NCBI RefSeq assembly: GCF_036588685.1
Contig: NC_086376.1
Location: 61,256,001-61,320,000 of the forward strand
Direction of reading: 5' to 3'
From: Mytilus trossulus
Lineage: Eukaryota
DNA length: 64,000 nt
Part shown: positions 1 through 64,000 of the stretch, piece by piece
Layout of the letters: each line of letters starts with the position of its first letter
Numbering within the stretch: position 1 is the first letter of the stretch
Notes under the pieces: generated by a model
Database searches by the model: none
Seen by the model: the letters and a program-made list of their open reading frames with translations, nothing else
What the model was told of the DNA's origin: nothing
Position numbers and translations under genes: made by a program

Positions 1-259
1 CGTTATTTTCATGATATTTTTGCGTGAAACAATCAAGAATTTTCCAAATATACAGTTGAAATTCACCCAAAGGAGTTTACTTGAAAAAATAAAACTAATT
101 TTAACGGTTATAACTGTCCTTTTCTATATTTAGATATTTCGCTTGTACATGGGAAACTCCACACTAAAATTTACGACAAAAACAAATGTTGTCAAAAACA
201 CTGTCTTAATAGTTGCAATTTAAGCAAATAATCTTTTTTGATATTTGGAAACTTTAAAT

Positions 260-1045
260 AAAATCTGTTTTAGATTTATAATTACTATCAATTTGTGCTA
301 GCTAAGGTGGTCTATGCCTTAGATAAGAAAATCCTATGTATTTCGATTAATTTATACTTTTGCATAAGATAATTTATAAAACTTAACATGTAATTGATAC
401 TCATATCAACAACGAAGTGCTGAATACTGGGCTATTGATACCCGCACGAACAAAACGTGCATAAGTAGTGGCATCGAATCAGTGGTGTAGATAGTTAATA
501 AAAGTACCAGGCTAATAATTTGATACGGCATGATGCGCGTTTCGTCTACATAAAGACTGGTCAGTGACGCTCAGAGCATAGGAATAAATAAAGGCAACAG
601 TAGTATACCGCTGTTCAAAACTCATAAATCCATGGACAAAAAACAAAATCGGGGTAACAAACCAAAACCGAGCGAAACGCATTAAATATAAGAGGAGAAC
701 AACGACACAACACCGAAACGCAACACACACAGAAACAGACCAATCATCAGACAAAATACCACGAGAATAACAAATGTAACATGAAAACCAAATACATGAA
801 TTTGGGATAGACAAGTACCGTGCCACGTCTTATCTCAATATCTCAAAAATAAGAGAAAACACAAACGACTCAACGTTAAAATGCAACACAAAGAGAAACG
901 AACAATATTATAACAATCACCATCTTCCTGACTTGGTACAGTAAGAACCAAACAAGTATAAAATTGAAGACTATTTAGGACCAATTTCCTAAAGTTACTG
1001 CTAAGGTAATCTAAACCTAGGATAAGAAAATCCTTAGTATTTAAG
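260..1045 (-). mobile_element. Degenerate retrozyme-type repeat with decayed hammerhead (525-570), split by another repeat at about 580-940
   Basis: Similar to the 20063-20460 and 44050-44496 units (gctaaggt..tcta..cct.gataagaaaatcct, gtagtggcatcga). The ribozyme core reads CTGACCA instead of CTGATGA on the minus strand. Confidence 0.75.
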
Positions 1046-1084
1046 TCTGCCTTTTATCTTGACTATATAAGAAAAATATTCACA

Positions 1085-1350
1085 GTGGGGGTTGTTTGAA
1101 AACAAAATTTACGACAAAAGAGATGTTTTCGGCTTCTAAATTGTGAACTGACCATTTCTATTTAGCAACATAACAGCAGTATCTGCATATTTAATTTTAT
1201 ATCTTTAAATATTCCAAGGTTTAAATTGCCTATCACAATTTCATAAAACAAATTTTTCGAAGTACTGTAGTTGCCATTTATTTTTCCTTCGACTATTTAA
1301 CGGACGCCAATACCAGGGTTGAACGTACTGGAATATATCCATCATAGATG
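1085..1350 (+). mobile_element. Decayed Penelope-like RT fragment
   Basis: aaaatttacgacaaaagagatg...ttgtgaactgaccatttcta.ttagcaaca matches 37215-37300 (KLYDKRDD..IVNFPFLSSNI region). Confidence 0.7.
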
Positions 1351-2148
1351 ACGATCTCGTCCGGTTCAATTGTTGATTCAACAATCCTATCCTCTATTCA
1401 CTGATTTTAACCTAAAGAATAGCACTTATCACAGAATTGTGCTTTTATGAGCAACATGGCTCATTTTGTTTGCTTCATGTTTCTTAATCTTTATTTTTTT
1501 TATATTTTGTTATTTGACCTTGTGTTTGTTTTTCGGTCTTTTGTTGGTTTTCGTGTTTCACAGTCTGTAGTTTTCTATATTTTGTTATGTGAACTGCTGG
1601 TTGTCTTTAAGACTCTTTTGTTCGGCAGTGACTTGGATGTCTTTTTGGTATCTTGCTCCTCCCTTCAAACGTTTTTTTTTTTTTTAGTTTTTTTTTAGAG
1701 TTTTTCCAGAATAAGCTTCAGATGAAACAAAGTATCAGAGTTTTCCTTATATATCACCACACCTTATTATACTTTAAGTTGTCATATGCAGCACTATTTG
1801 CATCATTGGACAAGCGATAACTTAACTTTCCTGATTAAATAGGTTAGTAATTCCGTTTTCAATTGGCTTTAAGATTTATTATTTGTTTTGTTTACCATGG
1901 AATCTGTTGTAAGCTTGAAGTTATATTTTTTAATATTTTTTTCTGTGGTGTCGACTGTTTTTTCTTTGACCTTAAATATTCCATGGTCTCTTTGAGTATT
2001 TTAGAACTAAATTGCTTATTATTTAAGAAGTTAACCAGAAAACACAAGAATCAATATTCTAAATTCAGTTTAATAAGAATAAATCATAACAATAAATATA
2101 ACAAATTTGTATAAAACTATTGACTTCTACTCAATGATACATGGATTT

Positions 2149-2615
2149 CTAATATGTTCCTTTTTTACCTGCAAAATAAACTAAAAAAGATTATTTCATA
2201 GAAATGTCATAGAATTTTTGTATAAATATTAATTAACATACGGTGGTGATTTTATATCCTATTGTTTAAAGCTGAAGCATAAAATACTTGATGTGCATAA
2301 ATATCTTCGTTTTACTTTTGTGTTAGTTCATTTCTGTTATAAATTGATGTCCTATATATACTATAGTCATTGACCACACAAGTCATTATGATAAATTATA
2401 AAATAGACATTTTACCAAAAAATAAAGGTTTTAATAGAAGATGTATATATAAAAAAGGTTAACCTCAATGAGATAAAGTAATGTTATCAATTAATTATTA
2501 ACAGTTGTAAAGTAGCATTATTGTCCAATCCGATGTTGTGTGAGATATTGTCATCTCTTAGTAATATGTGGTATTCCTATCTATCGTTTCATTGAGTATG
2601 GGGAAAGTCCCCTTA
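2149..2615 (-). pseudogene. Relic fifth paralog of the Gly-rich gene family: promoter, exon 1 and terminal exon with no main coding exon
   Basis: Terminal exon ctaatatgttccttttttac|ctg at 2149-2168 is identical to copies 1, 3 and 4. 2310-2615 aligns with the family exon 1 donor, TATA (cctatatatac), tgaccaca, aaatagacattt and ggttaacc.caatga blocks. Only about 150 bp separates the two exons. Confidence 0.7.
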
Positions 2616-3884
2616 TGTCTTAAACAATGTTTCATGTGGTGTTTTGCTATCGAGTTAAAATTCAATGGAGTTGTTTTACGATTTTTTTCTAATCTCCATG
2701 GTTCTGTTATTTGTACGTTTTCTTTCATATAATATTTTTTATAGTTATACGTATATGGACTTATGTTTCATAATTGCTGCATGATGACTTTTAAAAGAAT
2801 TTCAATGTGTGTAAAGTATCCTTTTTTAGATGGCACTGCATGGTTAAAAATTTATGGAGAGTAGGGTCGAGTATATCGTTAAGGTCATATATGACAGCAC
2901 TATCCACAATCAGGAATCTTATGTACAGTAGTTGTCGTTTGTTTATGTAATTTATACATGTTTCTCGTTTCTCGTTTTTTATGTAGATTAGACGGTTGGT
3001 TTTCCCGTTTGAAGGGTTTTACACGTGTAATTTTGGGGTCGTTTATACATTGTAGCTTTTTGTTCGGTGTGAGCCAATGCTCCGTGTTGAATGCCGTACA
3101 TTGACCTATAATGGTTTACTTTTATAAATTGTTATTTGGATGGAGAGTTGTCTCATTGGCACTCACACCACATCTTTCTATATCTATGCAGTTGGCATCA
3201 AAATGACACATAGATGACCCTATTATTAATACCTGTTTATTTATGATATGTTGCGTTCATAAATCGATTAAGAATGTACAGCTTTGGTTTAACTGAAATA
3301 TTGATACAATATTCATGACGTCCTTAAACTCATTTAGTGATTGCATTTCATTAAACTTAAATACAGTGACCTTAAAAACTGGAGACCACCGAAAGTAGAA
3401 TGTCTGCAACATAAATTGATTATTTTTTTTTATATACAATTACAGATAGAAGGCTTCAAACTAGATTATATAACTTAAGTACCGGGTTCAGCTTTCCTAC
3501 TGTCGACTTCCCACTTCATAACAGTAGCATGTCCTCTGTCATCTTAATTGATATTTTTCATATTATACTGACTTCTTTAACTTTAAATCTCAAAACTGTC
3601 AACCGGGTTAAGCGAAAGATCCATTGATTGACGCCGCATAAAGTGTAAAATCACCATGAATTGGTTGACGATACAATGCGTCTCTATTCTAATTGTATCC
3701 TATTGTATATATTTTGACATTTTGACTGTAAATTTGCACGGAGTATGACGGTTATTTACATATATATTTATATTGGAAATGGAAATGAGGAACATGTCAA
3801 ATAGACATCAACCCAACCAAAGAATAAAAAAACGGACGAAGGACACTGATTATATATATATAATTGCGGTTTTTATCCAACGCA

Positions 3885-4625
3885 ATCATGGGTTTGAACG
3901 TTGTCAAACTCATAAATCGCAAATAAAATGACAACGTCATGGATAAAAATGAAAAAGACAAACAGACAAACAGACAAACAAACAAACAGACAAACAATAT
4001 TACACATGACACAACATAGAAAACTAAAGAATAAGCAACACGAAGCCACCAAAAACGGGGTGCTCTCAGGTGTTCCAGAAGGGTAAGCAGATCCTGCTCC
4101 AGATGTTGCACCCGTCGGGTTGCTTATGTAATAACACATCCGGTAAATAGTCTAATTCGGTAGGTCATATACATGAAAGGGAAGGGGATTGTAGTTACGA
4201 CGTACTGAACATATCCGATATTATTTGTGAAACAGTTATTCCATAATGGTCAACCAACTCATGATGGCGTCCTTAAAATTTACGAAGGGATTATTGCAAC
4301 CTCATCATTTGGAACTCTTGGTTTAATAGCTTCCTTGTGAGCAGCAACCCTCTATCAAAAAAATCATGATAGGAAATGCAAGCACGGGAATATCGTATCA
4401 ATTGGGAGATATATACCCGTATGCAGGTGCTGCTGGAATGTTGGTACTTACAAATGGAAAGTTCTCAATTGGAAAGCTGAGATCATCTCTGTTGTCGTGA
4501 AGTATTGTTTTCAACCGACCCTCGTTATCAATTTCTAAATGTAAGTCAAGATATGAGACCGACTCAACTGTATTTGTTGTATCCGTTATCTCTAGTTCGA
4601 CGGGATAAAGGCGTTCCAAATAGCC
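3885..4625 (-). mobile_element. 5'-truncated Penelope-like retroelement copy (RT C-terminus and 3' UTR)
   Basis: Reverse complement of about 37100-37800. ORF 4398..4811 contains RLYPVELEITDTT..SYLDLHLEIDNEGRLKT; the copy is frameshifted. Confidence 0.9.
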
Positions 4626-6200
4626 ACCAACTAAGTATTTGATAACTATTTGATAACTATTTGCAGTCTTTGCGCCGTGTTTGGAAATTTTAAAATTGCA
4701 CCAGCGTCTCTGATGTTTGTTTAAACTGTTTTTATTTGTATAAATTTCAAGATTGCAATAACTAATTTTTATATAAAATTTATATTTTAGCAGCATTCCA
4801 GAGAGGGACATAAAAAGCTTCCCTTTAAGTGAATAATTTGTTGTTACTGCTTTACAAAAATACTGTTTACTTATAACTTTATATTTATTTAAGGTATGAC
4901 TTAGGAAAACGTTTTCTATTATAGCAGAATATTTGAAATAAGAAAAAAAGGCTTACCAAACCACTTAGTATGGCTTGCTCGGTCATCAAATATTCATGGT
5001 AGAGTCCTACTCTAGGCCAATATTCTCATATTATGTGTTTTCGAGATTCAAGATATTAACCATCAAAGGAGGTTAACCTATGAAATGTTCACTTCCTTTT
5101 CTACCTAGGTACAATATTTAGTAACGATGTAACCCCTTACTTCCAAAATATTCGTAAGATAGATGATATGTATTTTTATGACCCGCAATTTTTTTTTCTG
5201 GAATAAAAAGTAATATCCATTCTCTACAACTGTCAAATTCAAGGGAATATTTTTGTTTCGACCCTACATCGAATGCAACCGGATGTGACATGCAATTTGG
5301 TGTTACACCTTTTCCATTCGTTACATTTGTTGATATAGTCTTACGTTTAATTTTGTCAGTATTTATTGAGTTCCCATGTTTTATATTGAAGTTTGATTTT
5401 TTATTAATACTTTTTTCATATATATACTATCTGGAAGACTTTAAAGGTCGTTGTGCAAGTAAATATATCTAGCATTCAACATGATAATAATGAATCTTGG
5501 CTCTTCTGAAAGAGAATTATCACGGATTAACATGTTGAAAAGGCTGAAGAATCAGAGCTACACATAAAACGTTTAATTGTTGATTCTATTAATATACATA
5601 TAAATAACGTCTTATTGTCATTGAATTGTCATTATTTATGACAGTTATCTTCGTAATTTCTTTTACTTATATGAAATATTTCTGTTTTTATAAAAGAGTA
5701 GTCTATATACCAATTCATCTCGCCATTGTGTTTTTGGGTTATTTTCGTTTTTGTATTAAAATGTCTATATGCTTTTTCGTGCTTCTTTGTTTCATTTTTG
5801 TTTGTTTTTATAGTGGTTAAGATTATAACTCAAAACTGATAGCTGTACCTCTATCTTTGACATTTTTACCTTTAATGTATTATTTTTGTTTGATTTGTTC
5901 ACTCATCGTTGAAAGGATAAGGATATTTCACTCTTATACATACAAATGAGAGGTTTAGGTGGCTATAAAACAAGGTTAAACCCTATATATTCTACATAAG
6001 AAATGCCTGTACCTAGTCAGGCATATGCCATTTGTTATCCATTGGTTTAATGTGTTTGAACTTCAGAAAACAGGAGTTGCATGAAACAATTAAGTACAAT
6101 GAATCCTTTTTAATATACATTTAATATTTATAAACCATTATAAACAAAATAAACAAATTTGTAGAAAATCTCCATCAATTCTTCATTGTCTCCTCCGATT

Positions 6201-7726
6201 CTAATATGTTCCTTTTTTACCTGAAAGGATAAACGATGTTGTTATAATAATTTGGGTGCATTGTATAATAGAAGAAAGAGTTGTGAATAAAGTTCATATT
6301 CTCCAAGTAACTAGTTTGATGTACATTCTACTAAAATTGATCAATCCGCCAGGTTTTTTTTATATTTATTTATGTACCCTCCGGTTGTTTATAAATATTT
6401 ATTCCTCCGTGTATCTCCTTCTTTGTTTTGTTATTATGCTGTGTCAAGTTTTTATAATTTTTGATTCAGAGAATAAGTATTTTAATTAATATAAATTACT
6501 TTAAAAATAGAATACAATGCACTAGGAATAAGAATATAAATCTTTACAACAAAAAGGATATGTCCTTTCATTTTGTATGAAACTCCCTCTCAAATCACAA
6601 TTTGGCAATAATAGTTATTATATAATATTTACAAAATTGTCCATTTATTTTATTTAGTGGTGTTAGATTACTTACCTCTAAATTTACCAAAACTGCCACT
6701 GTGAACGTTTCTTCTATTTATGAGTCCACCATTGACGTTAATACCAAAACCATTCAAACCACCAATACCATGTGATCCTAAACCATTCATACCACTATAT
6801 GATCCAAAACCATTCAAACCACCATATGATCCTAAACCATTCATACCACTATATGATCCAAAACCATTCAAACCACCATATGATCCAAAACCATTCAAAC
6901 CACCATATGATCCTAAACCATTCATACCACTATATGATCCAAAACCATTCAAACCACCATATGATCCAAAACCATTCAAACCACCATATGATCCTAAACC
7001 ATTCATACCACTATATGATCCAAAACCATTCAAACCACCATATGATCCAAAACCATTCAAACCACCATATGATCCAAAACCATTCAAACCACCATATGAT
7101 CCAAAACCATTCAAACCACCAATACCATATGATCCAAAACCATTCAAACCACCATATGATCCAAAACCATTCAAACCACCAATACCATATGATCCAAAAC
7201 CATTCAAACCACCATATGATCCAAAACCATTCAAACTACCAATACCTCCAATACCATATGATCCGTGGTTATTAACACCGTATGCCCCATTAAAACCATA
7301 TGATCCATACACATTTCCTCCAAGTCCTTGTCCGTATCCATAACCCATGAAAGGTCCAATAACTTTGCCGTAAACACCGTTATAACCATAACCACCTAAT
7401 CCATTTAAACCCCTTCCGTTCATGAACCCGTATCCAGGATATCCACTTTGTATATTATATCCATTGTATCCAGAATAACCACCAATGTTTAACGGTGAAC
7501 CGTTACCATACGCGTTGTTGGAAAATCCTCCAGATCCATAACCTAATCTGCCATAAGACGGATATCCGAAGCCACCATTTCCTTGAAATCGAATACTTCC
7601 AATATTACCTGGTCCGAATGGGTTTCCATATGTTTTCAGGTTATATTTGGGACTATATCCTTTCTCTCCGGCCTCGGATGCCACGAGTCCAAAAAGGGCT
7701 AAACCGATCAATAATATTGGTGTCAT
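6201..7726 (-). CDS. Secreted Gly/Tyr/Asn-rich repetitive structural protein, copy 1 (about 356 aa); coding exons 7726-6676 and 6220-6201
   Basis: Signal peptide MTPILLIGLALFGLVASEA and GGLNGFGSY repeats. Donor AGAG|gtaagt at 6676/6675 and acceptor tttcag|GTAAAAAAGGAACATATTAG give ...GKFRGKKGTY*. The acceptor tttcag lies 11 nt before the ATG (exon starts 7737). Confidence 0.9.
6760..7262 (-). repeat. Coding tandem repeat, 27-bp unit (GGLNGFGSY / SGMNGLGSY) with an 81-bp higher-order period
   Basis: ccatatgatccaaaaccattcaaacca repeats directly; the variant ctatatgat..cctaaaccattcatacca recurs roughly every third unit. Confidence 0.95.
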
Positions 7727-8009
7727 GTTTAGTGGTTCTGAAACGATATTCCATTATAATTAACTAATAATAATTTATGTGAAAATTCAAAACATTGACT
7801 TATCAGAACGACAGAACATATAAAGAAAAAAAATAATTGCAAAGATTTAAGACGTAAGTAAAATGAAATGTAAGTTGAATCTATATTAAAAAAGGTCAAA
7901 CTTATCCTGGCGTTTTAAGTTCCTGAAATTTATTTAAAAAGAAAGTAATGCTAAATATATCAAATATGAAAAACATATTTTTTCAAACAAACACAAAACA
8001 TACATTTAA

Positions 8010-11000
8010 GGGGGTACCCAACACTATACCCCAAAAAATTCCTGTCGTTTAATTTTTCTTAATTTTTTTTCATTGATAAACTAGGCCAACCTTAACATCT
8101 TGTAAAAATTTTAAAAGATTTAAACCATAGGTTTAAAAGATTTGGCAATTCAAATATGGCATCTTTTACATACTAGTATCAGCCAAAATTGGAAGTTTCT
8201 GAAATATGGGTATAGGGTTGAATTTGTTAAAAAAAAAAAATTTAATCCGAAATTGACAATAGCATAGCTAATAATGATAGCTGAGGAGAATATTAGTTCA
8301 CTGATACCCCCTTCTTGTAAGTTTTTTACTCCGGTTAAAAAAAATTGCCAAAACTTTACTAGGGGGTATCAGAATCAGCCCTGAAAAGTGAATGCTGTGC
8401 TTCTAGTATTTGAAAAAGAATTTTTTTTGGAAAAAAAATTGTGTCGTTTATTTTTTTCATATAACTAAGCATTTGGAGTGCTATACTAGTTGGTTGTTCT
8501 TGCAAATTTTTTTTAAAATTTAACCGTTAGAATTTTTGGAATTTGAGTTTAAATTAGGCCCAACCCTCAAATTGGTTCATTAAATAAGAGCAAAATCTAC
8601 TCAAAAAGTACATAATGGCCATAATTTTGTTTGTCTTTTGAACTAGGCCTTAGCTATTTGGCATGTGGATGTATCATCACAGGGTTAAGTGTCTTGCATC
8701 ATGATGACCTTTGTGTGACCTTCAAATGTGACCTCAATGTCAACTTTATGGGTGTTTTTCCGTGAAAAACTCAACCATGTAGGCCATCACTTCTTTGCCT
8801 TTTGACCTAGGCCTTACATCTTTGGCATGTGGATGTATCACCATGAGGTGGTGTGCCTTCTTAAAATTTTGACCTTTATATGACCTTGAACTTTGACCTC
8901 AAGGACGATAATTGTGTTTTTTTTTGGTAAGAAACACTTGTCCAGGCCATGACTTTCATGTATTTATGAATTCATATTTATTTTAAAAAATCATATAACA
9001 AAAGCTTTAATCAACCATACAACAATATAGACACATTTTATGACATTTCAAGCCATTCAATGCACATGGAATACAAAATGGACATGTAGTCACATACAAT
9101 TGTTTGAAAAGGGAATCGTTTCTATTGAAGCACAGTGTACGTTCTTAAATACCCAACAGACAGGAGTGAAAACTTTCTAGGAATCAAACAATAGGAGGAG
9201 TTATGCCAAATAACTATATACCAATAAAGGGAGGGACGGACAGGGGTACCCCCCCCCCAAACCTACAATCAGTTGCAGGGGGGACAAAAGGATGTAATTG
9301 ATTTTTGTTGTGAGATAATAGCTGTTAAAATTAAAAGCATGACACACCAAAAATACACATGATACATATGCAAAAGCTTTAAAGTTGGCAGATGCTTTAC
9401 ATGATCAAGATTTCAATTTATTGGTCTTTTAGCCAGATTCAAAAATATACGTTCAAAATATAACGTCAAAACCATTGGTCCAAAGAATTACGGCTTCAGT
9501 ATGAGAGATGAAATAGAGCTGACTGTGCAAAATCCTTATACTGTTAAATCAAGTTTGTTAAACATAGACCTTTTTTTAGTATTTCTGCTAATGTTTATAA
9601 ATATGACAATTAAATACAACAGATTTCTAGTTAAAAGCACGGCAGTTACAAGTTTCACATTATTTTGGGCCCCTTATTATGATTGAGAATGATTACTCTA
9701 TTCGGTAATAATCTTAAATTTAGACTTGAAAATATACATTTTCACATATATATATATAATTGTCACTTGCAACAACACCACACTTTCTTTTTTATATTTA
9801 TTTCAAAATTGCATTTGATTAAAAAAATCGGAAAGATACACAAACATGATAATGGAACAACAAAAGAAAATAACAAATTTTGCTATCCCTTCGGAATTGA
9901 AATTTGATAAAGCGAAAATAACATGTTCTATTTATATCATTCATGTGTAGTTTCAGTTTCAACTATGATTCTAAATATAGACTTTACTTTCCCTAAAATT
10001 GCGGACGGAATAGAAGACACCCATTAATTTTCTACACATGTCAAGATATTAAAGGTTGGAAAAAGCTACTAGAAAGATATAGTTATTTTTTTATTCAGAT
10101 GAATATAGAAAGCAAAAATATGTGTAGTGTTTTTTGGACTGAATGAGATGTTTTTTTCTTCTTTTCCCTTGTTCCGTGACATGTTAATGATACACTGGTG
10201 GTTGAGCTAGTTTCCCTCTGGTTATCTTCGAACTTTTTACATGAATATAAATCATTCAATAATATATTCAATTGCACTTTAAATAATATGACAGCTATTA
10301 TAAAATCATGAATTATTCGTAATCTTTTTAACATTACTACATGTATTACTAAGGCCATAGAAAAATACTATAGTTTCGTTTAACAATAGTCCAAACTACA
10401 GAAGGCGTCCCAGAAAAAAAATTAAGATAGCCTTGCCAGACGTCTTAATTATTTGGACTAGTTTAACAAAAAAAAAAGTTTGAGAAGTCAATTCAGTTTT
10501 GATTTAATCAATTTGATATAAAGAAGATCTATGAACATAAGCATTGTGTAATTGTCCAGGGATTCTTATTTATTTGGTCAAAATTTTATTGTCGGAGGGA
10601 GCTACCATTTGAGAGAAGGGTAGGAGGGGTCCTTGTCCCGAAATCCCGGCTTAAAAACACGAAATCCCGAGATCCGAATTTAGATAAATTTAAATCCTGA
10701 CATCCCGCGAAAGGGTCAATCCTTAAATCTTGACAATAGAAACAGTCGATCCCGGAGTCCCGATAAAGGTCCTATCCACACTCATTTGAGGAGGGGGCTA
10801 GATGAAACTTGAAAAAGGCAAGACAGGCTTTGGAACAAACAAAGGCAGGATCAGTAATTTAGCATAACAGGATGACAATTTATGAAAACAATTTCAGTAA
10901 ACTAATGAAAATCACAGGTCTGTAAAGAATGAAAAATAAAAAAATGCAGGCCGATAATATAATGATGAGTTCATGCAACTATAAAAAAAAATGCAGGACA

Positions 11001-11427
11001 AAGTTTTTTAAATCCTAGCCCTCCCCTCTTAAAATCAAATGGTAGCATCCTTAGACTTTTTACACTTTATTACATTTTATTAAAGTCCTACATGTAGGCA
11101 TTGCCAAGTAAAAAACGAAAACAGTTATGGTCCCTTCTCTTTCTGTTTCCCTCCTTTTCAAACGTCCTTGTTTTCTTTTGGTTAATTTATTTCACTTTGA
11201 AATTTCCCTATTAGGTCTCATTGAAGGTTCATTTATTGAAAATAATTAACTTTAAATTCTTTTTAAGGATTAAATGAATAACAAAGGGTGTACAGCTGGT
11301 CTTAGCAATAATGTAAACATTCTGATCATGATCTTTTAAAAGCTTGCATATTGCACATAATTTTAAAACGCAACAATGAATCAGACTATGAGTAAGAGTT
11401 ATCTTTTCTGAGGTGTTCTGTACCCCC
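8010..11427. mobile_element. Non-autonomous TIR DNA transposon with TTAA target duplication (Kolobok-like) in intron 1 of copy 1
   Basis: TTAA|GGGGGTACccAACAC ... GTGTTctGTACCCCC|TTAA. The paralogous intron in copy 2 (29771-29790) shows the empty site. Confidence 0.85.
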
Positions 11428-11449
11428 TTAAAGTATAGCAACTGCTTAC

Positions 11450-11730
11450 CTTTGTGTCGTTCTGTGATGGCGGGTTCCTTGTGGTACTCTGTGATCGTTG
11501 TCCTTTAAATACCATACTTACTGACCAAACATTTGTAATAATCTGTTATAGAATAGACATTTGACAATGATAAAAGTGTGTCTATTTAAACATGATCGAA
11601 AATATAGCCATCAATTATGTGTTTCTATTGTTTTACTTGCTGTAATCATCGTGGTTTGTGGAGTTTCACCTATCAATAAAATTTAATTTATACTACATGT
11701 GTAATTTAGTTTTAAGGGAAATTCTTCATT
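11450..11730 (-). promoter_or_regulatory. Non-coding exon 1 (donor at 11450) and promoter of copy 1
   Basis: caaag|gtaagc donor; TATTTAAA at 11504-11511; the block is conserved upstream of all paralogs. Confidence 0.75.
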
Positions 11731-14700
11731 TTTTTAAGGTATTCGTATACATTCACCAGTAGCTTTGTATATTTTTAATTGTTTGTGTCGTATATTGTTA
11801 CCTTTCATTATTTCTTTTAATTATTTAACATCTATCTATTCAAACTTCTAACATGTTAATCACCGTTATCTTATATATTAGGCAACACTCTTAATGTGCG
11901 CGTTTTATTGGTTTTTTTAAATGTTGATTTATTATATATGATATTTCTGGCAAAAATATGACTTTAACCTATTAGGTTAATTTCACGTATTAGTTCATTG
12001 ATTGAAAGAATCACATGTAAAGTATTGTTCAAACAAATAGCATTGTGCAAATTTACAAACATTATTATTTCTAATCATTTTTTTTATTCATCTCTTTCAA
12101 TTATGTCCTACCTTAGCTCAGAATTTATGTATTTTTTTCTTTTAACAGCTTTTAAAATTGCGAAAATGTCAGTATTTAGTCGATGAGCGTAGAAATATGA
12201 CACATCACTGCCAAAAACAAGATATTCTTTTCACAGATAAATATCTTTTTTATGAATGTGTATTGTTGTACATAAGATTCAGTAACTGTTCATATTTTGT
12301 CAAAAATTTTGTGTAAAATGACAATTTGCTTAAAATATGTAAAGCAGAATATACGCACTCTTCCAGAGCACCTGACACTAGCCCCTGTTTTTATTGCTTA
12401 TTTCATACGATGTGAGTTTTTTATATTGGTTTGTCTTTTGGACTTTTTTCGGGTTTTTATCATGACATTGAAAGAATGTCGTCCACTCATGAATTCAAAA
12501 TTCCATGCATTATGTGTGTGGTTCTCTTTTAATGACAAACTAAAGACTATTATCATACATATGCTTTTAGTTACAACATTGACGGTACCTAGATGCGCAT
12601 TTCGACAAAAATGTCTCACCAGTGATGGCGATATATTTGACAACAACAAAAATATTTAAAAAAAGATAAGCACGTCGACCACATAAAATCTATAACGGTT
12701 CGTTTTAATATATTTTTTCTTTTTGCTTAAATGAACAATTTATTTTTCAAAAAATTATGTTTCAGAATTAAGTGTTCGCCATAAATACCCTTGAAGGTTT
12801 CACTTTGAAAATACAGCTGTTTGTCAAGTAACGCCTCTACTCATAGATTATTTGGGGTTTTTTTACGTTATGGTTCCAATATATGATCTCTATATTTTCT
12901 CTCATAAAGAAATGACGTGGGAATGTTACCAGTATAACAACACTTGGTTTGGACGTTAATTAAATTATAAACAAGACTCAAAGTAAAAAAAAACAGTTGT
13001 AAATATTTTAGTACATTTGTTAAACACTTAGAAGTTCGGGGCATATGAATATTGACAAATTCCGCAAAATTCTATGTTTTGACCGTTTAATGAAAAAATC
13101 TTGCATTTCAATATTCCGTTCTAGGATACATTTTTTTTACGAAACTTCGTTGTAAAAGTGGCACAGATTTAGAAGCAAAGTGATTTTCTATTGAAAACTG
13201 TATTGTATATATTTACTGAAAGAAGCGTAGCTTTAAATACTTAAAGTTAACCCTTTATCCCTTTGTAAACATTGTATATTCAGTCAAAAGAAAACTACCA
13301 AGTAAACGAGTAATTTCGGCACAACGTTATGCTTATCATAATGGAGCCAAGGGTTATATTAACATTCTTGAATAGAATTAATTGGTCGTTAAGTTTAATC
13401 TTTATCATGCTATTAAGTATTGCATAATTTGCTTTTTGTCTAGCGAGGTAGACTTGAGAGATGAGCGATTCAAAATGTATGTAAAAACCTAAGCAGAATC
13501 TTCAAATGAGTGTCTATTGTAAAATCAAATTTCCACTGAAAACCTTAAAAACGAAAACTTAATGATTTGGTATAACTACAATTGATACAATTCTATACTA
13601 GAGATCGTATTACTATGACGCAAACAGCTATATAATACTGTACAGCCATTAACAATTATCAAAACCCATACCAACTGCAGATGAAAAATTAAGTTGACCA
13701 TGCTCATCGCACCCATCCTACAGTGCTTGAAATAAAAGATACTACAGATTACCTTGGTCTAATTAGATAGAAATTTACACTACCTTTAATGATAGAAGCC
13801 AAAAACCCGTTTTTGGCGAATGTGACTGTTGTCGAATTGCTTCTTGCGATGAACAAAATACCAATATCAAATAGTCCAATAGAAGGTATTTACATAGCCT
13901 TGTGTAAAATGATTTTTTCAAAATTTTCAATTTCAACATAATTATGCAGAAGAAAACTAACATTGATACAACATATATATTTATGTTCCATTTGTATGAG
14001 ATATGTTGTATTCGAAATAGTTTTAACAGTACAAGTGAGAGGTTTAGCGCTAAAAACCTAGGTTTAATCAATAATTTTCCACATAACAAAATGCCTTTTC
14101 CAAGTCAGGAATATGACGTTGTTATCCATTCGTTTGATGTATCTAAGATTTTGATTTTGCCATTTGGTTAAAGATTTCCGTTTGGAATTTTACTCTTTAA
14201 AAATACTAGATCCTTATTTTTAAATTGATGAAGTTTGAATGTATGAGCATTTACATGCCCAATCTTTTATGAATTTTGTGAGGTGAAAGAGTTAAGTAAG
14301 CGAAATCATTCAAAAAATATTGTTTGATTCCTTATCAATGAATATTACTCATCACCATATTCGACAAGAAGTAGAATAGCTACTTATAGCGAGTTTAGAA
14401 TGAAAGGAAGCTGGCGAAGTCGATTAGCTCTTACATTTTGATGCAGTTAGCTCTGCAGAACATCGAATGTTAAATAGATACGGTCATAAGATAGACAATT
14501 GCATTGTCGGCTCACTTGCTCTGGCTCCATTTGTAAAATTTATTCTATTTTCTCAGTTTGTCATTTGGTTTTACTCGATCTTGAAGATTAACACAATCGC
14601 CTTGATAAATGATCGACATTTGAACTTGGTTCATCCATAATGAAAAGTCAAAGATTTCATTGCACTGCTGTTTCATTTTTGTTTTCTTGGTTTGCATGTT

Positions 14701-14930
14701 GATCGATCTTTCCTAGTTACGTGTTATATAGTCTTTCCTGTTTTAATTATTTTATTAGAGGAGAACCTATATGTTTTTCCTCGATTCCTATTTTAATTTT
14801 CTTTTAACTAGGTTTTTAATTTTCTTATCTCTCTCTCTCAACACTGTATTACATGCCTCTGTTTCTAACTACAACCTCCTTTAGTTTCATTTGCCCTTGT
14901 CTAAACGCATGCTTCTGAATGGTTTACTTG

Positions 14931-14953
14931 TTCCGTGAAACGTTTTCTCGGAA
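14931..14953. promoter_or_regulatory. Candidate tandem STAT (GAS) sites upstream of the TNF-family gene
   Basis: TTCCGTGAA and TTCTCGGAA, 5 bp apart, both matching TTCnnnGAA. Confidence 0.35.
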
Positions 14954-16517
14954 AGCTGTTTTTTATTGTAAAAAAAGGTTCAGAGATATAGTATAAACTA
15001 TATTAGTTTACAATACCCTTTTCACTGATGCGATAAGAACATGTAAATATCCTGAAAGGCGATATAAATTCCATGGGATTTTTGGTGTGATGATAGCAGT
15101 CAACATGTCAACAACTTTCACAATACTGAGTACATACTAAAACGCAACACAAAAAGTTTGAAACAGTTTCTTCATCATCTACTACAATAGAGCAACAAAA
15201 AATAATAACCTGGGATATTGCACATGTTTCTTAATCCATTTGGATCGATCATATTACTTTAACGAGTGAAAGAATGAATTGTGCTTAACGTACAGAAGCA
15301 AATATAATATATGCATATTCTTGATGTGAACATTTGAATGAAAGATTAATAAAGTCTGCTTTGTGCTTGTCTGGCATGTTGAGCTGGATATCAATTTATA
15401 AGTCTTTTGTTTGATCTTGCTGGCAAAAGTTCGTACTCAGACAAGCACGCTAACCACCAGACCGTCTAGATTGTTTAGTATAATGATGAAAAAAGACAAT
15501 AGTAGTGCTTGACCTGACATACATATATGATATAAGGATGCGGCCAAGAAACAGGGAAATGCGAGTCTCTGCCGAGCTTTTTTCTTGTTTGGGCCGAATT
15601 CTTATATCGTTGATGTATCAAGTCAATGCACTATAATTGTCTGTATACTGCAATCTAAAAGATTACAATTTCAATTGTTGTTTAGTATGTATGTTATTAT
15701 TGGATTTAAATATTGGGAAACGTCCCCCTTTTACAAAAAGGTTTCACATCATGCAGGCGGAATGCGCAATGAATATGATGAAATGTTCATCTACCTGTTG
15801 AAACCTGCAATCGATGATGAGCAAGTTTGAGAATGAACTAAAATATCATTAATAAGCATGCATAAAAAATAATGATATATAGTTTGCAAACCAAAATTAT
15901 TAACAAGTGAAATATGTTTGTTTTTTATTCCAAAAAGTGCAAAAGAAATAAGTTCAAGTCATTGTATACATTGGAAACAAGAACATGACATAGAAATATA
16001 CGGTCAACGCATTTTGAAAGGTGATTCAAAATTGAAAGCGCAAAAGTCCATAGTATTTGAAGCGCAAATGTCCTATCGTTTTACAGGTAAAAAAGCGCAA
16101 AACGTCCTGTGCCCAAAAATACAGTGTCTGTCTATAAATACGCATATTACATGTCTGGGTATTTTTCTATATCTAAATATATCATTAGCGTCTAATGAAC
16201 ACATAATGTTAAAATCCCCTTATAGGCAAGGGAAAAGATGAAGCGATTGCTGATATGTTCATTTAAAAACGTTTGAAAAACTGTACATAAAGTTACACTT
16301 TAAATCAATACTATGCTGTAGAGTAATTTAGGATAAGTGATATTATTGATAATTTTATAAATAACTTTTTGGATTTTTCATTGGCATGTGATAGGAAACC
16401 ACCTTAATCTTTTAACTTCCTTGAATTTTGAATGTATATAAATATCAAAGTTAAATGTAAATAATTCAATTAAGGAGCGATTATTTGAACCAGACTAGAA
16501 ACAAATTTTCTTAGACT

Positions 16518-18790
16518 ATGGATGGAAACAACCCTAATCATTTAACCAGACATGGACGTACTAGGCCATGGACAATTAATGGAGATGCATTTAACATAGG
16601 AAACAGATGTGGCACACGTGTAATTGGTAAATATTTCATTCTGTAGTTTACTGCTTTTTTTTTCAGTATAATGATCGTTCTTTCGCATTTTTTTCGAGCA
16701 TACGAGCGACGTTCAAAATATTCACTCTGTGGTTAAAGTTTTCAAAATTTTAAAAACTTTCTTAAACTATCCTGGATTTCTACTAAACTTCGACAGAAGC
16801 TTGTTTATGTTCACAAGATAGTATCCAGAATTAAATTTTGTAAAAACAAAATTTCATTTTTTCCGTATTTTACTTATAAATGGACTTAGTTTTTTCTGCA
16901 GGAATCATATTACATTCACTCTGTGGTTAACATGGTTAAAGTTTTTAAAATCTTAATAACTTTCTTAGACTATCCTGGATTTGTACCAAACTTAGACAAA
17001 AGCTTGTTTATGATCCAGAAGTAAATTTTGTAAAAGAAAATCAATTTTTTTCCGTTTTTACTTATAAACTGACCTAAATTCTTCTATTTAACATTACATA
17101 CAGTCAGCAGTTAAAGTTTTTAAAACATTTATTAGATTCAGAAAATATCCTGGATTTTTACCAAACTTAGACAGAAGTTTCTTACGATCAAAAGATAGTA
17201 TTGAGAGGAATGTTTTATTGATTTTGTTTCTTCATTTTTGTTGAGTGTGCGATTACTAGCAAGAGTAGGCAAGACACCGGATTCCGCAGAACCGTTACGA
17301 GTTTTTAAGATTTACTAAAACATATTACTCTGATGCAACGTATTATTAATTCATGCGCGTCTGAACTGAAGTGTAATTTTATTTTCTGTTTAGAGCAAAT
17401 TAAACGCGGAATTTACCCAATTCAAGTATAAATATTATTTTCATTCATCCGGATTTCGCATTCCACATTTTATTAACATCCTCATTAAGTCATTACTCCA
17501 GTTTAATATAAGATAATATATCTATCTAAACTCAAACGGCCTTCGCCTATATATGCAAATTTGTTTTTCTTTCTTTAGATACCGATATTTGTTTGTTTAT
17601 ATGTTTATTAATATGTTTTTATGCTGTACCCATATTATTAACATTTTACCTTTTACGTCTGTTTTTGTGGGTTTATTTTCACCAATTATTGTAAGTATAA
17701 TGAATTTTATGAGACTGTCATACAAGTGAGAGGTTGGGCTTTCCAAAATCGTGTTTTATCCACCATTTTCTACACAAGGAAACAAGTGTGTTCCATTTAC
17801 CAAAACTTACATTAGTTAAAAGTGACACAATGTAACTAGGACCGGTGGGTCTGTTTTCTTTTCTTTGGTATAGACGTTGTGTCTTGATAATATTCCTCAT
17901 TACATTCTCAATTTTATACTTTGTCTATATACATATTTAAATTATTTTTCAACGTGACTTATGTTTTTTTTTCAGATTCTGAAGACAGCGACGAAAACAT
18001 CAATCTTTTGCAAAATTCACAACCAACATCAGAAATGACAGCAAATACAAATATTTCCGAGAATGCTGGGAAGACTCAGGGTACTAGTAGTCAGAATCAC
18101 TCCGATAAAAGTCCTAAAGTCCTCATTCTGCGAGATGATATTGATAATGAAACACTTACAAGCGCTTACATCAATTCAGATAGCTCAGACGAAAACATTA
18201 GTGGTAAAAAAGAGATATCTTCAAACGAACAAAGTATTGCAAAACGATGTAAAAGATTGTCTTCTTATATATTTGTAGTACTACTAAACGCACTAGTTAG
18301 TGTTGCAGTAAGTGTTGGACTGTATAACTATATAGTGTGTGTAGATAGCACACGACATGTTTTAGCAAAGGAACCTATGTTTGTCAATTTGAAGGTCAAC
18401 TTCGATGCATACAGTCAAAAGGTTAAAAACACGTCTGTTAAAATTCCATGGACATTTCAAGACGCATCATTTCTCATTTTAGACGATAACAGCACAGATA
18501 TCACTATCCTCCAGCCTGGATCATATTCAGTCGATGTTTCGTTGAATTTTTTTAACAGACGAAATAACGACTCAAAGCCTATATATATGTGTATTTTAAA
18601 CAGTTTAGATAGAACTTACGAGCGGTGCACCCCTGAAGTTATTCCAGCAGGCATACAGAGGTCTGTGACCGTTAGAATTGATATGAACTTGAAAAAAAGC
18701 GATATAATTTGGGTCAATGTTAAGGGAGCAAATCTAATTTACGAACGTTCTGATGCAAACCACATGACTATTAGAAAATATAGATTTTAG
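16518..18790 (+). CDS. TNF superfamily ligand-like type II membrane protein (about 307 aa); exons 16518-16626 and 17976-18790
   Basis: TM helix YIFVVLLNALVSVAVSVGLYNYIV follows basic KRCKR. The C-terminal ~140 aa has a TNF-domain pattern (IPW, ITILQPGSYSVDVSLNF, LKKSDIIWVNV). Acceptor ttttcag at 17975 is phase 1 and matches the phase-1 donor ATTG|gtaaat after MDGNNPNH...TRVI. Confidence 0.8.
16672..17306 (+). mobile_element. Non-autonomous element with internal ~190-bp tandem units and a 3' hairpin (pearl/Helentron-associated type) in the TNF intron
   Basis: Three repeats of gttaaagtttt..aaa...tatcctggattt..accaaactt.gacagaag, plus a terminal imperfect palindrome ggattccgcagaacc. Confidence 0.6.
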
Positions 18791-20062
18791 AAATAATGAC
18801 TATGTTAATGCTGGTAGGCTGATGTATATAGACTAACCTTTTATGGCGGTGTCGTGGGCTTGAATAACACTTAAAGGTTTTTTCAAAGAAGAGTCAAGGA
18901 GAACTATAGTTTACTTGAATTGACTTGATGTCGATTTGCTGTCGAAACGTTGTTCTATCGCTTTGTACAACCAGTATAATAGTCACTTGTACAACGAAAA
19001 CCACTTCAAAAAGTAGTCAAGGAGTAGAATTTACATGATAAATGGCAGTAGAAAACGTCATTCCGTTGTTTTGCGATTTGTTGAGTGCAGAAACGGTTTA
19101 AGAGTCTTGTAACAAAACACCAACTGATTGTTTAAGCATAAATACTACATGTATAGTCATTGGTCTGAGCAGAACGTTGAACATATATGAATATGCTGGA
19201 GACCGTTTAATAGAACAGTTTGGGTTAACAGTTTTTGCAAGAATTCTCCGAAGAACATTTGAACATTTTACAGACAATATATCACTGAAAAATTGAAAAT
19301 GAAATTAACATTAAGCTAATAATAAAGATAGTATTGAAATACCTTAGTTAAAATGAATTTGCTTATTCTTATAAATGAAAAGTGTATTCCTACATCGAAC
19401 TTTGCAGTCTTTGAGGCAAATCTAGACCCTTTTGTTCTTCTTTTTACATAAATCACAGATGTTTTGACAACTCTAAAACCAGTTTTAAAAGTGATAAGTG
19501 TGTAACACTCTCGAACGCGTCTATTCCCAAACGTTTCCGAACCACAAAAAAATGTAAATTTTCGGTCGATAGAAAACAAATTATAAATCGCTGAAACGTC
19601 ACAACATCCCAAAACTTGGTCAAAAAGAATTTCTGGGTTTAAATCAATTAATTGCAGAGATCTTTTAAAAACACTGAAGGTTATGAAAAAGTTTTTGAAC
19701 AGAAATTCAGACATGTAACAGTGAAAATTATCTGTTAGTCACAGTCGTAAAATATTTCACCCATATCCATGACGAAATAGAAATTAAAACTACACAAAAA
19801 AATCTTTACCGCAGGCATTCCTCTTACAGATGAGTTATCATACTTGCATTTTATTTTTGTATAGTTGATATCAATTTTTATTGATGCGATTCGAACGTGG
19901 TAATATATTAATAGGAGGGACTCGATCACCATTTAAGAAACAGTTATTGTCGAAATGCCCATCCCATGCAATAATAGCAGGTGGTGATGTTAAACATTCT
20001 TTATAACAAGCAATGCAATGCTGTAATTTGGACTACACAAAAACAGCATACATGATACGAGT

Positions 20063-20460
20063 TAACTGTTTTGGTCTGAGCGTCACTGATGAGTCTTATG
20101 TAGACGAAACGCGCGTCTGGCGTATTAAATTATAATCCTGGTACCTTTGATAACTATTTACACCACTGGGTCGATGCCACTGCTGGTGGACGTTTCGTAC
20201 CCGAGGGTATCACCAGCCCAGTAGTCAGCACTTCGGTGTTGACATGAATATCAATTATATGGTTTTTTTTTATAAGTTTTCTGTTTACAAACCTTTGAAT
20301 TTTTCGAAAAACTAAGGATTTTCTTACGCCCAGGAGTAGATTACCTTAGCCGTATTTGGCACAACTTTTTGGAATTTTGAGTCCTCAATGCTCTTCAACT
20401 TTGTATTTGTTTGGGTTTTTAACTGTTTTGGTTATAATCCTGGTACCTTTGATAACTATT
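20063..20460 (+). mobile_element. Retrozyme-type repeat unit, second hammerhead deleted
   Basis: Terminal redundancy aactgttttgg and ttataatcctggtacctttgataactatt at both ends; homologous to 44050-44496. Confidence 0.85.
20080..20123 (+). ncRNA. Minimal type I hammerhead ribozyme
   Basis: gcgtca CTGATGA gtct-tatgt-agac GAAA c-gcgc-GTC^tggcgt: stems I and II and a palindromic stem III; predicted cleavage after 20117. Confidence 0.93.
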
Positions 20461-20479
20461 ATTTGCTTCTCATATATAT

Positions 20480-20995
20480 GTTATGATGATATGATACTAA
20501 ACCCCTAACGCGAAAAAATGTGCTTGATATTCATATGAGGAAGACATAATGTTTCAATCAGTTTTATTGAGGTTTGAAGCTTGCATGTTAGTAACTGCTA
20601 ATAGTCCTTAGTTAATTTATGTATCATTGTCATTTTGTTTAGTTTCTTTTTTTACCTATCCTGACATCGGATTCTGACTTCTTTTAAACTGAGTTTTACT
20701 GTGCGCATTGCTGAGTGTTTACTTTTCTACAATGGCAAGAGGTATAGGAGGAGGGTTGAGATCTCAAAAACATGTTTTACCACGCTGCATTTTTGCGGCT
20801 GTCCCAAGTCAGTTGCCTCTGACCTTTGTTAGTCTTAGTTCATTATATATTTCGTAGTATAACGTCCATTATCACATTTTTGTTTAGGGGTCAGCTGAAG
20901 CACGCCTTCGGTTGCACGTTTTCTAGTTACCATTGGTTCATTGCCTTCTGTTGTTTTCTACTCTTTGGTCGGCTTGTTGTCTCTTTTGCCCATTT
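20480..20995 (-). repeat. Dispersed repeat, same family as 39924-40571 and 60118-60365
   Basis: Reverse-complement match over several hundred bp (atactaaacccctaacg, gaagacataat, gtcccaagtcag..gcctctg). Confidence 0.8.
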
Positions 20996-23900
20996 AGCTA
21001 GGTTCACACTGCTGGTTAGATCAACTCGATGATCCCAATTGTCCAAATTTCCACGACCAAGCTCAACCAAATTCTTGAGCGGGCCTGTTTACGACTTCTA
21101 CCCGACCGCCATCCGACTGTACCCAAGCTTTACTTGACCATTCACGACTCCTTAATCACTCCATCCCGACAACAAAATGAATACTTATTCGATAATTCCG
21201 ATCAATTCGAGATCTTTACACGATCTTTACTCGACTAGCTAGACAAAATCAACTGTCACGATCTCAGCCTGATCTGGACCAGATCAGATCAACCTGATCG
21301 TATATTGGACGTAGGGATAATCGGGAATTGGTTGGGTATGTTCATTTTTAGTATAAAAACGTACGAATTTATTATTCCCTGCCGATTCGGGGTGGATATT
21401 AAGTGTAACCCTTGTCCGTTCGTACACACGTACGTCCTAACACGACCCTTTATAAGGTTATATATGCTACCTGGGGCATTATTGGTGTCCCATGGACACA
21501 TTCTCCGTTTATTTGGTTATATTTAGTAGAAGGTCCGAGTAAAAGCATACATTTATAATATCTACATAGAAATAAAGCAGTTGGAAATGTGGACAAGTGG
21601 GTATGAGCTTAGAGAGACAAGTGAATAGCTGTGATGGAGCTTTTATAGTGCACAGAAGACGAAAAGTTGGTGTAGACATCAACAGTCGCCGAGAAATCTA
21701 GGTGAGGCAGTGGCTAATACGACGACCAATGTGTGGGCAGTTTGAGAGACTTGCACTTACTCAATAAAGAGGAACCCAATGCTTATTAAAAAAAAAATCC
21801 TTATAGTGGACACTGATATGTTTTATTGCTCTTTTATGGAAATGACACCACAAAATGAGATTTGTCACTGGATTAGTACTTATGTTAGATAGCAATATAC
21901 ATAAACTTTACCATCCCCATTTCCTTGCTTTCTTACAAATAAAAGCATACTGTTCATAAGTCTGTAATCAGTATTTTTCATAGATTTAATAGCCAGTAGT
22001 TGAATGGTTAAATAAAGGTATTTTCTTTTTTCTGTATGATAACAACCTGTATGTATTTGCCAAAACATATTGCACAAAGAGGGAAAAGATGTCACATATT
22101 TCCCCTAAATTTGACCTAAAGTAAAATTTCAATCCCCTGGAGTGATACCTTTTCTAAAACAGTTTACCACTTTACATATATCATTTAAGAAATCAAGAGT
22201 GCATGTTCTCTAAGCAAAGTTTGGTAACCGTTGTGTGTCGTTTGTTATAGTTTGTTAAACGTAACAGAAGAAATAAAAAAATGCATCGTTTGGTTACAGG
22301 GGATTAAAATTTGAATATTTTTTAGACAATGTTATGAACAGGGATGTTATGTTTAGTTAGGATTTTTGATAAATACACGGGGCACGCTCTTCTAGATGTA
22401 TCTATATATATCTTTATTCTGACAAACCTTCGTCAATACAATGGTATACAGAAGTTACATGTAATAAATAACACAGTTATAAATTAGAGAAAACATAATA
22501 TGTACACTATTTACAAATCTCAACATCTTTCGAACGGACTTAACTCAAAGAACGTATAGTTAGGGAGCAGTGATGTTATGCAGTAAAAATTTCTACCGAT
22601 ATTGCAGTGTGTTAATTATTTTATAAATATTTGCAACTTTGTTCTTATTTTTTTAGAAATAATTGATGCAAGATATACTTTATTGTAGTTTTAACATGGA
22701 TAGTATAGCTTGCATAAATTATTATAGTTTAATCAAGGTCTGTTTAATTTTTGGTGACATTTTTATTTAGGTATTTAGGTTCAAGATATGTTCTTCTTAT
22801 ATAGTAAAAATAAGGGGGAACATATTTCTCACATGTCGCGCTGTATTTTGAAATTGCCTCTTATAATAGGCTTAACACTTTACACAGTTTTATGGTGACA
22901 TTAAGGTCTGTAGACTTTTGGTTGAAAGGAGGTGATCCAGTAAGAAGAATATGACTTCAAACTTACCGTTGATCTGAAGACAGATTTTGGACACTTTTTA
23001 AACACGTCTACTTCAGTCGATTCAATTAGTTTATGTGAAAATTTTAAACTGATTTCGTAATTAAAGACGCTCAAATGCAAAACTAAAATAACAATCTTTC
23101 AAATATGCCATAATATCCTACTTTTAAGATGATTATTGTCAAAACTGAAAATGGCCGCATCCGTGATCATTCTCAACCTTTACATATGTTATGTATTATG
23201 ATCAAATACAACAAACATTGGATTATCAAGAATGTACACAAATGCGACCACTGCCATTTCAGACGGAAACCGTCTAAAAATTTACCATAATGCTAAAATC
23301 TCGAACATTCCAGTAATTTAGCCTGAGTTAATGGTGCTAGTATCCGATACATGTGAATTATATTGTCAAAACAGCCCATATGTATGTAACACAAGTATTC
23401 TGCTTCCCAATAAATAGCTAAAAGTTTTAATTTTAACAATTTTCTAAAACTGCTATATTTTGGAGTCACATGGAGGACTTACTGGACCTTCATTTGTACT
23501 CCTTTTATTATTTCACATGTCGCAATGCCTCATGCGAATGCATTGTTCTATATACCTCCTACTTTAGACAGTTGTATGATTTCATTATCTGTATACTAAT
23601 TACGTTCGGGCCATACACGTATGGTAGAACATTTAATCTTTTCATGTTGGATATTTGCTGGATATTTGTCTTAAGTTCCTTGGAGTTACACATGTTCGTT
23701 AATTGACCCCATTAAAGTTTTTGCCCTTTAAAGGCATTCGTTTGCAAATTTTTGTACATTTTTTAATCTTTTACAAAATTCTTATCCTCAGAAACTTCAG
23801 GGCCAAATTAAACCAATTTTTAGCCTGAACCATCCTTAGCAAAATGTATCTGAAAACCTTGCCCAACAACTAAGATGGTCGCCATGACTAAAAATATAAA

Positions 23901-25218
23901 GCAGGGAGGATAAATACAGTTTAGCTTATATCTCTGAAACAAAATCATCTGTCTGCCGTTGAAATTATCACACGCATTAGAAAACCTGCTGTTTGGTTAC
24001 TTCTCTAAATTGGTAGTTTTAGGACATTAGGCAGTTTTTTGTTATTTTGTTATATTATTATTATAGTATTATTATGCATAGAGATAAACTGTACTCAGCA
24101 AACATTTTCAGCAAATATGAAAAAAGAAGATGTGGTATGATTGCCAATGAGACAACTATCCACAAAAGACCAAAATGACACAAACATAAACAATTATAGG
24201 TCACCGAATAGTAAGCTCTACAATTTATTCAACATGATTTAAATTGTCAATTGACTCTTTCATGTATTATTGCCTTTTAAAGTCAATTGTTAACAATTTT
24301 TACAAACAAGTAACTATCACAAAAACAGAGAATTTTGTCATGAATTATATTCATGTCTATATAGTAGAATGTCCTTTGTTTAATATGCACTGCAGCACAT
24401 AGACCAAGGTGAGCTACACAAGAGCTTCATGTTGTGTTTTGTCATCTCTTCTTTTCATATGATCTGTAGATTCAATAGTAATTAACTGTTGTCATCTTTT
24501 GGTTTTACACCTTGATTCGCACCTTTAGTGAAGAAGAACTGATTAATATGACGTTTAACGGTTGTTTGTTTCTTCTTTTTATCAAACAAGACACATCAAG
24601 GTATGGGGATGAGTATTTTTTATATTTTCGTGTAATGGACATATTTCGAGTGAGTGAATGGACTAAAAGGAATCAAGTAGTGTATGTTTGAAAAGTGGAG
24701 AGGGGGGATTTTGAACCAGACTCCTACAAGGGTAGATTCCAAAACGGCAAAAACACAAAGATATGACGAATAGCAACCTCTCTCTAAAGATTATGGACAC
24801 CAAATAAATATAAAATTTTAATATAAGGTGGAGTAGTTAATAACATATTAACAGGCATACAATTTTTATATCACAATCAAAATATATATCAATTATTAAA
24901 AAAGGTATGTTATAACATTTGATAGAAATCATTTCCCAATTCTGAATTCCGAATTCTGAATTCCGAATGGCGAATTCTGAATGCTGAATCCTGAATTATA
25001 GCTGAGCTTCTCGACTTTCGTACTATTTTCAGAAATTTAATATCTAAGGATACCAATATAATTGTCTGCTTTAAGGTGTGAATAAGTATGACATATTTTC
25101 ATTTTTTTTCTTTTCCAAATTGTGATATTTTGAAACCTCATAACAAACAGGATATCATATAAACGTATTGTCGACAATGTTGTTTTAAATGTAACCAACC
25201 AGACTAATTAAAAATATC

Positions 25219-27687
25219 CACTGGTATTAAAGAGATAACCGTAACTGCAATTACGATTATCCAAATATGGCGACGGCAGATATAGGTGAATTTTTTGCAG
25301 TCATTTTTCTCAAATGTAGCATGTTTTTGTCACTAGTTACTCAGCTGCAAGTTTTTTCTATACCATTACATCATATTTGAATCGTAACGGTGCAATGGAA
25401 ATGTCTAAGCGCTTTGAAAAATTGCCGTTGAAAAATTCGGGATGATAATCGTAACTCTATGGATTTTTTCTTGTTTGATAATCGTAATTTCTTTCTCGGA
25501 TAATAGTAGTAACTGAAAAATATTAAATGTTACTTTCAGCATGTCAATGGTATTGTGTGTATTAAAATGCAAATGTACAGTTAATTGATGACATTAACGG
25601 AAAACAAAAATAAATGAAGAAACTTAGAGGTTAATATCTAAGACAAATTTACTTATATATCTCTCAATTTATTGGCGTTTTTTCTACAAAACCGTGATTT
25701 CTTGTCCCAGCCACTTTGCCAAAAATTGTGTTTGATCTTTGCAAGTATTTTTTTGTGCAGTCTGTACATGGAATTAGATTTAACATTTTTTAAGCAAAGA
25801 AACATACTATTTTTAGAGGCACTAATAAGCTATTGATTCCTGCAATGATTCAAAATAAACAAAATGGCATTTCCCTAGACGCCTTATTCAACATTCATCC
25901 TCAATTTTTGCAAGAGATATAGACATAAGGGTCTTACAAAAGAAATGATGTTTCCGTTTTAATAACGGCAGTTTAATTGTTGACAAAAAAGCACATCAAA
26001 TGGACCAGAGTGATACCGTATTTTTGTTAATGTCCACTTCGAAACGGTTAAAATCTCCATCAGTATCTGGTTTTAAAATTATAAAAAAAAATCAGTGTAC
26101 AGCTTAGTACGTATTTTGATGAATTTAATCATTCTTGATACTTTTGAAATATAGAGATTGTGGAGAGAGAAAAACCATGTAAATATGTCCACTACAAAAC
26201 GGTCACCTACGAAACAAGTATATGAGATTTTTATTTTTTCAATTCTATTCGTGCAAAACAAATAACAAGGGTTAGTTTCATGTAATTTTCAGTATGTTAT
26301 CAACATAGAATAGGGTTGATGTCAACTACGAAACTTTTTGTCCACTACGATCAAAACGGTTTTGTCCACACGACACTCATCAAAATGTCCACTACGTAAC
26401 ATAAGTTGTACGTTCATATTTTAAGTACCGTCTAATATGTATCGGTAAAAATGGTTCTCACATTCAGAAAAAGATGAGATCTTTCTAGATATAGGAAGAT
26501 GTGGTGTGAGTGCCAACCTTTAAATATATACATGTACCTATTCAAGATGGGTCAGACATTGTGGTAAGTAGATATTCTAATTGTTTTCAAAGTTTCAATG
26601 TTATGTGCGCGTTTAAGGTGGGGTTTTTTTTTGGAAAAAAAATGGAGGGGGATTAGCAATATCCCATATCCTAAAAGTGCAAAACTGTTGTTCTTAATTT
26701 CTCGTCAAACTGTCTCTGGCGAATACTAAACTTCTTTTCTACTTCATTATGGCATAAAGGGTATGGGCTGGAATTGAACCAGCAGTCGCTTCCCGGGGGA
26801 AGAAATAGCACATATATAGCCATCTTCATTAAATGATTTAAAACATTACTTTGTTTTTATTCGGAATAAATCAATGATCTTTAACAGTTTCGTTGCCAGC
26901 TGAAGGACGCCTCCGGATGCTGGAATTTCTCGCGACATTGAAGACCTGTTGGTGACATTCTGCTGTTGTTTTTTCTATGGTCGGGTTGTTGTCTCTTTGA
27001 TACATTCCCCATTTCCATTCTCAATTTTATGAATCACAAATCTGATGTAGGGTGACACATGCATTTCCCCTGACAAGTATTGCTATATATCATAACTTCC
27101 TTTAAAACTGCCTCTTCGCTCATTCCAATATTTTGTGACATTCCTAATTCTTGGGAGTTTTCTGTATTTTAACAAAGTATGTGTTTTTCCCATATCCAAA
27201 TTTCTTGAAGCTTGTTCACCCTTCCAGTTTTATGATATAATAGTATGTAGCTGTTTTCATTAGAACCATTAATAATTATATATATGCACAAAAAGATATG
27301 TCATAAGATGTTGAAACGTGATTAATTCATCACCATAATTTCTTCATGTGCTATCAGATATACGTTTTTAGTGTCAATATCAATAAAACACTATCCAGTT
27401 ACAATTATCTTCTCATTTTTTAATACCATAACTACGATTATCTTTTTTTTCGATTTTCGATTATCATTCCGAATTTTTCAACGGCAATTTTCAAAGCGCT
27501 TAGACAATTCCAGTACACCATTACGATTCAAATATGATGTAATGGTATAGAAAAACCTTGCAGCTGAGTAACTAGTGACAAAAACATGCTACATGAGAAA
27601 AATGACTGTAAATATTTTACCTATATCTGCCGTCGCCATATTGGGATAATCGTAATTGCAGTTACGGTTATCTCTTTAATACCAGTG
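25219..27687. mobile_element. Non-autonomous DNA transposon with ~230-bp TIRs and a 6-bp TSD
   Basis: AATATC|CACTGGTATTAAAGAGATAACCGTAACTGC ... GCAGTTACGGTTATCTCTTTAATACCAGTG|AATATC; no transposase ORF. Confidence 0.9.
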
Positions 27688-27960
27688 AATATCTGTGTTT
27701 ATGTAACTTTGGTTACAAAATTCCCGATTATTTACAAATATATTTCGTGCATTCAATATCTTTAATGGCTATATATACTGATCAAGGTGAACTAATTCGC
27801 AAGTATACATAATGTAGGGCTAATGAACATATCCAGTCAAAATGGAACTCATTTTGTATTCAATATATGTGACCTTAATGAAAATAACTGTAGTAAGACG
27901 TTTATCAAGCAGAGTTTAATTGAGACAGATTTGATACCAGGTCCTCTCCTTTTGATTCGA

Positions 27961-28004
27961 GCGTCACTGATGAGTCTTCTGTAGACGAAACGCCCGTCTG
28001 GCGT
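27961..28004 (+). ncRNA. Solo minimal type I hammerhead ribozyme
   Basis: gcgtca CTGATGA gtct-tctgt-agac GAAA c-gccc-GTC tggcgt; loop III is not palindromic. Confidence 0.85.
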
Positions 28005-28578
28005 AAATATAAAATTCTAATCCTGGCATCTATGATGAGTTTATTAGTTTATAATCTTATATATAATTTCACATATCTTTATCTTCTATATTTGGTTATT
28101 TGTATTATTGCGTTTCATTTCTGCTAATATGCCTTGTCTATATGCCCTTTTAAGCTTCTTTGTTACATGTTTGTTTTTATAGTGATTGAGAATATAACAC
28201 AATGTTGACTGCTGTAGCTCTATTTTTTTACATTTTTACATGTTTACCTATTATGTCTTATTTGTGTTTGTTTTGTTCACACATCGTTGTAAGGATAATG
28301 AAATTGATGCGACTGTCATACAAGTTCAAGTTTCAGGTAGCTATAAAACCAGGTTTAATCCAAAATTTTCTACAAAAAAAGTGCCTGTACCAAGTCAGGA
28401 ATATGACAGTTGTTATCCATTTGTTTGATGTGTTTAAGCTTGAGAACACAGGACTTGCATGAAAAAATCAAGTACAATACACTATTTAATATTCATTTTA
28501 TTATTTACAAACCATTACAAACAAAATAATCAAATTTGTAGAATACCTTCATGAATTCTGCAATGCCTCCATGGAAAG

Positions 28579-29502
28579 TTAATATGTTCCTTTTTTACCT
28601 GAAATGATAAAACAATGTTCACATAATAAGTTGATTACATTGAATTATTGAAGGAAGAGTTGTGAATTAAGCAAATTCTCTTTTGATTCAGAGAATAGGT
28701 ATTTTAATCAGGATTAATCATTTTCAAAATAGAATACAATGCACAAGGAAAAAGAGAATAAATCTTCACATCAAAAAACAATATGCCATTTTGTAATGAC
28801 ACTCGCTTTCAAATAACAATTTTTCAATTGTTGTTATATTATATTTATAAAATTTCGATTTTATTCTATTTAGCGATCTTATATTACTTAACTCAAAATT
28901 TGCCAAAACTGCCAAACCCACTGTGACTGTTTCTTCCATTTATGAGTCCACCATTGACGCTAATACCAAAACCATTCAAACCACCTATACCATATGATCT
29001 AAGACCAATCAAACCACCATATGATCCAAAACCATTCAAACTAACAATACCGCCAATACCATAAGATCCCAGATTATTAACACCGTATGCCCCATTAATG
29101 CCATATGTTCCATGCATATTTCTTCCAAGTCCTTTGCCGTATCCATAACCCATGAAAGGTCTGATTCCTTTACTGTATACTGTATTCTCCTTCCGTTCAT
29201 GAACCCGTATCCAGGATATCCACTTTGTACACTATATCCATTGTATCCAGAATAACCACCAATGTTTAACGGTGAACCGTAACCATACGCGTTGTTGGCA
29301 AATCCTCCATATCCATAACCAAATCTACCATAAGACGGATATCCGAAGCCACCATTTCCTTGAAATCCAATACTTCCAATATTACCTGGTCCGAATGGGT
29401 TTCCATATGTTTTCAGGTTATATTTGGGACTATATCCTTTGTCTCCAGCCTCGGATGCCACGAGTCCGAAAGGGCTAAACCGATCAATAATATCGGTGTC
29501 AT
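28579..29502 (-). pseudogene. Gly-rich secreted protein copy 2, pseudogene
   Basis: Close to copy 1 but has a 1-nt deletion in the signal peptide (about 29468), a net 28-nt loss at 29161-29188, AGA>TGA at 28893-28895 and donor GT>TT at 28891. Terminal exon is 28579-28598. Confidence 0.88.
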
Positions 29503-29798
29503 GTTTAGTGGTTCTGTAACGATATTCATTTATAATTAACTAATAATAATTTATGTGAAAATTCAAAACATTGACTAATCAGAACGACAGAAAATATAAA
29601 GAAAAAAAATAATTGAAAAGATTTAAGACGTAAGTGAAATGAAATGTAAGTTGACTATATATTTAAAAAGGCCAAACTTATCCTGGCGTTTTAAGTTCAT
29701 GAAATTTATTTAAAAAGAAAGTCATGCTAAATACACCTGAAAAACATAATTTTTAAAACAAACACAAAACATACATTTTAAGTATAGCAACTGCTTAC

Positions 29799-30105
29799 CT
29801 TTGTGTCCTTCAATGATGGTGTGTTTCTTGTGATACTTTGTGATCGTTGTCCTGTATATACCATAAACACTGACCAAACATGTCGTAATAATCTGTTATA
29901 GAATAGACATTTGACAATGATTAACATGTGTAAAAGTGGGTCTTTTTAAACAGGGTTAACCACAATAATAGAAAATGTTGTCATCAGTTATGTGTTGCTT
30001 TGTTTTACCCGCTGTAATTATCATCGTGGTTTGTGGACTTTCACCTATCAATGATATTAAATTTAAACTAAATGTGTTATTTAGTTTAAAGGAAAATCCT
30101 CATTT
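29799..30105 (-). promoter_or_regulatory. Non-coding exon 1 (donor at 29799) and promoter of copy 2
   Basis: Homologous to 11450-11730; TATATA at 29855-29860. Confidence 0.7.
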
Positions 30106-31089
30106 TATTGAGGTATTCGTATACAGCAGCTTTGTATATTTCTAATTGTTTGTGTCGTATATTGTTACCTTTCATTATTGTCTTTTAATACCGTATTTAA
30201 CATCTATCTATTCAAACTTCAAACATGTTAATCACCTTTATCTAATATATTAGGCAACTAGCCAGAATGAAATGAAGTAAGCGATGTCGATTAGCCCTCA
30301 CATTTTGATGCTTTGTTTATATTCTTTCATTAAAAAAGTATACAATTTGGTTGTTATACTACATGCATTGTTAACCATTAAAAGATATGAAATGCAGTTA
30401 GCTATGCAGAACATCGAATGTCAAATATATGCGTCCATACCATAGACAATTGCCTTGTCGGCTCACTTGGTCTAGCTCTATTTGTGGATTTTATGGCATT
30501 TTCTCAGTTTGTCATTTGTTTTTAATCTATATAAAAGACAATAACAATCAAAATCAAGGAGTAAACAAAGACTCACAAAACCAAAAGACATTTGTTTTTT
30601 AACCCTGTATGCTAACATTGCCTGTTTTAAAATTTTAAAATTGTTTGTATGCACATTGAACGACAAATTTATGTGACGTGTTAAAGTTTCTGACGTCAGA
30701 CACTCAAATCAATGAATGTGTTCGTAGATAATAGTTGTTTTTGTGTTCTGTTAAATTGTTCCTTTTCAAATTGTTATACGATGAGGACTGATGTACCCAT
30801 ATTTTGACTATTTTATTTATTGTGTCTGTTTATTTAACGTATCATTGTAAATATAATGAAATTTGATGAGACTGTCTTTAAAGAGAGAGGGTTAGCGCTA
30901 TAGAACCAGGTTTCATCCACCATTTTCTACTTTTGAAAATGCCTGTACCAAGTCAAGAACATGACAGTTCTTCTCATTCGCTTTTGATGCGTTTTGTTAT
31001 TTGATTTTGCCATGTGATTATGGACTTCCCGAATTGATTTTCCTCTAAGTTAAGTATTTTTGTGATTTTACTTTTTACATCAACAGTTA

Positions 31090-31510
31090 TAAATAATAAA
31101 TTAGAAACAACACGAACTCCACTAAAAACCGGGAGTAAAATCAGGTGCTCCGGAAGGGTATGCATTTCCCGCACCGTATATGGCACCCGTCGTGTTATTT
31201 CTTTGGTCAGTTCGGTAATGATGGAATGTTTTTATGACTGAGGAAGAATATCATATATGATTTCTGACGCACTTTTGTCATGATGACCAATCAGCTCAAA
31301 AACCGTAATCTTGAGTGATGACCTTACTTTGATTGATTCATAGCCCTGTCTTAGCAACTTTCGAGAAAGCAGAAGTCATCACGCATATTATGCTATCTCT
31401 AAAGTAACGTACCAATTGAGACACATATACTCAAGATGATGATGCAGCTGGGATGTTGCTTTACAGAAATGGAAAGTTGACTATAGGAAAATTAAAATCA
31501 TCGCGTTTGT
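31090..31510 (-). mobile_element. Old Penelope-like 3' fragment
   Basis: tcaggtgctccggaagggta, gatgttgct...agaaatggaaagtt and cacccgtcgtgtt match the reverse complement of 37230-37690. Confidence 0.75.
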
Positions 31511-34500
31511 ATAGTTCCATGTCATTAAATTGACCAAAAACATATTTTAAGATTTGATTTAAATAAATTTTTACTGTAACTTTGAAACACATATCTTTTT
31601 TTAAAAGGTTATTAAGGATTGTTATGAAAGTTCATGATATTAAATTTTTGTTTTAACACAAAAAGGTGTTTATTTGGTTTAAGCTGATTTGAAAAAAATG
31701 TAATCTTAAAAAAGACACCATTTTGTGTTGTTAAAACAAAAATTTAATATGAGGAAAGATATATTTCTAATATCGTAGCTTTTTGACCTAGATTAATTAA
31801 ATTCTTAAATTTGACAGAAGTACACAAAACTAAATAACAACCTATGATTCAGTAAGATCAATATATTGCGAAGATAGTTGTAGAGTTTGATGAAAATCTA
31901 AGTTGAATTGAAAAAAATAAAATGACCTGGGATTCAGTAAGCTTAATGTATATCTAAGATAGCTACATAGTTTGATGAAAATCCAAGTTGATTTGAAAAA
32001 GTTATTAAATAAATTAAAGTGTACTATCTCTATTTTATCTGAACTGTAAATCCTAGCTTTTTTTTTTAACAAGATAACTTAAATTCTTAAATTTTACAAC
32101 AATACAACAAATAACTAATTGACCTGGGATTCAGTAAGCTTAATATATATCTAAGATAGCTGCATAGTTTGATGAACATCCAAGTTGATTTGAAAAAGTT
32201 ATTGAAAAAACTAAAGTGTAGTATCTCTATTTTGTCCGAACTGCAAATCCTAGCTTTTTTTTACCAAGATTACTTAAATTCTTAAATATTACAACAAATA
32301 ACTAATTGACATGGGATTCAGTAAGCTTAATATATTTGTAAGATAGCTGCATAGTTTTATGAACATCCAAGTTGATTTGAAAAAGTTATTAAAAAAATTA
32401 AAGTGTACTATCTCTATTTTGTCCGAACTGCAAATTCTAGCTTTTTTGACCTAGATTAATTTTATTCTTGAATTTGACAGCAATACAACAAAAAATAAAA
32501 TGACCTGGGATTCAGTAAGCTTAATATATATCTAAGATAGCTACATAGTTTGATGAAAATCCAAGTTGATTTGAAAAAGTTATTAAAAAAAATAAAGTGT
32601 ACTATCTCTATTTTGTCCAAATTGCAAATTCTATCTTTTTTGACCTAGATTAATTTAATTCTTGAATTTGACAGCATGTCAACAAAAAATAAAATGACCT
32701 GGGATTCAGTAAGCTTAAAAAATTAAAGATGCCCATCTGAATTTATATAATAATTTTTACCTATTGTAAAATTAAATTCTTTCATTTCACAGCAATAAAA
32801 AAAAAACTACCTAATAAGCTTGAATATTGAAAGATCATTACTTAATTAAGTAAGATTGGCGGATTTACACCAGTCTAAACTAAATTTGAAGGTCAAGACT
32901 TGTCGAGACAGGTCGAGACTGGTTGAGACTGAGTCGAGACTAGTCGAGACAGGTCGAGACTAGTCGAGACAGGTCGAGACTAGTCGAGACAGGTCGAGAC
33001 TATCCAAGACAGGTCGAAACAGGTCGAGCCTTGGCCAAGACTATTTCAGACTACACAAAGATCATCAAGTACTGAATCAGACTAATTAAGTAAAGTCGAG
33101 ACCTAGTCGAGTACACTTAAGTACAGTTAAGTACAGTCGAGACAATGTCGAGACTAGTCGAGTAAAATGTGTGCTCGATTTTACTGGTCGAGCACAAAAA
33201 CTGGTCAATTCAGACTCTGAGCAGTTTATAGTGTAAGTTTTTGGATGTCTATGAATTAGATAGCACCACAAACTTATTCTCGGCGAATATGAATATTCAT
33301 CAAATGGTTTCTTGTGATGGGAAATACACTGAAATGCAGTCAACTTTCGCGTTTGATAGTTTAATAATTACATAAGATGTATGTTTCATTATAATACCTT
33401 ATTCTGAATGGCTAAATGCACATCACATGTTAATCCGTAAGCAATTGCATCAGACAATAAAACTTATCATTCATAATGACACGAGGTCCTACAAAAAAGT
33501 GCACAGGTGAATTAAATAAAACTCTATAAAAACCGTGTTTTCATGATCCTAGCTAAAAAAAAATCAAATTATAAGTAATGATTGCTTCTTTTTGTAACTT
33601 TATAGGGTTGTAAAAGCGTTGACCGTGCGTACATTTTTAGAATGAGGCGCCTCCGCGCTTCATACAAAATGTACTTCGGTCAACGGTTTTACAGCTAATA
33701 AATTTATAAAAAGAAGCATTCAATTCTTAATTGTTAACATTCTGGCGTATTACAAACAAACAACTTGTTACGTCTCATTTCATTGGTCGAAAGATTTAAA
33801 TACAACAACAATGTAGTCAGTGTGCACGCAAATTGACACAGGTGACCGACAATGGAATTTACTATGTTACTACGAACGTAAAACACTGATTTGTATAGTT
33901 TATAAACCTTTGTTCAAAAGAATTAGATAAATGTTTTGTTAACTTCAAATAGTAGGGTCGAAATATTATACTGATATTTTGTTTTAAGTAATATTCTAAG
34001 TTCTTTATGCATGCAGCAATTCAATTGTCTTTTAACCGGCATGATGAGAAATATAAGGATAAAATAAAATACATGTGGCGCTTTTATACGGATGAATATA
34101 TGAACCACTTTCAATTTCTTTCATACTGACGATAGGTTATAATCCTAACAATTTCGTAGTCACTTATAATAAGTATCTCACAATACTGATCCTTTACAAT
34201 AATTAATGAGGGGTTGCACTGACATTCCTCTTTTATTTTTTTCATGCTATAAAACATACACACAGTAGCTATAAGCGTACCATATACGGGGGAAATTGTC
34301 CCCCAAAGATAGAAACAAAATAACTTACATCGTATCATTTCTGCACCTGAATGAATTCAGTGAACGAAGGCATGTTGTTGTAATAAATTGAAATGTTATA
34401 TCGGCGAAGATTATTTCTTTTGCATGTTTGGAACTAATTACTAAATCAATCTTTGTGAAAAATGTCGTAGTTTATAAGGAACAATTCTCGTTTGAATTGT

Positions 34501-37500
34501 CATACATTATTTCGGGACCATTTATAACTGACTATGCAGTATGGGCTTTACTCATTATTGAAAGCCGTACGGTGGCCTATAGTTAATTTCTAACTGACCT
34601 GTTAAGTTAGAACTGTGTCATGTTGGTCTCTTGTGGAGAGTTGTCTCATTGGCAATCATACCACATCTTCATTTTTAAATATAAATGTGCTGTTTTCGAT
34701 TTTAAATGGTTAACATTTATCTTTTAATTTTAAAGCAGATAAAAAAAAATGAAACTCAGCAACAAATAAAAGCATAAGCTAGAGTACAGTGATTAACATT
34801 TATCTTTGTCGGTCATCTGTGTCAATTTACGTGCACACTGACTACATTGTTGTTGTATTTAAATCTTTCGACCACTGAAATGAGACGTAACAAGTTGTTT
34901 GTTTGTAATACGCCAGAATGTTATCAATTAAGAATTGAATGCTTCTTTTTGTAAATTTATTGGGGTGTAAAACCGTTGACCGAAGTACATTTTGTATGAA
35001 GCGCGGAAGCGCTTCATTCTAAAAATGTACGCACGGTCAACGCTTTTACAACCCTATAAAGTTACAAAAAGAAGCAATCAATACTTATAATTTCATTTTT
35101 TTAGCTAGGATCATTAAAACACGGTTTTTATAGAGTTTTATTTAATTCACCTGTGCACTTTTTTGTAGGACCTCGTGTCATTATGAATGATAAGTTTTAT
35201 TGTCTGATGCAATTGCTTACGGAATAACATGTGATGTGCATTTAGCCAATCAGAATAACGTATTATAATGAAACATACATCTAATGTAATAATTGAACTA
35301 TCAAACGCGAAAGTTGACTGCATTTCAGTGAATTTCCCATCACAAGAAACCATTTGATGAATATTCATATTCGCCGAGAATAGGTTTGTTGTGATATCTA
35401 ATTCATAGACATCCAAAAACTTACACTATAAACTGCTCAGAGTCTGAATTGACCAGTTTTTGTGCTCGACCAGTAAAATCGAGCACACATTTTACTCGAC
35501 TAGTCTCGACATTGTCTCGACTGTACTTAACTGTACTTAAGTGTACTCGACTAGGTCTCGACTTTACTTACTTAGTCTGATTCAGTACTTGATGATCTTT
35601 GTGTAGTCTGAAATAGTCTTGGCCAAGGCTCGACCTGTTTCGACCTGTCTTGACTTGTCTCGACCTGTCTCGACTAGTCTCGACTCAGTATCAACCAGTC
35701 TCGACCTGCCTCGACAAGTCTTGACCTTCAAATTTAGTTTAGACTGGTGTAAATCCGCCAATCTTTCTAAATTAAATATTGATCTTACAATAATCAAGCT
35801 TATTAGGTAGTTTTTTTATTGCTGTGAAATGAAAGAATTTAATTTTACAAAAGGTGAAAATTATTATATAAATTCAGATGGGCATCTTTAATTTTTTAAG
35901 CTTACTGAATCCCAGGTCATTTTATTTTTTGTTGAAATGCTGTCAAATTCAAGAATTAAATTAATCTAGGTCAAAAAAGATAGAATTTGCAATTTGGACA
36001 AAATAGAGATAGTACACTTTATTTTTTTCAATAACTTTTTCAAATCAACTTGGATTTTCATCAAACTATGTAGCTATCTTAGATATATATTAAGTTTACT
36101 GAATCCCAGGTCATTTTATTTTTTGTTGTATTGCTGTCAAATTCAAGAATAAAATTAATCTAAGTCAAAAAAGCTAGAATTTGCAGTTCGGACAAAATAG
36201 AGATAGTACACTTTAATTTTTTTAATAACTTTTTCAAATCAACTTGGATGTTCATCAAACTATGCAGCTATCTTAGATAGATATTAAGCTTACTGAATCC
36301 CATATCAATTAGTTATTTGATGTAGTGTTGTAAAATTTAAGAATTTAAGTTATCTTGTTAAAAAAAAAGCTAGGATTTGCAATGTGTACAAAATAGAGAT
36401 AGTACACTTTAATTAATTTTTAATAACTTTTTAAAATCAACTTGGATTTTCATCAAACTATGTAGCTATCTTAAAACCCCTTTCTAAATTATTAACATCC
36501 ATTTTATCAGCAATCAAAAACGAGCTTCAAAGTTATTGTGAAACTGCCTTTTCTAGAGGTGGCGTGAATCATATGTGGATACTTAAAAATTCCAAAGATC
36601 TTTTAGAGTACATACAATCTAACTCTCTTTCATCTTGTAACAGTATTAAAACATTTGACTTTTCTAATCTTTACACAAGTATTCCACATTCCAAACTAAA
36701 AGACAAATTAAAAGAGTTGGTATTACTTTGCTTCATAAAAAAGAATGACCAACGTAGATACAAGTATCTCGTCTTAGGGAGGGATAAGTCCAACTTTGTA
36801 AAGAATCACTCTGATTCAAACAAAGAATTCTCTGAAACCGATATTATCAAGATGCTTGATTTCTTGATTGACAACATATTTGTTACGTTCGGAGGACGTG
36901 TTTTTCAACAGACTGTCGGCATCCCAATGGGAACAAACTGTGCCCCTCTATTTGCTGACTTGTTTCTTTATTATTATGAGGCTGACTTCATGCAGGAACT
37001 TCTTAGGAAGAAAGATAAGAAGTTAGCAATATCCTTTAACTCTACTTTCCGCTATATAGATGACGTTCTTTCACTAAACAATTTAAAATTTGGTGACTAT
37101 GTGGATCGCATCTATCCCATAGAATTGGAGATAACGGATACTACAGATACAGTTAAGTCGGCTTCATATCTTGACTTACATCTAGAAATTGACAATGAGG
37201 GTCGGTTGAAGACAAAACTTTACGACAAAAGAGATGATTTAAGCTTTCCAATTGTGAACTTTCCATTTCTAAGTAGCAACATTCCAGCAGCACCTGCATA
37301 CGGAGTATATATCTCCCAATTTATACGATATTCCCGTGCTTGCATTTCCTATCATGATTTTCTTGATAGAGGGTTACTGCTCACAAGGAAGCTTTTAAAC
37401 CAAGTTTCCAAATGGTGAAGTTGAAATCATCCCTTCGTAAATTTTACGGACGCCATCACGAGTTGGTTGACCGTTATGGAATAACCGTTTCACAAATGAT

Positions 37501-38275
37501 ATCGGATATGTTCCTTACGTCGTAACTACAATCCCCTTCCCTTTCATGAATTTGACTTACCGAATTAGACTATTTACCGGATTTGTAATCACATAAGCAA
37601 CACGACGGGTGTCGCATGTGGAGCAGGATCTGCTTACCCTTCCGGAGCACCTGAGATCACCCCTAGTTTTTGGTGGGGTTCGTGTTGTTTATTCTTTAGT
37701 TTTCTATGCTGTGTCATGTGTACTATTGTTTTTTCTGTTTGTCTTTTTCATTTTTAGCCATGGCGTTGTCAGTTTGTTTTAGATTTATGAGTTTGACTGT
37801 CCCTTTGGTATCTTTCGTCCCTCTTTTAGATATACATTGAGCTTACTAAATCCCAGGTCATTTTATTTTTTCAATTCAACTTAGATTTTCATCAAACTCT
37901 ACAACTATCTTCGCAATATATTGATCTTACTGAATCATAGGTTGTTATTTAGTTTTGTGTACTTCTGTCAAATTTAAGAATTTAATTAATCTAGGTCAAA
38001 AAGCTACGATATTAGAAATATATCTTTCCTCATATTAAATTTTAGTTTTTATAACACAAAATGGTGTCTTTTTTAAGATTACATTTTTTTCAAATCAGCT
38101 TGAACCAAATAAACACCTTTTTGTGTTAAAACAAAAATTTAATATCATGAACTTTCATAACAATCCTTAATAACCTTTTAAAAAAAAGATATGTGTTTCA
38201 AAGTTACAGTAAAAATTTATTTAAATCAAATCTTAAAATATGTTTTTGGTCAATTTAATGACACGGAACTATACA
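31508..38275. mobile_element. 6.8-kb foldback-type inverted repeat: left arm 31508-33852, spacer about 950 bp, right arm 34806-38275
   Basis: The arms are reverse complements end to end (tgtatagttcc.tgtcattaaattgacc / ggtcaatttaatgaca.ggaactataca). They contain ~193-bp tandem units, a 10-bp gtcgagac(ta/ag) array and a nested hairpin. Confidence 0.9.
36474..37825 (+). mobile_element. 5'-truncated Penelope-like retroelement with RT ORF (open 36474-37418; frameshifted tail to 37525), inserted in the right foldback arm
   Basis: RT motifs FDFSNLYTSIP, GIPMGTNCAP, FRYIDD and SYLDL. It interrupts a tandem unit at gctatcTTA|...|TTAgatatac. Confidence 0.92.
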
Positions 38276-39563
38276 TGGTTTATTACATCAGTACATGTGA
38301 GTTTTACAGGTAAAAAGAAAGCCCTTTTTTTTCTCAAACTCGTGTATTTCTTATCTAGTGAATTAAAAAAGCTTTGCGATTTAAATTTCACAGGATGTTG
38401 CGACTTTGAATAAATGTTATTTAGAATTCAAAACTCTCTGGTAGATGTGATCTTTTTCTTATTCTTACAGTTGATGTTGTACTTCGTGACATGGATTTGT
38501 TTTCTCGCAATATGTCTATGACTTTTGATCGAAAGTATACTACTGTTGCCTTATTTATATATCAATCTGTAACCTTCCAACTGATTTAGTGTTCAACGTC
38601 ACAATCAGTCTGCAAAAAGCATGACCTTTTACAGTTAAGTTTTGAAGAGTCGTATTTACATTTACATGCATTAAAAATAAAACGATTGCCAAAATTATGA
38701 TGTTGTTGTTGTTATTGGTTTTGGGAGGTGGCTTAGTTATGTAGTAATTGCTCCTTAAATTCATATATATAAATATTATGTATATATACTTTCAGTCTTT
38801 AATTTTATTTTTAGTATTAAGTTTTGTCGTGTAACTATATGAAACTTTGACGAACATGGTTGACTGAATTACTAGGAAATATATATATATTGAGAGACAA
38901 AAAAAAGCAAAAAAAACCCACACATATCAGAAGGTACATGTACTATGAAAAATTATTATGTGAAATCGTGTAAGTCAAAAGGGCTCTACATGACCATGCA
39001 GCAATACTGCCTAATCCAATCTGTGTATATATGTGAACGTCAAGATAAGAGACAGACTTAATTGTATCGTGTATCCAGTTAATGGAAAAGTTGGAAAAGA
39101 TGTGTTCAGCATAGTCACAAAAAATTGCACTACTCAGTAAGAGAAAAACATTTTCTTAGTATATAGCAACAAAAAAGTTAATGAATACTGCCAACATTTT
39201 TTCTTTCATCATCAAAAGTTCCTGTATAAAGTCATTTTCCAGTGAAATAAGGAAAACCTCGCAAAGAATAGTAATTTCATTTCCATGTGATAAGTAAGGT
39301 TTAATATCTTGCATGGGGTTTTTTTCTTTCGAAAATGTTGGCTTTTGTTTCTCGTTTTATCTTTTTGGTCGCAGTAATTCGTCCACAAATGGTTTTCAAT
39401 TGAAATGTTTATATCTCTATATTTCCATTAAATGGTATTATAGAAAACAAAACGTGCATGAAAAATCAAGAAGAAAAAGATTTATATTTATTTTAATATT
39501 CATAAACCATTATAAAAAAATCTATAAAACATCGACATCAATTCATCATGGACTTCTTGGATT

Positions 39564-41719
39564 CTAATATGTTCCTTTTTTACCTGCAATGACAAAAATA
39601 ATGTTGAAATAATAGCTGATTGCATTGCATTATTAAAGAAAGATTTCAGTTCATATTCTCAAAAGATTTTGTTAAATGTACATTCCGCTAAAATTTCTCA
39701 AACTTTCAGTTTTATGTCTTCTACGGTCGTTCATATCTGTTCTTATTCTTCCGTACATCTCCTTCTTTTCCTTCAGTTTTTCAGGTTTGATTTAAATAAT
39801 TGGTATTAAATTAATCTAAATAATTTTCAAATCAAACAAAAAGAATGCACAAGGTTTATGGAAAACGACTTGTCGCATACAATTTCAAAGCTTATTTCAA
39901 ATTTTTCAAAACCTTTCAAATCAATAAAATTGAGAAAGGAAATGGTAAATATGTCAAAGCGACAACCACCCGACCATAGAGCAAACAACAGTCGAAGGCA
40001 ACCAATGGGTCATCAATGTAGCGAGAATTCCCGCACCCGTAGGTGTCCTTCAGCTGGCCCCTAAAATATGCATAATAGTACAGTGATAATGGACGTCATA
40101 CTAAACTCCGAATTATACACAAGAAACTCAAATTTAAAATCATACAAGACTAACAAAGGCCAGAGGCTCCTGACTTGGGACAGGCGCAAAATTGCGGCGG
40201 GGTTAAACATGTTTATGATATCTCAATCCTCCCCCTATACCTCTAGCCAATGTAGAAAAGTAAAAGAATAACAATACGCACATTAAAATTCAGTTCAAGA
40301 GAAGTCCGAGTCCGATGTCAAAAGATGTAACAAAAGAAAATAAATAAAATGACAATAATACATAAATAACAACCGACTACTAGCAGTTAACTGACATGCC
40401 AGCTCCAGACCTTAATTAAACTGATTGAAAGAGTATGCCTTCATCATATGAATATCAGGTACAATCCCTCCCGTTAGGGGTTTAGTATCATACTATCATA
40501 AAATATATGAAAAGAACATAACCCGTGTCATGCCAACAACTGTGTTTTTAGAAATAAATGTGTTTAGTTTCATGTTCATTTGTTTATACCTTGCTATGCT
40601 TAAGTCTTAGTTTAGAAATATCAATAAAGTCTCCATAGAGTGAAGCATAAGCAATCAATGTAATATTGTAACAAAGTATTTTACCATATACCACCAAAAG
40701 TTATAAATTATCCAATTCATTCATCATGCGGCATGATTTGTTTAACGATTTCCTTTCACACATATTCGTTTGTCGGAACAACGTGACGAACGAATGTCAT
40801 TTTGTATGAAACCCTCTTAAGTTACAAGCTGGCAACTGTATTTGTATTATAATTAGAAAATTTCACATTTACATAACAACTTTTTCTTCTTTTTAGTGAT
40901 GTAGGATTACTTACCTCCAAATTTACCAAAACTGCTCAATCCACTTAGACCTCGTCTTCCATTTATTAGTCCACCATTCACACCAATACCATTACCATTC
41001 AAACCACCAATACCATTACCATTCAAACCACCTACACCGTATGATCCAGAACCATTTAAACCACCAATACCATGAGATTTATAACCATTCAAACCTCCAA
41101 AACCGGATGATCCAAAACCATTTAAACTACCAATACCACCAATACCATATGATCCAAAGTTATTCAAACCACCATATGATCCGAAACCATTCAAACCCTC
41201 ATATGATCCAAAACCATTCAAACCACCAATACCATATGTTCCGTAATTGTTTGCACCACCGTATGCCCCATTAATACCATATGCTCCATAACCATTCAAA
41301 TTGTTATATCCTTCAATTCCTCGACCGAATCCATTACCATTAAAAAGTCCGATATTTTTACCGTTAAAACCGTAATTTTCATTACCACTGAATCCGTTCA
41401 ATCCTCTGCCATGTAGATATCTGTATCCAGGATATCCACTTTGAATACTATATCCATTGTATCCAGCAATACCACCAATGTTTAATGGTGAACCGTAACC
41501 ATAGGCGTTGTTGGAATATCCCCCGTATCCGTATCCTGATCTACCATAAGTTGGATATCCAAATCCACTATATCCTTGGTATCCAAAACTAGCAATATTA
41601 CCTGGTCCGAATGGATTTCCATATGTTTTCAGGTTATGTGTGGGACTGTATCCTTTTTCACCGGCCTCCGATGCAACGAGTCCGAAAAGCACAAAAGAAA
41701 TCAATACTATTGGTGTCAT
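39564..41719 (-). CDS. Secreted Gly/Tyr/Asn-rich protein, copy 3 (about 274 aa); coding exons 41719-40915 and 39583-39564
   Basis: The true start is MTPIVLISFVLFGLVASEA (acceptor at 41731). Same donor and acceptor as copy 1, giving ...GKFGGKKGTY*. AATAAA lies about 75 nt past the stop. Confidence 0.9.
39924..40571 (+). mobile_element. Dispersed repeat inserted in the last intron of copy 3
   Basis: Absent from the matching intron of copy 4 (tcaaatcaatgttcatttg at about 49390). Starts aataaaattgagaaaggaaatgg like other copies. Confidence 0.85.
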
Positions 41720-41940
41720 GTTTGTTGGTTCTGAAACGATTTTCAATAATTCGTCAAAATAAAAAAAATAATAATAAAACCTTTAAAACATAAACAAAAA
41801 CGGATCACCGAAAATGCTTAAGTAGATTAATGAAAGATAAAAGTTGTAAATAAAATATTGAGTTATGACGAATTATGACGATTAACATGATCTTTTGTGA
41901 GAGAAAGACGAATATCTTTTAAAGCAAATCAAGTACTTAC

Positions 41941-42260
41941 CTCTGTAATGATCTATGCTGGTGTGTTCCTTGTGATACGTATTGTTTACTGCGTCTTATA
42001 TAATATACTCACTGACCACACATTATGTTATAATCAGTTATAAAATAAACATTTAACAATGATAAACCTGTAAAGTGGGTTTAATTAACAAACAAAACCC
42101 CCAAAAAAACGGTTTACCACAATGATAGAAAATATTGTCATCAATTATTTGTTGCTATTATTTTACCCTTTGTTATCTTGGTTTAGGGACTTTCACCTAT
42201 TAGTAATATTTGAAATTCATATAATACAAGTGTAATTCAGTATTAGGAAAATTTCCCATT
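41941..42260 (-). promoter_or_regulatory. Non-coding exon 1 (donor at 41941) and promoter of copy 3
   Basis: agag|gtaagt donor, TATATAA at 41996-42002, conserved upstream blocks. Confidence 0.75.
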
Positions 42261-44085
42261 TTATTTAAGTATTCGTACACATTCATTGATATCCAAGTTG
42301 TGTATTTCTAATTATTTGTGTCGTTTAATGTTGTTTCATTTTTTGCATTTTTAACACTGTATTTGCAATTGATCTATTCAGACTCGGACTTTTTAAACCA
42401 ACGTTAACTGAGTTAAAAGTTTAGCTAGCTTAAAATTCAGGTTTAATCCACCATTTTCCTAGTCATAAAATGCATGTTTCAAATTCAGGAATATGCCAGT
42501 TATTATCCGTTCGTTTTGATGTGTTTGAGCTTTTGATTTTGCAATTTGCTGAGGGAATTTCCGTTTTAAATTCCCTTGGAGTTCGTAAATACATTTTTTT
42601 TACTTTACTTCTTGCATTCATTTTCATTTTTTTTTTAAGAAGTTGAATTATGATTTTATTCTTTTGGAAATGTATAAACAATCGTCTACATAACAATGTG
42701 TAGAAATACTAAAGACCGAATGACATGAAACCATGCAAAATCAGGGATGATACAATGTACTCTTGAAGGTCTTTCATATCCTGCTCCAAACATATCACCT
42801 GCTGTATCGTTCATGGTAATGGCATACTCTTACAAAACGTTAGTCAGATGTATACCTGTGTAGAACGTTTATACAATAAAGGCGAAAATTACTAGAGGAA
42901 CAGTCAAACTCATATATTGAAAATAAACTGACAACGCCATGGTTAAAACTGATAAAAACAAAACAGATAATAGTACGTGAGAAACAACATAAAAAAACTG
43001 AAAACTGAGAGTCGAGAACCCCACCCCAATCTGGGGGTATGATTGTGTGTCTCTCATAAAGGCATTGTGTCTATCTCGGTTGCTCATTCCATTTTTTTAC
43101 TGAACTATAATAACTGTTATATAATTCGGAGGATAAATAACCGATAGCACACCTTTTAATAAACCATTTTCTTCGGGGCATGCATTACCAAATAATGAAT
43201 ATAACATTTACCCGTTGGTTGATAACGTTAAATTTGGTTAGTTTTCATGGCTATCTCCCCTTTTTCAATTTATTTTCCGGCTCGGCGTGTTTGTTTCTTT
43301 TTCTTATATCGTATCAGCTGGAAATTATAAATTTCATATGCTAGAGTGTTGCTACAAACAAATGAAAAATAACAAAAGCTGAAATATATTTTTTTTTTAT
43401 TTCATTTTGTTTATCTCTTGCACGAACAGTAAGCTACTTTTTGGGGTAACAACATTGTTTACAAAACTGTTCGACGACAGAGAAACTCATTCCAAATGAT
43501 AGTTTTTTGGAATTTGAATTTGAAACCAAATTTAATACCCAGAAAAAAATCGAAATGAATTATTTGTCTCACAACAAAATACAATGAAAATTTTGCCATA
43601 AGCTGTCAAACGTACATTCAAATTCCCAGCTACCCTTTCCTTTGTTATGAGTTCAACTATTTTAAAAACATTCATGTTCTTTATGATATATTTTTGTCAA
43701 AATTATATGTTTTATTTTCACAAGCCATCTCTGACCTAAAAATGTATAAATACAATATATTTATATTTACTATTCTTTAATAACATAAAATAATTTGACA
43801 CTTCTAACCAATACTGTAGAAATGTCATAGATTCGAAAATCACAAAACAGCAAATATTGAGAATGTTTCATAAACCGCAAATATAGAAATGAAGAACACT
43901 TTTTTGGTTTATGTAAAAATATATCATTAATTACAATATCTTCATTGTGGTTAACCTTGAAAACATAAATAGTCTATTGCAATGGTTCTTTGTTGCTTTG
44001 TGTCTTTTTTTTTAACAAATATTATCAGAAATTGAAAATGTTTCATAAATAAACTTATCATAGATACCAGGACTAAATTTAGTAT

Positions 44086-44129
44086 ACGCCAGACGCGCGT
44101 TTCGTCTACAGAAGACTCATCAGTGACGC
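44086..44129 (-). ncRNA. Minimal type I hammerhead ribozyme
   Basis: Minus strand reads gcgtca CTGATGA gtct-tctgt-agac GAAA c-gcgc-GTC tggcgt. Confidence 0.93.
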
Positions 44130-44448
44130 TCGAATCTAAAAAAGATAACAAGGCCAAATAAAGAAGAAAGTTGAAGAGCATTGAGGACCAAAACTCCTAA
44201 AAGTTTTGACACATACATATAAGGTAATATTTGCCTAAGGTAGAAAAGTCTTAGTATTTCAAAAAATTCTAAAATTTGTTAACAGTAAATTTATAAATAT
44301 AAAAATATCAATGACAATTCATGTCAGCACAAAAAGTGATGACTACTTGGCCTGTGATACCCTCGGGGAAATAAGTCTCCACCAGCAGTGGCATCGACCC
44401 TGTTGTTGTAAATAAACTAATTATAGATACCAGGACTTAATTTAGTAT

Positions 44449-44492
44449 ACACCAGACGCGCGTTTCGTCTACAGAAGACTCATCAGTGACGC
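44449..44492 (-). ncRNA. Minimal type I hammerhead ribozyme
   Basis: Same core; the 3' stem I strand is tggtgt (G-U wobble). Confidence 0.92.
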
Positions 44493-44935
44493 TCGAAACC
44501 GCTAATATAATAGTGGATAACACTTTTTTGTTGTTTAAGTACAAATAAATAATTTATTACACTATTATCTTCGCTGTGGTTAACCTTGAAAACACATATC
44601 GTCTATGGTCGTTCGTTGCTTTATGTATTTTTAATAATTATCAAAACTTGCGGTTTGTGATTACAGTATATAGGTCACAGCGTTTACAGAATTTTGTCAT
44701 TGCTAACTTAAATTGTTTATAGCTCGCAAAAAAGCAGGTTCAACATTTATTCCGTGTGACGATTTCTGAAGTCATGATGTTGCATAATAATATTGATGAT
44801 AGGATAGGAATAACTTAAATTTAGGGATCGGATTCGGGTTTTGAGGGTTCTATTTTGAATTTTTGTGATGATTGTTTTGAGTTCTGGGTTTTTTTTTCTT
44901 TTTAAGCGAGTGTATGGTATCCGAAATTAAACATA

Positions 44936-45170
44936 CACAGGCAAATTTCACTCACATCGATTTCACGTAAATTTAAATTAACTTGATTTCACTTGAAATT
45001 CATGTAAAAATTCACATCAGATTTACGTAAATTTCAATTCACGTGAAATTCACATGAACATTTTCACGTAAGTTTCATGTATAAGCTTGTTTGAGGTGAA
45101 TATCAAGTGAAATTTTCATATTAATTTCATGTTAGATTCATATGAAATTCATGTGGGCAAATTGCCTGTG
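44936..45170. mobile_element. MITE with TA TSD and internal ttcac(g/a)t repeats
   Basis: TA|CACAGGCAA ... TTGCCTGTG|TA. Confidence 0.8.
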
Positions 45171-46224
45171 TATATTCAACATATTTTCTGTACGTGTTTA
45201 GCTATTGGGGTATAAAAATATGCATTTTTTCTTGGAGTTAATGAAGGTCAAAATTAATACATTAAATATATTCAGAATTGAAGATTAAGTTTTGCCATTT
45301 GAATAGGGATTTTCCGTTTCGAATTTTCCTTAAAGTGCATTATTTTGTGATCTTACTTTTTATGTGTGTAAAAAATAACGAGAACACATACTGTGTTGAA
45401 ACAGAAATTATCAAGATAATTGATCTGTTTATTTTAGCCATTTTAGAGTGTTATCCAATGCGCAGTGGTCATTTCCATAAAAATATGGTGTGCTTCTCTT
45501 ATTTCTGTTTAGTTCTTTTATTGAAATGAGAAAGGGAATAGAGATTAACAAAATGAATGTAAAGTTAGCATTATATCTCAATTTGACTGTGATTTCAACA
45601 AGGCTTTTCCACGTCCACTTGTATTTTTGTCCATCTGATGAGTTAAGCCTTTTTCAACTGATTTTTATAGTTCGTTCTTATGTTGTACTGTTATACCACT
45701 GTCCCAGGTTAGGGGAATAGTTGGAATCCCGCTAACATGTTTAACCCCGCCATATTATTTATGTATGTGCCTGTCCCAAGTCAAGAGCCTGTAAATTCAG
45801 TGGTTGTCGTTTGTTTATGTGTTACATATTTGTTTTTTCGTTAATTTTTTTTTACATAAATAAGGCCGTTAGTTTTCTCGTTAGAATTGTTTTACGTTGT
45901 CTTATCGGGACCTTTTATAGCTGACTATGCGGTATGGGCTTTGTTCATTGTTAAAGGCCGTACGGTGACCTATAGTTGTTAATGTCTGTGTCATTTTGGT
46001 CTTTTGTGGATAGTTGTCTCATTGGCAATCATACCACATCTTCTTTTTTATATTTTCAGAATCTGCACTGTTCATTTTCAGAAAATTAAAGTTAACTCGA
46101 CTCATACTCTACTGACATATTAGACATATGTGAAATGTACCGAAAATTCAGAATTCAAACCACAAACAATAAGACATAACACAATATCTAACCGAACCCA
46201 CAACAGAAAGATTATAATGAATGT

Positions 46225-46692
46225 GACCTACCAAATTAGACTATTTACCGGATTTGTTAATACATGAGCAACACGACGGGTGCCACATGTGGAGCAGGAT
46301 CTGCTTACCCTTCCGGAGCACCTGAGATCACCCCTAGTTTTTGGTGCGGTTGGGTTGCTTATTCTTTAGTTTTCTATGTTGTGTCATGTGTACTATTGCT
46401 TGTCTTTTTTTTCTTTTTTCATTTTTAGCCATGGCATTGTCAATAGATATAGGAAGATGTGGTTTGAGTGCCAATGAGACAACTCTCCATCCAAATAACA
46501 ATTTAAAAAGTAAACCATTATAGATTAAAGGATGGCCTTCAACACGGAACCTTGGCTCATACCGAACAACAAGCTACAAAGGGCCCCAAAATTACTAGTG
46601 TAAAACTATTCAAACGGGAAAACCAACGGTCTAATCTATATAAACAAAACGTCAGTTTATTTTGGATTTATGAGTTTGATCGTCCCTCTTTT
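46225..46692 (+). mobile_element. Penelope-like 3' UTR fragment with a nested short repeat (about 46445-46650)
   Basis: Matches 37552-37826; the match breaks after gccatggcattgtca and resumes at gtcagtttattt. Confidence 0.8.
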
Positions 46693-49035
46693 ATAACTAG
46701 ATACCTGAATGTTGGATGAATAAATACCGAAACACGTCGTATAGCAATGCAAATTCACAAGCCAAAACACAGTACTATTCGGAAAAAGGTCACGTTCGGT
46801 AATTAGCAGAAGAAGACATAGATTTCAAACCACAATCTAAGCAGACGTGGTCAAGGGTCGTTAATTAATTTCAGCAATCATCATAAAGATCAACCAATTC
46901 ATGATGTTGCCCTAAAAGCAAACAAACAAACAATATAACATAACACACAACATAAACACCCAATGACTAAGCAACACGGACCCCCCCCCCCCTAAAACAT
47001 TGGGATGATCTAAGACAAACAGACAAACAATGCTACATAAAATATTAACCCGGCAAGTCTAATTTACGGAGTCTCATGAAAACCATTTTTGATACCTGTG
47101 GTAGTCGTGTTTTTAAACCAGTGTTCATTCTTATGGAAACCAAATGTGCCTTTGATTTTCTTCTAGTATTCTTATTCTTTCGTTAAAACAAGGTAAAATT
47201 CAGAGATGTGCTTTTCAAGATGAATTTCAAGAACATAGATTTATCCTTAAATTTGAGTTCATGTTGTATACTATTGTTTTCTCTTTGAATAATTCATAAT
47301 GAAAACAAGAAGATATGGTATAATTGTCAATGAGACAACCCCACATGGCATTGACGTAAGCAGATCCAGGTCACCCTACGACCATCGAAATGATAAAAAA
47401 CAATATCATCTACCTATATAAATCTAGAATATATCGCGCCATTCCAACTAATCTCAAAATAAGAGGATGTAATAGATAGTGTAGGTCTAATAATATCGCA
47501 AATAACATAACCTTGTCGAGGCACCTGGTCTTCATCAATTTTCGATTTCATGAGTCTCTTCTCATTTTGTAATTTGTTTTCAACTATTCTAGTAGATTTG
47601 AACTATTGACATTACAACTTGGTTTATTATATAGACATTAAAACATGGTGTATCATAACGAAACCTCTCCGTCGTAGATCTAAGTGCAATACCATGGTTT
47701 TAGTGTTTTGTTTTCATCTTTTTGTTGATTTTCAAGTTGACCAATCTTTTCTAGTGACGTGTAAAATATTATGTACTGTTTTGATTTTTTTTTGTTTTTT
47801 TTATAATAGAGTTCAGAAATTATTGCAGGGTTTTTATAAATGTGAATGGTGCGACTAGGTGCATTCCTACATCTGATACATTTTTCTAAGTAGACATTTT
47901 TCAAAAATCCCAATAATTTACTGTCACTTTTGTTAAATCTACAAATATTGAAATATTTTTTTATTTGCAGTTGTTGTCTCAGAATGAACGAAGTTTTTAT
48001 TTGCAAATCATACGTTGCCATATACCGTTCTCTTTTCTTCGACATCACCGAATAATGAAACAAAAATAAAAAGTATATCTGGAATGAGCAACACAGAAGT
48101 GTTTCGCAAAAGCAGAAGGCTAGTTCAATATGATTTCAACTTATATCTAACCATGGTTGTCAGACTTATATTGTTTCTTAAAATGTCCTGAACCAAGTCA
48201 GTTAACTATTGTTTCGTTGTTTTATTCTTACACTTGATGTTGTACTTCGTGAAATTGGTTTGTTTTCTCTCAATCTGTTTATGACTTTTAATCGGAGGTA
48301 TACTACTGTTGCTTTTATTTATATATCAATCAGGAACCTTCCATCTGATTTAGTGTTCAACGTCACAATCAGTTTGCAAAATGCATGACTTTTTACAGTT
48401 AAGTTTTGAGGAGCCGTATTTATATTTACATGCAATAAAAATAAAACGACTGCCAAAATTATGATGTGATATTATGTTAGTCATAAGGACGCTACATGAC
48501 CATGCAGTAATACTGCTTTATCCAACTTGTCTATAAATGTGAACGTCAAGATAAGATACAGACTTAATTGTATCTCGTCTGCAGTTTAATGGGAAAGATG
48601 CTTTCAGCTTAGTCACCAAAAATTGTATTATTCAGCAAGAGAAAATCATTTATATAGCAAAATGAAAAGTTAATGGATACTGCCAACATCTGTTCTTCTT
48701 CATCAGACGTTTCTGTATAAAGTCAGGCTCCTGTGAAATAAGGAAAACCTCGCCAATAATTGTTATTTCATTTCCATGTGATAAGCAAGGTTTATTTTCT
48801 CGAAAATGTTTTGTTGGCTTTTGTTTCTCATTTTACCTTTTTGGTCGCAATAATTCGTTCACATATTGTTTTCAATTGAATTGCTTCTCTATATTTCCAT
48901 TAAATGGTACTATAGAAAACAAAACGTGCATGAAAAATCAAGAAGAAAGAGATTAAAATTTATTTTAATATACATAAACCATTATAAAAAAAACTGTAAA
49001 ACATTGACATCAATTCATCATGGACTTCTTGAATC

Positions 49036-50630
49036 CTAATATGTTCCTTTTTTACCTGCAATGATGAAAACAATGTTCAAATAATAAGGTGATTGCATTG
49101 CATTATTAAAGGAAGATTTCAGTTCATATTCTCAAAAGATTTTGTTAAATGAACATTCCGCTAAAATTGCTCCAAAAAAACTTTCGGTTTTATGTCTCCT
49201 ACGGTTGTTCGTATCTTTTCTTATTCTTCCGTACATCTCCTACTTTTCCTTCAGTTTTTTATGTTTTATTTAGATAATTGGTATCAAAATAACTTTCAAA
49301 TCAAACGAAAAAAATGCACAAGGTTAATGGAAAACGACTTGCCCCATACAATTTCAAAACTTATTTAAAAAAAATCAAAACCTTTCAAATCAATGTTCAT
49401 TTGTTTATTCCTTGCTATGCTTTAGACTTAGTGTATAATTAAAGATAAATTCTTCATAGAGTAAAGTATAAGCAATCAATTTAATATAGTAACAAAATAT
49501 TTTACCATATACCACCCCATCTTAAATAATTATCCAATACATTCATCATGGAGCATGATTTGTTTTCCGATTTCCTTTTACTCATATTCGTTTGTCGGAA
49601 CATTAATCTAAATCAATTAACGTGACGAACGAATGTCATTTTGAATGAAACACTTTCAAGTAACAAGTTGGCAATTATATTTGTATTAATATTATGAAAT
49701 TTCACATTTAAATAACAACTTTTTCCTCTAGTAGGATTACTTACCTCCAAATTTACCAAAACTGCTCAATCCACTTAGACCTCGTCTTCCATTTATTAGT
49801 CCACCATTGACACCAATGCCATTACCATTCAAACCACCAATACCGTATGATCCAAAACCATTTAAACCACCAATACTATAAGATCTATAACCATTCAAAC
49901 CACCAAAACCAGATGATCCAAAACCATTTAAACTACCAATACCACCAATACCATATGATGCAAAGTTATTCAAACCACCATATGATCCGATACCATTCAA
50001 ACCACCATATGATCCAAAACCATTTAAACCACCATATGATCCATAACTATTTAAACCACCAATACCATATGTTCCGTAATTTTTAGCACCACTGTATGCC
50101 CCATTTATACCATATGCTCCATAACCATTTAAACCACCAATACCATATGTTCCGTAATTGTTAGCACCACCGTATGCCCCATTAATACCATATGCTCCAT
50201 AACCATTTAAATTGTTATATCCTCCAATTCCTCGACCGAATCCATTACCATTGAAAGGTCCGATATGTTTACCATAAACACCGTAATTTCCGTTACCACT
50301 GAATCCGTTTAATCCTCTGCCATGTAAATATCCGTATCCAGGGTATCCACTTTGTACACTATATCCATTGTATTCATTATAACCGCCAATGTTTAATGGT
50401 GAACCGTAACCATATGCATTGTTGGAATATCCCCCGTATCCGTATCCTGATCTACCATAAGATGGATATCCAAATCCACCATGTCCTTGGTATCCCAAAC
50501 TACCAATATTACCTGGTCCGAATGGATTTCCATATGTTTTCAGGTTATGTTTGGGACTGTATCCTTTTTCACCAGCCTCCGATGCAACGAGTCCAAAAAG
50601 GGCAAAGGAAAGCAATACTATTGGTGTCAT
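49036..50630 (-). CDS. Secreted Gly/Tyr/Asn-rich protein, copy 4 (about 301 aa); coding exons 50630-49745 and 49055-49036
   Basis: Start MTPIVLLSFALFGLVASEA; same splice sites; ends ...GKFGGKKGTY*; closest to copy 3. Confidence 0.9.
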
Positions 50631-50826
50631 GTTTGTTGGTTCTGAAACGAATCCGTTAAATAAAAGAATAATTATAGTACCTTCAAAAATAAGCAAATAC
50701 GTATAATCGAAAATGAAATAAAAAAGTTGCAAATAAGATATTGAGATGTATATACAAAATATGACGTTAAACATGATCTTTTGTGAGAGAAAGACAATTA
50801 TCTTTTAAAGCAAATCAAGTGCTTAC

Positions 50827-51155
50827 CTCTGTAATGATCTATGCTGGTGTGTTCCTTGTGATACGTATTGTTTGCTACGTCTTTTATAATATACTCACTG
50901 ACCACAAATTTTGTTATAATCAGGTATAAAAAAGACATTTAACAATGATAAACCTTGTATTATAAAATTGGTTTTTATTCAAAAAAAGAAAGAAAAAAAG
51001 GTTAACCACAATGATAGAAAATGTTGTCATCAATTATTTGTTGCAATTGTTTTCTCCGTTATTCTCATCGTCGTGGTTTGGGTTATTTACCTATGAGTAA
51101 TATTTGATGTTCATATAATGCAAGTGTAATTCAGTATTACGAAAATTTCCCATTT
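50827..51155 (-). promoter_or_regulatory. Non-coding exon 1 (donor at 50827) and promoter of copy 4
   Basis: agag|gtaagc donor, TATAAAA at about 50882-50888, homologous to the copy 3 promoter. Confidence 0.75.
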
Positions 51156-54100
51156 TATTTAAGTATGTATTTCTGTTGCTCATCCATTTTGTTACGGAAC
51201 TATAACAACTGTTATATAATTCGGAGATTCAGTTACCGATAGCACACTGTTTACCAAACCATTTTCTTCGGGACATGCCTTACCAAATCATGAATATGAC
51301 ATTAGCCGTTTGTTTATAATGTTAAATGTTGTTATTTTTCATAGATTTCGCCCATTTTCAATTCATCTTCAGGCTCGGTGATACAGATAACAGATATTGT
51401 TATACTTTATTCCATATGCTAATCAATGTAGCAAGAAGCTGAAATATTTTTTTTTAAATTTCATTCTGTTTATCTTGCACTAACAATGAGCTATTTGTTA
51501 TGGTAATAAAATTGTTTACGATAGTGACCGACGGCGGAGACACTTATCTGAAATTGTAGGTTTCTGGAAGTTGAATTGGAAGCCAAATATTATCCCCAAA
51601 TAAATCGTATTTAATTATTTCTCAAAACAAAAGACAACGAAAATTTGGTTGTTGTCCATTCGTTTGATGTGTTTTATCTTTTATTTTGTCATTTGATTAG
51701 GGACTTTCCTTTTTGAATTTTCCTCGGAGTCTAGTATTTTTGTATTTTTATTTTTAAAGAACATTCATGTTCTTTATGCTGAGTTTTTTTAACAAATTTA
51801 TGTATTTTATTTTCACAATCCATCTCTGAACCAAAACTGTATAAAACACAATATATAAATTTTTACTCCTTTTAATGTTTTTATCAGTGTTTGAAGCAAA
51901 TGACGAGAAAAATGAGTCTGTTATCGATGTAAACATACATTTTTTTGTATTTACTTAAACAAATGTTTTGCATGTAATTTAGACGAGTGGTTTGGAATTG
52001 TACTCATTTATTGTATGCATTTCCCAAGTAACTATCTTTTTTTTTTCGATGGCAATCTGTAAATTTAGTGAAAAACAGGAGTAACAATATATGCATTTCA
52101 ACTTATTTATCCACGGAAATTCAATAAGGGCATAAAGTGTTGTCTTTCACTGAAGTTTTGCGAAGTTATTGATTTTATAACTTTTTTTTAATGTACTGCT
52201 TTTATCATTGCAGGTAAAAGTTCATATTAGATCCGGATTGGTAGCATAGAGACTCGTCTTTAAATTCTTTTAGCATTTCTTATATTTATTATTGTATTCT
52301 CAATTAAATGAATCATTTGTTATGTAATTTTGTCCTTTTATTGTCATACTTAACATTGCCATAAAAACGCAAGGTTCGGCTAGCTACAAAATCAGGTTCA
52401 ACCCACCACTTTTCTTAAATGTCCTGTACCAAGTCAGAAAATTGTAGTTGTTATTTTCTAATTTGTTTCGGTGTGTGTTACATTGTCGTTTTTTTTTTTT
52501 GGTTGTTTTTGCACTTATGTGTTTTGTTGTTTCATTGATTTCCTCTTATAGTTGATGTGTTTTTCTGGTTTTAGTTTGTACCCCGGATATGTTTTTTCTC
52601 AATCGATTTATGACTTTCGAACAGCGGTATACTATGGTTGTCTTTATTTATGTACAAATTGTTTCTTAGTTAATTATGTTTTCATGAAAAATCATATATA
52701 GGAGGGAAATTTGCTCATAAACTCTTGGTGTCAGACAATCAATACTCTCCTTCCTAAGTAAAAGTAGCCCTACTCTGACACAAAATAGTGCTTTTATATG
52801 TCATTGAAAAAATGAAACTTTTGGTGCATAAGAAATATATTAAGACCATTTTTGAGTCCAAATTTACTTGTCTAAAAGTTGCATTATAAAAATTGAGGAT
52901 TAATGCGCTCCATAGTAAACTAAAGTTTCCAGAAAACCAGGAGTTAGTTTTTGTAGTTCTTGTCTTCTGAAAGGCAGTTCTTTCTCAGAAGACTTTTAAC
53001 ATGGGTTGATAATTGGCATGTAGAAAGATGATACATGTACAATTCAGAATATGTCTGGTTTCTTTGAAGTTAAAATATTGAGAAAGCTGTGAAAATTACA
53101 AAATTTGATAGGAATTTTGATTTAGTGTTCTGACACCTTCATGGTATATGAACATTAATTTTCATCTATAAATTGTCTGATGATGGTTTTTCCAGATAAA
53201 ACTGACGTACAAACTAAAATCTATATTGTTTATTTGAAAATAGGCTTAATAACTTCTGAAACAGTTTTTTTTCTATCAGGTTATAAAAACAATTCAAAAG
53301 AGAAAACCTTATTACGCATTAGAAGCACATTGAAGACGTTGGCCCGAATGTATGTTTCTTATTAACAACAATATATTAATGTCAATGCAGAAGATAGTTT
53401 CAATAATTAGGAGAGGGTCTTTCGAAGATTTGATCATATGTTAAGAAAAGCATAATAAATGCAAGGTGTCCAATTTTAATCTTGGTGAAAAACAGAAAAA
53501 TTAACAATGTTTATAATTTGTAACTTTCAACAAATTTGTTTTGAAATGCAATTTGTTATACGGTTCGCTGAAAGAAAAAGCTGTTAAACATGTTTTCACT
53601 GTTAATTTGCTTGTCCTGTTCAATTGTGCATATGATTCCCTAACACGTATAGTCTAATTGGTCGGCTGTAATCTTTTCGTAAACCCATATATTAAACAAT
53701 GTTTATTTGAGTCTTTTATTACTGAATGAACAAGAATAACAAGGTTCGAATTTTACTTGAATTGTTAAAGACCATATGATTTGCTAGATAGTGTTGCTCA
53801 TATCCATGTCATTTGGATTTTGTTGGATAGTTGTCTCATTGGCAATCATACCACATCTCATTATCTGTTATCTGTATAAACAATATTGCTGCTCATTTTG
53901 GTATTATCTAAGTCTATAAAGCGAAAATAAAGTGTTAATATAATTAACAAGGACGGGTAATAACTCGTGTTCAGTTATAACTTTAGAGCTAACATAGAAA
54001 TAAGGTGGTGGTCATCGGAAAGAGCTAGTGTGATCGATAAATTAAGATTGTCTTTTATATGACTGTCACCATTAAAATTGAAATTTTATCATTCATTTTT

Positions 54101-54370
54101 ATTAAATATACACTCAATGATATGTGTTTTTCTCATTGATGAAGGCATGTTGGTGTTTATTACCACTTCATTTTAACTCGTATGGAAAGTTGACTCATTG
54201 ACAATCATACCTCATCTCCTCATTTTTTTATATCTAAATGTAACTCAATTTATTTGCATGCAGATATTTGCAAAGATATTCAAATGGGAGTATACGTGTA
54301 TCCCTAATGGCTTTTCTGTTTATACATTGTTGGCACAACCTAACGTTATATACAATAGTAGTACATCTCT

Positions 54371-57300
54371 TTATGTTTCGTCGTTTTCGTCAACTTGGTC
54401 TAAGTTAGAAGAATGTCCATGTAGTTCTCTCTCAAGCATACACAACTGTTCTACAAATCCTGAATTTGGACATATTTTTCTATTTGATCTTGCTTCAACA
54501 ATGGCGTCCCAAAGATGGAATTTTTGCTTCATCATCATATATGCGATTGCTACAGTTGGGGACCGGCGGTACACAGAGTGACAATGAACTAATACTTTGC
54601 CTGAAAGAATAAGACACCATCATGTGTATGTCAATAATATAAAAATATGAATGTTGAATGAAGTGGTCTTTGTTTTTATAGAAGTGTCACAGTCCGCATA
54701 GTGCAAAACAAGTCGTATACTTTATCTTCGTATCAGTTTGGGATAATTTAACATTTGTAAACTATTGCTTATATCATGTAAACTTGTCATCGAGAAGTAA
54801 AATGTTCAAAATATCTTTTCCAGCATGTTATACGTACATACTATTTATTGGGGTATAATTACTATATCAAGTAGTTAAAATAGCTTGATTTTTTAAATAA
54901 AAGGTTTATAGTTAGGGGAGTCAATTTACCACAGGGGAGTCAAAATACCATGGCTAAGTAATTTTTCAAAATATCTTTTCCATGCAGCATGTTTTAAAAA
55001 TACCAAGGACGTATGTTAGTTATACATGTACGTCCTTGAAAATACATACAAACAACTTTTTGGAGTATTATTACAATTTAAATGAGTTACAATAGAAATA
55101 ATTTTAAATTTGGAGGGTGTAAAAGGGGGGTATTATATATATAGAAGGTCAATTTTACATTAGGGAAGGATATTTATTTTCATTTTTCAACAGAATAAAA
55201 TAAAACGTATGTGATAAATCATAAATGTAGCATAGCACTGAAAGCAGGTTAAAATAGCTTTAAATACTAAAACTCCAAATACTTGATCGAGGCGCTAAAT
55301 GACTAAAAATTCAAATGTAAAAGAGAAAAGTCTTTAGCTTCATACCATTTTGTTTCATAGCATTATCTATTATATCAGAAGTATGCTCAAAATGTTGTTT
55401 AATATCGTAATCTTCTTCGTCATACATCTCCACTTCAGAATAAGTAATTGCAGTGTCAGCGTAGTATTCGCTTCCGGTTTCTGAATCCTCTATTGCTAAA
55501 TTTAATATATGTGTGATTCCTCGGTATTTTAGTCCTTGTAAATCTCTTGCGAAGTGTCTGTAATATGTTAAAATGATTAAATTATTGGTACTTATAGACA
55601 TTATTTATTACTGTAAAATTGAAATTATTGCGATGTTTTAAATTTATCAGTACGAAAATTACGAACAGGTGAGTACCGCAATAATAAAATTCGCATTTTT
55701 GTCCATCTTTTCAAATCGCAACCAATAACTTCTGAATTTACAGTACATATAAATAAGAAAATGTGGTATGATTGCTAATGAGACAACTCTCCACAAGAGA
55801 TCAAATATATGTTAACGCCATTAAATCAGTTTCGAATTGAATTAACGAAGTTTGAAATTTGATTTGTTTTATTTTTGTTTTCTTAAGTTTTTTATGTTTA
55901 TGTTGTTTTTTTTTTTGCAATACAGACCTATCTATTTAAAGTTATCATTTTAATTTAATATATTTGTTTTTAGTCATAATGATTGCTGTTCGTATATTTA
56001 CACTTACACATTTCCGACATATATACTGGGGAAAACTTCATCCACATCATTTTTGAGGTGCTTATTGTCCTGGAGAAAATTTCGTATTTTGTAAAACAGC
56101 TTCACGTCGTAATGTTCTTCTGCAATAAAAGAAAGTATTAGTTGGATATTGAGCTATCTGTTAATTACGCTTTCGTGTGATTGTCATATCTATAATAAGG
56201 ACTTTTTGTACATTCTGTTGATTGTATAATCATGTTGTATAACAGTATATATAGTATATAGATATCTTAAAATCCAATCAGCTGATCGAGTAATGTGTGG
56301 CGTCAATTTCAGCGCTAGTCTCGATCAAAAACTGTGGATCAATATCATTTATATGTTACTTGAATAATAGAAATCGTTACCCCCAGAAAATCACCCCGGG
56401 TTCTTTTAACATGATTCTCAAGATCACTATATATCCTTCCTTTTCCAAAATATACTGACCGACTTTAGAAACGCAACACTAGATTATTTTTGTGTTATTT
56501 TTAAAAGGAATGTGTCAACGTCAAAAGCGATAACTGCCCGTTACAAACGCCAAAATGATTTTCAGAAAGGTCAACATATTCTGTCTGATATTTTTGAGTT
56601 CTGTTTTACACCTTCTGATTTTGCATTTGTTCAACCCATTAATTGGTTTTAGCAATTATGCGGTTAGAACTTGAGGGCTTTACGGGTTTTCCTTCAGTCA
56701 ATTCATTGGCAATGCAGTTTATGTTAAACATTTATGACATGAATCTGTACTCATTGGCACTCGGCAATTTGGTTAGCAGTTGACCGCAACGGCCGTAAAC
56801 ATGATTGGCAAATGACGTTCCATAATCAAATTCTGTTGATGTTTCATTGTCACTTCACGTTGATCTGTTCATTAATGGCCAGCAACAAATCTTGTGTACT
56901 TGCATCGTTGTCGGAAGGACAGTAGGACGAGTTTCTGAAGTCATAAGGTATGGTTGCAGCACATTTATGTTTTCATGTTGCAGTATTCTTAAAGGCTAAT
57001 TCGGTTCTTTTTTTTTTATTTCTCTGACTTGGCAAAATGGAGCTGCAACATTTTAAAAAGAATTAGTAAGGCAAAGGATTGAAAGAACTGTTTCACAAAG
57101 TAAAAAAATGAAACAATCTTTCATGGGACCAAAATTTCTCTGTAAGAAATTCGTGCGACTTCAAAAAATTCGGTATGTGCAATAACCACAAGTAAGTCAG
57201 ATTTTGATTTTTTGTAAGGAGAAAGAAGCATGATAAGCATAAAAAGTAGTTGTAAGAGAATCAAAAAAGATTTGGTAAAAAAAATCAACAAAATGAGTGT

Positions 57301-59011
57301 TGCGTTTTTTAGGTCGTTCAGTATATAATCTTCTTCTTCTTCTTCTTCCTTGCTTAGGACTGGATTCTTAAAAGAATGTTATAAGTCCACTAGACGGAGA
57401 ATGAGACAGCAATTCTCCTGTAACTATTTACAAATAAAACGTTCCGAATATATACAATTTAAAACTATATACACTTGGCACATAATATCTCGATAGTCTG
57501 CATTGATTAAATTTTATAACCTTTTTCGATGTCAGTGGGACTTATGCGTAAAGATGGTATTAAAAGTAGTTCGTTTTCAGTATCACTTGCCTGTTAACAC
57601 TAAGGTTGTGAGTTCGAACCAAGCACGTTTGAGAAGCGATTTACTAGGATTATAACAAAGATGTGGTATGATTGCCAATACGACTACTCTCTACAAGAGA
57701 CCAAATGATACAGAAATTAACAACTATATGTCATCGTACAGCCTACAACAATGAGCAAACCCTATACCACATAGTCATCTAAAAACGGCACCGACACCAC
57801 AAATGTATAAAAATTTACACAATTCAAACGAGAAAATTAATGGCCTAATTAGTGAATAAAATATGAACGAAAAACACATATATAGCAGTAACAAACGGCA
57901 ACCACTGAATTACAGGCTAGAAAAAGGTTCATTGTGGCATCTTTTAAATATTTAAAAAACAATCTGATAGCATCTCACTTACCATGTTTCTTTTTCTGTT
58001 GGTGTGTAATTAAAAACTGTGGTTTGAATCCTACTCTTTTCTTGAAGCCACCTTTTCGGTTCGAGTTTTTCCTTTCTTCTAACATTCCTTCAAAATACAT
58101 GTATTCGTTTGTTATACATTAGACGATAAAAAGTTCTGCACATTACATGAAACCATGATCATTGTGAATCCAATGAAATATTCAAACGGTTGTAGACTAG
58201 ATCCTGGAGAATTTGAGGATCTTATTTCAGAAAAAATGAAGAAATATGTAGATTTCCTAGTTAAAATGTAACAAATTTATTGAAAGGAGTGGGGGCTATA
58301 ATGGCCTTATATGGACCAAGATTTACAAAGTAACAAACTTTAAACTGACTGAACATAGTTTTCTATATTTCCCCATTAAAATGCATTGGTCGTACCCCCC
58401 GGATCTTCTCCACTCTGGATCCGCCACTGATGTGTATCTAACAGACAATATATAGCTCCACACTTCGTTTAAGAATTTTCTTCATTTTCATTGTTACAGA
58501 ATCACCAAGATGTCTTTCACGATTGCAGTTTTTTTGGATATTTTTCCGTGCCTTAATTTCAGTCACATTTTAAATCTAAAAATACACACGATAACCTATT
58601 CGAAACCCAACTGTCTGTGCACTAAATATCAATCTATTAAAGCAACAATACTATGATTATGAGTGTAGATAGAAGCTTTGACTTTTTGACAAGGGAACTC
58701 GGTGAAATACTACAAGGCAAGGTTCGTCATACCTCTTTCATAACAATTATATGTATAGGGGTGCAACCATCACCAATTTCTCCAAAAATTCTAAAAAAAA
58801 ATATATTTAAAAAAAAGGTATCCATTTTCCTGGCAGTTTTTTGTAGACATTAACTTCCCCTATTTATCAGTTCAGAAATTAGTCTTCCTTTGTTTCAATT
58901 TGATGACATAGCTACACATCTATTCAGACAGACTTATGAATGATTCCTCTAAAATTTGACAGATGAACTGAGACTGAAATGCTAATAATGTTTCTTACCT
59001 GAAGATTCCAT
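54371..59011 (-). CDS. Atypical dual-specificity phosphatase (DUSP3/13/26-like, about 223 aa); exons 59011-58999 (tentative), 58087 or 58100-57983, 56119-56008, 55557-55346, 54600-54371
   Basis: DEVFPSIYVGN, GITHILN, GKVLVHC.....RSPT.AIAYMM and ICPNSGFVEQL motifs; all GT-AG junctions are phase-compatible. Confidence 0.88.
55611..55743. mobile_element. Small Tc1/mariner-type MITE in a DUSP intron
   Basis: TA|CTGTAAAATT.GAAATTATTG ... CAATAACTTCTGAATTTACAG|TA. Confidence 0.7.
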
Positions 59012-59845
59012 TGTATGCATATGTACATATAAAAGTGGATTTATTCAGTCTATAAATAGTTATGATCATAATACTATCGATTATTTTGTTTAAATATTTC
59101 GGATAATCTATTTGTATATGATCTACACGTATATTCTGTAAATAGTTTCTACGACAAGTAATTGAATGTATGTTTTGTTAATTTGTCCATTATGTTATAG
59201 GCCTTTAGACCACTACAGTTTTAATTTTAAAAATATCAATCACAGGACCGAAAGATTTTTTAAAGTTTGCCGTTAAGCAGGTCGAATGTTATTACTAGTA
59301 ACATGCTGTATGTCGGGAACATTACTTGCAATGAAAGTCTCGTTTTCTTTTTTATTGAATTTGTAAAATCATACATATAAAGGGTTAAATTGTCAATTCA
59401 GGTTTTGTACGAGATAAGATTTTTTTTTGTTGGGGGGGGGGGGGGGGCAACCCTTTCTTGACAAGTTTAATCTCAACTCAAAACATTAAGATCCTCTACA
59501 AAAGATAATGCAGCTGATCTGTAATATTCAATCTTTATGCCTTATAGCATGTACCGTGTGCTACAAGTTAACGCTAGATGCAAACTGATGAGAAAAAAAG
59601 TAACACCCGGTCACCGAAAACTTGACACTGGCTGGTCGAGTGGTCTAGCTAGATGGACAAAGTGCAAGCCGATTTGGTGCCACGATGTCTCAGTTGCATG
59701 AATTCGAATTCCGTCTTGTTTAGTTAAATGTTTTAAAGTTATCGTCAGGGGTAAAACTGTATCACAATATCCAAAATGTAGCTTGTTTTCCATCAAGTAA
59801 AGTAAACAGTGCTGACAGAGCCTTTTATATCTGGACAAATTTTCA

Positions 59846-60020
59846 AGTTTTCCTGAAATTGAATTTAGTTTTTGTTCATGCCTCCAAGAGTTTTCCTGAA
59901 ATTGAATTTAGGTTTTGTTCATGCCTCCCAGAGTTTTCCTGAAACTGAATTTAGTTTTTGTTCATGCCTCCCAGAGTTTTCCTGAAATTGGATTTTGTTT
60001 TTGTTCATGCCTCCCAGTTT
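59846..60020. repeat. 43-bp tandem repeat, 4 copies
   Basis: Unit agttttcctgaaattgaatttagtttttgttcatgcctcc(c/a)ag. Confidence 0.93.
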
Positions 60021-60666
60021 CTAATCTCAAACTGGGGTTATTCAGTCTGAAATTTATTAAAGTTATTCTACTGTTAAAAAAAATCATATTATTAACGTAA
60101 GTTACTTTCGTAATTGAAATAAAATTGAGGAACTTGAGATAATGGGGAATGTGTCAAAGCGACAACACCCGACCATAGAGCAAACAACAGCCGAAGGCCA
60201 CCAATGATAATGGACGTCATACTAAACTCCGAGTTATACACAAGAAACTGAAATTAAAAATCATACAAAATAAACAAAGGTCAGAGGCTCCTGACTTGGG
60301 ACATGCGCAAAATTGCGGCGGGGTTAAACATGTTTATGAGATCTCAACCCTCCCCCTGTACATCTAGTCTATACCAAATCCAATTTGAATTTAAAATATA
60401 TAAATAAGTCAATAGAATAGCTTTTTCTTATGTCTAGTCGTGTCTTTAAGAAAGTTCTCCTGAATGTATTTTTTTCAAATACAATTTAAAGTTATTCTTA
60501 CTAAGTTTTTTGCAGAAATCTAGATTAATATCAATGTTTTCACTATATATACAAAACCGTATATTTGAATACCATAAGTTATTCGACTAGTTATTGCTGG
60601 ATTTATATTCATTATAGGCTCTGATAAATAGATCAGTGTTCAATTCTGTACCAGTAAAAAAGCAAA

Positions 60667-61640
60667 TGTTTTATCAAGTCTAACATGTCTAAATATATTT
60701 ATTTTGTAAAAATGGATATCTCACAAGTTCTGACAGGACTTCTATGTTTTGTTTTATTAAGTCTAAATATACTTATCTTGAAAAAATTGATATCTCACAA
60801 GTTCTGACAGGACTTCTATGTTTTGTTTTATCAAGTCTAAATATACTTATCTTGAAAAAATGGATATCTCACAAGTTCTGACAGGACTTCTATGTTTTGT
60901 TTTATCAAGTCTAAATATACTTATCTTGAAAAAATGGATATCTCACAAGTTCTGACAGGACTTCTATGTTTTGTTTTATCAAGTCTGAATACACTTATCT
61001 TGAAAAAATGGATATCTCACAAGTTCTAACAGGACTTCTATGTTTTGTTTTATCAAGTCTAAATATACTTATCTTGAAAAAATGGATATCTCACAAGTTC
61101 TAACAGGACTTCTATGTTTTGTTTTATCAAGTCTAAATATACTTATCTTGAAAAAATGGATATCTCACAAGTTCTGACAGGACTTCTATGTTTTGTTTTA
61201 TCAAGTCTAAATATACTTATCTTGAAAAAATGGATATCTCACAAGTTCTAACAGGACTTCTATGTTTTGTTTTATCAAGTCTAAATATACTTATCTTGAA
61301 CAAATGGATATCTCACAAGTCCTAACAGGACTTCTATGTTTTGTTTTATCAAGTCTAAATATACTTATCTTGAAAAAATGGATATCTCACAAGTTCTGAC
61401 AGGACTTCTATGTTTTGTTTTATCAAGTCTAAATATACTTATCTTGAAAAAATGGATATCTCACAAGTTCTGACAGGACTTCTATGTTTTGTTTTATCAA
61501 GTCTAAATATACTTATCTTGAAAAAATGGATATCTCACACTGAGTTCTAACAGGACTTCTATGTTTTGTTTTATCAAGTCTAAATATACTTATCTTGAAA
61601 ATATGGATATCTCACAAGTTCTAACAGGACTTTTATGTTT
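60667..61640. repeat. 74-bp minisatellite, about 13 near-identical copies
   Basis: Unit atgttttgttttatcaagtctaaatatacttatcttgaaaaaatggatatctcacaagttct(g/a)acaggacttct. Confidence 0.97.
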
Positions 61641-61667
61641 GTACAGAGTTTGATAATTTTAACACAT

Positions 61668-61865
61668 GTTTACCCTTCTGGAACACCTGAGATCACCCCC
61701 AGTTTTTGGTGGGGTTCGTGGTGCTTAGTCTTTAGTTTTCTATCTTGTGTCTTCTGTACTATTATTTGTCTGTTTATCTTTTTATTTTTAGCCATGGCTT
61801 TGTCAGTTTATTTTCAATCTATGAGTTTGACGGTCCCTCTGGTATCTTTTGCCCCTCCCCCTTTT
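61668..61865 (+). mobile_element. Penelope-like 3' end fragment
   Basis: Matches 37633-37826. Confidence 0.8.
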
Positions 61866-62383
61866 TTTAAAGTACGTTTTTCCATTTCCCGGCAATCTTT
61901 CAAAAATATCAAATAGAGAAATAGTTTTCTTTTTTGAGTAATGTTAATGACTCCCCAGTTCTCACAATCATAAAACACAATATTTTGAATGAAATGATCA
62001 AAAATATTTAAAAGGTTTTTGATACTAGTCTAAAAAGATCGGCCGTGAAACCCGGCCTTTATACAACTCAGGTTGGCATGCGATATTGTAGCAATAAAAT
62101 ATTTGTACAAACAAAGCACCTGTCAGTTTAAATGAGAGTATATTTCCTTTACAAAGGATAGAAGCAATACAAATTTTTCTATGAAATTTAAGATTGTTTC
62201 ATAATTTCAACGCATACCAGTATTTGAGAGTTAAAAGTGGTTGGAGGTAACAGTGCTTTGCTAGAGTCAAACGTCTTTTCGGTCGTTAGATATATTTATA
62301 GCAAAAGTACCTCCACATATAAAATTCTTTGTAAATGGAAAGTAGACGATCGACGATCGATTGCCAAACTATTATAAACTAAA

Positions 62384-62603
62384 ATGTCGTCAAACGAAGA
62401 ATCGACACTTTTTGCTATTTATACACTCGGGTATACATTTTTTAGTCTGGTTATGATAGCACCACCTACTGAATTTGTGGCTGCCGGTTTGACAGTTCAA
62501 AATATGTTGGCAAGTTTCCTTGGGAGTGAAGAACTTGGTTTTATCTACTTTCACATAAAAAGAACAGCAGCGACACTGTTGATTCATTCATGTTTTCCAT
62601 TAG
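62384..62603 (+). CDS. TMEM129: ER-membrane E3 ubiquitin ligase TMEM129, first coding exon (gene continues beyond the window)
   Basis: PPTEFVAAGLTVQNMLASFLGSE...FHIKRTAATLLIHSCFPLG matches the TMEM129 N-terminus as I recall it; donor TTAG|gtaacc at 62603. Confidence 0.88.
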
Positions 62604-62933
62604 GTAACCATTACAAAGTTGTTATTCATTCACTTATCGGTGCAGGGGCGGACATTTATTTTAAGAAAAAGGGGGAGGGGTTCCAAACCATAAGACAAGA
62701 TGTATTTTATTTCAAATTAAAGGCACACGGGGAGCATATATAGAATGCATACATTGTATGACCCCATTCAAAAACATTAATATCAAAATAAAAGAGGGTT
62801 CCAACCCCTCCCCTTTTGATCTGCCACTGAGGTGATGGGTACATCTCAACTGGTTTTATCAGACATATCTAAGATTTAATATGTATCAATATATATATAT
62901 ATATATATAGTTTTATTCAGGATCATGCTCCCT

Positions 62934-63625
62934 TTTTAGCTCGCCTGGCCCAAAGTGCCAAGTGAGCTATTCCTATCACTTAGCGTCCGTCTTCGTTGTT
63001 AACCTTTACAATAATCTTCTCCTCTGAAACTACTGGGACAAATTTAACCAAACTTGGCCACAATCATCATTGGGGTATCTAGTTTAAAAAATGTGTCTGA
63101 TGACCCGGCTAATCAACAAAGATGGAAGCCACGGCTAAAAACAGAACATAGGGATAAAATATAGATTTTGGCTTATAACTCTGAAACCAAAGCATTAAGA
63201 GCAAATCTAACCTGTGAGTAAAATTGTTTATTAAGTGAAGATCTATCTGATCTGAAATTTTCAGATCAATCTGACAACCCGTTGTTGGGTTGCTGAGCCA
63301 TTTGGTAAAATTTTGTAAAGAAACTTTGCCATTTTTGTTTATTATCTTGAATAAGTGAGTGTTATAGATAGAGACAAACTGTAAATAGCAATAATGTTCA
63401 GCAAAGTAAAATCTACAAATAATTCAACATGATTAAATTGGTCAGTTAACCCTAGAAGGAGTTATTGCCCTTTATAGTCAATTTTCATTAATTTGTTAAA
63501 TTTTTGTAAATTTTTACAAAATATTCTCCTCTGTAAACATGGTAAAAGGGCCAAGTTTTTAATAGATAGAGAAAATTTTAAGTAGCAAGAACGTTCAGGA
63601 AAGTAAGATCTACAAACAATGTCTG
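62934..63625 (+). mobile_element. Pearl/Helentron-associated non-autonomous element; related decayed copy at about 23700-24425
   Basis: 5' tttttagctc.cctggccc..ag.gccaagtgagcta subterminal hairpin; shared blocks ctctgaaac..gg..caaatt.aacca and atagagataaactgta with 23780-24120. Confidence 0.65.
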
Positions 63626-64000
63626 GTTATTTGTAAATACCTTGGCTTGATTTGGAAGAAAATAAAAAATACCTATTTTCTCTAAAAGCAATGAAGCAAT
63701 AAATTGTATTGCTGTCAACAGCATTATCGTTTGGGTGTCTGGTATAAATGTACTAAATTTCAAGTTACTTTTATTTAGAATTTTTATTGTTATATTAATA
63801 GACTTTAAACATTTGTAATACACAACACCATTTTAACCTTGATAACAAATAATCAGTAATCAATAAACAAAAGGTTAAAGGCAGGGTTAACTTATCATGG
63901 TTATAAGTCTTGTTTGTCTAAAAACAAGGCTACACATGCATGACATGGCTTTAAGTAGTTACCAATTTGACATCAAACTAGTAGGCAATGTGTTTAATTG

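What the first reader, a model, noticed from the sequence alone, without database searches (positions are those of the whole stretch)
2149..51155. Tandem family of secreted Gly/Tyr/Asn-rich matrix proteins that I cannot assign to a named gene
Three intact genes, a pseudogene and a relic share a signal peptide, a conserved N-terminal region (EAGEKGYSP.(Y/H)NLKTYGNPFGPGNI), a variable-length GGLNGFGSY repeat domain and a basic tail ending in Tyr. The layout recalls pearl-oyster shematrins (Gly-rich, basic..Y C-terminus). The composition recalls mussel byssal thread matrix proteins (Gly/Tyr/Asn). The repeat unit is not one I recognise, so this is a candidate undescribed shell, periostracum or byssus biomaterial family.
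Basis: partly seen in the sequence, partly recalled or inferred. Interest (0 to 1): 0.8.

Follow-up and report, generated by a model that had tools for sequence, protein, structure and literature searches.

The report
Mussel secreted glycine-tyrosine-asparagine protein gene family
This stretch of a mussel (Mytilus) chromosome holds three working copies, one broken copy and one hollow remnant of a gene for a secreted, floppy protein rich in glycine, tyrosine and asparagine. It is probably a building block of the byssus or the shell's outer coat, but the tissue that makes it is still unknown.

Summary
On the minus strand lie three intact three-exon genes (g1, g2, g3), one pseudogene and one hollow relic. 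Each gene has a TATA promoter and a short non-coding exon. The main exon encodes a signal peptide, a conserved N-terminal region and GGLNG(F/Y)GSY repeats. A 20-nt terminal exon adds ...GKKGTY. A public RNA contig removes intron 2 exactly as predicted.

The family is larger than the window. The genome has 16 copies on one chromosome, in two mirror-image arms about 250 kb apart, and is probably M. trossulus.

Relatives were found only in Mytilus species and in a few unnamed sequences. All carry "uncharacterized" or automatic names. There is no Pfam hit, and AlphaFold2 predicts disorder. The mature proteins are 21-33 kDa, basic, cysteine-free and rich in Asn-Gly.

The family resembles shematrins, TMP-1 and periostracin but fails defining features of each.

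The most likely role is a cross-linkable matrix protein of a tanned extracellular material. This is inferred; no tissue or proteome evidence could be obtained.

The scan has noted other glycine-rich clusters in this genome, but not this one. Interest is moderate.

The parts
49745..50641 (-). g3 main exon (exon 2). ATG at 50630; encodes the signal peptide, the conserved N-terminal region and the Gly/Tyr/Asn repeats; donor GAG|GTAAGT after 49745.
   Evidence: covered by RNA-type contigs in runs X1, X2, X3 and X9
49036..49055 (-). g3 terminal coding exon (G)KKGTY-stop. The 3'UTR runs on to at least 48987.
   Evidence: an X1 contig joins it to exon 2, skipping 689 nt with GT..AG ends on the minus strand
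50827..50870 (-). g3 exon 1: short and non-coding, downstream of a TATAAAAG box. The donor lies after 50827; the start is estimated.
   Evidence: Conserved in 4 copies in alignment A2. No read evidence, so inferred.
40915..41730 (-). g2 main exon (ATG at 41719)
39564..39583 (-). g2 terminal coding exon
41941..41985 (-). g2 exon 1 (non-coding; start estimated) behind a TATA box
   Evidence: inferred
6676..7737 (-). g1 main exon (ATG at 7726). Contains the 27-nt x 17.1 tandem array at 6767-7241.
6201..6220 (-). g1 terminal coding exon
11450..11495 (-). Probable g1 exon 1 and promoter, 3.7 kb upstream of the main exon (start estimated)
   Evidence: similarity only, so inferred
28890..29513 (-). 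Pseudogene main exon: 1-bp, 28-bp and 2-bp deletions, and the donor changed from GT to TT
28579..28598 (-). Pseudogene terminal exon (stop is TAA)
29799..29845 (-). Pseudogene exon-1-like element behind a TATA-like box
2149..2500 (-). Hollow relic: a promoter-like stretch with a TATA box (about 2340-2500) and the terminal exon (2149-2168), with no main exon between them

Best explanation
These are genes of a Mytilus-restricted family, of which this genome holds 16 copies.

Shown:
- The products have a signal peptide and so are probably secreted.
- The mature proteins are predicted to be disordered.
- They are about 35% Gly, 10-13% Tyr and 11-13% Asn, basic, and free of Cys and Trp.
- Lys and Tyr are concentrated at both ends: N-terminal KGYSPK(Y/H)NLKTY and C-terminal GKKGTY.

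Inferred:
- After secretion the aromatic/glycine repeats GGLNG(F/Y)GSY let the chains condense into a matrix.
- Tyrosinase-type oxidation of Tyr to DOPA/quinone, with Lys as partner, cross-links the chains, mostly through their ends. The product would be part of a tanned extracellular material: the byssal thread matrix or cuticle, or the periostracum or organic shell framework.
- The 17-26 Asn-Gly dipeptides of the A-type proteins would deamidate spontaneously, so the basic protein would grow more acidic as the material ages. This has been described for byssal TMPs.

Repeat number changes quickly by unequal exchange, and the array grows by tandem and inverted duplication.
For: Gene reality:
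- Intact ORFs, consensus splice sites and a TATA promoter are conserved in 4 copies.
- A spliced contig exists in run X1, and contigs over the main exon in 4 of 4 runs laid, from two organism labels.
- dN/dS of the N-terminal region is 0.14-0.59 in all 36 A-type pairs.

Secretion and disorder:
- The leader is hydrophobic with VAS|EAG or VAA|EAG.
- AlphaFold2 mean pLDDT is 34.7, and the only element is a helix at residues 3-21.
- No Pfam family matches at E<=1.

Composition, for 5 of the 14 intact products: G 33.5-37.3%, Y 10.1-13.2%, N 11.2-13.0%, pI 9.3-9.7, 21-33 kDa, 0 Cys, 0 Trp.

Charge placement: in mature g3, Lys sits at positions 5, 10, 14, 104, 166, 276 and 280 of 280, before the KK of the tail.

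Asn-Gly: in A-type proteins 46-67% of Asn precede Gly, against 30-36% in shuffles. In g1 the count is 26, against 14.1 +/- 2.9 and a maximum of 24 in 2000 shuffles.

Repeat dynamics:
- g1 has a 27-nt unit in 17.1 copies at 89% matches.
- Transcript contigs differ from the genome by 105-132 nt in the repeats.

Analogues in print:
- TMPs are Asn-rich, deamidating matrix proteins of the thread core; TMP-1 has pI 9.5 (passages of PMC12817120 and PMC9999432).
- Periostracin is a basic 20-kDa Gly/Tyr/DOPA protein (passage of PMC3821031).
- Shematrins end in basic residues plus Tyr (passage of PMC3896809).
Against: - There is no tissue, proteome or localisation evidence. Run names were coded and the library type is only guessed as RNA.
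- Ten runs with the same species label hold next to none of the sampled words. Expression is therefore restricted in some way that I cannot name.
- No homology to any characterised byssal or shell protein was found.
[quoted passage not shown] Non-material roles in the gill or in mucus are therefore open.
- Asn-Gly enrichment is weak or absent in B-type copies: 33-53% of Asn, within the range of shuffles.
- DOPA formation, cross-linking, condensation and deamidation are all untested.
Confidence: 0.55

Rival explanations
1. Specifically a periostracum or shell-framework protein of the mantle edge (periostracin-like or shematrin-like), not a byssal protein.
For: - It is basic, Gly/Tyr-rich and cysteine-free. 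B-type mature products are about 21 kDa, against periostracin's 20 kDa, basic character and 10% Tyr (PMC3821031 passage).
- The C-terminal basic-plus-Tyr tail recalls the shematrin/KRMP signatures listed in PMC3896809.
- Lineage-specific expansions of repetitive low-complexity proteins are described for the Mytilus mantle (PMC8194122 passage).
Against: - Gly is 34-37%, not 55%.
- The tail is GKKGTY, not RKKKY, RRKKY, RRRKY, IRRKK or PRKKY.
- No Pinctada hit appeared.
- The tissue is unknown.
Confidence: 0.3
2. Specifically a byssal thread matrix or cuticle protein of the foot glands (works like TMP).
For: - The Gly/Tyr/Asn composition, pI of about 9.5 and many Asn-Gly sites match what the reviews say of TMPs.
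- The family is restricted to Mytilus plus a few unnamed sequences.
Against: - Mass is 21-33 kDa, against 56.5 kDa for TMP-1.
- The printed TMP-1 repeat GYGYGNYGYGY (PMC6474901) has 0 matches in the six-frame translations of the window and all 35 loci.
- No protein named TMP was among the hits.
- I could not obtain the TMP-1 sequence or read its paper.
Confidence: 0.25
3. A secreted protein that builds no material: a gill or mucus component, or a precursor of glycine/tyrosine-rich defence peptides.
For: - A gill-specific glycine-rich secreted protein is reported in Mytilisepta.
- The protein-atlas neighbours are arthropod Gly-rich and cuticle-type clusters, but only at 0.76-0.83, below the tool's level of trust.
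- Other glycine-rich peptide clusters were noted elsewhere in this genome (unchecked notes).
Against: - At 200-335 residues the mature proteins are far longer than typical defence peptides.
- There are no conserved dibasic processing sites inside the repeats. RR occurs only near the C-terminus of A-type copies.
- The Mytilisepta primers printed were compared by eye only and show no evident match.
Confidence: 0.15
4. Part of the copy number (the plus arm at 61.57-61.64 Mb) is an assembly artefact, a second haplotype placed in inverted orientation, rather than a real inverted duplication.
For: - The arms are 94-97% identical over 1.1 to 5.6 kb of intergenic DNA.
- Mirror gene pairs have dS of 0.06-0.08. 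By my recollection this is within the range of mussel haplotype divergence.
Against: - The arms differ in gene number: 2 against 4 g3-type genes.
- They are separated by about 249 kb of other sequence carrying other ORFs.
- Nothing here tests the assembly directly.
Confidence: 0.25

Closest known systems
Thread matrix protein TMP-1 of the Mytilus byssus
   Same: Both are secreted, Gly/Tyr/Asn-rich and basic (pI about 9.5), with Asn prone to deamidation. TMP-1 is a non-collagenous matrix protein.
   Different: - Mass is 21-33 kDa against 56.5 kDa.
- The repeat is GGLNG(F/Y)GSY against the printed GYGYGNYGYGY.
- No sequence hit was found.
- The TMP-1 sequence itself was not available to me.
Shematrins and KRMPs of pearl oysters (Pinctada)
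   Same: Both have a signal peptide, a Gly/Tyr-rich repetitive body, and a short basic C-terminus ending in Tyr.
   Different: - The tail is GKKGTY, not the R/K-run signatures.
- The repeats are not of the GnY type, and Asn is abundant.
- No Pinctada hit appeared.
- The conserved N-terminal region is specific to this family.
Periostracin of Mytilus edulis (protein known only by composition)
   Same: Both are basic with about 10% Tyr, and periostracin's 20 kDa compares with about 21 kDa for B-type products. Its sequence had not been determined as of 2013, according to PMC3821031.
   Different: Gly is 34-37% here against 55%. DOPA and solubility could not be tested.
Other lineage-restricted glycine-rich secreted protein clusters noted by this scan in the same genome
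   Same: These are tandem clusters of secreted low-complexity Gly-rich proteins, some with a Lys-plus-Tyr C-terminal end or a tail encoded by micro-exons (unchecked notes).
   Different: They have different repeats, composition and conserved regions.

Membership tests
Shematrin | C-terminal signature RKKKY, RRKKY, RRRKY, IRRKK or PRKKY (as listed in PMC3896809) | tested here: not met
   The tail is GKKGTY in all five terminal exons. It is basic and ends in Tyr, but it is not one of the listed signatures.
Shematrin | Gly/Tyr-rich GnY (n = 2, 3) repeats followed by a hydrophobic residue | tested here: not met
   The dominant unit is GGLNG(F/Y)GSY, encoded by a 27-nt repeat. Asn makes up 11-13%.
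Shematrin | Detectable sequence homology to Pinctada shematrins | tested here: not met
   The exhaustive phmmer search of the 115-aa N-terminal region gave 7 hits at E<=0.001. Two of them (P0001, P0003) were traced to Mytilus; the other five have no named source (three unnamed ENA or Logan sequences and two unrelated repeat proteins). None carries a Pinctada or shematrin name. The repeat-domain search gave 10 hits, all Mytilus. Shematrin sequences themselves were not compared directly.
Shematrin | Expression in the mantle edge, or presence in the prismatic layer | not testable with these tools
Thread matrix protein (TMP-1) | Gly/Tyr/Asn-rich, basic (pI 9.5) | tested here: met
   G 34-37%, Y 10-13%, N 11-13%, pI 9.3-9.7, against the table in PMC9999432.
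Thread matrix protein (TMP-1) | Mass of about 56.5 kDa | tested here: not met
   Mature exon-2 products are 21-33 kDa.
Thread matrix protein (TMP-1) | Consensus repeat GYGYGNYGYGY (as printed in PMC6474901) | tested here: not met
   0 matches to this motif or to two shorter cores in the six-frame translations of the window and 35 loci.
Thread matrix protein (TMP-1) | Made by the foot core gland and present in the thread core | not testable with these tools
   No tissue-resolved data were reachable.
Periostracin | Basic protein of about 20 kDa | tested here: met
   Met for B-type copies only: L011 has a mature mass of 21.3 kDa and pI 9.72. A-type copies are 25-33 kDa.
Periostracin | 55% Gly, 10% Tyr, 2.2% DOPA | tested here: not met
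   Tyr at 10-13% fits, but Gly at 34-37% does not. DOPA cannot be tested.
Mytilus GKKGTY family (this family, defined here) | Signal peptide, then E(A/L)GxKGYSPKxN(L/I)KTYGN, then a Gly/Tyr/Asn repeat body, then a ...GK(F/V)xGK tail. A further KGTY comes from a micro-exon in the Mytilus copies. | tested here: met
   Invariant columns in the 15-sequence alignment A3. The same features appear in 14 of the 16 genomic copies; the other two are broken.

The most novel reading that the evidence does not exclude
The family, especially its 21-kDa B-type members just outside the window, encodes the never-sequenced periostracin-type precursor of the tanned mussel periostracum, or an equally major unnamed byssal matrix component. 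In this reading its Asn-Gly-laden repeats act as a built-in chemical clock. Spontaneous deamidation switches the protein from basic to acidic after secretion, which changes how the material holds water, metal ions or mineral as it ages.
Probability: 0.12. Interest if true: 0.7.

Novelty: new member of a known kind. Interest (0 to 1): 0.42.

Why it matters
Mussel byssus and periostracum are models for tough, wet-adhesive, self-assembling materials, and the list of their matrix proteins is incomplete. According to a 2013 paper, periostracin had still not been sequenced.

This family has features a materials chemist would look for: Lys/Tyr-bearing ends, a disordered aromatic/glycine repeat body of variable length, and many deamidation-prone Asn-Gly sites. 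The gene models given here (a hidden 20-nt terminal exon, three genes that seem absent from public protein sets) would let proteomic searches find the products.

If the proteins turn out not to be in any of these materials, the family is one more lineage-specific low-complexity secreted family, of which this genome has many.

Tried and rejected
Pfam gave nothing for g1, g2 or g3 at E<=1.

The protein atlas gave only weak arthropod Gly-rich neighbours at 0.76-0.83, below the tool's level of trust.

The AlphaFold2 model was too poor (mean pLDDT 34.7) to justify a fold search, so none was run.

Full-text searches found nothing for one 8-residue motif or for six further motifs. Searches on thread matrix protein, shematrin, byssus proteome, TMP-1, keratin-associated protein 19, periostracin, periostracum proteomics and core gland found no paper that names this family. 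I read passages only, not whole papers, of PMC3896809, PMC5549309, PMC7971044, PMC6474901, PMC12817120, PMC9999432, PMC3821031, PMC8194122 and PMC6641155.

Supplementary tables are closed. Shell, byssus and mantle proteome or transcript lists in those papers could contain these sequences, so 'not in print' holds for the searchable main texts only.

The Sagert & Waite 2009 TMP paper is not held, so TMP-1 could be compared only through a printed consensus motif and table values.

The search with the distant relative P0002 added no named relatives.

I considered alternative splicing as the cause of the 105-132-nt skips within exon 2 and rejected it. Their ends are not GT..AG, and they lie in a 35-residue block that g3 has in duplicate compared with its paralogs. 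They are repeat-length differences between alleles or paralogs. The X1 contig matches no single paralog of this genome. At its 21 variant positions it shares 13 letters with L002, 11 with L003, 9 with L004, 10 with L005 and 8 with L006.

I looked for telling neighbours in the roughly half-sampled 249-kb spacer. I saw only a mucin-like Ser/Thr/Pro/Glu-rich ORF, an SRCR-like ORF, a B-box-like ORF and paralogs of the window's 17.9-18.8 kb ORF (by eye). None was put through Pfam and none is a known byssal or shell gene.

In one search, B-type dN/dS pairs involving L014 or L015 are unreliable. A one-residue indel shifts the ungapped comparison, and I do not use those rows.


Full report
WHAT IS IN THE WINDOW

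The ORF listing shows three long minus-strand ORFs at 6668-7726, 40907-41746 and 49737-50774. They share a hydrophobic leader, the sequence EAGEKGYSP(K/T)(Y/H)NLKTYGNPFGPGNI, and a long Gly/Tyr/Asn-rich repetitive body. A shorter related ORF lies at 29036-29461. A tblastn of the three products against the window finds exactly four main-exon copies.

Each ORF stops just inside a consensus donor...AAATTT(G/A)GAG|GTAAGTAAT. Downstream of each copy, 455-1331 nt away (456 in g1, 689 in g3, 1331 in g2), a conserved acceptor is followed by the invariant 20 nt GTAAAAAAGGAACATATTAG. In the pseudogene the stop is TAA.

Upstream, a TATA box and a short non-coding exon ending ...ACA(G/A)AG|GTAAG are conserved in g3, g2 and the pseudogene. 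A copy 3.7 kb upstream of g1 is probably g1's own exon 1. A fifth terminal exon at 2149-2168 lies only about 200 nt from a promoter-like stretch with nothing of the main exon between them. This is the hollow relic.

Compared with g1, the pseudogene has a 1-bp deletion in the leader, a 28-bp deletion, a 2-bp deletion near the end, and a donor changed from GT to TT.

g1's repeat body is a 27-nt unit in 17.1 copies at 89% matches, encoding GGLNGFGSY.

TRANSCRIPTION AND SPLICING

The shares of sampled words were 0.05-0.29. All rows are labelled 'RNA?' by guess. Ten further runs with the same species label held next to none of the words.

I laid four runs on window 48850-51200. All four gave contigs over the main exon, and none gave contigs over intron 2 (49056-49744), the region upstream of 50643, or the region downstream of 48987.

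One 862-nt contig of X1 joins 48987-49051 to 49741-50012 to 50118-50643. The first joint skips 689 nt with CT..AC ends on the plus strand, which is GT..AG on the minus strand. Its cut can shift by 4, to 49055|49745, exactly the predicted exon borders. Such a contig can only come from spliced RNA, so a g3-type gene is transcribed and the 20-nt terminal exon is real.

The contig is 95-99% like g3 and matches no single paralog of this genome. It shares 13 of its 21 variant letters with the mirror copy L002 and fewer with the others. It therefore comes from an allele or ortholog of the g3 subtype in another animal.

The 105-132-nt skips inside the main exon lack splice-site ends. They fall on a 35-residue block that g3 has twice and are repeat-length variants.

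Exon 1 has no read support.

The terminal-exon splice is also used in public gene models that end GKFGGKKGTY: P0001, P0003, P0009 and P0015-P0018. Other models run into the intron instead: P0011-P0014.

SIZE AND LAYOUT OF THE FAMILY

Searching the window's own genome with the 115-aa N-terminal region gave 16 matches, all on one contig.

| Location on C4 | Strand | Matches |
|---|---|---|
| 61.236-61.306 Mb (the window is 61,256,001-61,320,000) | minus | 6 |
| 61.571-61.640 Mb | plus | 9 |
| 64.29 Mb | minus | 1 |

Fourteen have open main exons and two are broken, L010 (the window's pseudogene) and L016.

There are two subtypes. A-type starts MTPIVL... and includes g1, g2 and g3. B-type starts MSLKAF... 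and is about 57-61% identical to g3 in the N-terminal region.

The two arms are mirror images in gene order: B, B, g1-type, g1-type, g3-type, g3-type | spacer | g3-type x4, g1-type x2, B x3. In the tree, the closest relative of g3, g2 and L015 lies on the other arm in each case: L002, L004 and L014. Support values are 97/90, 93/84 and 93/66.

Intergenic DNA confirms the mirror. C4:61,563,315-61,570,000 matches window 58,630 down to 51,746 in inverted orientation at 94.7-97.1%. C4:61,585,531-61,590,000 matches window 48,565 down to 43,736 at 94.5-96.6%.

The structure is therefore known from about half of the sequence. It is either a real inverted duplication with a spacer of about 249 kb or a misplaced haplotype, and I cannot tell which.

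The contig length of 96,324,366 equals the 'longest contig' recorded for the M. trossulus protein P0018. P0018's first 100 mature residues are identical to L013's. The genome is therefore most probably Mytilus trossulus.

RELATIVES AND NAMES

The word-indexed search with g3's N-terminal region found 2 proteins among 109 candidates. One is an unnamed M. coruscus product (83% identity). The other is an unnamed ENA sequence (50%).

The exhaustive phmmer search of 1.84 billion representatives found 7 proteins at E<=0.001. Five look like relatives: P0001 and P0003-P0006. Two are unrelated repeat proteins, P0007 and P0008.

The repeat-domain search found 10 proteins, all from Mytilus: coruscus, edulis, galloprovincialis, californianus and trossulus. 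Their names are 'unnamed', 'uncharacterized', 'hypothetical' or the automatic 'keratin-associated protein 19-2-like'. The search with the distant relative P0002 added nothing named.

No protein at 90% identity or more to the N-terminal regions of g1, g2 or g3 is in the 5.8-billion collection. The three window genes therefore seem absent from public protein sets, although B-type neighbours are annotated.

THE PROTEINS

No Pfam family matches.

AlphaFold2 with the 15-sequence family alignment gives a mean pLDDT of 34.7. Its single helix, residues 3-21, is the signal peptide.

For the five products measured, the mature main-exon part has these properties:

| Property | Value |
|---|---|
| Length | 209-335 residues |
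| Mass | 21-33 kDa |
| pI | 9.3-9.7 |
| Gly | 33.5-37.3% |
| Tyr | 10.1-13.2% |
| Asn | 11.2-13.0% |
| Cys, Trp | none |
| Acidic residues | 2-5 |

Lys is concentrated at the two ends.

In A-type copies 46-67% of Asn are followed by Gly, that is 11-26 Asn-Gly per protein, against 30-36% in composition-matched shuffles. Only g1 exceeds all 2000 shuffles. B-type copies show 33-53%, and most are within the shuffle range.

The N-terminal region is under purifying selection, with dN/dS of 0.14-0.59 in all 36 A-type pairs.

HOW IT PROBABLY WORKS

Shown: these are secreted-type, disordered, basic Gly/Tyr/Asn proteins with Lys/Tyr ends and fast-changing repeat numbers.

Inferred from established chemistry of quinone-tanned mollusc materials, and from what the reviews say of TMPs and periostracin: the chains condense through their aromatic/glycine repeats. 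Tyr is oxidised to DOPA/quinone and cross-links, with the Lys/Tyr ends acting as handles.

Also inferred: the many Asn-Gly sites deamidate spontaneously. That this dipeptide is the most deamidation-prone is my recalled general knowledge. Over time this would lower the protein's positive charge.

Which material is involved is open. I put about 0.55 on a tanned extracellular material in general. The periostracum/shell and byssus readings are sub-cases of that, at about 0.30 and 0.25. I put about 0.15 on a role that builds no material.

COMPARISON WITH KNOWN FAMILIES

Shematrins share the layout. But the tail signature, the repeat type and detectable homology were all tested and not met.

TMP-1 shares composition and pI.

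Periostracin shares basicity, Tyr content and, for B-type copies, size. But its 55% Gly is not met.

I therefore file the family under none of them. It is a new, Mytilus-restricted family within the known kind of secreted repetitive low-complexity biomaterial proteins. Expansions of such proteins are already described for the Mytilus mantle (passage of PMC8194122).

The scan's own notes list several other glycine-rich secreted clusters in this genome (unchecked). This tempers the surprise.

VERDICT

- Novelty: new member of a known kind.
- Interest: 0.42.

Noticed in passing
G000:C4:61,236,000-61,640,000 (the window is 61,256,001-61,320,000): The gene family forms two mirror-image arms about 249 kb apart. 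Intergenic DNA is 94-97% identical in inverted orientation, and the closest paralog of several genes lies on the opposite arm. This is either a large inverted duplication or a misplaced haplotype.
   Followed up: partly
It has paralogs in the spacer between the two arms.
   Followed up: partly
window 36564-37418 (+) and 4398-4811 (-): Reverse-transcriptase fragments of a retroelement: RVT_1 at E = 2.6e-05, below Pfam's cut-off. The tails of the two ORFs are alike, and dispersed repeats of 70-94% identity surround the genes.
   Followed up: no
Rfam at gathering thresholds gave no match anywhere in the window. A copy at 81% identity lies at C4:61,647,752-61,648,182.
   Followed up: partly
L025 1919-4435 (-) and 6130-6519 (-): In the spacer lie an 839-aa open frame of Ser/Thr/Pro/Glu-rich mucin-like repeats and, by eye, an SRCR-like exon. 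Neither was checked against Pfam.
   Followed up: no
window 7738-11449: g1's intron 1 would be 3.7 kb long, against about 190-210 nt in g2 and g3 (about 290 nt in the pseudogene). This suggests an insertion, or that the exon-1-like element at 11450-11495 no longer serves g1.
   Followed up: no
P0011-P0014 (public Mytilus gene models): Several public models of family members read through the exon-2 donor into the intron (tails such as ...GKLSQII or ...GKLFQTIQWEDK) instead of using the 20-nt terminal exon. These are probably annotation errors rather than isoforms.
   Followed up: no

Follow-up and report, generated by a model that had tools for sequence, protein, structure and literature searches.

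The window analysed here, a 64,000-nucleotide stretch of Mytilus trossulus DNA, contains AGGTAAAAAAGGAACATATTAR five times, in each case on the minus strand and with 0 mismatches (Table 1). Only 0.01 matches are expected by chance, and 0 of 100 shuffles gave five. The acceptor context at every copy is AG/GTAAAAAAGGAACATATTAR (in splice-site sequences the slash marks the exon boundary), and we named the copies by the position of this acceptor: E (2168), A (6220), B (28598), C (39583) and D (49055). We found three of the five loci, A, C and D, to be intact genes. The original prediction spoke of five loci with identical six tail codons; the codons are indeed identical in all five while the intact genes are only three. 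It also gave the donor of the intact copies as G/GTAAGTAA, which we confirmed at 6676, 40915 and 49745, and the corresponding acceptors are preceded by pyrimidine-rich tracts.

Judging by conservation, copies A to D are each predicted to have a TATA-like block, a short and probably non-coding first exon with an AG/GTAAG donor, and an acceptor that precedes the ATG by 11 nt. Copy E is devoid of the glycine-rich exon 2, and its promoter/exon-1-like block lies about 150-200 nt upstream of the acceptor. Intron 1 has about 3.7 kb in gene A compared to 180-290 nt in B, C and D, which suggests insertions in intron 1 of gene A.

Table 1. Positions of the tail-exon copies and of other features in the window (position 1 is its first letter), with related positions in distant loci
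Feature	Position	Strand	Basis
Matches to AGGTAAAAAAGGAACATATTAR	2149-2170, 6201-6222, 28579-28600, 39564-39585, 49036-49057	minus	exact word
Gene A block resembling a promoter, with a putative exon 1 (short, non-coding) and its donor AAAG/GTAAGC at 11450	11450..11526	minus	aligns with the block upstream of B, C and D
Gene A intron 1	7738-11449	minus	between exon-1 donor and exon 2
Gene A exon 2, ATG at 7726, 11-nt leader, phase-1 end after ...FGKFR	6676..7737	minus	open reading frame and acceptor context
Gene A intron 2, 455 nt, GTAAGTAA...TTTCAG, phase 1	6221..6675	minus	splice-site sequences
Gene A last exon, coding part: finishes G, then K-K-G-T-Y-stop	6201..6220	minus	sequence and tail in 11 of 19 relatives
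Gene A 3' UTR, ATTAAA at ~6125 and ~6114 (putative poly(A) signal)	6100..6200	minus	predicted from sequence
Copy B pseudogene, acceptor 28598, stop codon after tail TAA	28480..29875	minus	frameshifts and donor G/TTAAGT at 28892
Gene C: exon-1 donor 41941, ATG 41719, donor 40915, intron 2 of 1331 nt, last exon from 39583	39470..42017	minus	sequence
Gene D: exon-1 donor 50827, ATG 50630, donor 49745, intron 2 of 689 nt, last exon from 49055	48940..50903	minus	sequence
Copy E: promoter/exon-1-like block (~2375-2310), intact last exon, acceptor 2168	2050..2400	minus	alignment
Family N-terminal motif	7630-7675, 41625-41670, 50535-50580; also L001-L004	minus (window)	
3' UTR word TTCTACAAAT(A/T)TG	6154-6166, 28531-28543, 2102-2114; L002 2448-2460	minus	
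299-codon open frame	17891-18790	plus	
Arms of 1.7-kb inverted repeat	32152-33852, 34806-36473		93% identity
Degraded frame with YIDD word	36435-37418	plus	
Degraded frame with YIDD word	3903-4952	minus	
Exon of neighbour gene	62378-62743	plus	Pfam Tmpp129 (PF10272, E 9e-17)

The window as a whole is AT-rich animal DNA and holds several other features. A 299-codon open frame on the opposite strand, flanked by gene A on one side and copy B on the other, encodes a hydrophobic stretch and a C-terminal domain, and found 0 matches in Pfam and 0 in the PDB sequence search. The arms of the inverted repeat contain 194-nt tandem units and resemble the foldback type. Two degraded frames of a dispersed repeat carry a YIDD word, and we take them to be reverse-transcriptase-like. 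The exon that matches Tmpp129 belongs to a neighbour gene and is a possible synteny anchor.

Exon 2 encodes a hydrophobic, signal-like start (judged by eye), then a motif that reads EAGEKGYSP(K/T)(Y/H)NLKTYG in the window genes, then GGLNG(F/Y)GSY repeats. In gene A the motif is KGYSPKYNLKTYG, the repeats are GGLNGFGSY and the exon holds a 27-nt array with 17 units. Exon 2 alone accounts for 268-350 codons, and its product has 32-35% Gly, 10-12% Tyr and 11-12% Asn (35%, 11% and 11% in A). Lysines are found mostly at both chain ends (in gene A at 22, 27, 31, 121 and 348, plus the tail), and the glycine-rich core between these ends has no acidic residues. With its signal-like start the product is likely secreted. 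Six proteins were scanned against Pfam, with 0 families for the four belonging to this family; the PDB sequence search gave 0 matches, and the top score in the ESM Atlas, 0.82, is inside the chance range.

The last exon starts with 20 coding bases, and the 3' UTR that follows can be aligned in 5 of 5 copies, each of which carries ATTAAA or AATAAA at a distance of 86-96 nt from the acceptor. The original prediction of a hidden 20-nt terminal exon is thus not borne out in either respect: the UTR up to the poly(A)-like hexamer adds to the coding bases, and 11 of 19 database relatives already end in GKKGTY. We dropped the reading as a microexon, since the UTR with its hexamer extends the exon in all five copies, and the sequence suggests that this last exon is an ordinary one with a length of roughly 110-125 nt. 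The 3' UTR word TTCTACAAAT(A/T)TG is common to A, B and distant loci, nearly present in E and absent from C and D; its occurrence in A, B and L002 is a weak observation, picked post hoc and matched by 3 of 100 and 21 of 200 shuffles.

All named homologue matches are from Mytilus (11 of 13; the other two are unnamed), and a profile search of the full library gave three matches below 1e-10, none of them new. The Mytilus models CAC5421008.1, XP_052098898.1, XP_076105186.1, XP_063431383.1 and XP_071170219.1 have the N-terminal motif, the repeats and GKKGTY as in the window genes. The family models carry only the names 'uncharacterized', 'keratin-associated protein-like', 'prisilkin-39-like' and 'acanthoscurrin-2-like'. 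The relatives ending in GKKGTY come from M. coruscus, M. galloprovincialis, M. californianus, M. trossulus and M. edulis; all 11 are gene predictions and eight are RefSeq XP_ entries. We therefore consider the exon and the GKKGTY tail, which are already in public gene models, very likely to be real. A literature search found no functional study of this Mytilus family, and another on the exon structure of byssal genes found nothing. A full-text search on the family motifs, with most subscription papers and bioRxiv supplements outside its coverage, returned no mollusc paper by title.

An end in GK occurs in 0 of the 19 relatives. In seven the chain continues directly past G-K into unrelated sequence (LSQII, LFQTIQWEDK twice, LSEIIKW.., FFQIIQWKDK and NIF.. 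twice); these were judged from the protein, and none belongs to the MTPI subfamily of the window. Two clusters at 90% identity mix both forms (P0005 with P0015, P0007 with P0018), so that the read-through-type models are most simply explained as translated intron, one model splicing where the other reads through. The database models P0002, P0005, P0006, P0011 and P0018 apparently stop short of the last exon, their ends being translated from intron. The sequence layout, the conservation of the tail and the non-conservation of the stop are shown by these data.

A pattern scan led to four distant loci, L001 to L004, whose first 39 residues fit the family profile (96% probability and E 4e-9 for L002). 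L001 and L002, which are closely related to each other, have a candidate phase-1 donor, AAAG/GTATTT, weaker than that of the window, and about 800 nt on a pyrimidine-rich TTTCAG acceptor leading to ..KK-G-K-S-Y-stop. Reading through the candidate donor in L001, L002 and L004 gives GIY..PRVK and no GK-stop. A GKSY tail is likely in L001 and L002 given this predicted splice, while the read-through could be the true end. The sequence of L004 ends short of an acceptor, and in L003 a comparable tail exon was looked for and not found. The last homologue search found only three unnamed read-through-type proteins and no annotated GKSY match, and 0 of 319 pattern matches in a metagenome scan were confirmed as related loci. 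The family motif, E-x-G-x-[KR]-GYSP-x-[YH]-N-[LI]-[KR]-x-YG, is conserved more deeply than the tail and reaches Perna; it may be a better functional lead than the tail.

The junction from 6676 to 6220 had been proposed as the test of the splice, and we looked for it in positions 1500-6800. Four of 24 runs were aligned, as contigs and with no tissue label, three of them presumed RNA; 23 of the 24 contained less than 0.2 of the query words. A 189-nt contig of run X2 matches 6672-6799 and continues with 14 unaligned letters. Spliced and unspliced forms share GTAA (6675-6672) and diverge at 6671, so a break at this position is what a spliced molecule would produce. The contig is a weak hint of splicing. 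No joint from 6676 to 6220 or to 2168 is among the 15 joints listed of 37, in data where gene A is barely covered and dispersed repeats dominate. Intron 2 positions 6279-6632 are without a contig in all four runs, at the same very low cover.

The unspliced frames of A, C and D stop after G-K, as the original prediction had read from the DNA, and two explanations had been offered for this stop: a switch between protein forms, or a by-product of the GTAAGT consensus. A G/GTAAG at a phase-1 donor always gives the G-K reading. The window has 18 G/GTAAG sites; three serve as donors of the intact genes, and of the remaining 15, 2 likewise read GK-stop; the non-coding first introns share the AG/GTAAG donor with intron 2. 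These observations favor the by-product, and we consider the GK-stop likely to be a consequence of the G/GTAAGT consensus rather than a switch. It is conceivable that retention of the last intron, or cleavage within it, is regulated and yields a protein that lacks the tail and ends in ...GK, perhaps followed by trimming and amidation, with less cross-linking or altered sorting. The TAA directly after the donor region is kept in A, C, D and pseudogene B, an AATAAA lies 22-27 nt into intron 2 of A and B, and a stop codon in a last intron would generally be expected to escape nonsense-mediated decay. However, the four window copies are not independent: they are paralogues with 55% invariant columns over the first 100 bases of intron 2, so shared descent suffices for the common TAA. 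The donor-proximal hexamer is absent from C and D, the stop is missing in 7 of 7 read-through-type relatives as well as in L001, L002 and L004, and a GK-stop also arises at 2 of the 15 other G/GTAAG sites in the window. The absence of GK ends among the 19 relatives also goes against a switch. The retained form is a reading of the DNA; no RNA evidence for it was found, at a cover too low for this absence to count either way. Amidation follows the pattern x-G-[RK]-[RK], which the spliced G-G-K-K fits at least as well, so the amidation idea does not tell the retained from the spliced form. We regard a regulated switch as very improbable. Also very improbable is a wider scenario in which the matrix proteins of a mytilid-wide family bear, at either end, Lys/Tyr tags for cross-linking or sorting, the one at the C-terminus has its own exon (GKKGTY in Mytilus, GKSY in distant loci) and the MTPI intron stop has been fixed so that retention gives a tail-less terminator tuning cross-linking.

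Returning to the spliced form, the original prediction set an invariant tail against widely differing repeats. The tail is identical throughout, but exon 2 too has two 22-nt runs that are invariant across A to D and identical stretches of 14-16 residues. One explanation for the invariance is that the splice is real and the tail has no special job, its six residues being kept by recent paralogy, codon bias and perhaps an exon-definition constraint near the acceptor; this agrees with our preferred reading on splicing and departs from it on function only. The equally long runs in exon 2 would fit it. The tail uses the preferred codons of the family (AAA for 16 of 16 Lys, ACA for 10 of 11 Thr), and the rough probability of six identical codons in A, C and D, given conserved residues, is 0.2. 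The tail adds one Tyr to the 28-37 per protein that come from exon 2 and cannot be the sole DOPA site, and distant relatives likely end differently, in GKSY. Against a tail without function, the identity spans two subfamilies that are about 60% alike and five Mytilus species, and in copy E 22 of 22 bases of tail DNA persist although its UTR is only 55-61% identical to the other copies. Ends combining basic residues and Tyr also recur in the shematrins and KRMPs described in PMC3896809. The retention of the tail across subfamilies, species and copy E points to selection on it, and we find a tail without a special job possible, if somewhat doubtful. By comparison with the ends of KRMPs and shematrins, Lys together with the terminal Tyr could plausibly serve in cross-linking. 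Copy E itself may reflect a recent deletion, a misassembly or an alternative last exon of gene A, spliced from 6676 to 2168 to give the identical peptide with another 3' UTR. The 22 conserved bases and a strong pyrimidine tract, kept despite the missing exon 2, would suit such an exon, as would the position of E, 4.5 kb downstream of A and in the same orientation. Yet a promoter/exon-1-like block of its own lies just upstream of E, as would be expected if a separate paralogue had lost exon 2 or the assembly were locally wrong, and no joint to 2168 is among those listed at very low cover; we consider an alternative exon improbable.

Shematrins, framework proteins of the Pinctada shell, also have glycine-rich Tyr repeats and a short basic end in Tyr and form a multigene family; the C-termini listed for them include RKKKY, RRKKY and RRRKY as well as IRRKK and PRKKY (PMC3896809). 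The window proteins likewise appear to be secreted and glycine-rich with Gly/Tyr repeats (signal judged by eye). Their tail is GKKGTY and not an R/K run followed by Y, a similar chemistry in another motif, and they have Asn-rich GGLNG(F/Y)GSY repeats and an N-terminal motif of their own. No Pinctada protein is among the named matches, in searches limited by low complexity. As the exact C-terminal signature is absent and these searches showed no sequence link, we rejected shematrin identity; in function the proteins may correspond to a shematrin-type framework protein, while their sequences set them apart from shematrins.

In KRMPs, according to the description in PMC3896809, a Gly/Tyr-rich region precedes a short basic and Tyr-bearing end, as in the window proteins; quinone tanning is proposed for this region in PMC3191542, and that of KRMP-3 is described as binding chitin (PMC4498902). 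A, C and D lack the Lys/Trp-rich domain that follows the signal peptide in KRMPs, and at about 200-355 residues the proteins of the family differ from the ~10 kDa KRMPs, so that this identity was rejected on both counts; the homologue and profile searches showed no sequence link to KRMPs either. Mytilus byssal thread matrix proteins (TMPs) are rich in Gly, Tyr and Asn; the window proteins resemble this general description in composition alone, and none of the homologue matches carries the TMP name.

In Perna viridis, the peptide GYSPAHNLR of Unigene4671 is listed from acid-insoluble nacre (PMC6641155, S4 Table), a detection by one peptide among 277 proteins. Unigene4671 has a signal-like start, EKGQRGYSPAHNLRTYG as a distant form of the family motif, and glycine-rich repeats. 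It differs in its GGY repeats, is partial without a C-terminus and is nearer to L003 than to the window genes. The family motif is absent from the searched supplements of two Mytilus-containing shell proteomes (PMC4517812 and PMC5854119) and from those of PMC8382897 and PMC4944945. The basic and Tyr-bearing tail is a known kind of end, shared with shematrins and KRMPs, and the family itself consists of uncharacterised mytilid matrix proteins whose gene structure is ordinary.

Taken together, these results make it highly probable that the locus holds tandem genes, likely with three exons each, whose product is a matrix protein rich in Gly, Tyr and Asn and likely secreted; that a phase-1 intron, likely constitutive, leaves GKKGTY together with the 3' UTR to the last exon; and that the GK-stop is likely a by-product. 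We infer the splicing in this mussel, the secretion and tissue of the protein, and its cross-linking, if any. The spliced protein would be the usual product, its basic and Tyr-bearing end held by protein-level selection while the repeats expand and contract within exon 2. The Lys/Tyr-rich motif after the signal peptide and the tail would give the chain charged, cross-linkable ends around a glycine-rich core, and the chain would become part of an extracellular matrix that is insoluble, most likely the shell framework. Byssus, periostracum or another tissue may instead be the site, since the Perna match is one peptide of a distant clade and the two Mytilus-containing shell proteomes are without the motif.

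Cross-linking controlled by a genuine splice switch would be of greater importance, but the evidence leads away from such a switch. What emerges is an unnamed mytilid family now defined by two short end motifs and a common gene layout, several public models of which apparently lack the last exon. Its six-residue tail offers a simple handle on the role of basic and Tyr-bearing ends in shell framework proteins.

Follow-up and report, generated by a model that had tools for sequence, protein, structure and literature searches.

Within the window, as we call the whole 64,000-nt stretch of Mytilus trossulus DNA that was analysed, a two-exon gene on the plus strand encodes a 307-residue protein (P0001) whose spliced frame is that of RefSeq XP_063434105.1, uncharacterized LOC134715688. 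An ATG at 16518, preceded two codons earlier by an in-frame stop, opens the 36 codons encoding the peptide for which the preliminary description had proposed a RHIM-like motif. Exon 1, as delimited by a transcript-like contig (X20), spans 16333..16626, with a 5' UTR from at least 16333 and a coding part (16518-16626) that supplies residues 1-36 and the first base of codon 37. It is followed by a phase 1 GT-AG intron of 1,349 nt (16627..17975), with the donor GT after 16626 and the acceptor AG before 17976. The coding part of exon 2 (17976..18790, the contig extending to 19316) holds the remaining tail, the membrane anchor, the stalk and the TNF domain in a single exon. The joint 16626->17976 was present in assembled contigs of three of the four read sets examined (X1, X4 and X20), and a single contig (X20) spans 16333-16625 and 17975-19316 with the intron skipped. 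Despite the RNA status of these read sets being guessed or unrecorded (0 of the 24 runs listed have RNA on record), the skipping of a GT-AG intron was taken as a signature of splicing. The short exon that had been read beyond the ORF track is real, its ATG, donor, spliced contigs and RefSeq model being in agreement, and the junction given for it proved exact.

Several other features were observed in the window. The intron carries a high-copy repeat near 16706-17375, at depths of ~50 up to tens of thousands in each of the four runs. A second joint, 16585 -> 17975 with unknown letters between, occurred in runs X1 and X5 at a depth near that of a contig ~10% diverged in exon 2; it may represent an allele differing across the RHIM-like core and was left out of the evidence. 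On the minus strand, four related glycine/tyrosine/asparagine-rich repeat proteins whose start resembles a signal peptide are encoded at 6668-7753, 28893-29539, 40907-41782 and 49737-50804, one of the copies appearing to be frameshifted; searched against Pfam they gave no match, and they look like a family of secreted structural proteins. Dual-specificity phosphatase exons (PF00782) lie at 54371-55604 (minus) and one or more exons of a TMEM129-like gene (PF10272) at 62378-62743 (plus). A reverse-transcriptase-like retroelement fragment with a weak PF00078 match was found at 36435-37418 (plus), and a fragment at 4398-4952 (minus) is similar by eye, with no PF00078 match.

In the AlphaFold model of the product the tail is disordered (residues 1-117, pLDDT under 50), residues 119-163 form a helix, and a beta domain is modelled with confidence. 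The sole hydrophobic window (best 19-residue window 134-152; 18266..18322, plus strand) follows a basic stretch with a cysteine and is predicted to form a transmembrane helix, giving a type II topology with an N-terminal cytoplasmic tail and a C-terminal domain; the exon 1 peptide is thereby placed at the tip of that tail, as had been suggested. Structure and profile comparisons assigned residues 170-307 (18374..18787, plus strand) to a TNF homology domain, a predicted jelly-roll trimer. More specifically, all matches listed by Foldseek for the predicted model were TNF ligands, with FasL, RANKL and CD40L at the top (from E 1.4e-8), and in a wide structural search with the same model RANKL and CD40L ranked highest (Z 15.0, rmsd 2.3-2.4, 123-134 aligned). 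The family profile retrieved CD40L first from the PDB (E 0.022), and profile-profile comparison of the family with 15 of the genome's 18 canonical TNF matches gave E 1.3e-4 at a probability of 54%. The predicted homotrimer scored 0.89 (best control 0.00), with 89% of contacts agreeing between runs and a pLDDT of at least 83; this score possibly reflects memory of solved TNFs, and the mark used was reached by 7/16 animal solved pairs and 0/30 single chains. The TNF-family call of the preliminary description is thus borne out by the predicted fold, though Pfam does not make it: the full protein returned no TNF match, scores below every Pfam TNF threshold and is absent from the 18 PF00229 matches in the M. 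trossulus genome. Among its relatives, PF00229 matches stayed sub-threshold, at 17.1 bits for P0005 and 12.1 bits for P0004 versus a cut-off of 23.

The same comparisons bear on a reading that we hold to be unlikely, in which the protein is a membrane-anchored recognition or adhesion molecule of TNF/C1q fold, lectin-like and endocytosed as a receptor, and not a ligand of a TNF receptor. Its rapid divergence, its tandem expansion in two clusters and a long tail with an endocytic motif would suit such a role. Weak C1q Pfam matches were found in 5/13 domain sequences and weak BclA_C matches also in members, and C1q, BclA and phage fibre domains appeared among the structural matches at Z 11-13. 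However, the first 14 structural matches were all TNF ligands, as were all the listed Foldseek matches; the best C1q domain reached Z 13.1, a TNF-over-C1q margin of about 2 Z units. Language-model features also pointed to TNF (0.88, to be read as a lead only), and the protein has a type II anchor and no collagen repeat. On the predicted structure, we favour a type II membrane protein with the fold of a TNF-family ligand over a C1q-like function, which is the weaker rival, and binding to a TNF receptor may be expected from that fold.

Searching the genome with the anchor and TNF domain returned 13 matches: besides the gene itself, a group of seven lies at C4:75.98-76.05 Mb and another of five at C10:72.52-72.62 Mb. 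Two more similar frames occur within the C10 stretch, and the subfamily count is a lower bound. Both tandem clusters lie outside the genome's PF00229 matches. First exons are duplicated there, and some copies are degenerate (G000:C4:75.97-76.05 Mb, L002-L008 and L016-L023; G000:C10:72.52-72.62 Mb, L009-L013 and L026-L037), and L074, a degenerate first exon, appears closest to exon 1 at 16518-16626. Public relatives comprised proteins of M. coruscus, M. edulis and M. galloprovincialis together with assembly products. In the tree, P0025 was sister to a clade of our protein, P0002 and P0014 (support 89/98, not starred); since the latter two, its nearest relatives, are without exon 1 sequence, P0025 serves as the closest relative with a readable exon 1. 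A genome search with exon 1 recovered nothing beyond exon 1 itself except a single chance match (E 1.3), the search being insensitive and missing paralogous exons. A homologue search restricted to a region, with residues 10-110 of P0025 as query, found nothing and hence no further first exons, and an atlas search with residues 1-50 gave no usable match and was uninformative. The gene is a divergent member of an expanded mussel TNF-like subfamily; expanded TNF sets have been described in molluscs (PMC12843592, PMC3308963).

Two short motifs stand out in the cytoplasmic tails of this subfamily. The first is a conserved island, T10-W18 (16545..16571, plus strand), of pattern [RK]x(1-2)GxTx[PV]-hydrophobic, a predicted docking or phospho-threonine motif; in this copy, GxTxP would fit a 14-3-3-type consensus RxxxpTxP. 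The second, E43-L48 (17993..18010, plus strand), follows an acidic serine-rich run and matches the acidic dileucine [DE]xxxL[LI], a predicted clathrin-adaptor sorting signal as defined in PMC2882754; the same source describes it as a recognised signal found in 15% of human single-pass tails. Of 18 family tails, five of them cut at the exon-2 acceptor and hence without exon 1, 14 contain [DE]xxxL[LI] versus 2.1 expected from shuffles and 8 contain GxTx[PV]-hydrophobic versus 0.09, counts that overstate independence, the tails being related and the GxTxP pattern derived from the same sequences. The dileucine is absent from four tails (P0009, L003, L006 and L011) and its position varies between clades, which suggests turnover with retention. 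G-x-T was present in 12/12 aligned first-exon peptides, an alignment biased for it by four genomic rows chosen by that motif, and GxTxP is kept in a paralogue from C10 whose TNF domain is only 24% identical. A 21-base GxTxP pattern hit four genome sites, all in this TNF-like subfamily, and the reversed control none.

That these motifs have no current function, the displaced copy being a drifting duplicate, seems to us quite improbable. The copy lies ~14.7 Mb from the main cluster, in which neighbours include degenerate exons and frames, as such drift might produce. Against this, the 307-residue frame is intact and spliced contigs were found in three of four runs; identity to relatives is 76-88% in the TNF domain versus ~67-80% in the tail, and the motifs are kept in relatives only ~25% identical in the TNF domain.

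The RHIM-like segment itself, W18-V35 (16569..16622, plus strand; core F25-G28 at 16590-16601), adjoins the conserved island and lies inside the region predicted to be unstructured. It is a variable spacer, acidic in relatives, for which the RHIM assignment is unsupported. In the literature, the RIPK-type core reads (V/I)-Q-(V/I/L/C)-G (PMC9444067), and the looser cRHIM cores usually take the form VxxG or IxxG, Gly alone being invariant (PMC9387487). At -8, -6, 0 and +2, aliphatic residues are required in RIPK amyloids (bioRxiv 10.64898/2026.02.19.706818), and an Asn-x-apolar strand follows the core (PMC4262963). FNIG, already called non-canonical in the preliminary description, fits neither the strict core nor [IV]xxG, and exon 1 contains no [IV]xxG anywhere, though 43% of its shuffles do. 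The register was compared with that of L044, a control RHIM encoded in the same genome: at -8, -6, 0 and +2 the mussel tail has P, T, F and I versus I, I, I and I, at +1 N versus Q, and at +6 and +8 C and T versus N and M, the N-R-C after the Gly coming two positions early. Of the eight positions (-8, -6, 0, +1, +2, +3, +6 and +8), the segment fits +2 and +3 only, leaving 6/8 wrong, whereas the control fits 8/8.

The Pfam RHIM model PF12721, with which the peptide had been proposed for scoring, gave no match at E up to 10 for the 36-, 22- and 307-residue forms; L044 was matched at 17.9 bits (E 0.0022), and even this control fell short of the 20-bit cut-off, the profile being insensitive. Genome-wide, 93 candidates yielded 7 matches to PF12721, all below threshold and none of them at 16518-16626. 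A PDB sequence search with exon 1 gave 5 weak, unrelated matches with no RHIM fibril among them.

Nor was the segment an island of conservation; the preliminary description had itself named lack of conservation as grounds for refuting the motif. P0025, the closest relative with exon 1, reads FNIE in an acidic run, the core Gly being replaced by Glu, and among the 12 aligned first-exon peptides FNIG occurs only in the present copy and is absent from 11/11 others. Identity to P0025, P0004 and P0018 is 8/14, 4/14 and 4/14 over residues 18-31, against a tail background of 62/91, 32/91 and 33/91, and 7/8, 6/8 and 7/8 over residues 10-17 (TRHGRTRP). Conservation of the RHIM-like segment does not exceed that of the disordered tail, in contrast to the adjoining TRHGRTRP, which is conserved. 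A relaxed RHIM core was observed once in the 18 family tails versus 0.44 expected from shuffles. A pattern fitted afterwards to the peptide arose in 0.4% of shuffles of the exon and in 0.6% of those of the tail, had 3 occurrences in 14,692 aa of 74 ORFs and was found twice in the window's six frames, the peptide itself included; a resemblance of this kind is therefore uncommon per protein and plentiful per genome. A QIG in L075, considered as support for a RHIM, was rejected: it follows Asp and does not share the register of FNIG, and the M. edulis/galloprovincialis relative has QTD instead. Profile, register, core and conservation all speak against a RHIM/cRHIM-like signalling motif in exon 1; the resemblance probably arose by chance in a spacer that changes fast, and the RHIM reading is most likely a false lead.

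A genuine-looking RHIM is encoded elsewhere in the genome. At L070:2140-4758 (G000:C12, about 11.337-11.340 Mb, plus strand) an exon with a textbook RHIM (L044:1501-1557; IQIG core, all register positions met) is followed by death-domain exons (PF00531, 30.3 bits, over the cut-off). With its splicing read from the genomic sequence, this would be a candidate Imd/RIP-like adaptor in a mussel, and it bears on the statement of a 2023 paper that Imd and RHIM-bearing PGRPs were not found in molluscs (PMC9835746); the gene is also a direct reagent for a cross-seeding test.

The adaptor figures in what remains of the amyloid proposal, namely that an acidic spacer, through loss of charge and the gain of two residues, recently became a lineage-restricted, non-canonical RHIM-type motif, so that clustering of the ligand would seed fibrils with the RHIM and death-domain adaptor. 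Over the 12 positions following the conserved proline, this copy has 1 acidic residue versus 2-5 in 9/9 relatives, and a two-residue hydrophobic insertion is present, together indicating a derived shift toward an amyloid-compatible composition. Hydrophobic residues do occupy -7 and -5, one position off the RIPK register. As reported in bioRxiv 10.64898/2026.02.19.706818, loop deletions raised nucleation of RIPK3 and glycine substitutions often did so, and FNIE alone would thus be compatible with fibrils. The segment lies in the disordered tail of a predicted trimer, much as the cRHIMs of insect PGRP-LC lie in a receptor tail; a candidate partner exists, and the insensitivity of the profile noted above tempers its silence. 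Set against the failed core and register, the confinement of FNIG to one first exon and the lack of any RHIM fibril among the PDB matches, these points leave the proposal very improbable.

We consider it probable, then, that this spliced mussel protein is a type II membrane TNF-family ligand, as predicted, that its RHIM-like stretch arose by chance and that its tail works through the acidic dileucine and GxTxP. Clathrin adaptors would bind the dileucine signal, and the resulting sorting would internalise the ligand or retain it in endosomes/lysosomes, limiting its display at the surface. GxTx[PV] may dock a cytosolic partner, perhaps after phosphorylation of the threonine, and any reverse signalling would proceed through motifs of these two types rather than through fibrils.

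A TNF ligand wired to a RHIM would, if true, be a new architecture, amyloid-based reverse signalling caught at birth, but it fails its tests. A literature search covering few subscription papers found no paper joining TNF-ligand reverse signalling with a RHIM and, by title or abstract start, no study of a mussel RHIM; a review of TNF reverse signalling (PMC6389649) has 0 occurrences of RHIM. What the subfamily does offer is a set of tails that, as judged by motif, keep a classic endocytic signal together with GxTxP. Being uncalled by the Pfam TNF model, it is probably missed by domain-based counts of bivalve TNF ligands.

Compared with known TNF ligands (RANKL, CD40L, FasL and APRIL; insect Eiger), the mussel protein is predicted to share the type II topology, the C-terminal jelly-roll (Z 13-15) and the homotrimer. 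It differs in being only 9-19% identical over the aligned domain and under the Pfam TNF threshold, in its ~130-residue tail and in that one exon encodes both anchor and TNF domain. Vertebrate ligands are likewise described as using short tail motifs for sorting or trafficking and for reverse signalling, for instance a casein kinase I site (PMC6389649, PMC2647539). The mussel tail has no proline-rich domain and carries instead GxTxP and, at E43-L48, an exact acidic dileucine match with acidic residues upstream. In FasL, the best-studied sorted ligand, sorting is reported to be independent of dileucine-type motifs (PMC2647539). With the RHIMs of RIPK1, RIPK3, TRIF and ZBP1 (PF12721), the segment shares hydrophobic-polar-Ile-Gly then Asn, an upstream Ile and a disordered setting; however, Phe-Asn replaces (V/I)-Q, the first strand is one residue out of register, the Asn-x-apolar third strand at +6/+8 is missing, and the segment is unconserved and unmatched by the profile. 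Like the insect cRHIMs of PGRP-LC, -LE, -LA and Imd, it is part of a cytoplasmic tail at the N terminus of a type II membrane protein. PMC9387487 gives those cores as mostly VxxG/IxxG, with an invariant Gly and recurrent across insect PGRPs, whereas for the mussel segment the closest relative has Glu in place of the Gly, and the other relatives have an acidic stretch there.

Follow-up and report, generated by a model that had tools for sequence, protein, structure and literature searches.

The closest described systems are the non-LTR retrozymes of metazoans, which have at least two consecutive ribozymes, a unit of 150–450 bp and a G+C content below 45–50%, with a target duplication that is optional and longer than 4 bp when present (PMC7229834). 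In Mytilus galloprovincialis, about 5000 type I hammerheads lie in repeats of 350–390 bp, circular RNAs are abundant in gonad and mantle, a repeat cloned from mussel cleaved itself co-transcriptionally at a rate of about 0.1 per minute, and RtcB ligates mussel retrozyme RNA in vitro, dimers also being formed (PMC7229834). The same source calls the circles of the class 'highly self-paired', and some mussel circles exceptional in fold. For metazoan retrozymes, PMC7761336 proposes expression by read-through, and reports neither promoters in them nor, in animal copies, any motif revealing the mobilising partner. Animal retrozymes are tied to Penelope-like elements' pseudo-LTRs in bioRxiv 2026.07.22.740005, and a Penelope-like protein was found to nick AT-rich DNA and to begin reverse transcription at an internal site, an AC-rich stem-loop that lies downstream of its hammerhead (PMC11167929).

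The locus described here lies on the minus strand of a 64-kb window (the whole stretch of DNA that was analysed), and is a new copy of this known class, ordinary and partly decayed (Table 1). It is probably a 1.25-unit mussel retrozyme that was written at an AT-rich site, likely by a Penelope-like reverse transcriptase, and that is now likely a weak or silent passenger with a shortened and mutated upstream ribozyme. As a single locus it is of small import, mussels carrying thousands of such ribozymes and their circular RNAs being already known.

Table 1. Features of the retrozyme locus and its surroundings, in window positions
Feature	Position	Strand	Remarks
Whole retrozyme insertion	44046..44497	-	452 nt = 1.25 units; repeat, body, repeat
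Upstream 89-nt repeat	44409..44497	-	5'-truncated: starts 43 nt before cut
Downstream 89-nt repeat	44046..44134	-	
Predicted monomer RNA	44092..44454	-	363 nt, 34% G+C
Hammerhead 1	44449..44492	-	Core unmutated; predicted cut after 44455
Hammerhead 2	44086..44129	-	Canonical type I; predicted cut after 44092
Distal helix I of hammerhead 2, predicted	44078..44140	-	44140-44136 pairs 44082-44078 across 6+3 internal loop
Tail past second cut	44046..44091	-	46 nt; end is the family's common 3' end and putative start of reverse transcription
B-box-like 11-mer	44390..44400	-	+55 of monomer; kept in the copies at 20 kb and 0.5 kb
Interrupted unit of older local duplication	44496..44632		Continues below 44046
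Paralogous unit	43872..44009		77% identical; target site still empty, near 43870
Gly-rich secreted-type gene, copy 3	40907..42010	-	ORF 40907-41782; element ~2 kb upstream of it
Gly-rich gene, copy 4	49270..50804	-	ORF 49737-50804; ~4.8 kb upstream of retrozyme

Architecture, class and insertion site

Two 89-nt direct repeats, spaced 363 nt apart and differing at 4 positions, each matched the type I hammerhead model of Rfam (Hammerhead_1, RF00163) on the minus strand, at 44492–44449 with 30.7 bits (E 0.0014) and at 44129–44086 with 32.5 bits (E 0.00033), both scores being slightly below the gathering score of 34. When the whole window was scanned on both strands with a relaxed hammerhead pattern, 4 hits were obtained, 4/4 of them copies of the retrozyme family, so the pair is not a chance occurrence. 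These matches and repeats bear out the original prediction of two type I hammerheads in direct repeats on this strand, and its 363-nt monomer was also recovered, as 44454–44092, with cut sites (C17) predicted 363 nt apart at 44455 and 44092. Its coordinates for the element, 44050–44496, were right in counts and positions, and fell slightly short of the full extent given in Table 1.

Assignment to the non-LTR retrozymes, a class already described in mussels (PMC7229834), agrees with what was found: a type I core in each repeat, two ribozymes, low G+C, non-coding sequence, several copies and a transcribed family. The element resembles the M. galloprovincialis retrozymes (Cervera and de la Pena 2020) in having canonical type I hammerheads in direct repeats, dispersed copies, a 363-nt unit, low G+C, no ORF, a mussel host and family transcription, the comparison with that family, whose cloned circles are MN642551-76, covering architecture, size, G+C and ribozyme type. 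It differs from them in comprising only 1.25 units and in its truncated and mutated upstream ribozyme, and may differ in a target duplication of at most 3 nt and in a monomer that is not unusually self-paired: the circular monomer was predicted to fold at -71.5 kcal/mol (z -0.9), with 17/100 shuffles equally stable, and an unusually stable circle was dropped as a candidate on this comparison. No open frame of 120 codons overlaps the element, and a search for tRNA-like genes on the unit found none, ruling out a tRNA-derived unit.

Three other systems share parts of this layout. As in Penelope-like elements' pseudo-LTRs and in non-autonomous derivatives of such elements, there is a partial tandem with a 5'-truncated upstream repeat carrying a hammerhead (PMC4209133; PMC11167929; bioRxiv 2026.07.22.740005), a 3' end that is fixed, downstream of the cut and next to AC-rich sequence, and an AT-rich target; unlike those elements, the retrozyme has no ORF, and its hammerheads are canonical, theirs being mostly minimal in animals. 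As in the hammerhead SINE-like repeats of Schistosoma, the units are tandem and non-coding, and the sequence from the 3' strand of helix II through helix III to the cut equals the RF00163 consensus letter for letter. Plant LTR retrozymes likewise have two hammerheads bracketing a circularisable monomer; theirs are described as type III ribozymes, with long LTRs, a primer-binding site, a polypurine tract and 4-bp target duplications, whereas the mussel copy has type I ribozymes and 89-nt repeats.

Three further clear copies were found in the window, at 20078–20460 (+), 27950–28045 (+, repeat only) and 303–572 (-, degenerate), bringing the clear copies to four in 64 kb, besides two weak fragments, and two more family copies were found in metagenome contigs (L001 and L002). 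The copy at 20078–20460 has the order repeat, body, repeat, is 79% identical to the copy studied here and belongs to the majority subfamily; its second ribozyme is cleanly absent, the upstream part of that repeat being followed by the tail part. L001 is a marine metagenome contig whose positions 1–224 are part of a mussel-type retrozyme, abutting unrelated coding-like sequence. In one contig run (X16), 50031 contigs matched the retrozyme. Neither viral contigs nor prokaryote genomes contained the ribozyme pattern (0 matches in each), and the core 15-mer of the ribozyme had no match in those paper texts that are searchable. A search of sequencing runs gave a best share of words of 0.26, with no RNA-record holder among those listed, a result without bearing on expression.

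An older duplication of about 175 bp has one of its units split by the insert, the other unit preserving a clean empty site, and the target duplication is 0–3 nt (at most three T), inseparable from microhomology because the element ends match the target at both junctions. The earlier description of an insertion without a clear target duplication inside a local duplication unit is thus confirmed. The surroundings are rich in local duplications, and the two ribozymes might in principle descend from a single copy that was duplicated locally as DNA or multiplied by satellite-type slippage, with no retrotransposed cDNA longer than a unit. This reading is already largely refuted, and we give it almost no weight: the paralogous unit has its clean empty site, the copy at 20078–20460 shares both the layout and the 3' end, and the repeats contain no flank sequence.

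Predicted folding and cleavage of the hammerheads

In both ribozymes, helices I, II and III have 6, 4 and 2 bp, with a palindromic tetraloop on helix III. This 6/4/2-bp type is the canonical metazoan form of PMC4209133, in which 'minimal' denotes motifs without helix III, and the earlier term 'minimal' is accordingly replaced here. The min-HHR of animal Penelope-like elements is described as having no helix III or loop 3, a helix II of 7–8 bp, a short helix I and an extra base before helix II; with helix III and its tetraloop present and a helix II of only 4 bp, this form was ruled out.

The statement that both ribozymes are intact holds for the cores, which are unmutated, and fails for hammerhead 1 as a whole, which is 5'-truncated and has a G-U pair at 44451 in place of the G-C pair of five other copies. 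Hammerhead 1 also lacks its own distal helix I strand, with flank sequence in its place, and this flank could supply a predicted 4-bp substitute distal helix across a 9-nt loop. The helix I duplex was predicted at -1.1 kcal/mol in hammerhead 1 and at -5.9 in five other copies, and the cost of the active fold was 13.2 kcal/mol for hammerhead 1, the highest of six natural copies (others 4.4–7.9), values of which only the ranking is informative, since the nearest-neighbour model ignores the tertiary core and the natural copies all lie 4–13 kcal/mol above the ensemble. Distal helices of 5–8 bp were also present in four other intact copies examined, that of hammerhead 2 being 5 bp, and one position of this helix is A-U in hammerhead 2 and U-A in L001 and the copy at 28 kb. 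Helices were counted sequence by sequence on six copies, leaving out the degenerate copy at 303–572, because a seven-copy alignment sets the distal helix out of register. A two-sequence consensus fold was dropped as evidence of covariation, being too shallow and partly misaligned.

On these predictions the upstream hammerhead is expected to cut poorly, and the locus is predicted to be weak or silent because its upstream ribozyme is both shortened and mutated. It may exceed this predicted activity, its cores being unmutated and a substitute helix from the flank being possible.

Both helix III regions are perfect 8-nt palindromes with a GCGC loop, and these palindromes, together with the predicted dimer energy, uphold the earlier claim that the loops permit a dimeric active fold. 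In the full precursor, the dimer was predicted at 8.1 kcal/mol over the free ensemble and two monomer folds at 18.9, so the dimer fold would be the better route to both cuts in this copy. Dimerisation is not a general need, since the cloned mussel repeat self-cleaves (PMC7229834) and most invertebrate type I hammerheads cleave in monomer form (PMC7761336).

The advantage of about 11 kcal/mol of the dimer over two monomer folds, with both cores and both palindromes unmutated, speaks for an active source locus, one where read-through from copy 4 is cut at both ribozymes via the dimer fold, giving a 363-nt circular RNA. We regard this as unlikely. The weak G-U strand takes part in the cut at 44455 in monomer and dimer folds alike, only 1/9 predicted dimers of Xenopus retrozymes cleaved in vitro, so that a complete-looking ribozyme pair does not imply activity (bioRxiv 2026.07.22.740005), and perhaps few plant copies are active (PMC7761336).

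Two minor features of the folds were noted. A 6-bp hairpin is possible just 3' of helix I (44062–44085 and 44425–44448, minus strand), and rivals the distal helix. The helix II loop letter at 44111 and the internal-loop letters at 44132–44133 differ together, this copy and that at 28 kb having one set and the copies at 20 kb and 0.5 kb, L001 and L002 the other, which may reflect a tertiary contact or merely shared descent.

Transcription of the family and possible transcription of the locus

The retrozyme lies on the strand of copies 3 and 4, as the original prediction stated, the Gly-rich ORFs at 40907–41782 and 49737–50804 likewise being on the minus strand, and read-through from copy 4 would thus have the correct orientation. 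Copy 3 has a likely short first exon ending at 41940 and a TATA-like box near 42000, both conserved in copy 4 by eye, which places the retrozyme between genes and not within copy 3. Poly(A) hexamers of copy 4 were found at 49409 and 49270, about 4.8–4.9 kb upstream of the retrozyme, and 12 further hexamers lie between the 3' end of copy 4 and the retrozyme. The distance and the added hexamers weigh against the locus as an active source, and the read-through expression proposed for the class (PMC7761336) speaks for it.

The two genes belong to a set of four tandem paralogues on the minus strand (6668–7753, 29036–29539, 40907–41782 and 49737–50804) encoding a Gly/Tyr/Asn-rich secreted-type protein, with no Pfam match and with named relatives only in Mytilus. 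For the neighbouring protein, 11/12 relatives were Mytilus proteins, the best being 70% identical, which points to a Mytilus mussel as the most likely host. The paralogues possibly contribute to shell or byssus material, which is a guess. Downstream of copy 3, a SECIS-like Rfam match at 40445–40509 (-) scored 30.9 bits, below the gathering score of 35; it sits inside another repeat, which also follows the retrozyme at 20 kb (20459–20986), and the Gly-rich ORF of copy 3 is open without UGA read-through.

In 3/3 RNA runs of a related organism, 2334, 3752 and 1681 reads matched the retrozyme at 88% likeness, and only 9/2334, 13/3752 and 3/1681 of them were at least 99% alike to the locus; judged by loose ends, most family reads fall to the subfamily of the copy at 20 kb. 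The retrozyme family is therefore transcribed in the related organism, mainly from another subfamily. First mates numbered 472 on the plus strand and 55 on the minus strand at 44312–44362 in run X23, and 159 and 57 in part of run X21, and were balanced in run X24. Plus-strand first mates correspond to ribozyme-sense RNA in most stranded libraries. The abundance of family RNA and the plus excess in 2/3 RNA runs are further points in favour of an active source. RNA depth was zero at 43700–43954 and 44516–44923, with little or none there in contig run X16, and the animals behind the RNA runs probably lack the allele studied here, so the blank flanks are uninformative on read-through. Neither a pile-up of read starts or ends at the cut sites nor a circle-specific joint was among the ends listed, a blank that says nothing either way, since junction reads are collinear with the repeats.

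Read-through would be unneeded if retrozymes transcribed themselves from a degenerate internal promoter of the tRNA type, read by RNA polymerase III. A B-box-like 11-mer occurs at +51 to +55 in 3/3 window copies holding that region, and these copies account for 3/5 hits when 128 kb are scanned with the relaxed motif, a form of the B-box consensus that was loosened after the match had been seen. The 11-mer opens the best-conserved, G+C-rich part of the unit. The A box is only partial, no tRNA-like gene was found, and the monomer holds eight runs of at least four T, the first of which, T5 at 44335, would stop transcription near +120. The hammerhead SINEs of schistosomes appear to be transcribed by polymerase III (PMC6765202), in contrast to the retrozyme, which has only the B-box-like motif followed by T runs and, with its partial A box and T5, departs from a polymerase III SINE of the schistosome type. 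PMC7761336 sees no promoters in metazoan retrozymes, and we consider self-transcription very improbable.

The common 3' end and a proposed route of insertion

In 5/6 copies, namely the copy studied here, the second repeat of the copy at 20 kb, the copy at 28 kb, L001 and L002, the 3' end lies +43 to +46 past the cut, in register; the sixth, at 303–572, fades inside the body. Reads leaving the element at 44046–44047 into mixed sequence numbered 159 in run X21 and 134+111 in run X24 among the loose ends listed, with an agreement of the exiting sequence of 0.42–0.46 (24 of 987 loose-end rows). Just after +46, the unit has an AC-rich run. The four clear window copies start about 43–56 nt before a cut site (at 44497, ~20064, ~27950 and 572), a short way upstream of the ribozyme, so that by eye, with n = 4, there may be a cluster of 5' ends as well.

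The common 3' end resembles the internal priming of Penelope-like elements, and suggests the same start of reverse transcription here. What would be expected of a non-autonomous element mobilised by Penelope-like machinery was found in this small sample: a partial tandem, a fixed internal 3' end and an AT-rich target. In the mechanism we propose, a nicked target strand would serve as primer at an internal position of the RNA, near +46, aided by a 4-nt match to the target, and copying would cross the cut site, proceed through one full unit, cross the cut site again and halt 43 nt further. As copying would have run across the cut site, the template would not be a cut linear monomer; a circle could have served, and so could a multimer, whether uncut or re-ligated. 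If the locus itself is transcribed, hammerhead 2 would act in monomer form at 44092, whereas cleavage at 44455 is predicted to be slow and to depend mostly on the palindrome-mediated dimer fold, and a host ligase of the RtcB type would circularise any monomer set free.

The template may not have been one circle but a tandem transcript left uncut, or two monomers ligated into one RNA. This tentative reading, which we hold somewhat less probable than its converse, concerns the origin only and is compatible with the reading of the locus as a decayed passenger. The upstream repeat tail carries the locus variants 44451, 44438, 44422 and 44419; 4/4 repeat differences fall in the 46 nt after the cut and 0 in the 43 nt before, a distribution with a chance of 0.07 under an even spread, which is not significant. 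Unprocessed RNA is the main in vitro substrate of the Penelope-like protein (PMC11167929), and the dimers made by RtcB (PMC7229834) would offer a second source of such a template. On this reading the repeats would have differed from the outset, and their differences would not date the insertion. Set against this are the change at 44451, which is of the CG-to-TG type, absent from five other copies, and fits decay after insertion, and the letter of hammerhead 2 at 44422, which is found in most family reads. The tail-only differences are a weak hint of two different monomers, and ordinary decay explains them equally.

A broader proposition, that mussel retrozymes have a fixed internal start of reverse transcription about 45 nt past the cut, next to an AC-rich run, and that this copy records a two-monomer template, is speculative and rather doubtful. 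If true, a motif of the kind that reveals a mobilising partner would be given by the common 3' end (+43 to +46), which would link mussel retrozymes mechanistically to Penelope-type internal priming. Copying would in every insertion pass the cut site straight away, so that only circles or uncut multimers would transpose, the choice between circle and uncut template would become testable from genome sequence alone, and whether the circles of animal retrozymes really are transposition intermediates could be put to a genome-wide test. A fixed internal 3' end met with no mention in the available parts of the retrozyme and Penelope papers, none of the searches having been directed at this point alone, and it may already be in print.

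The only Penelope-like reverse transcriptase family examined in the window was of the Naiad type, as defined in PMC8557442: relatives of the fragment at 36435–37415 carry an N-terminal GIY-YIG, CxC and DKA. The 3' region of one Naiad-type copy was compared with the retrozyme, with no significant match (best E 0.31), and Naiad was dropped as a shown partner for want of significant shared sequence. The Naiad-type copies at 36435–37830 (+) and 3903–4630 (-) are 5'-truncated and frameshifted, and the window holds many further occurrences of their 3' non-coding part. A large inverted arrangement occupies 31500–38280, with 31508–31957 matching 38275–37826 at 98% and 32152–33852 matching 36473–34806 at 93%, and with internal repeats of about 190 bp, and at 60681–61640 a 74-bp unit is repeated in tandem about 13 times, the copies being about 96% identical.
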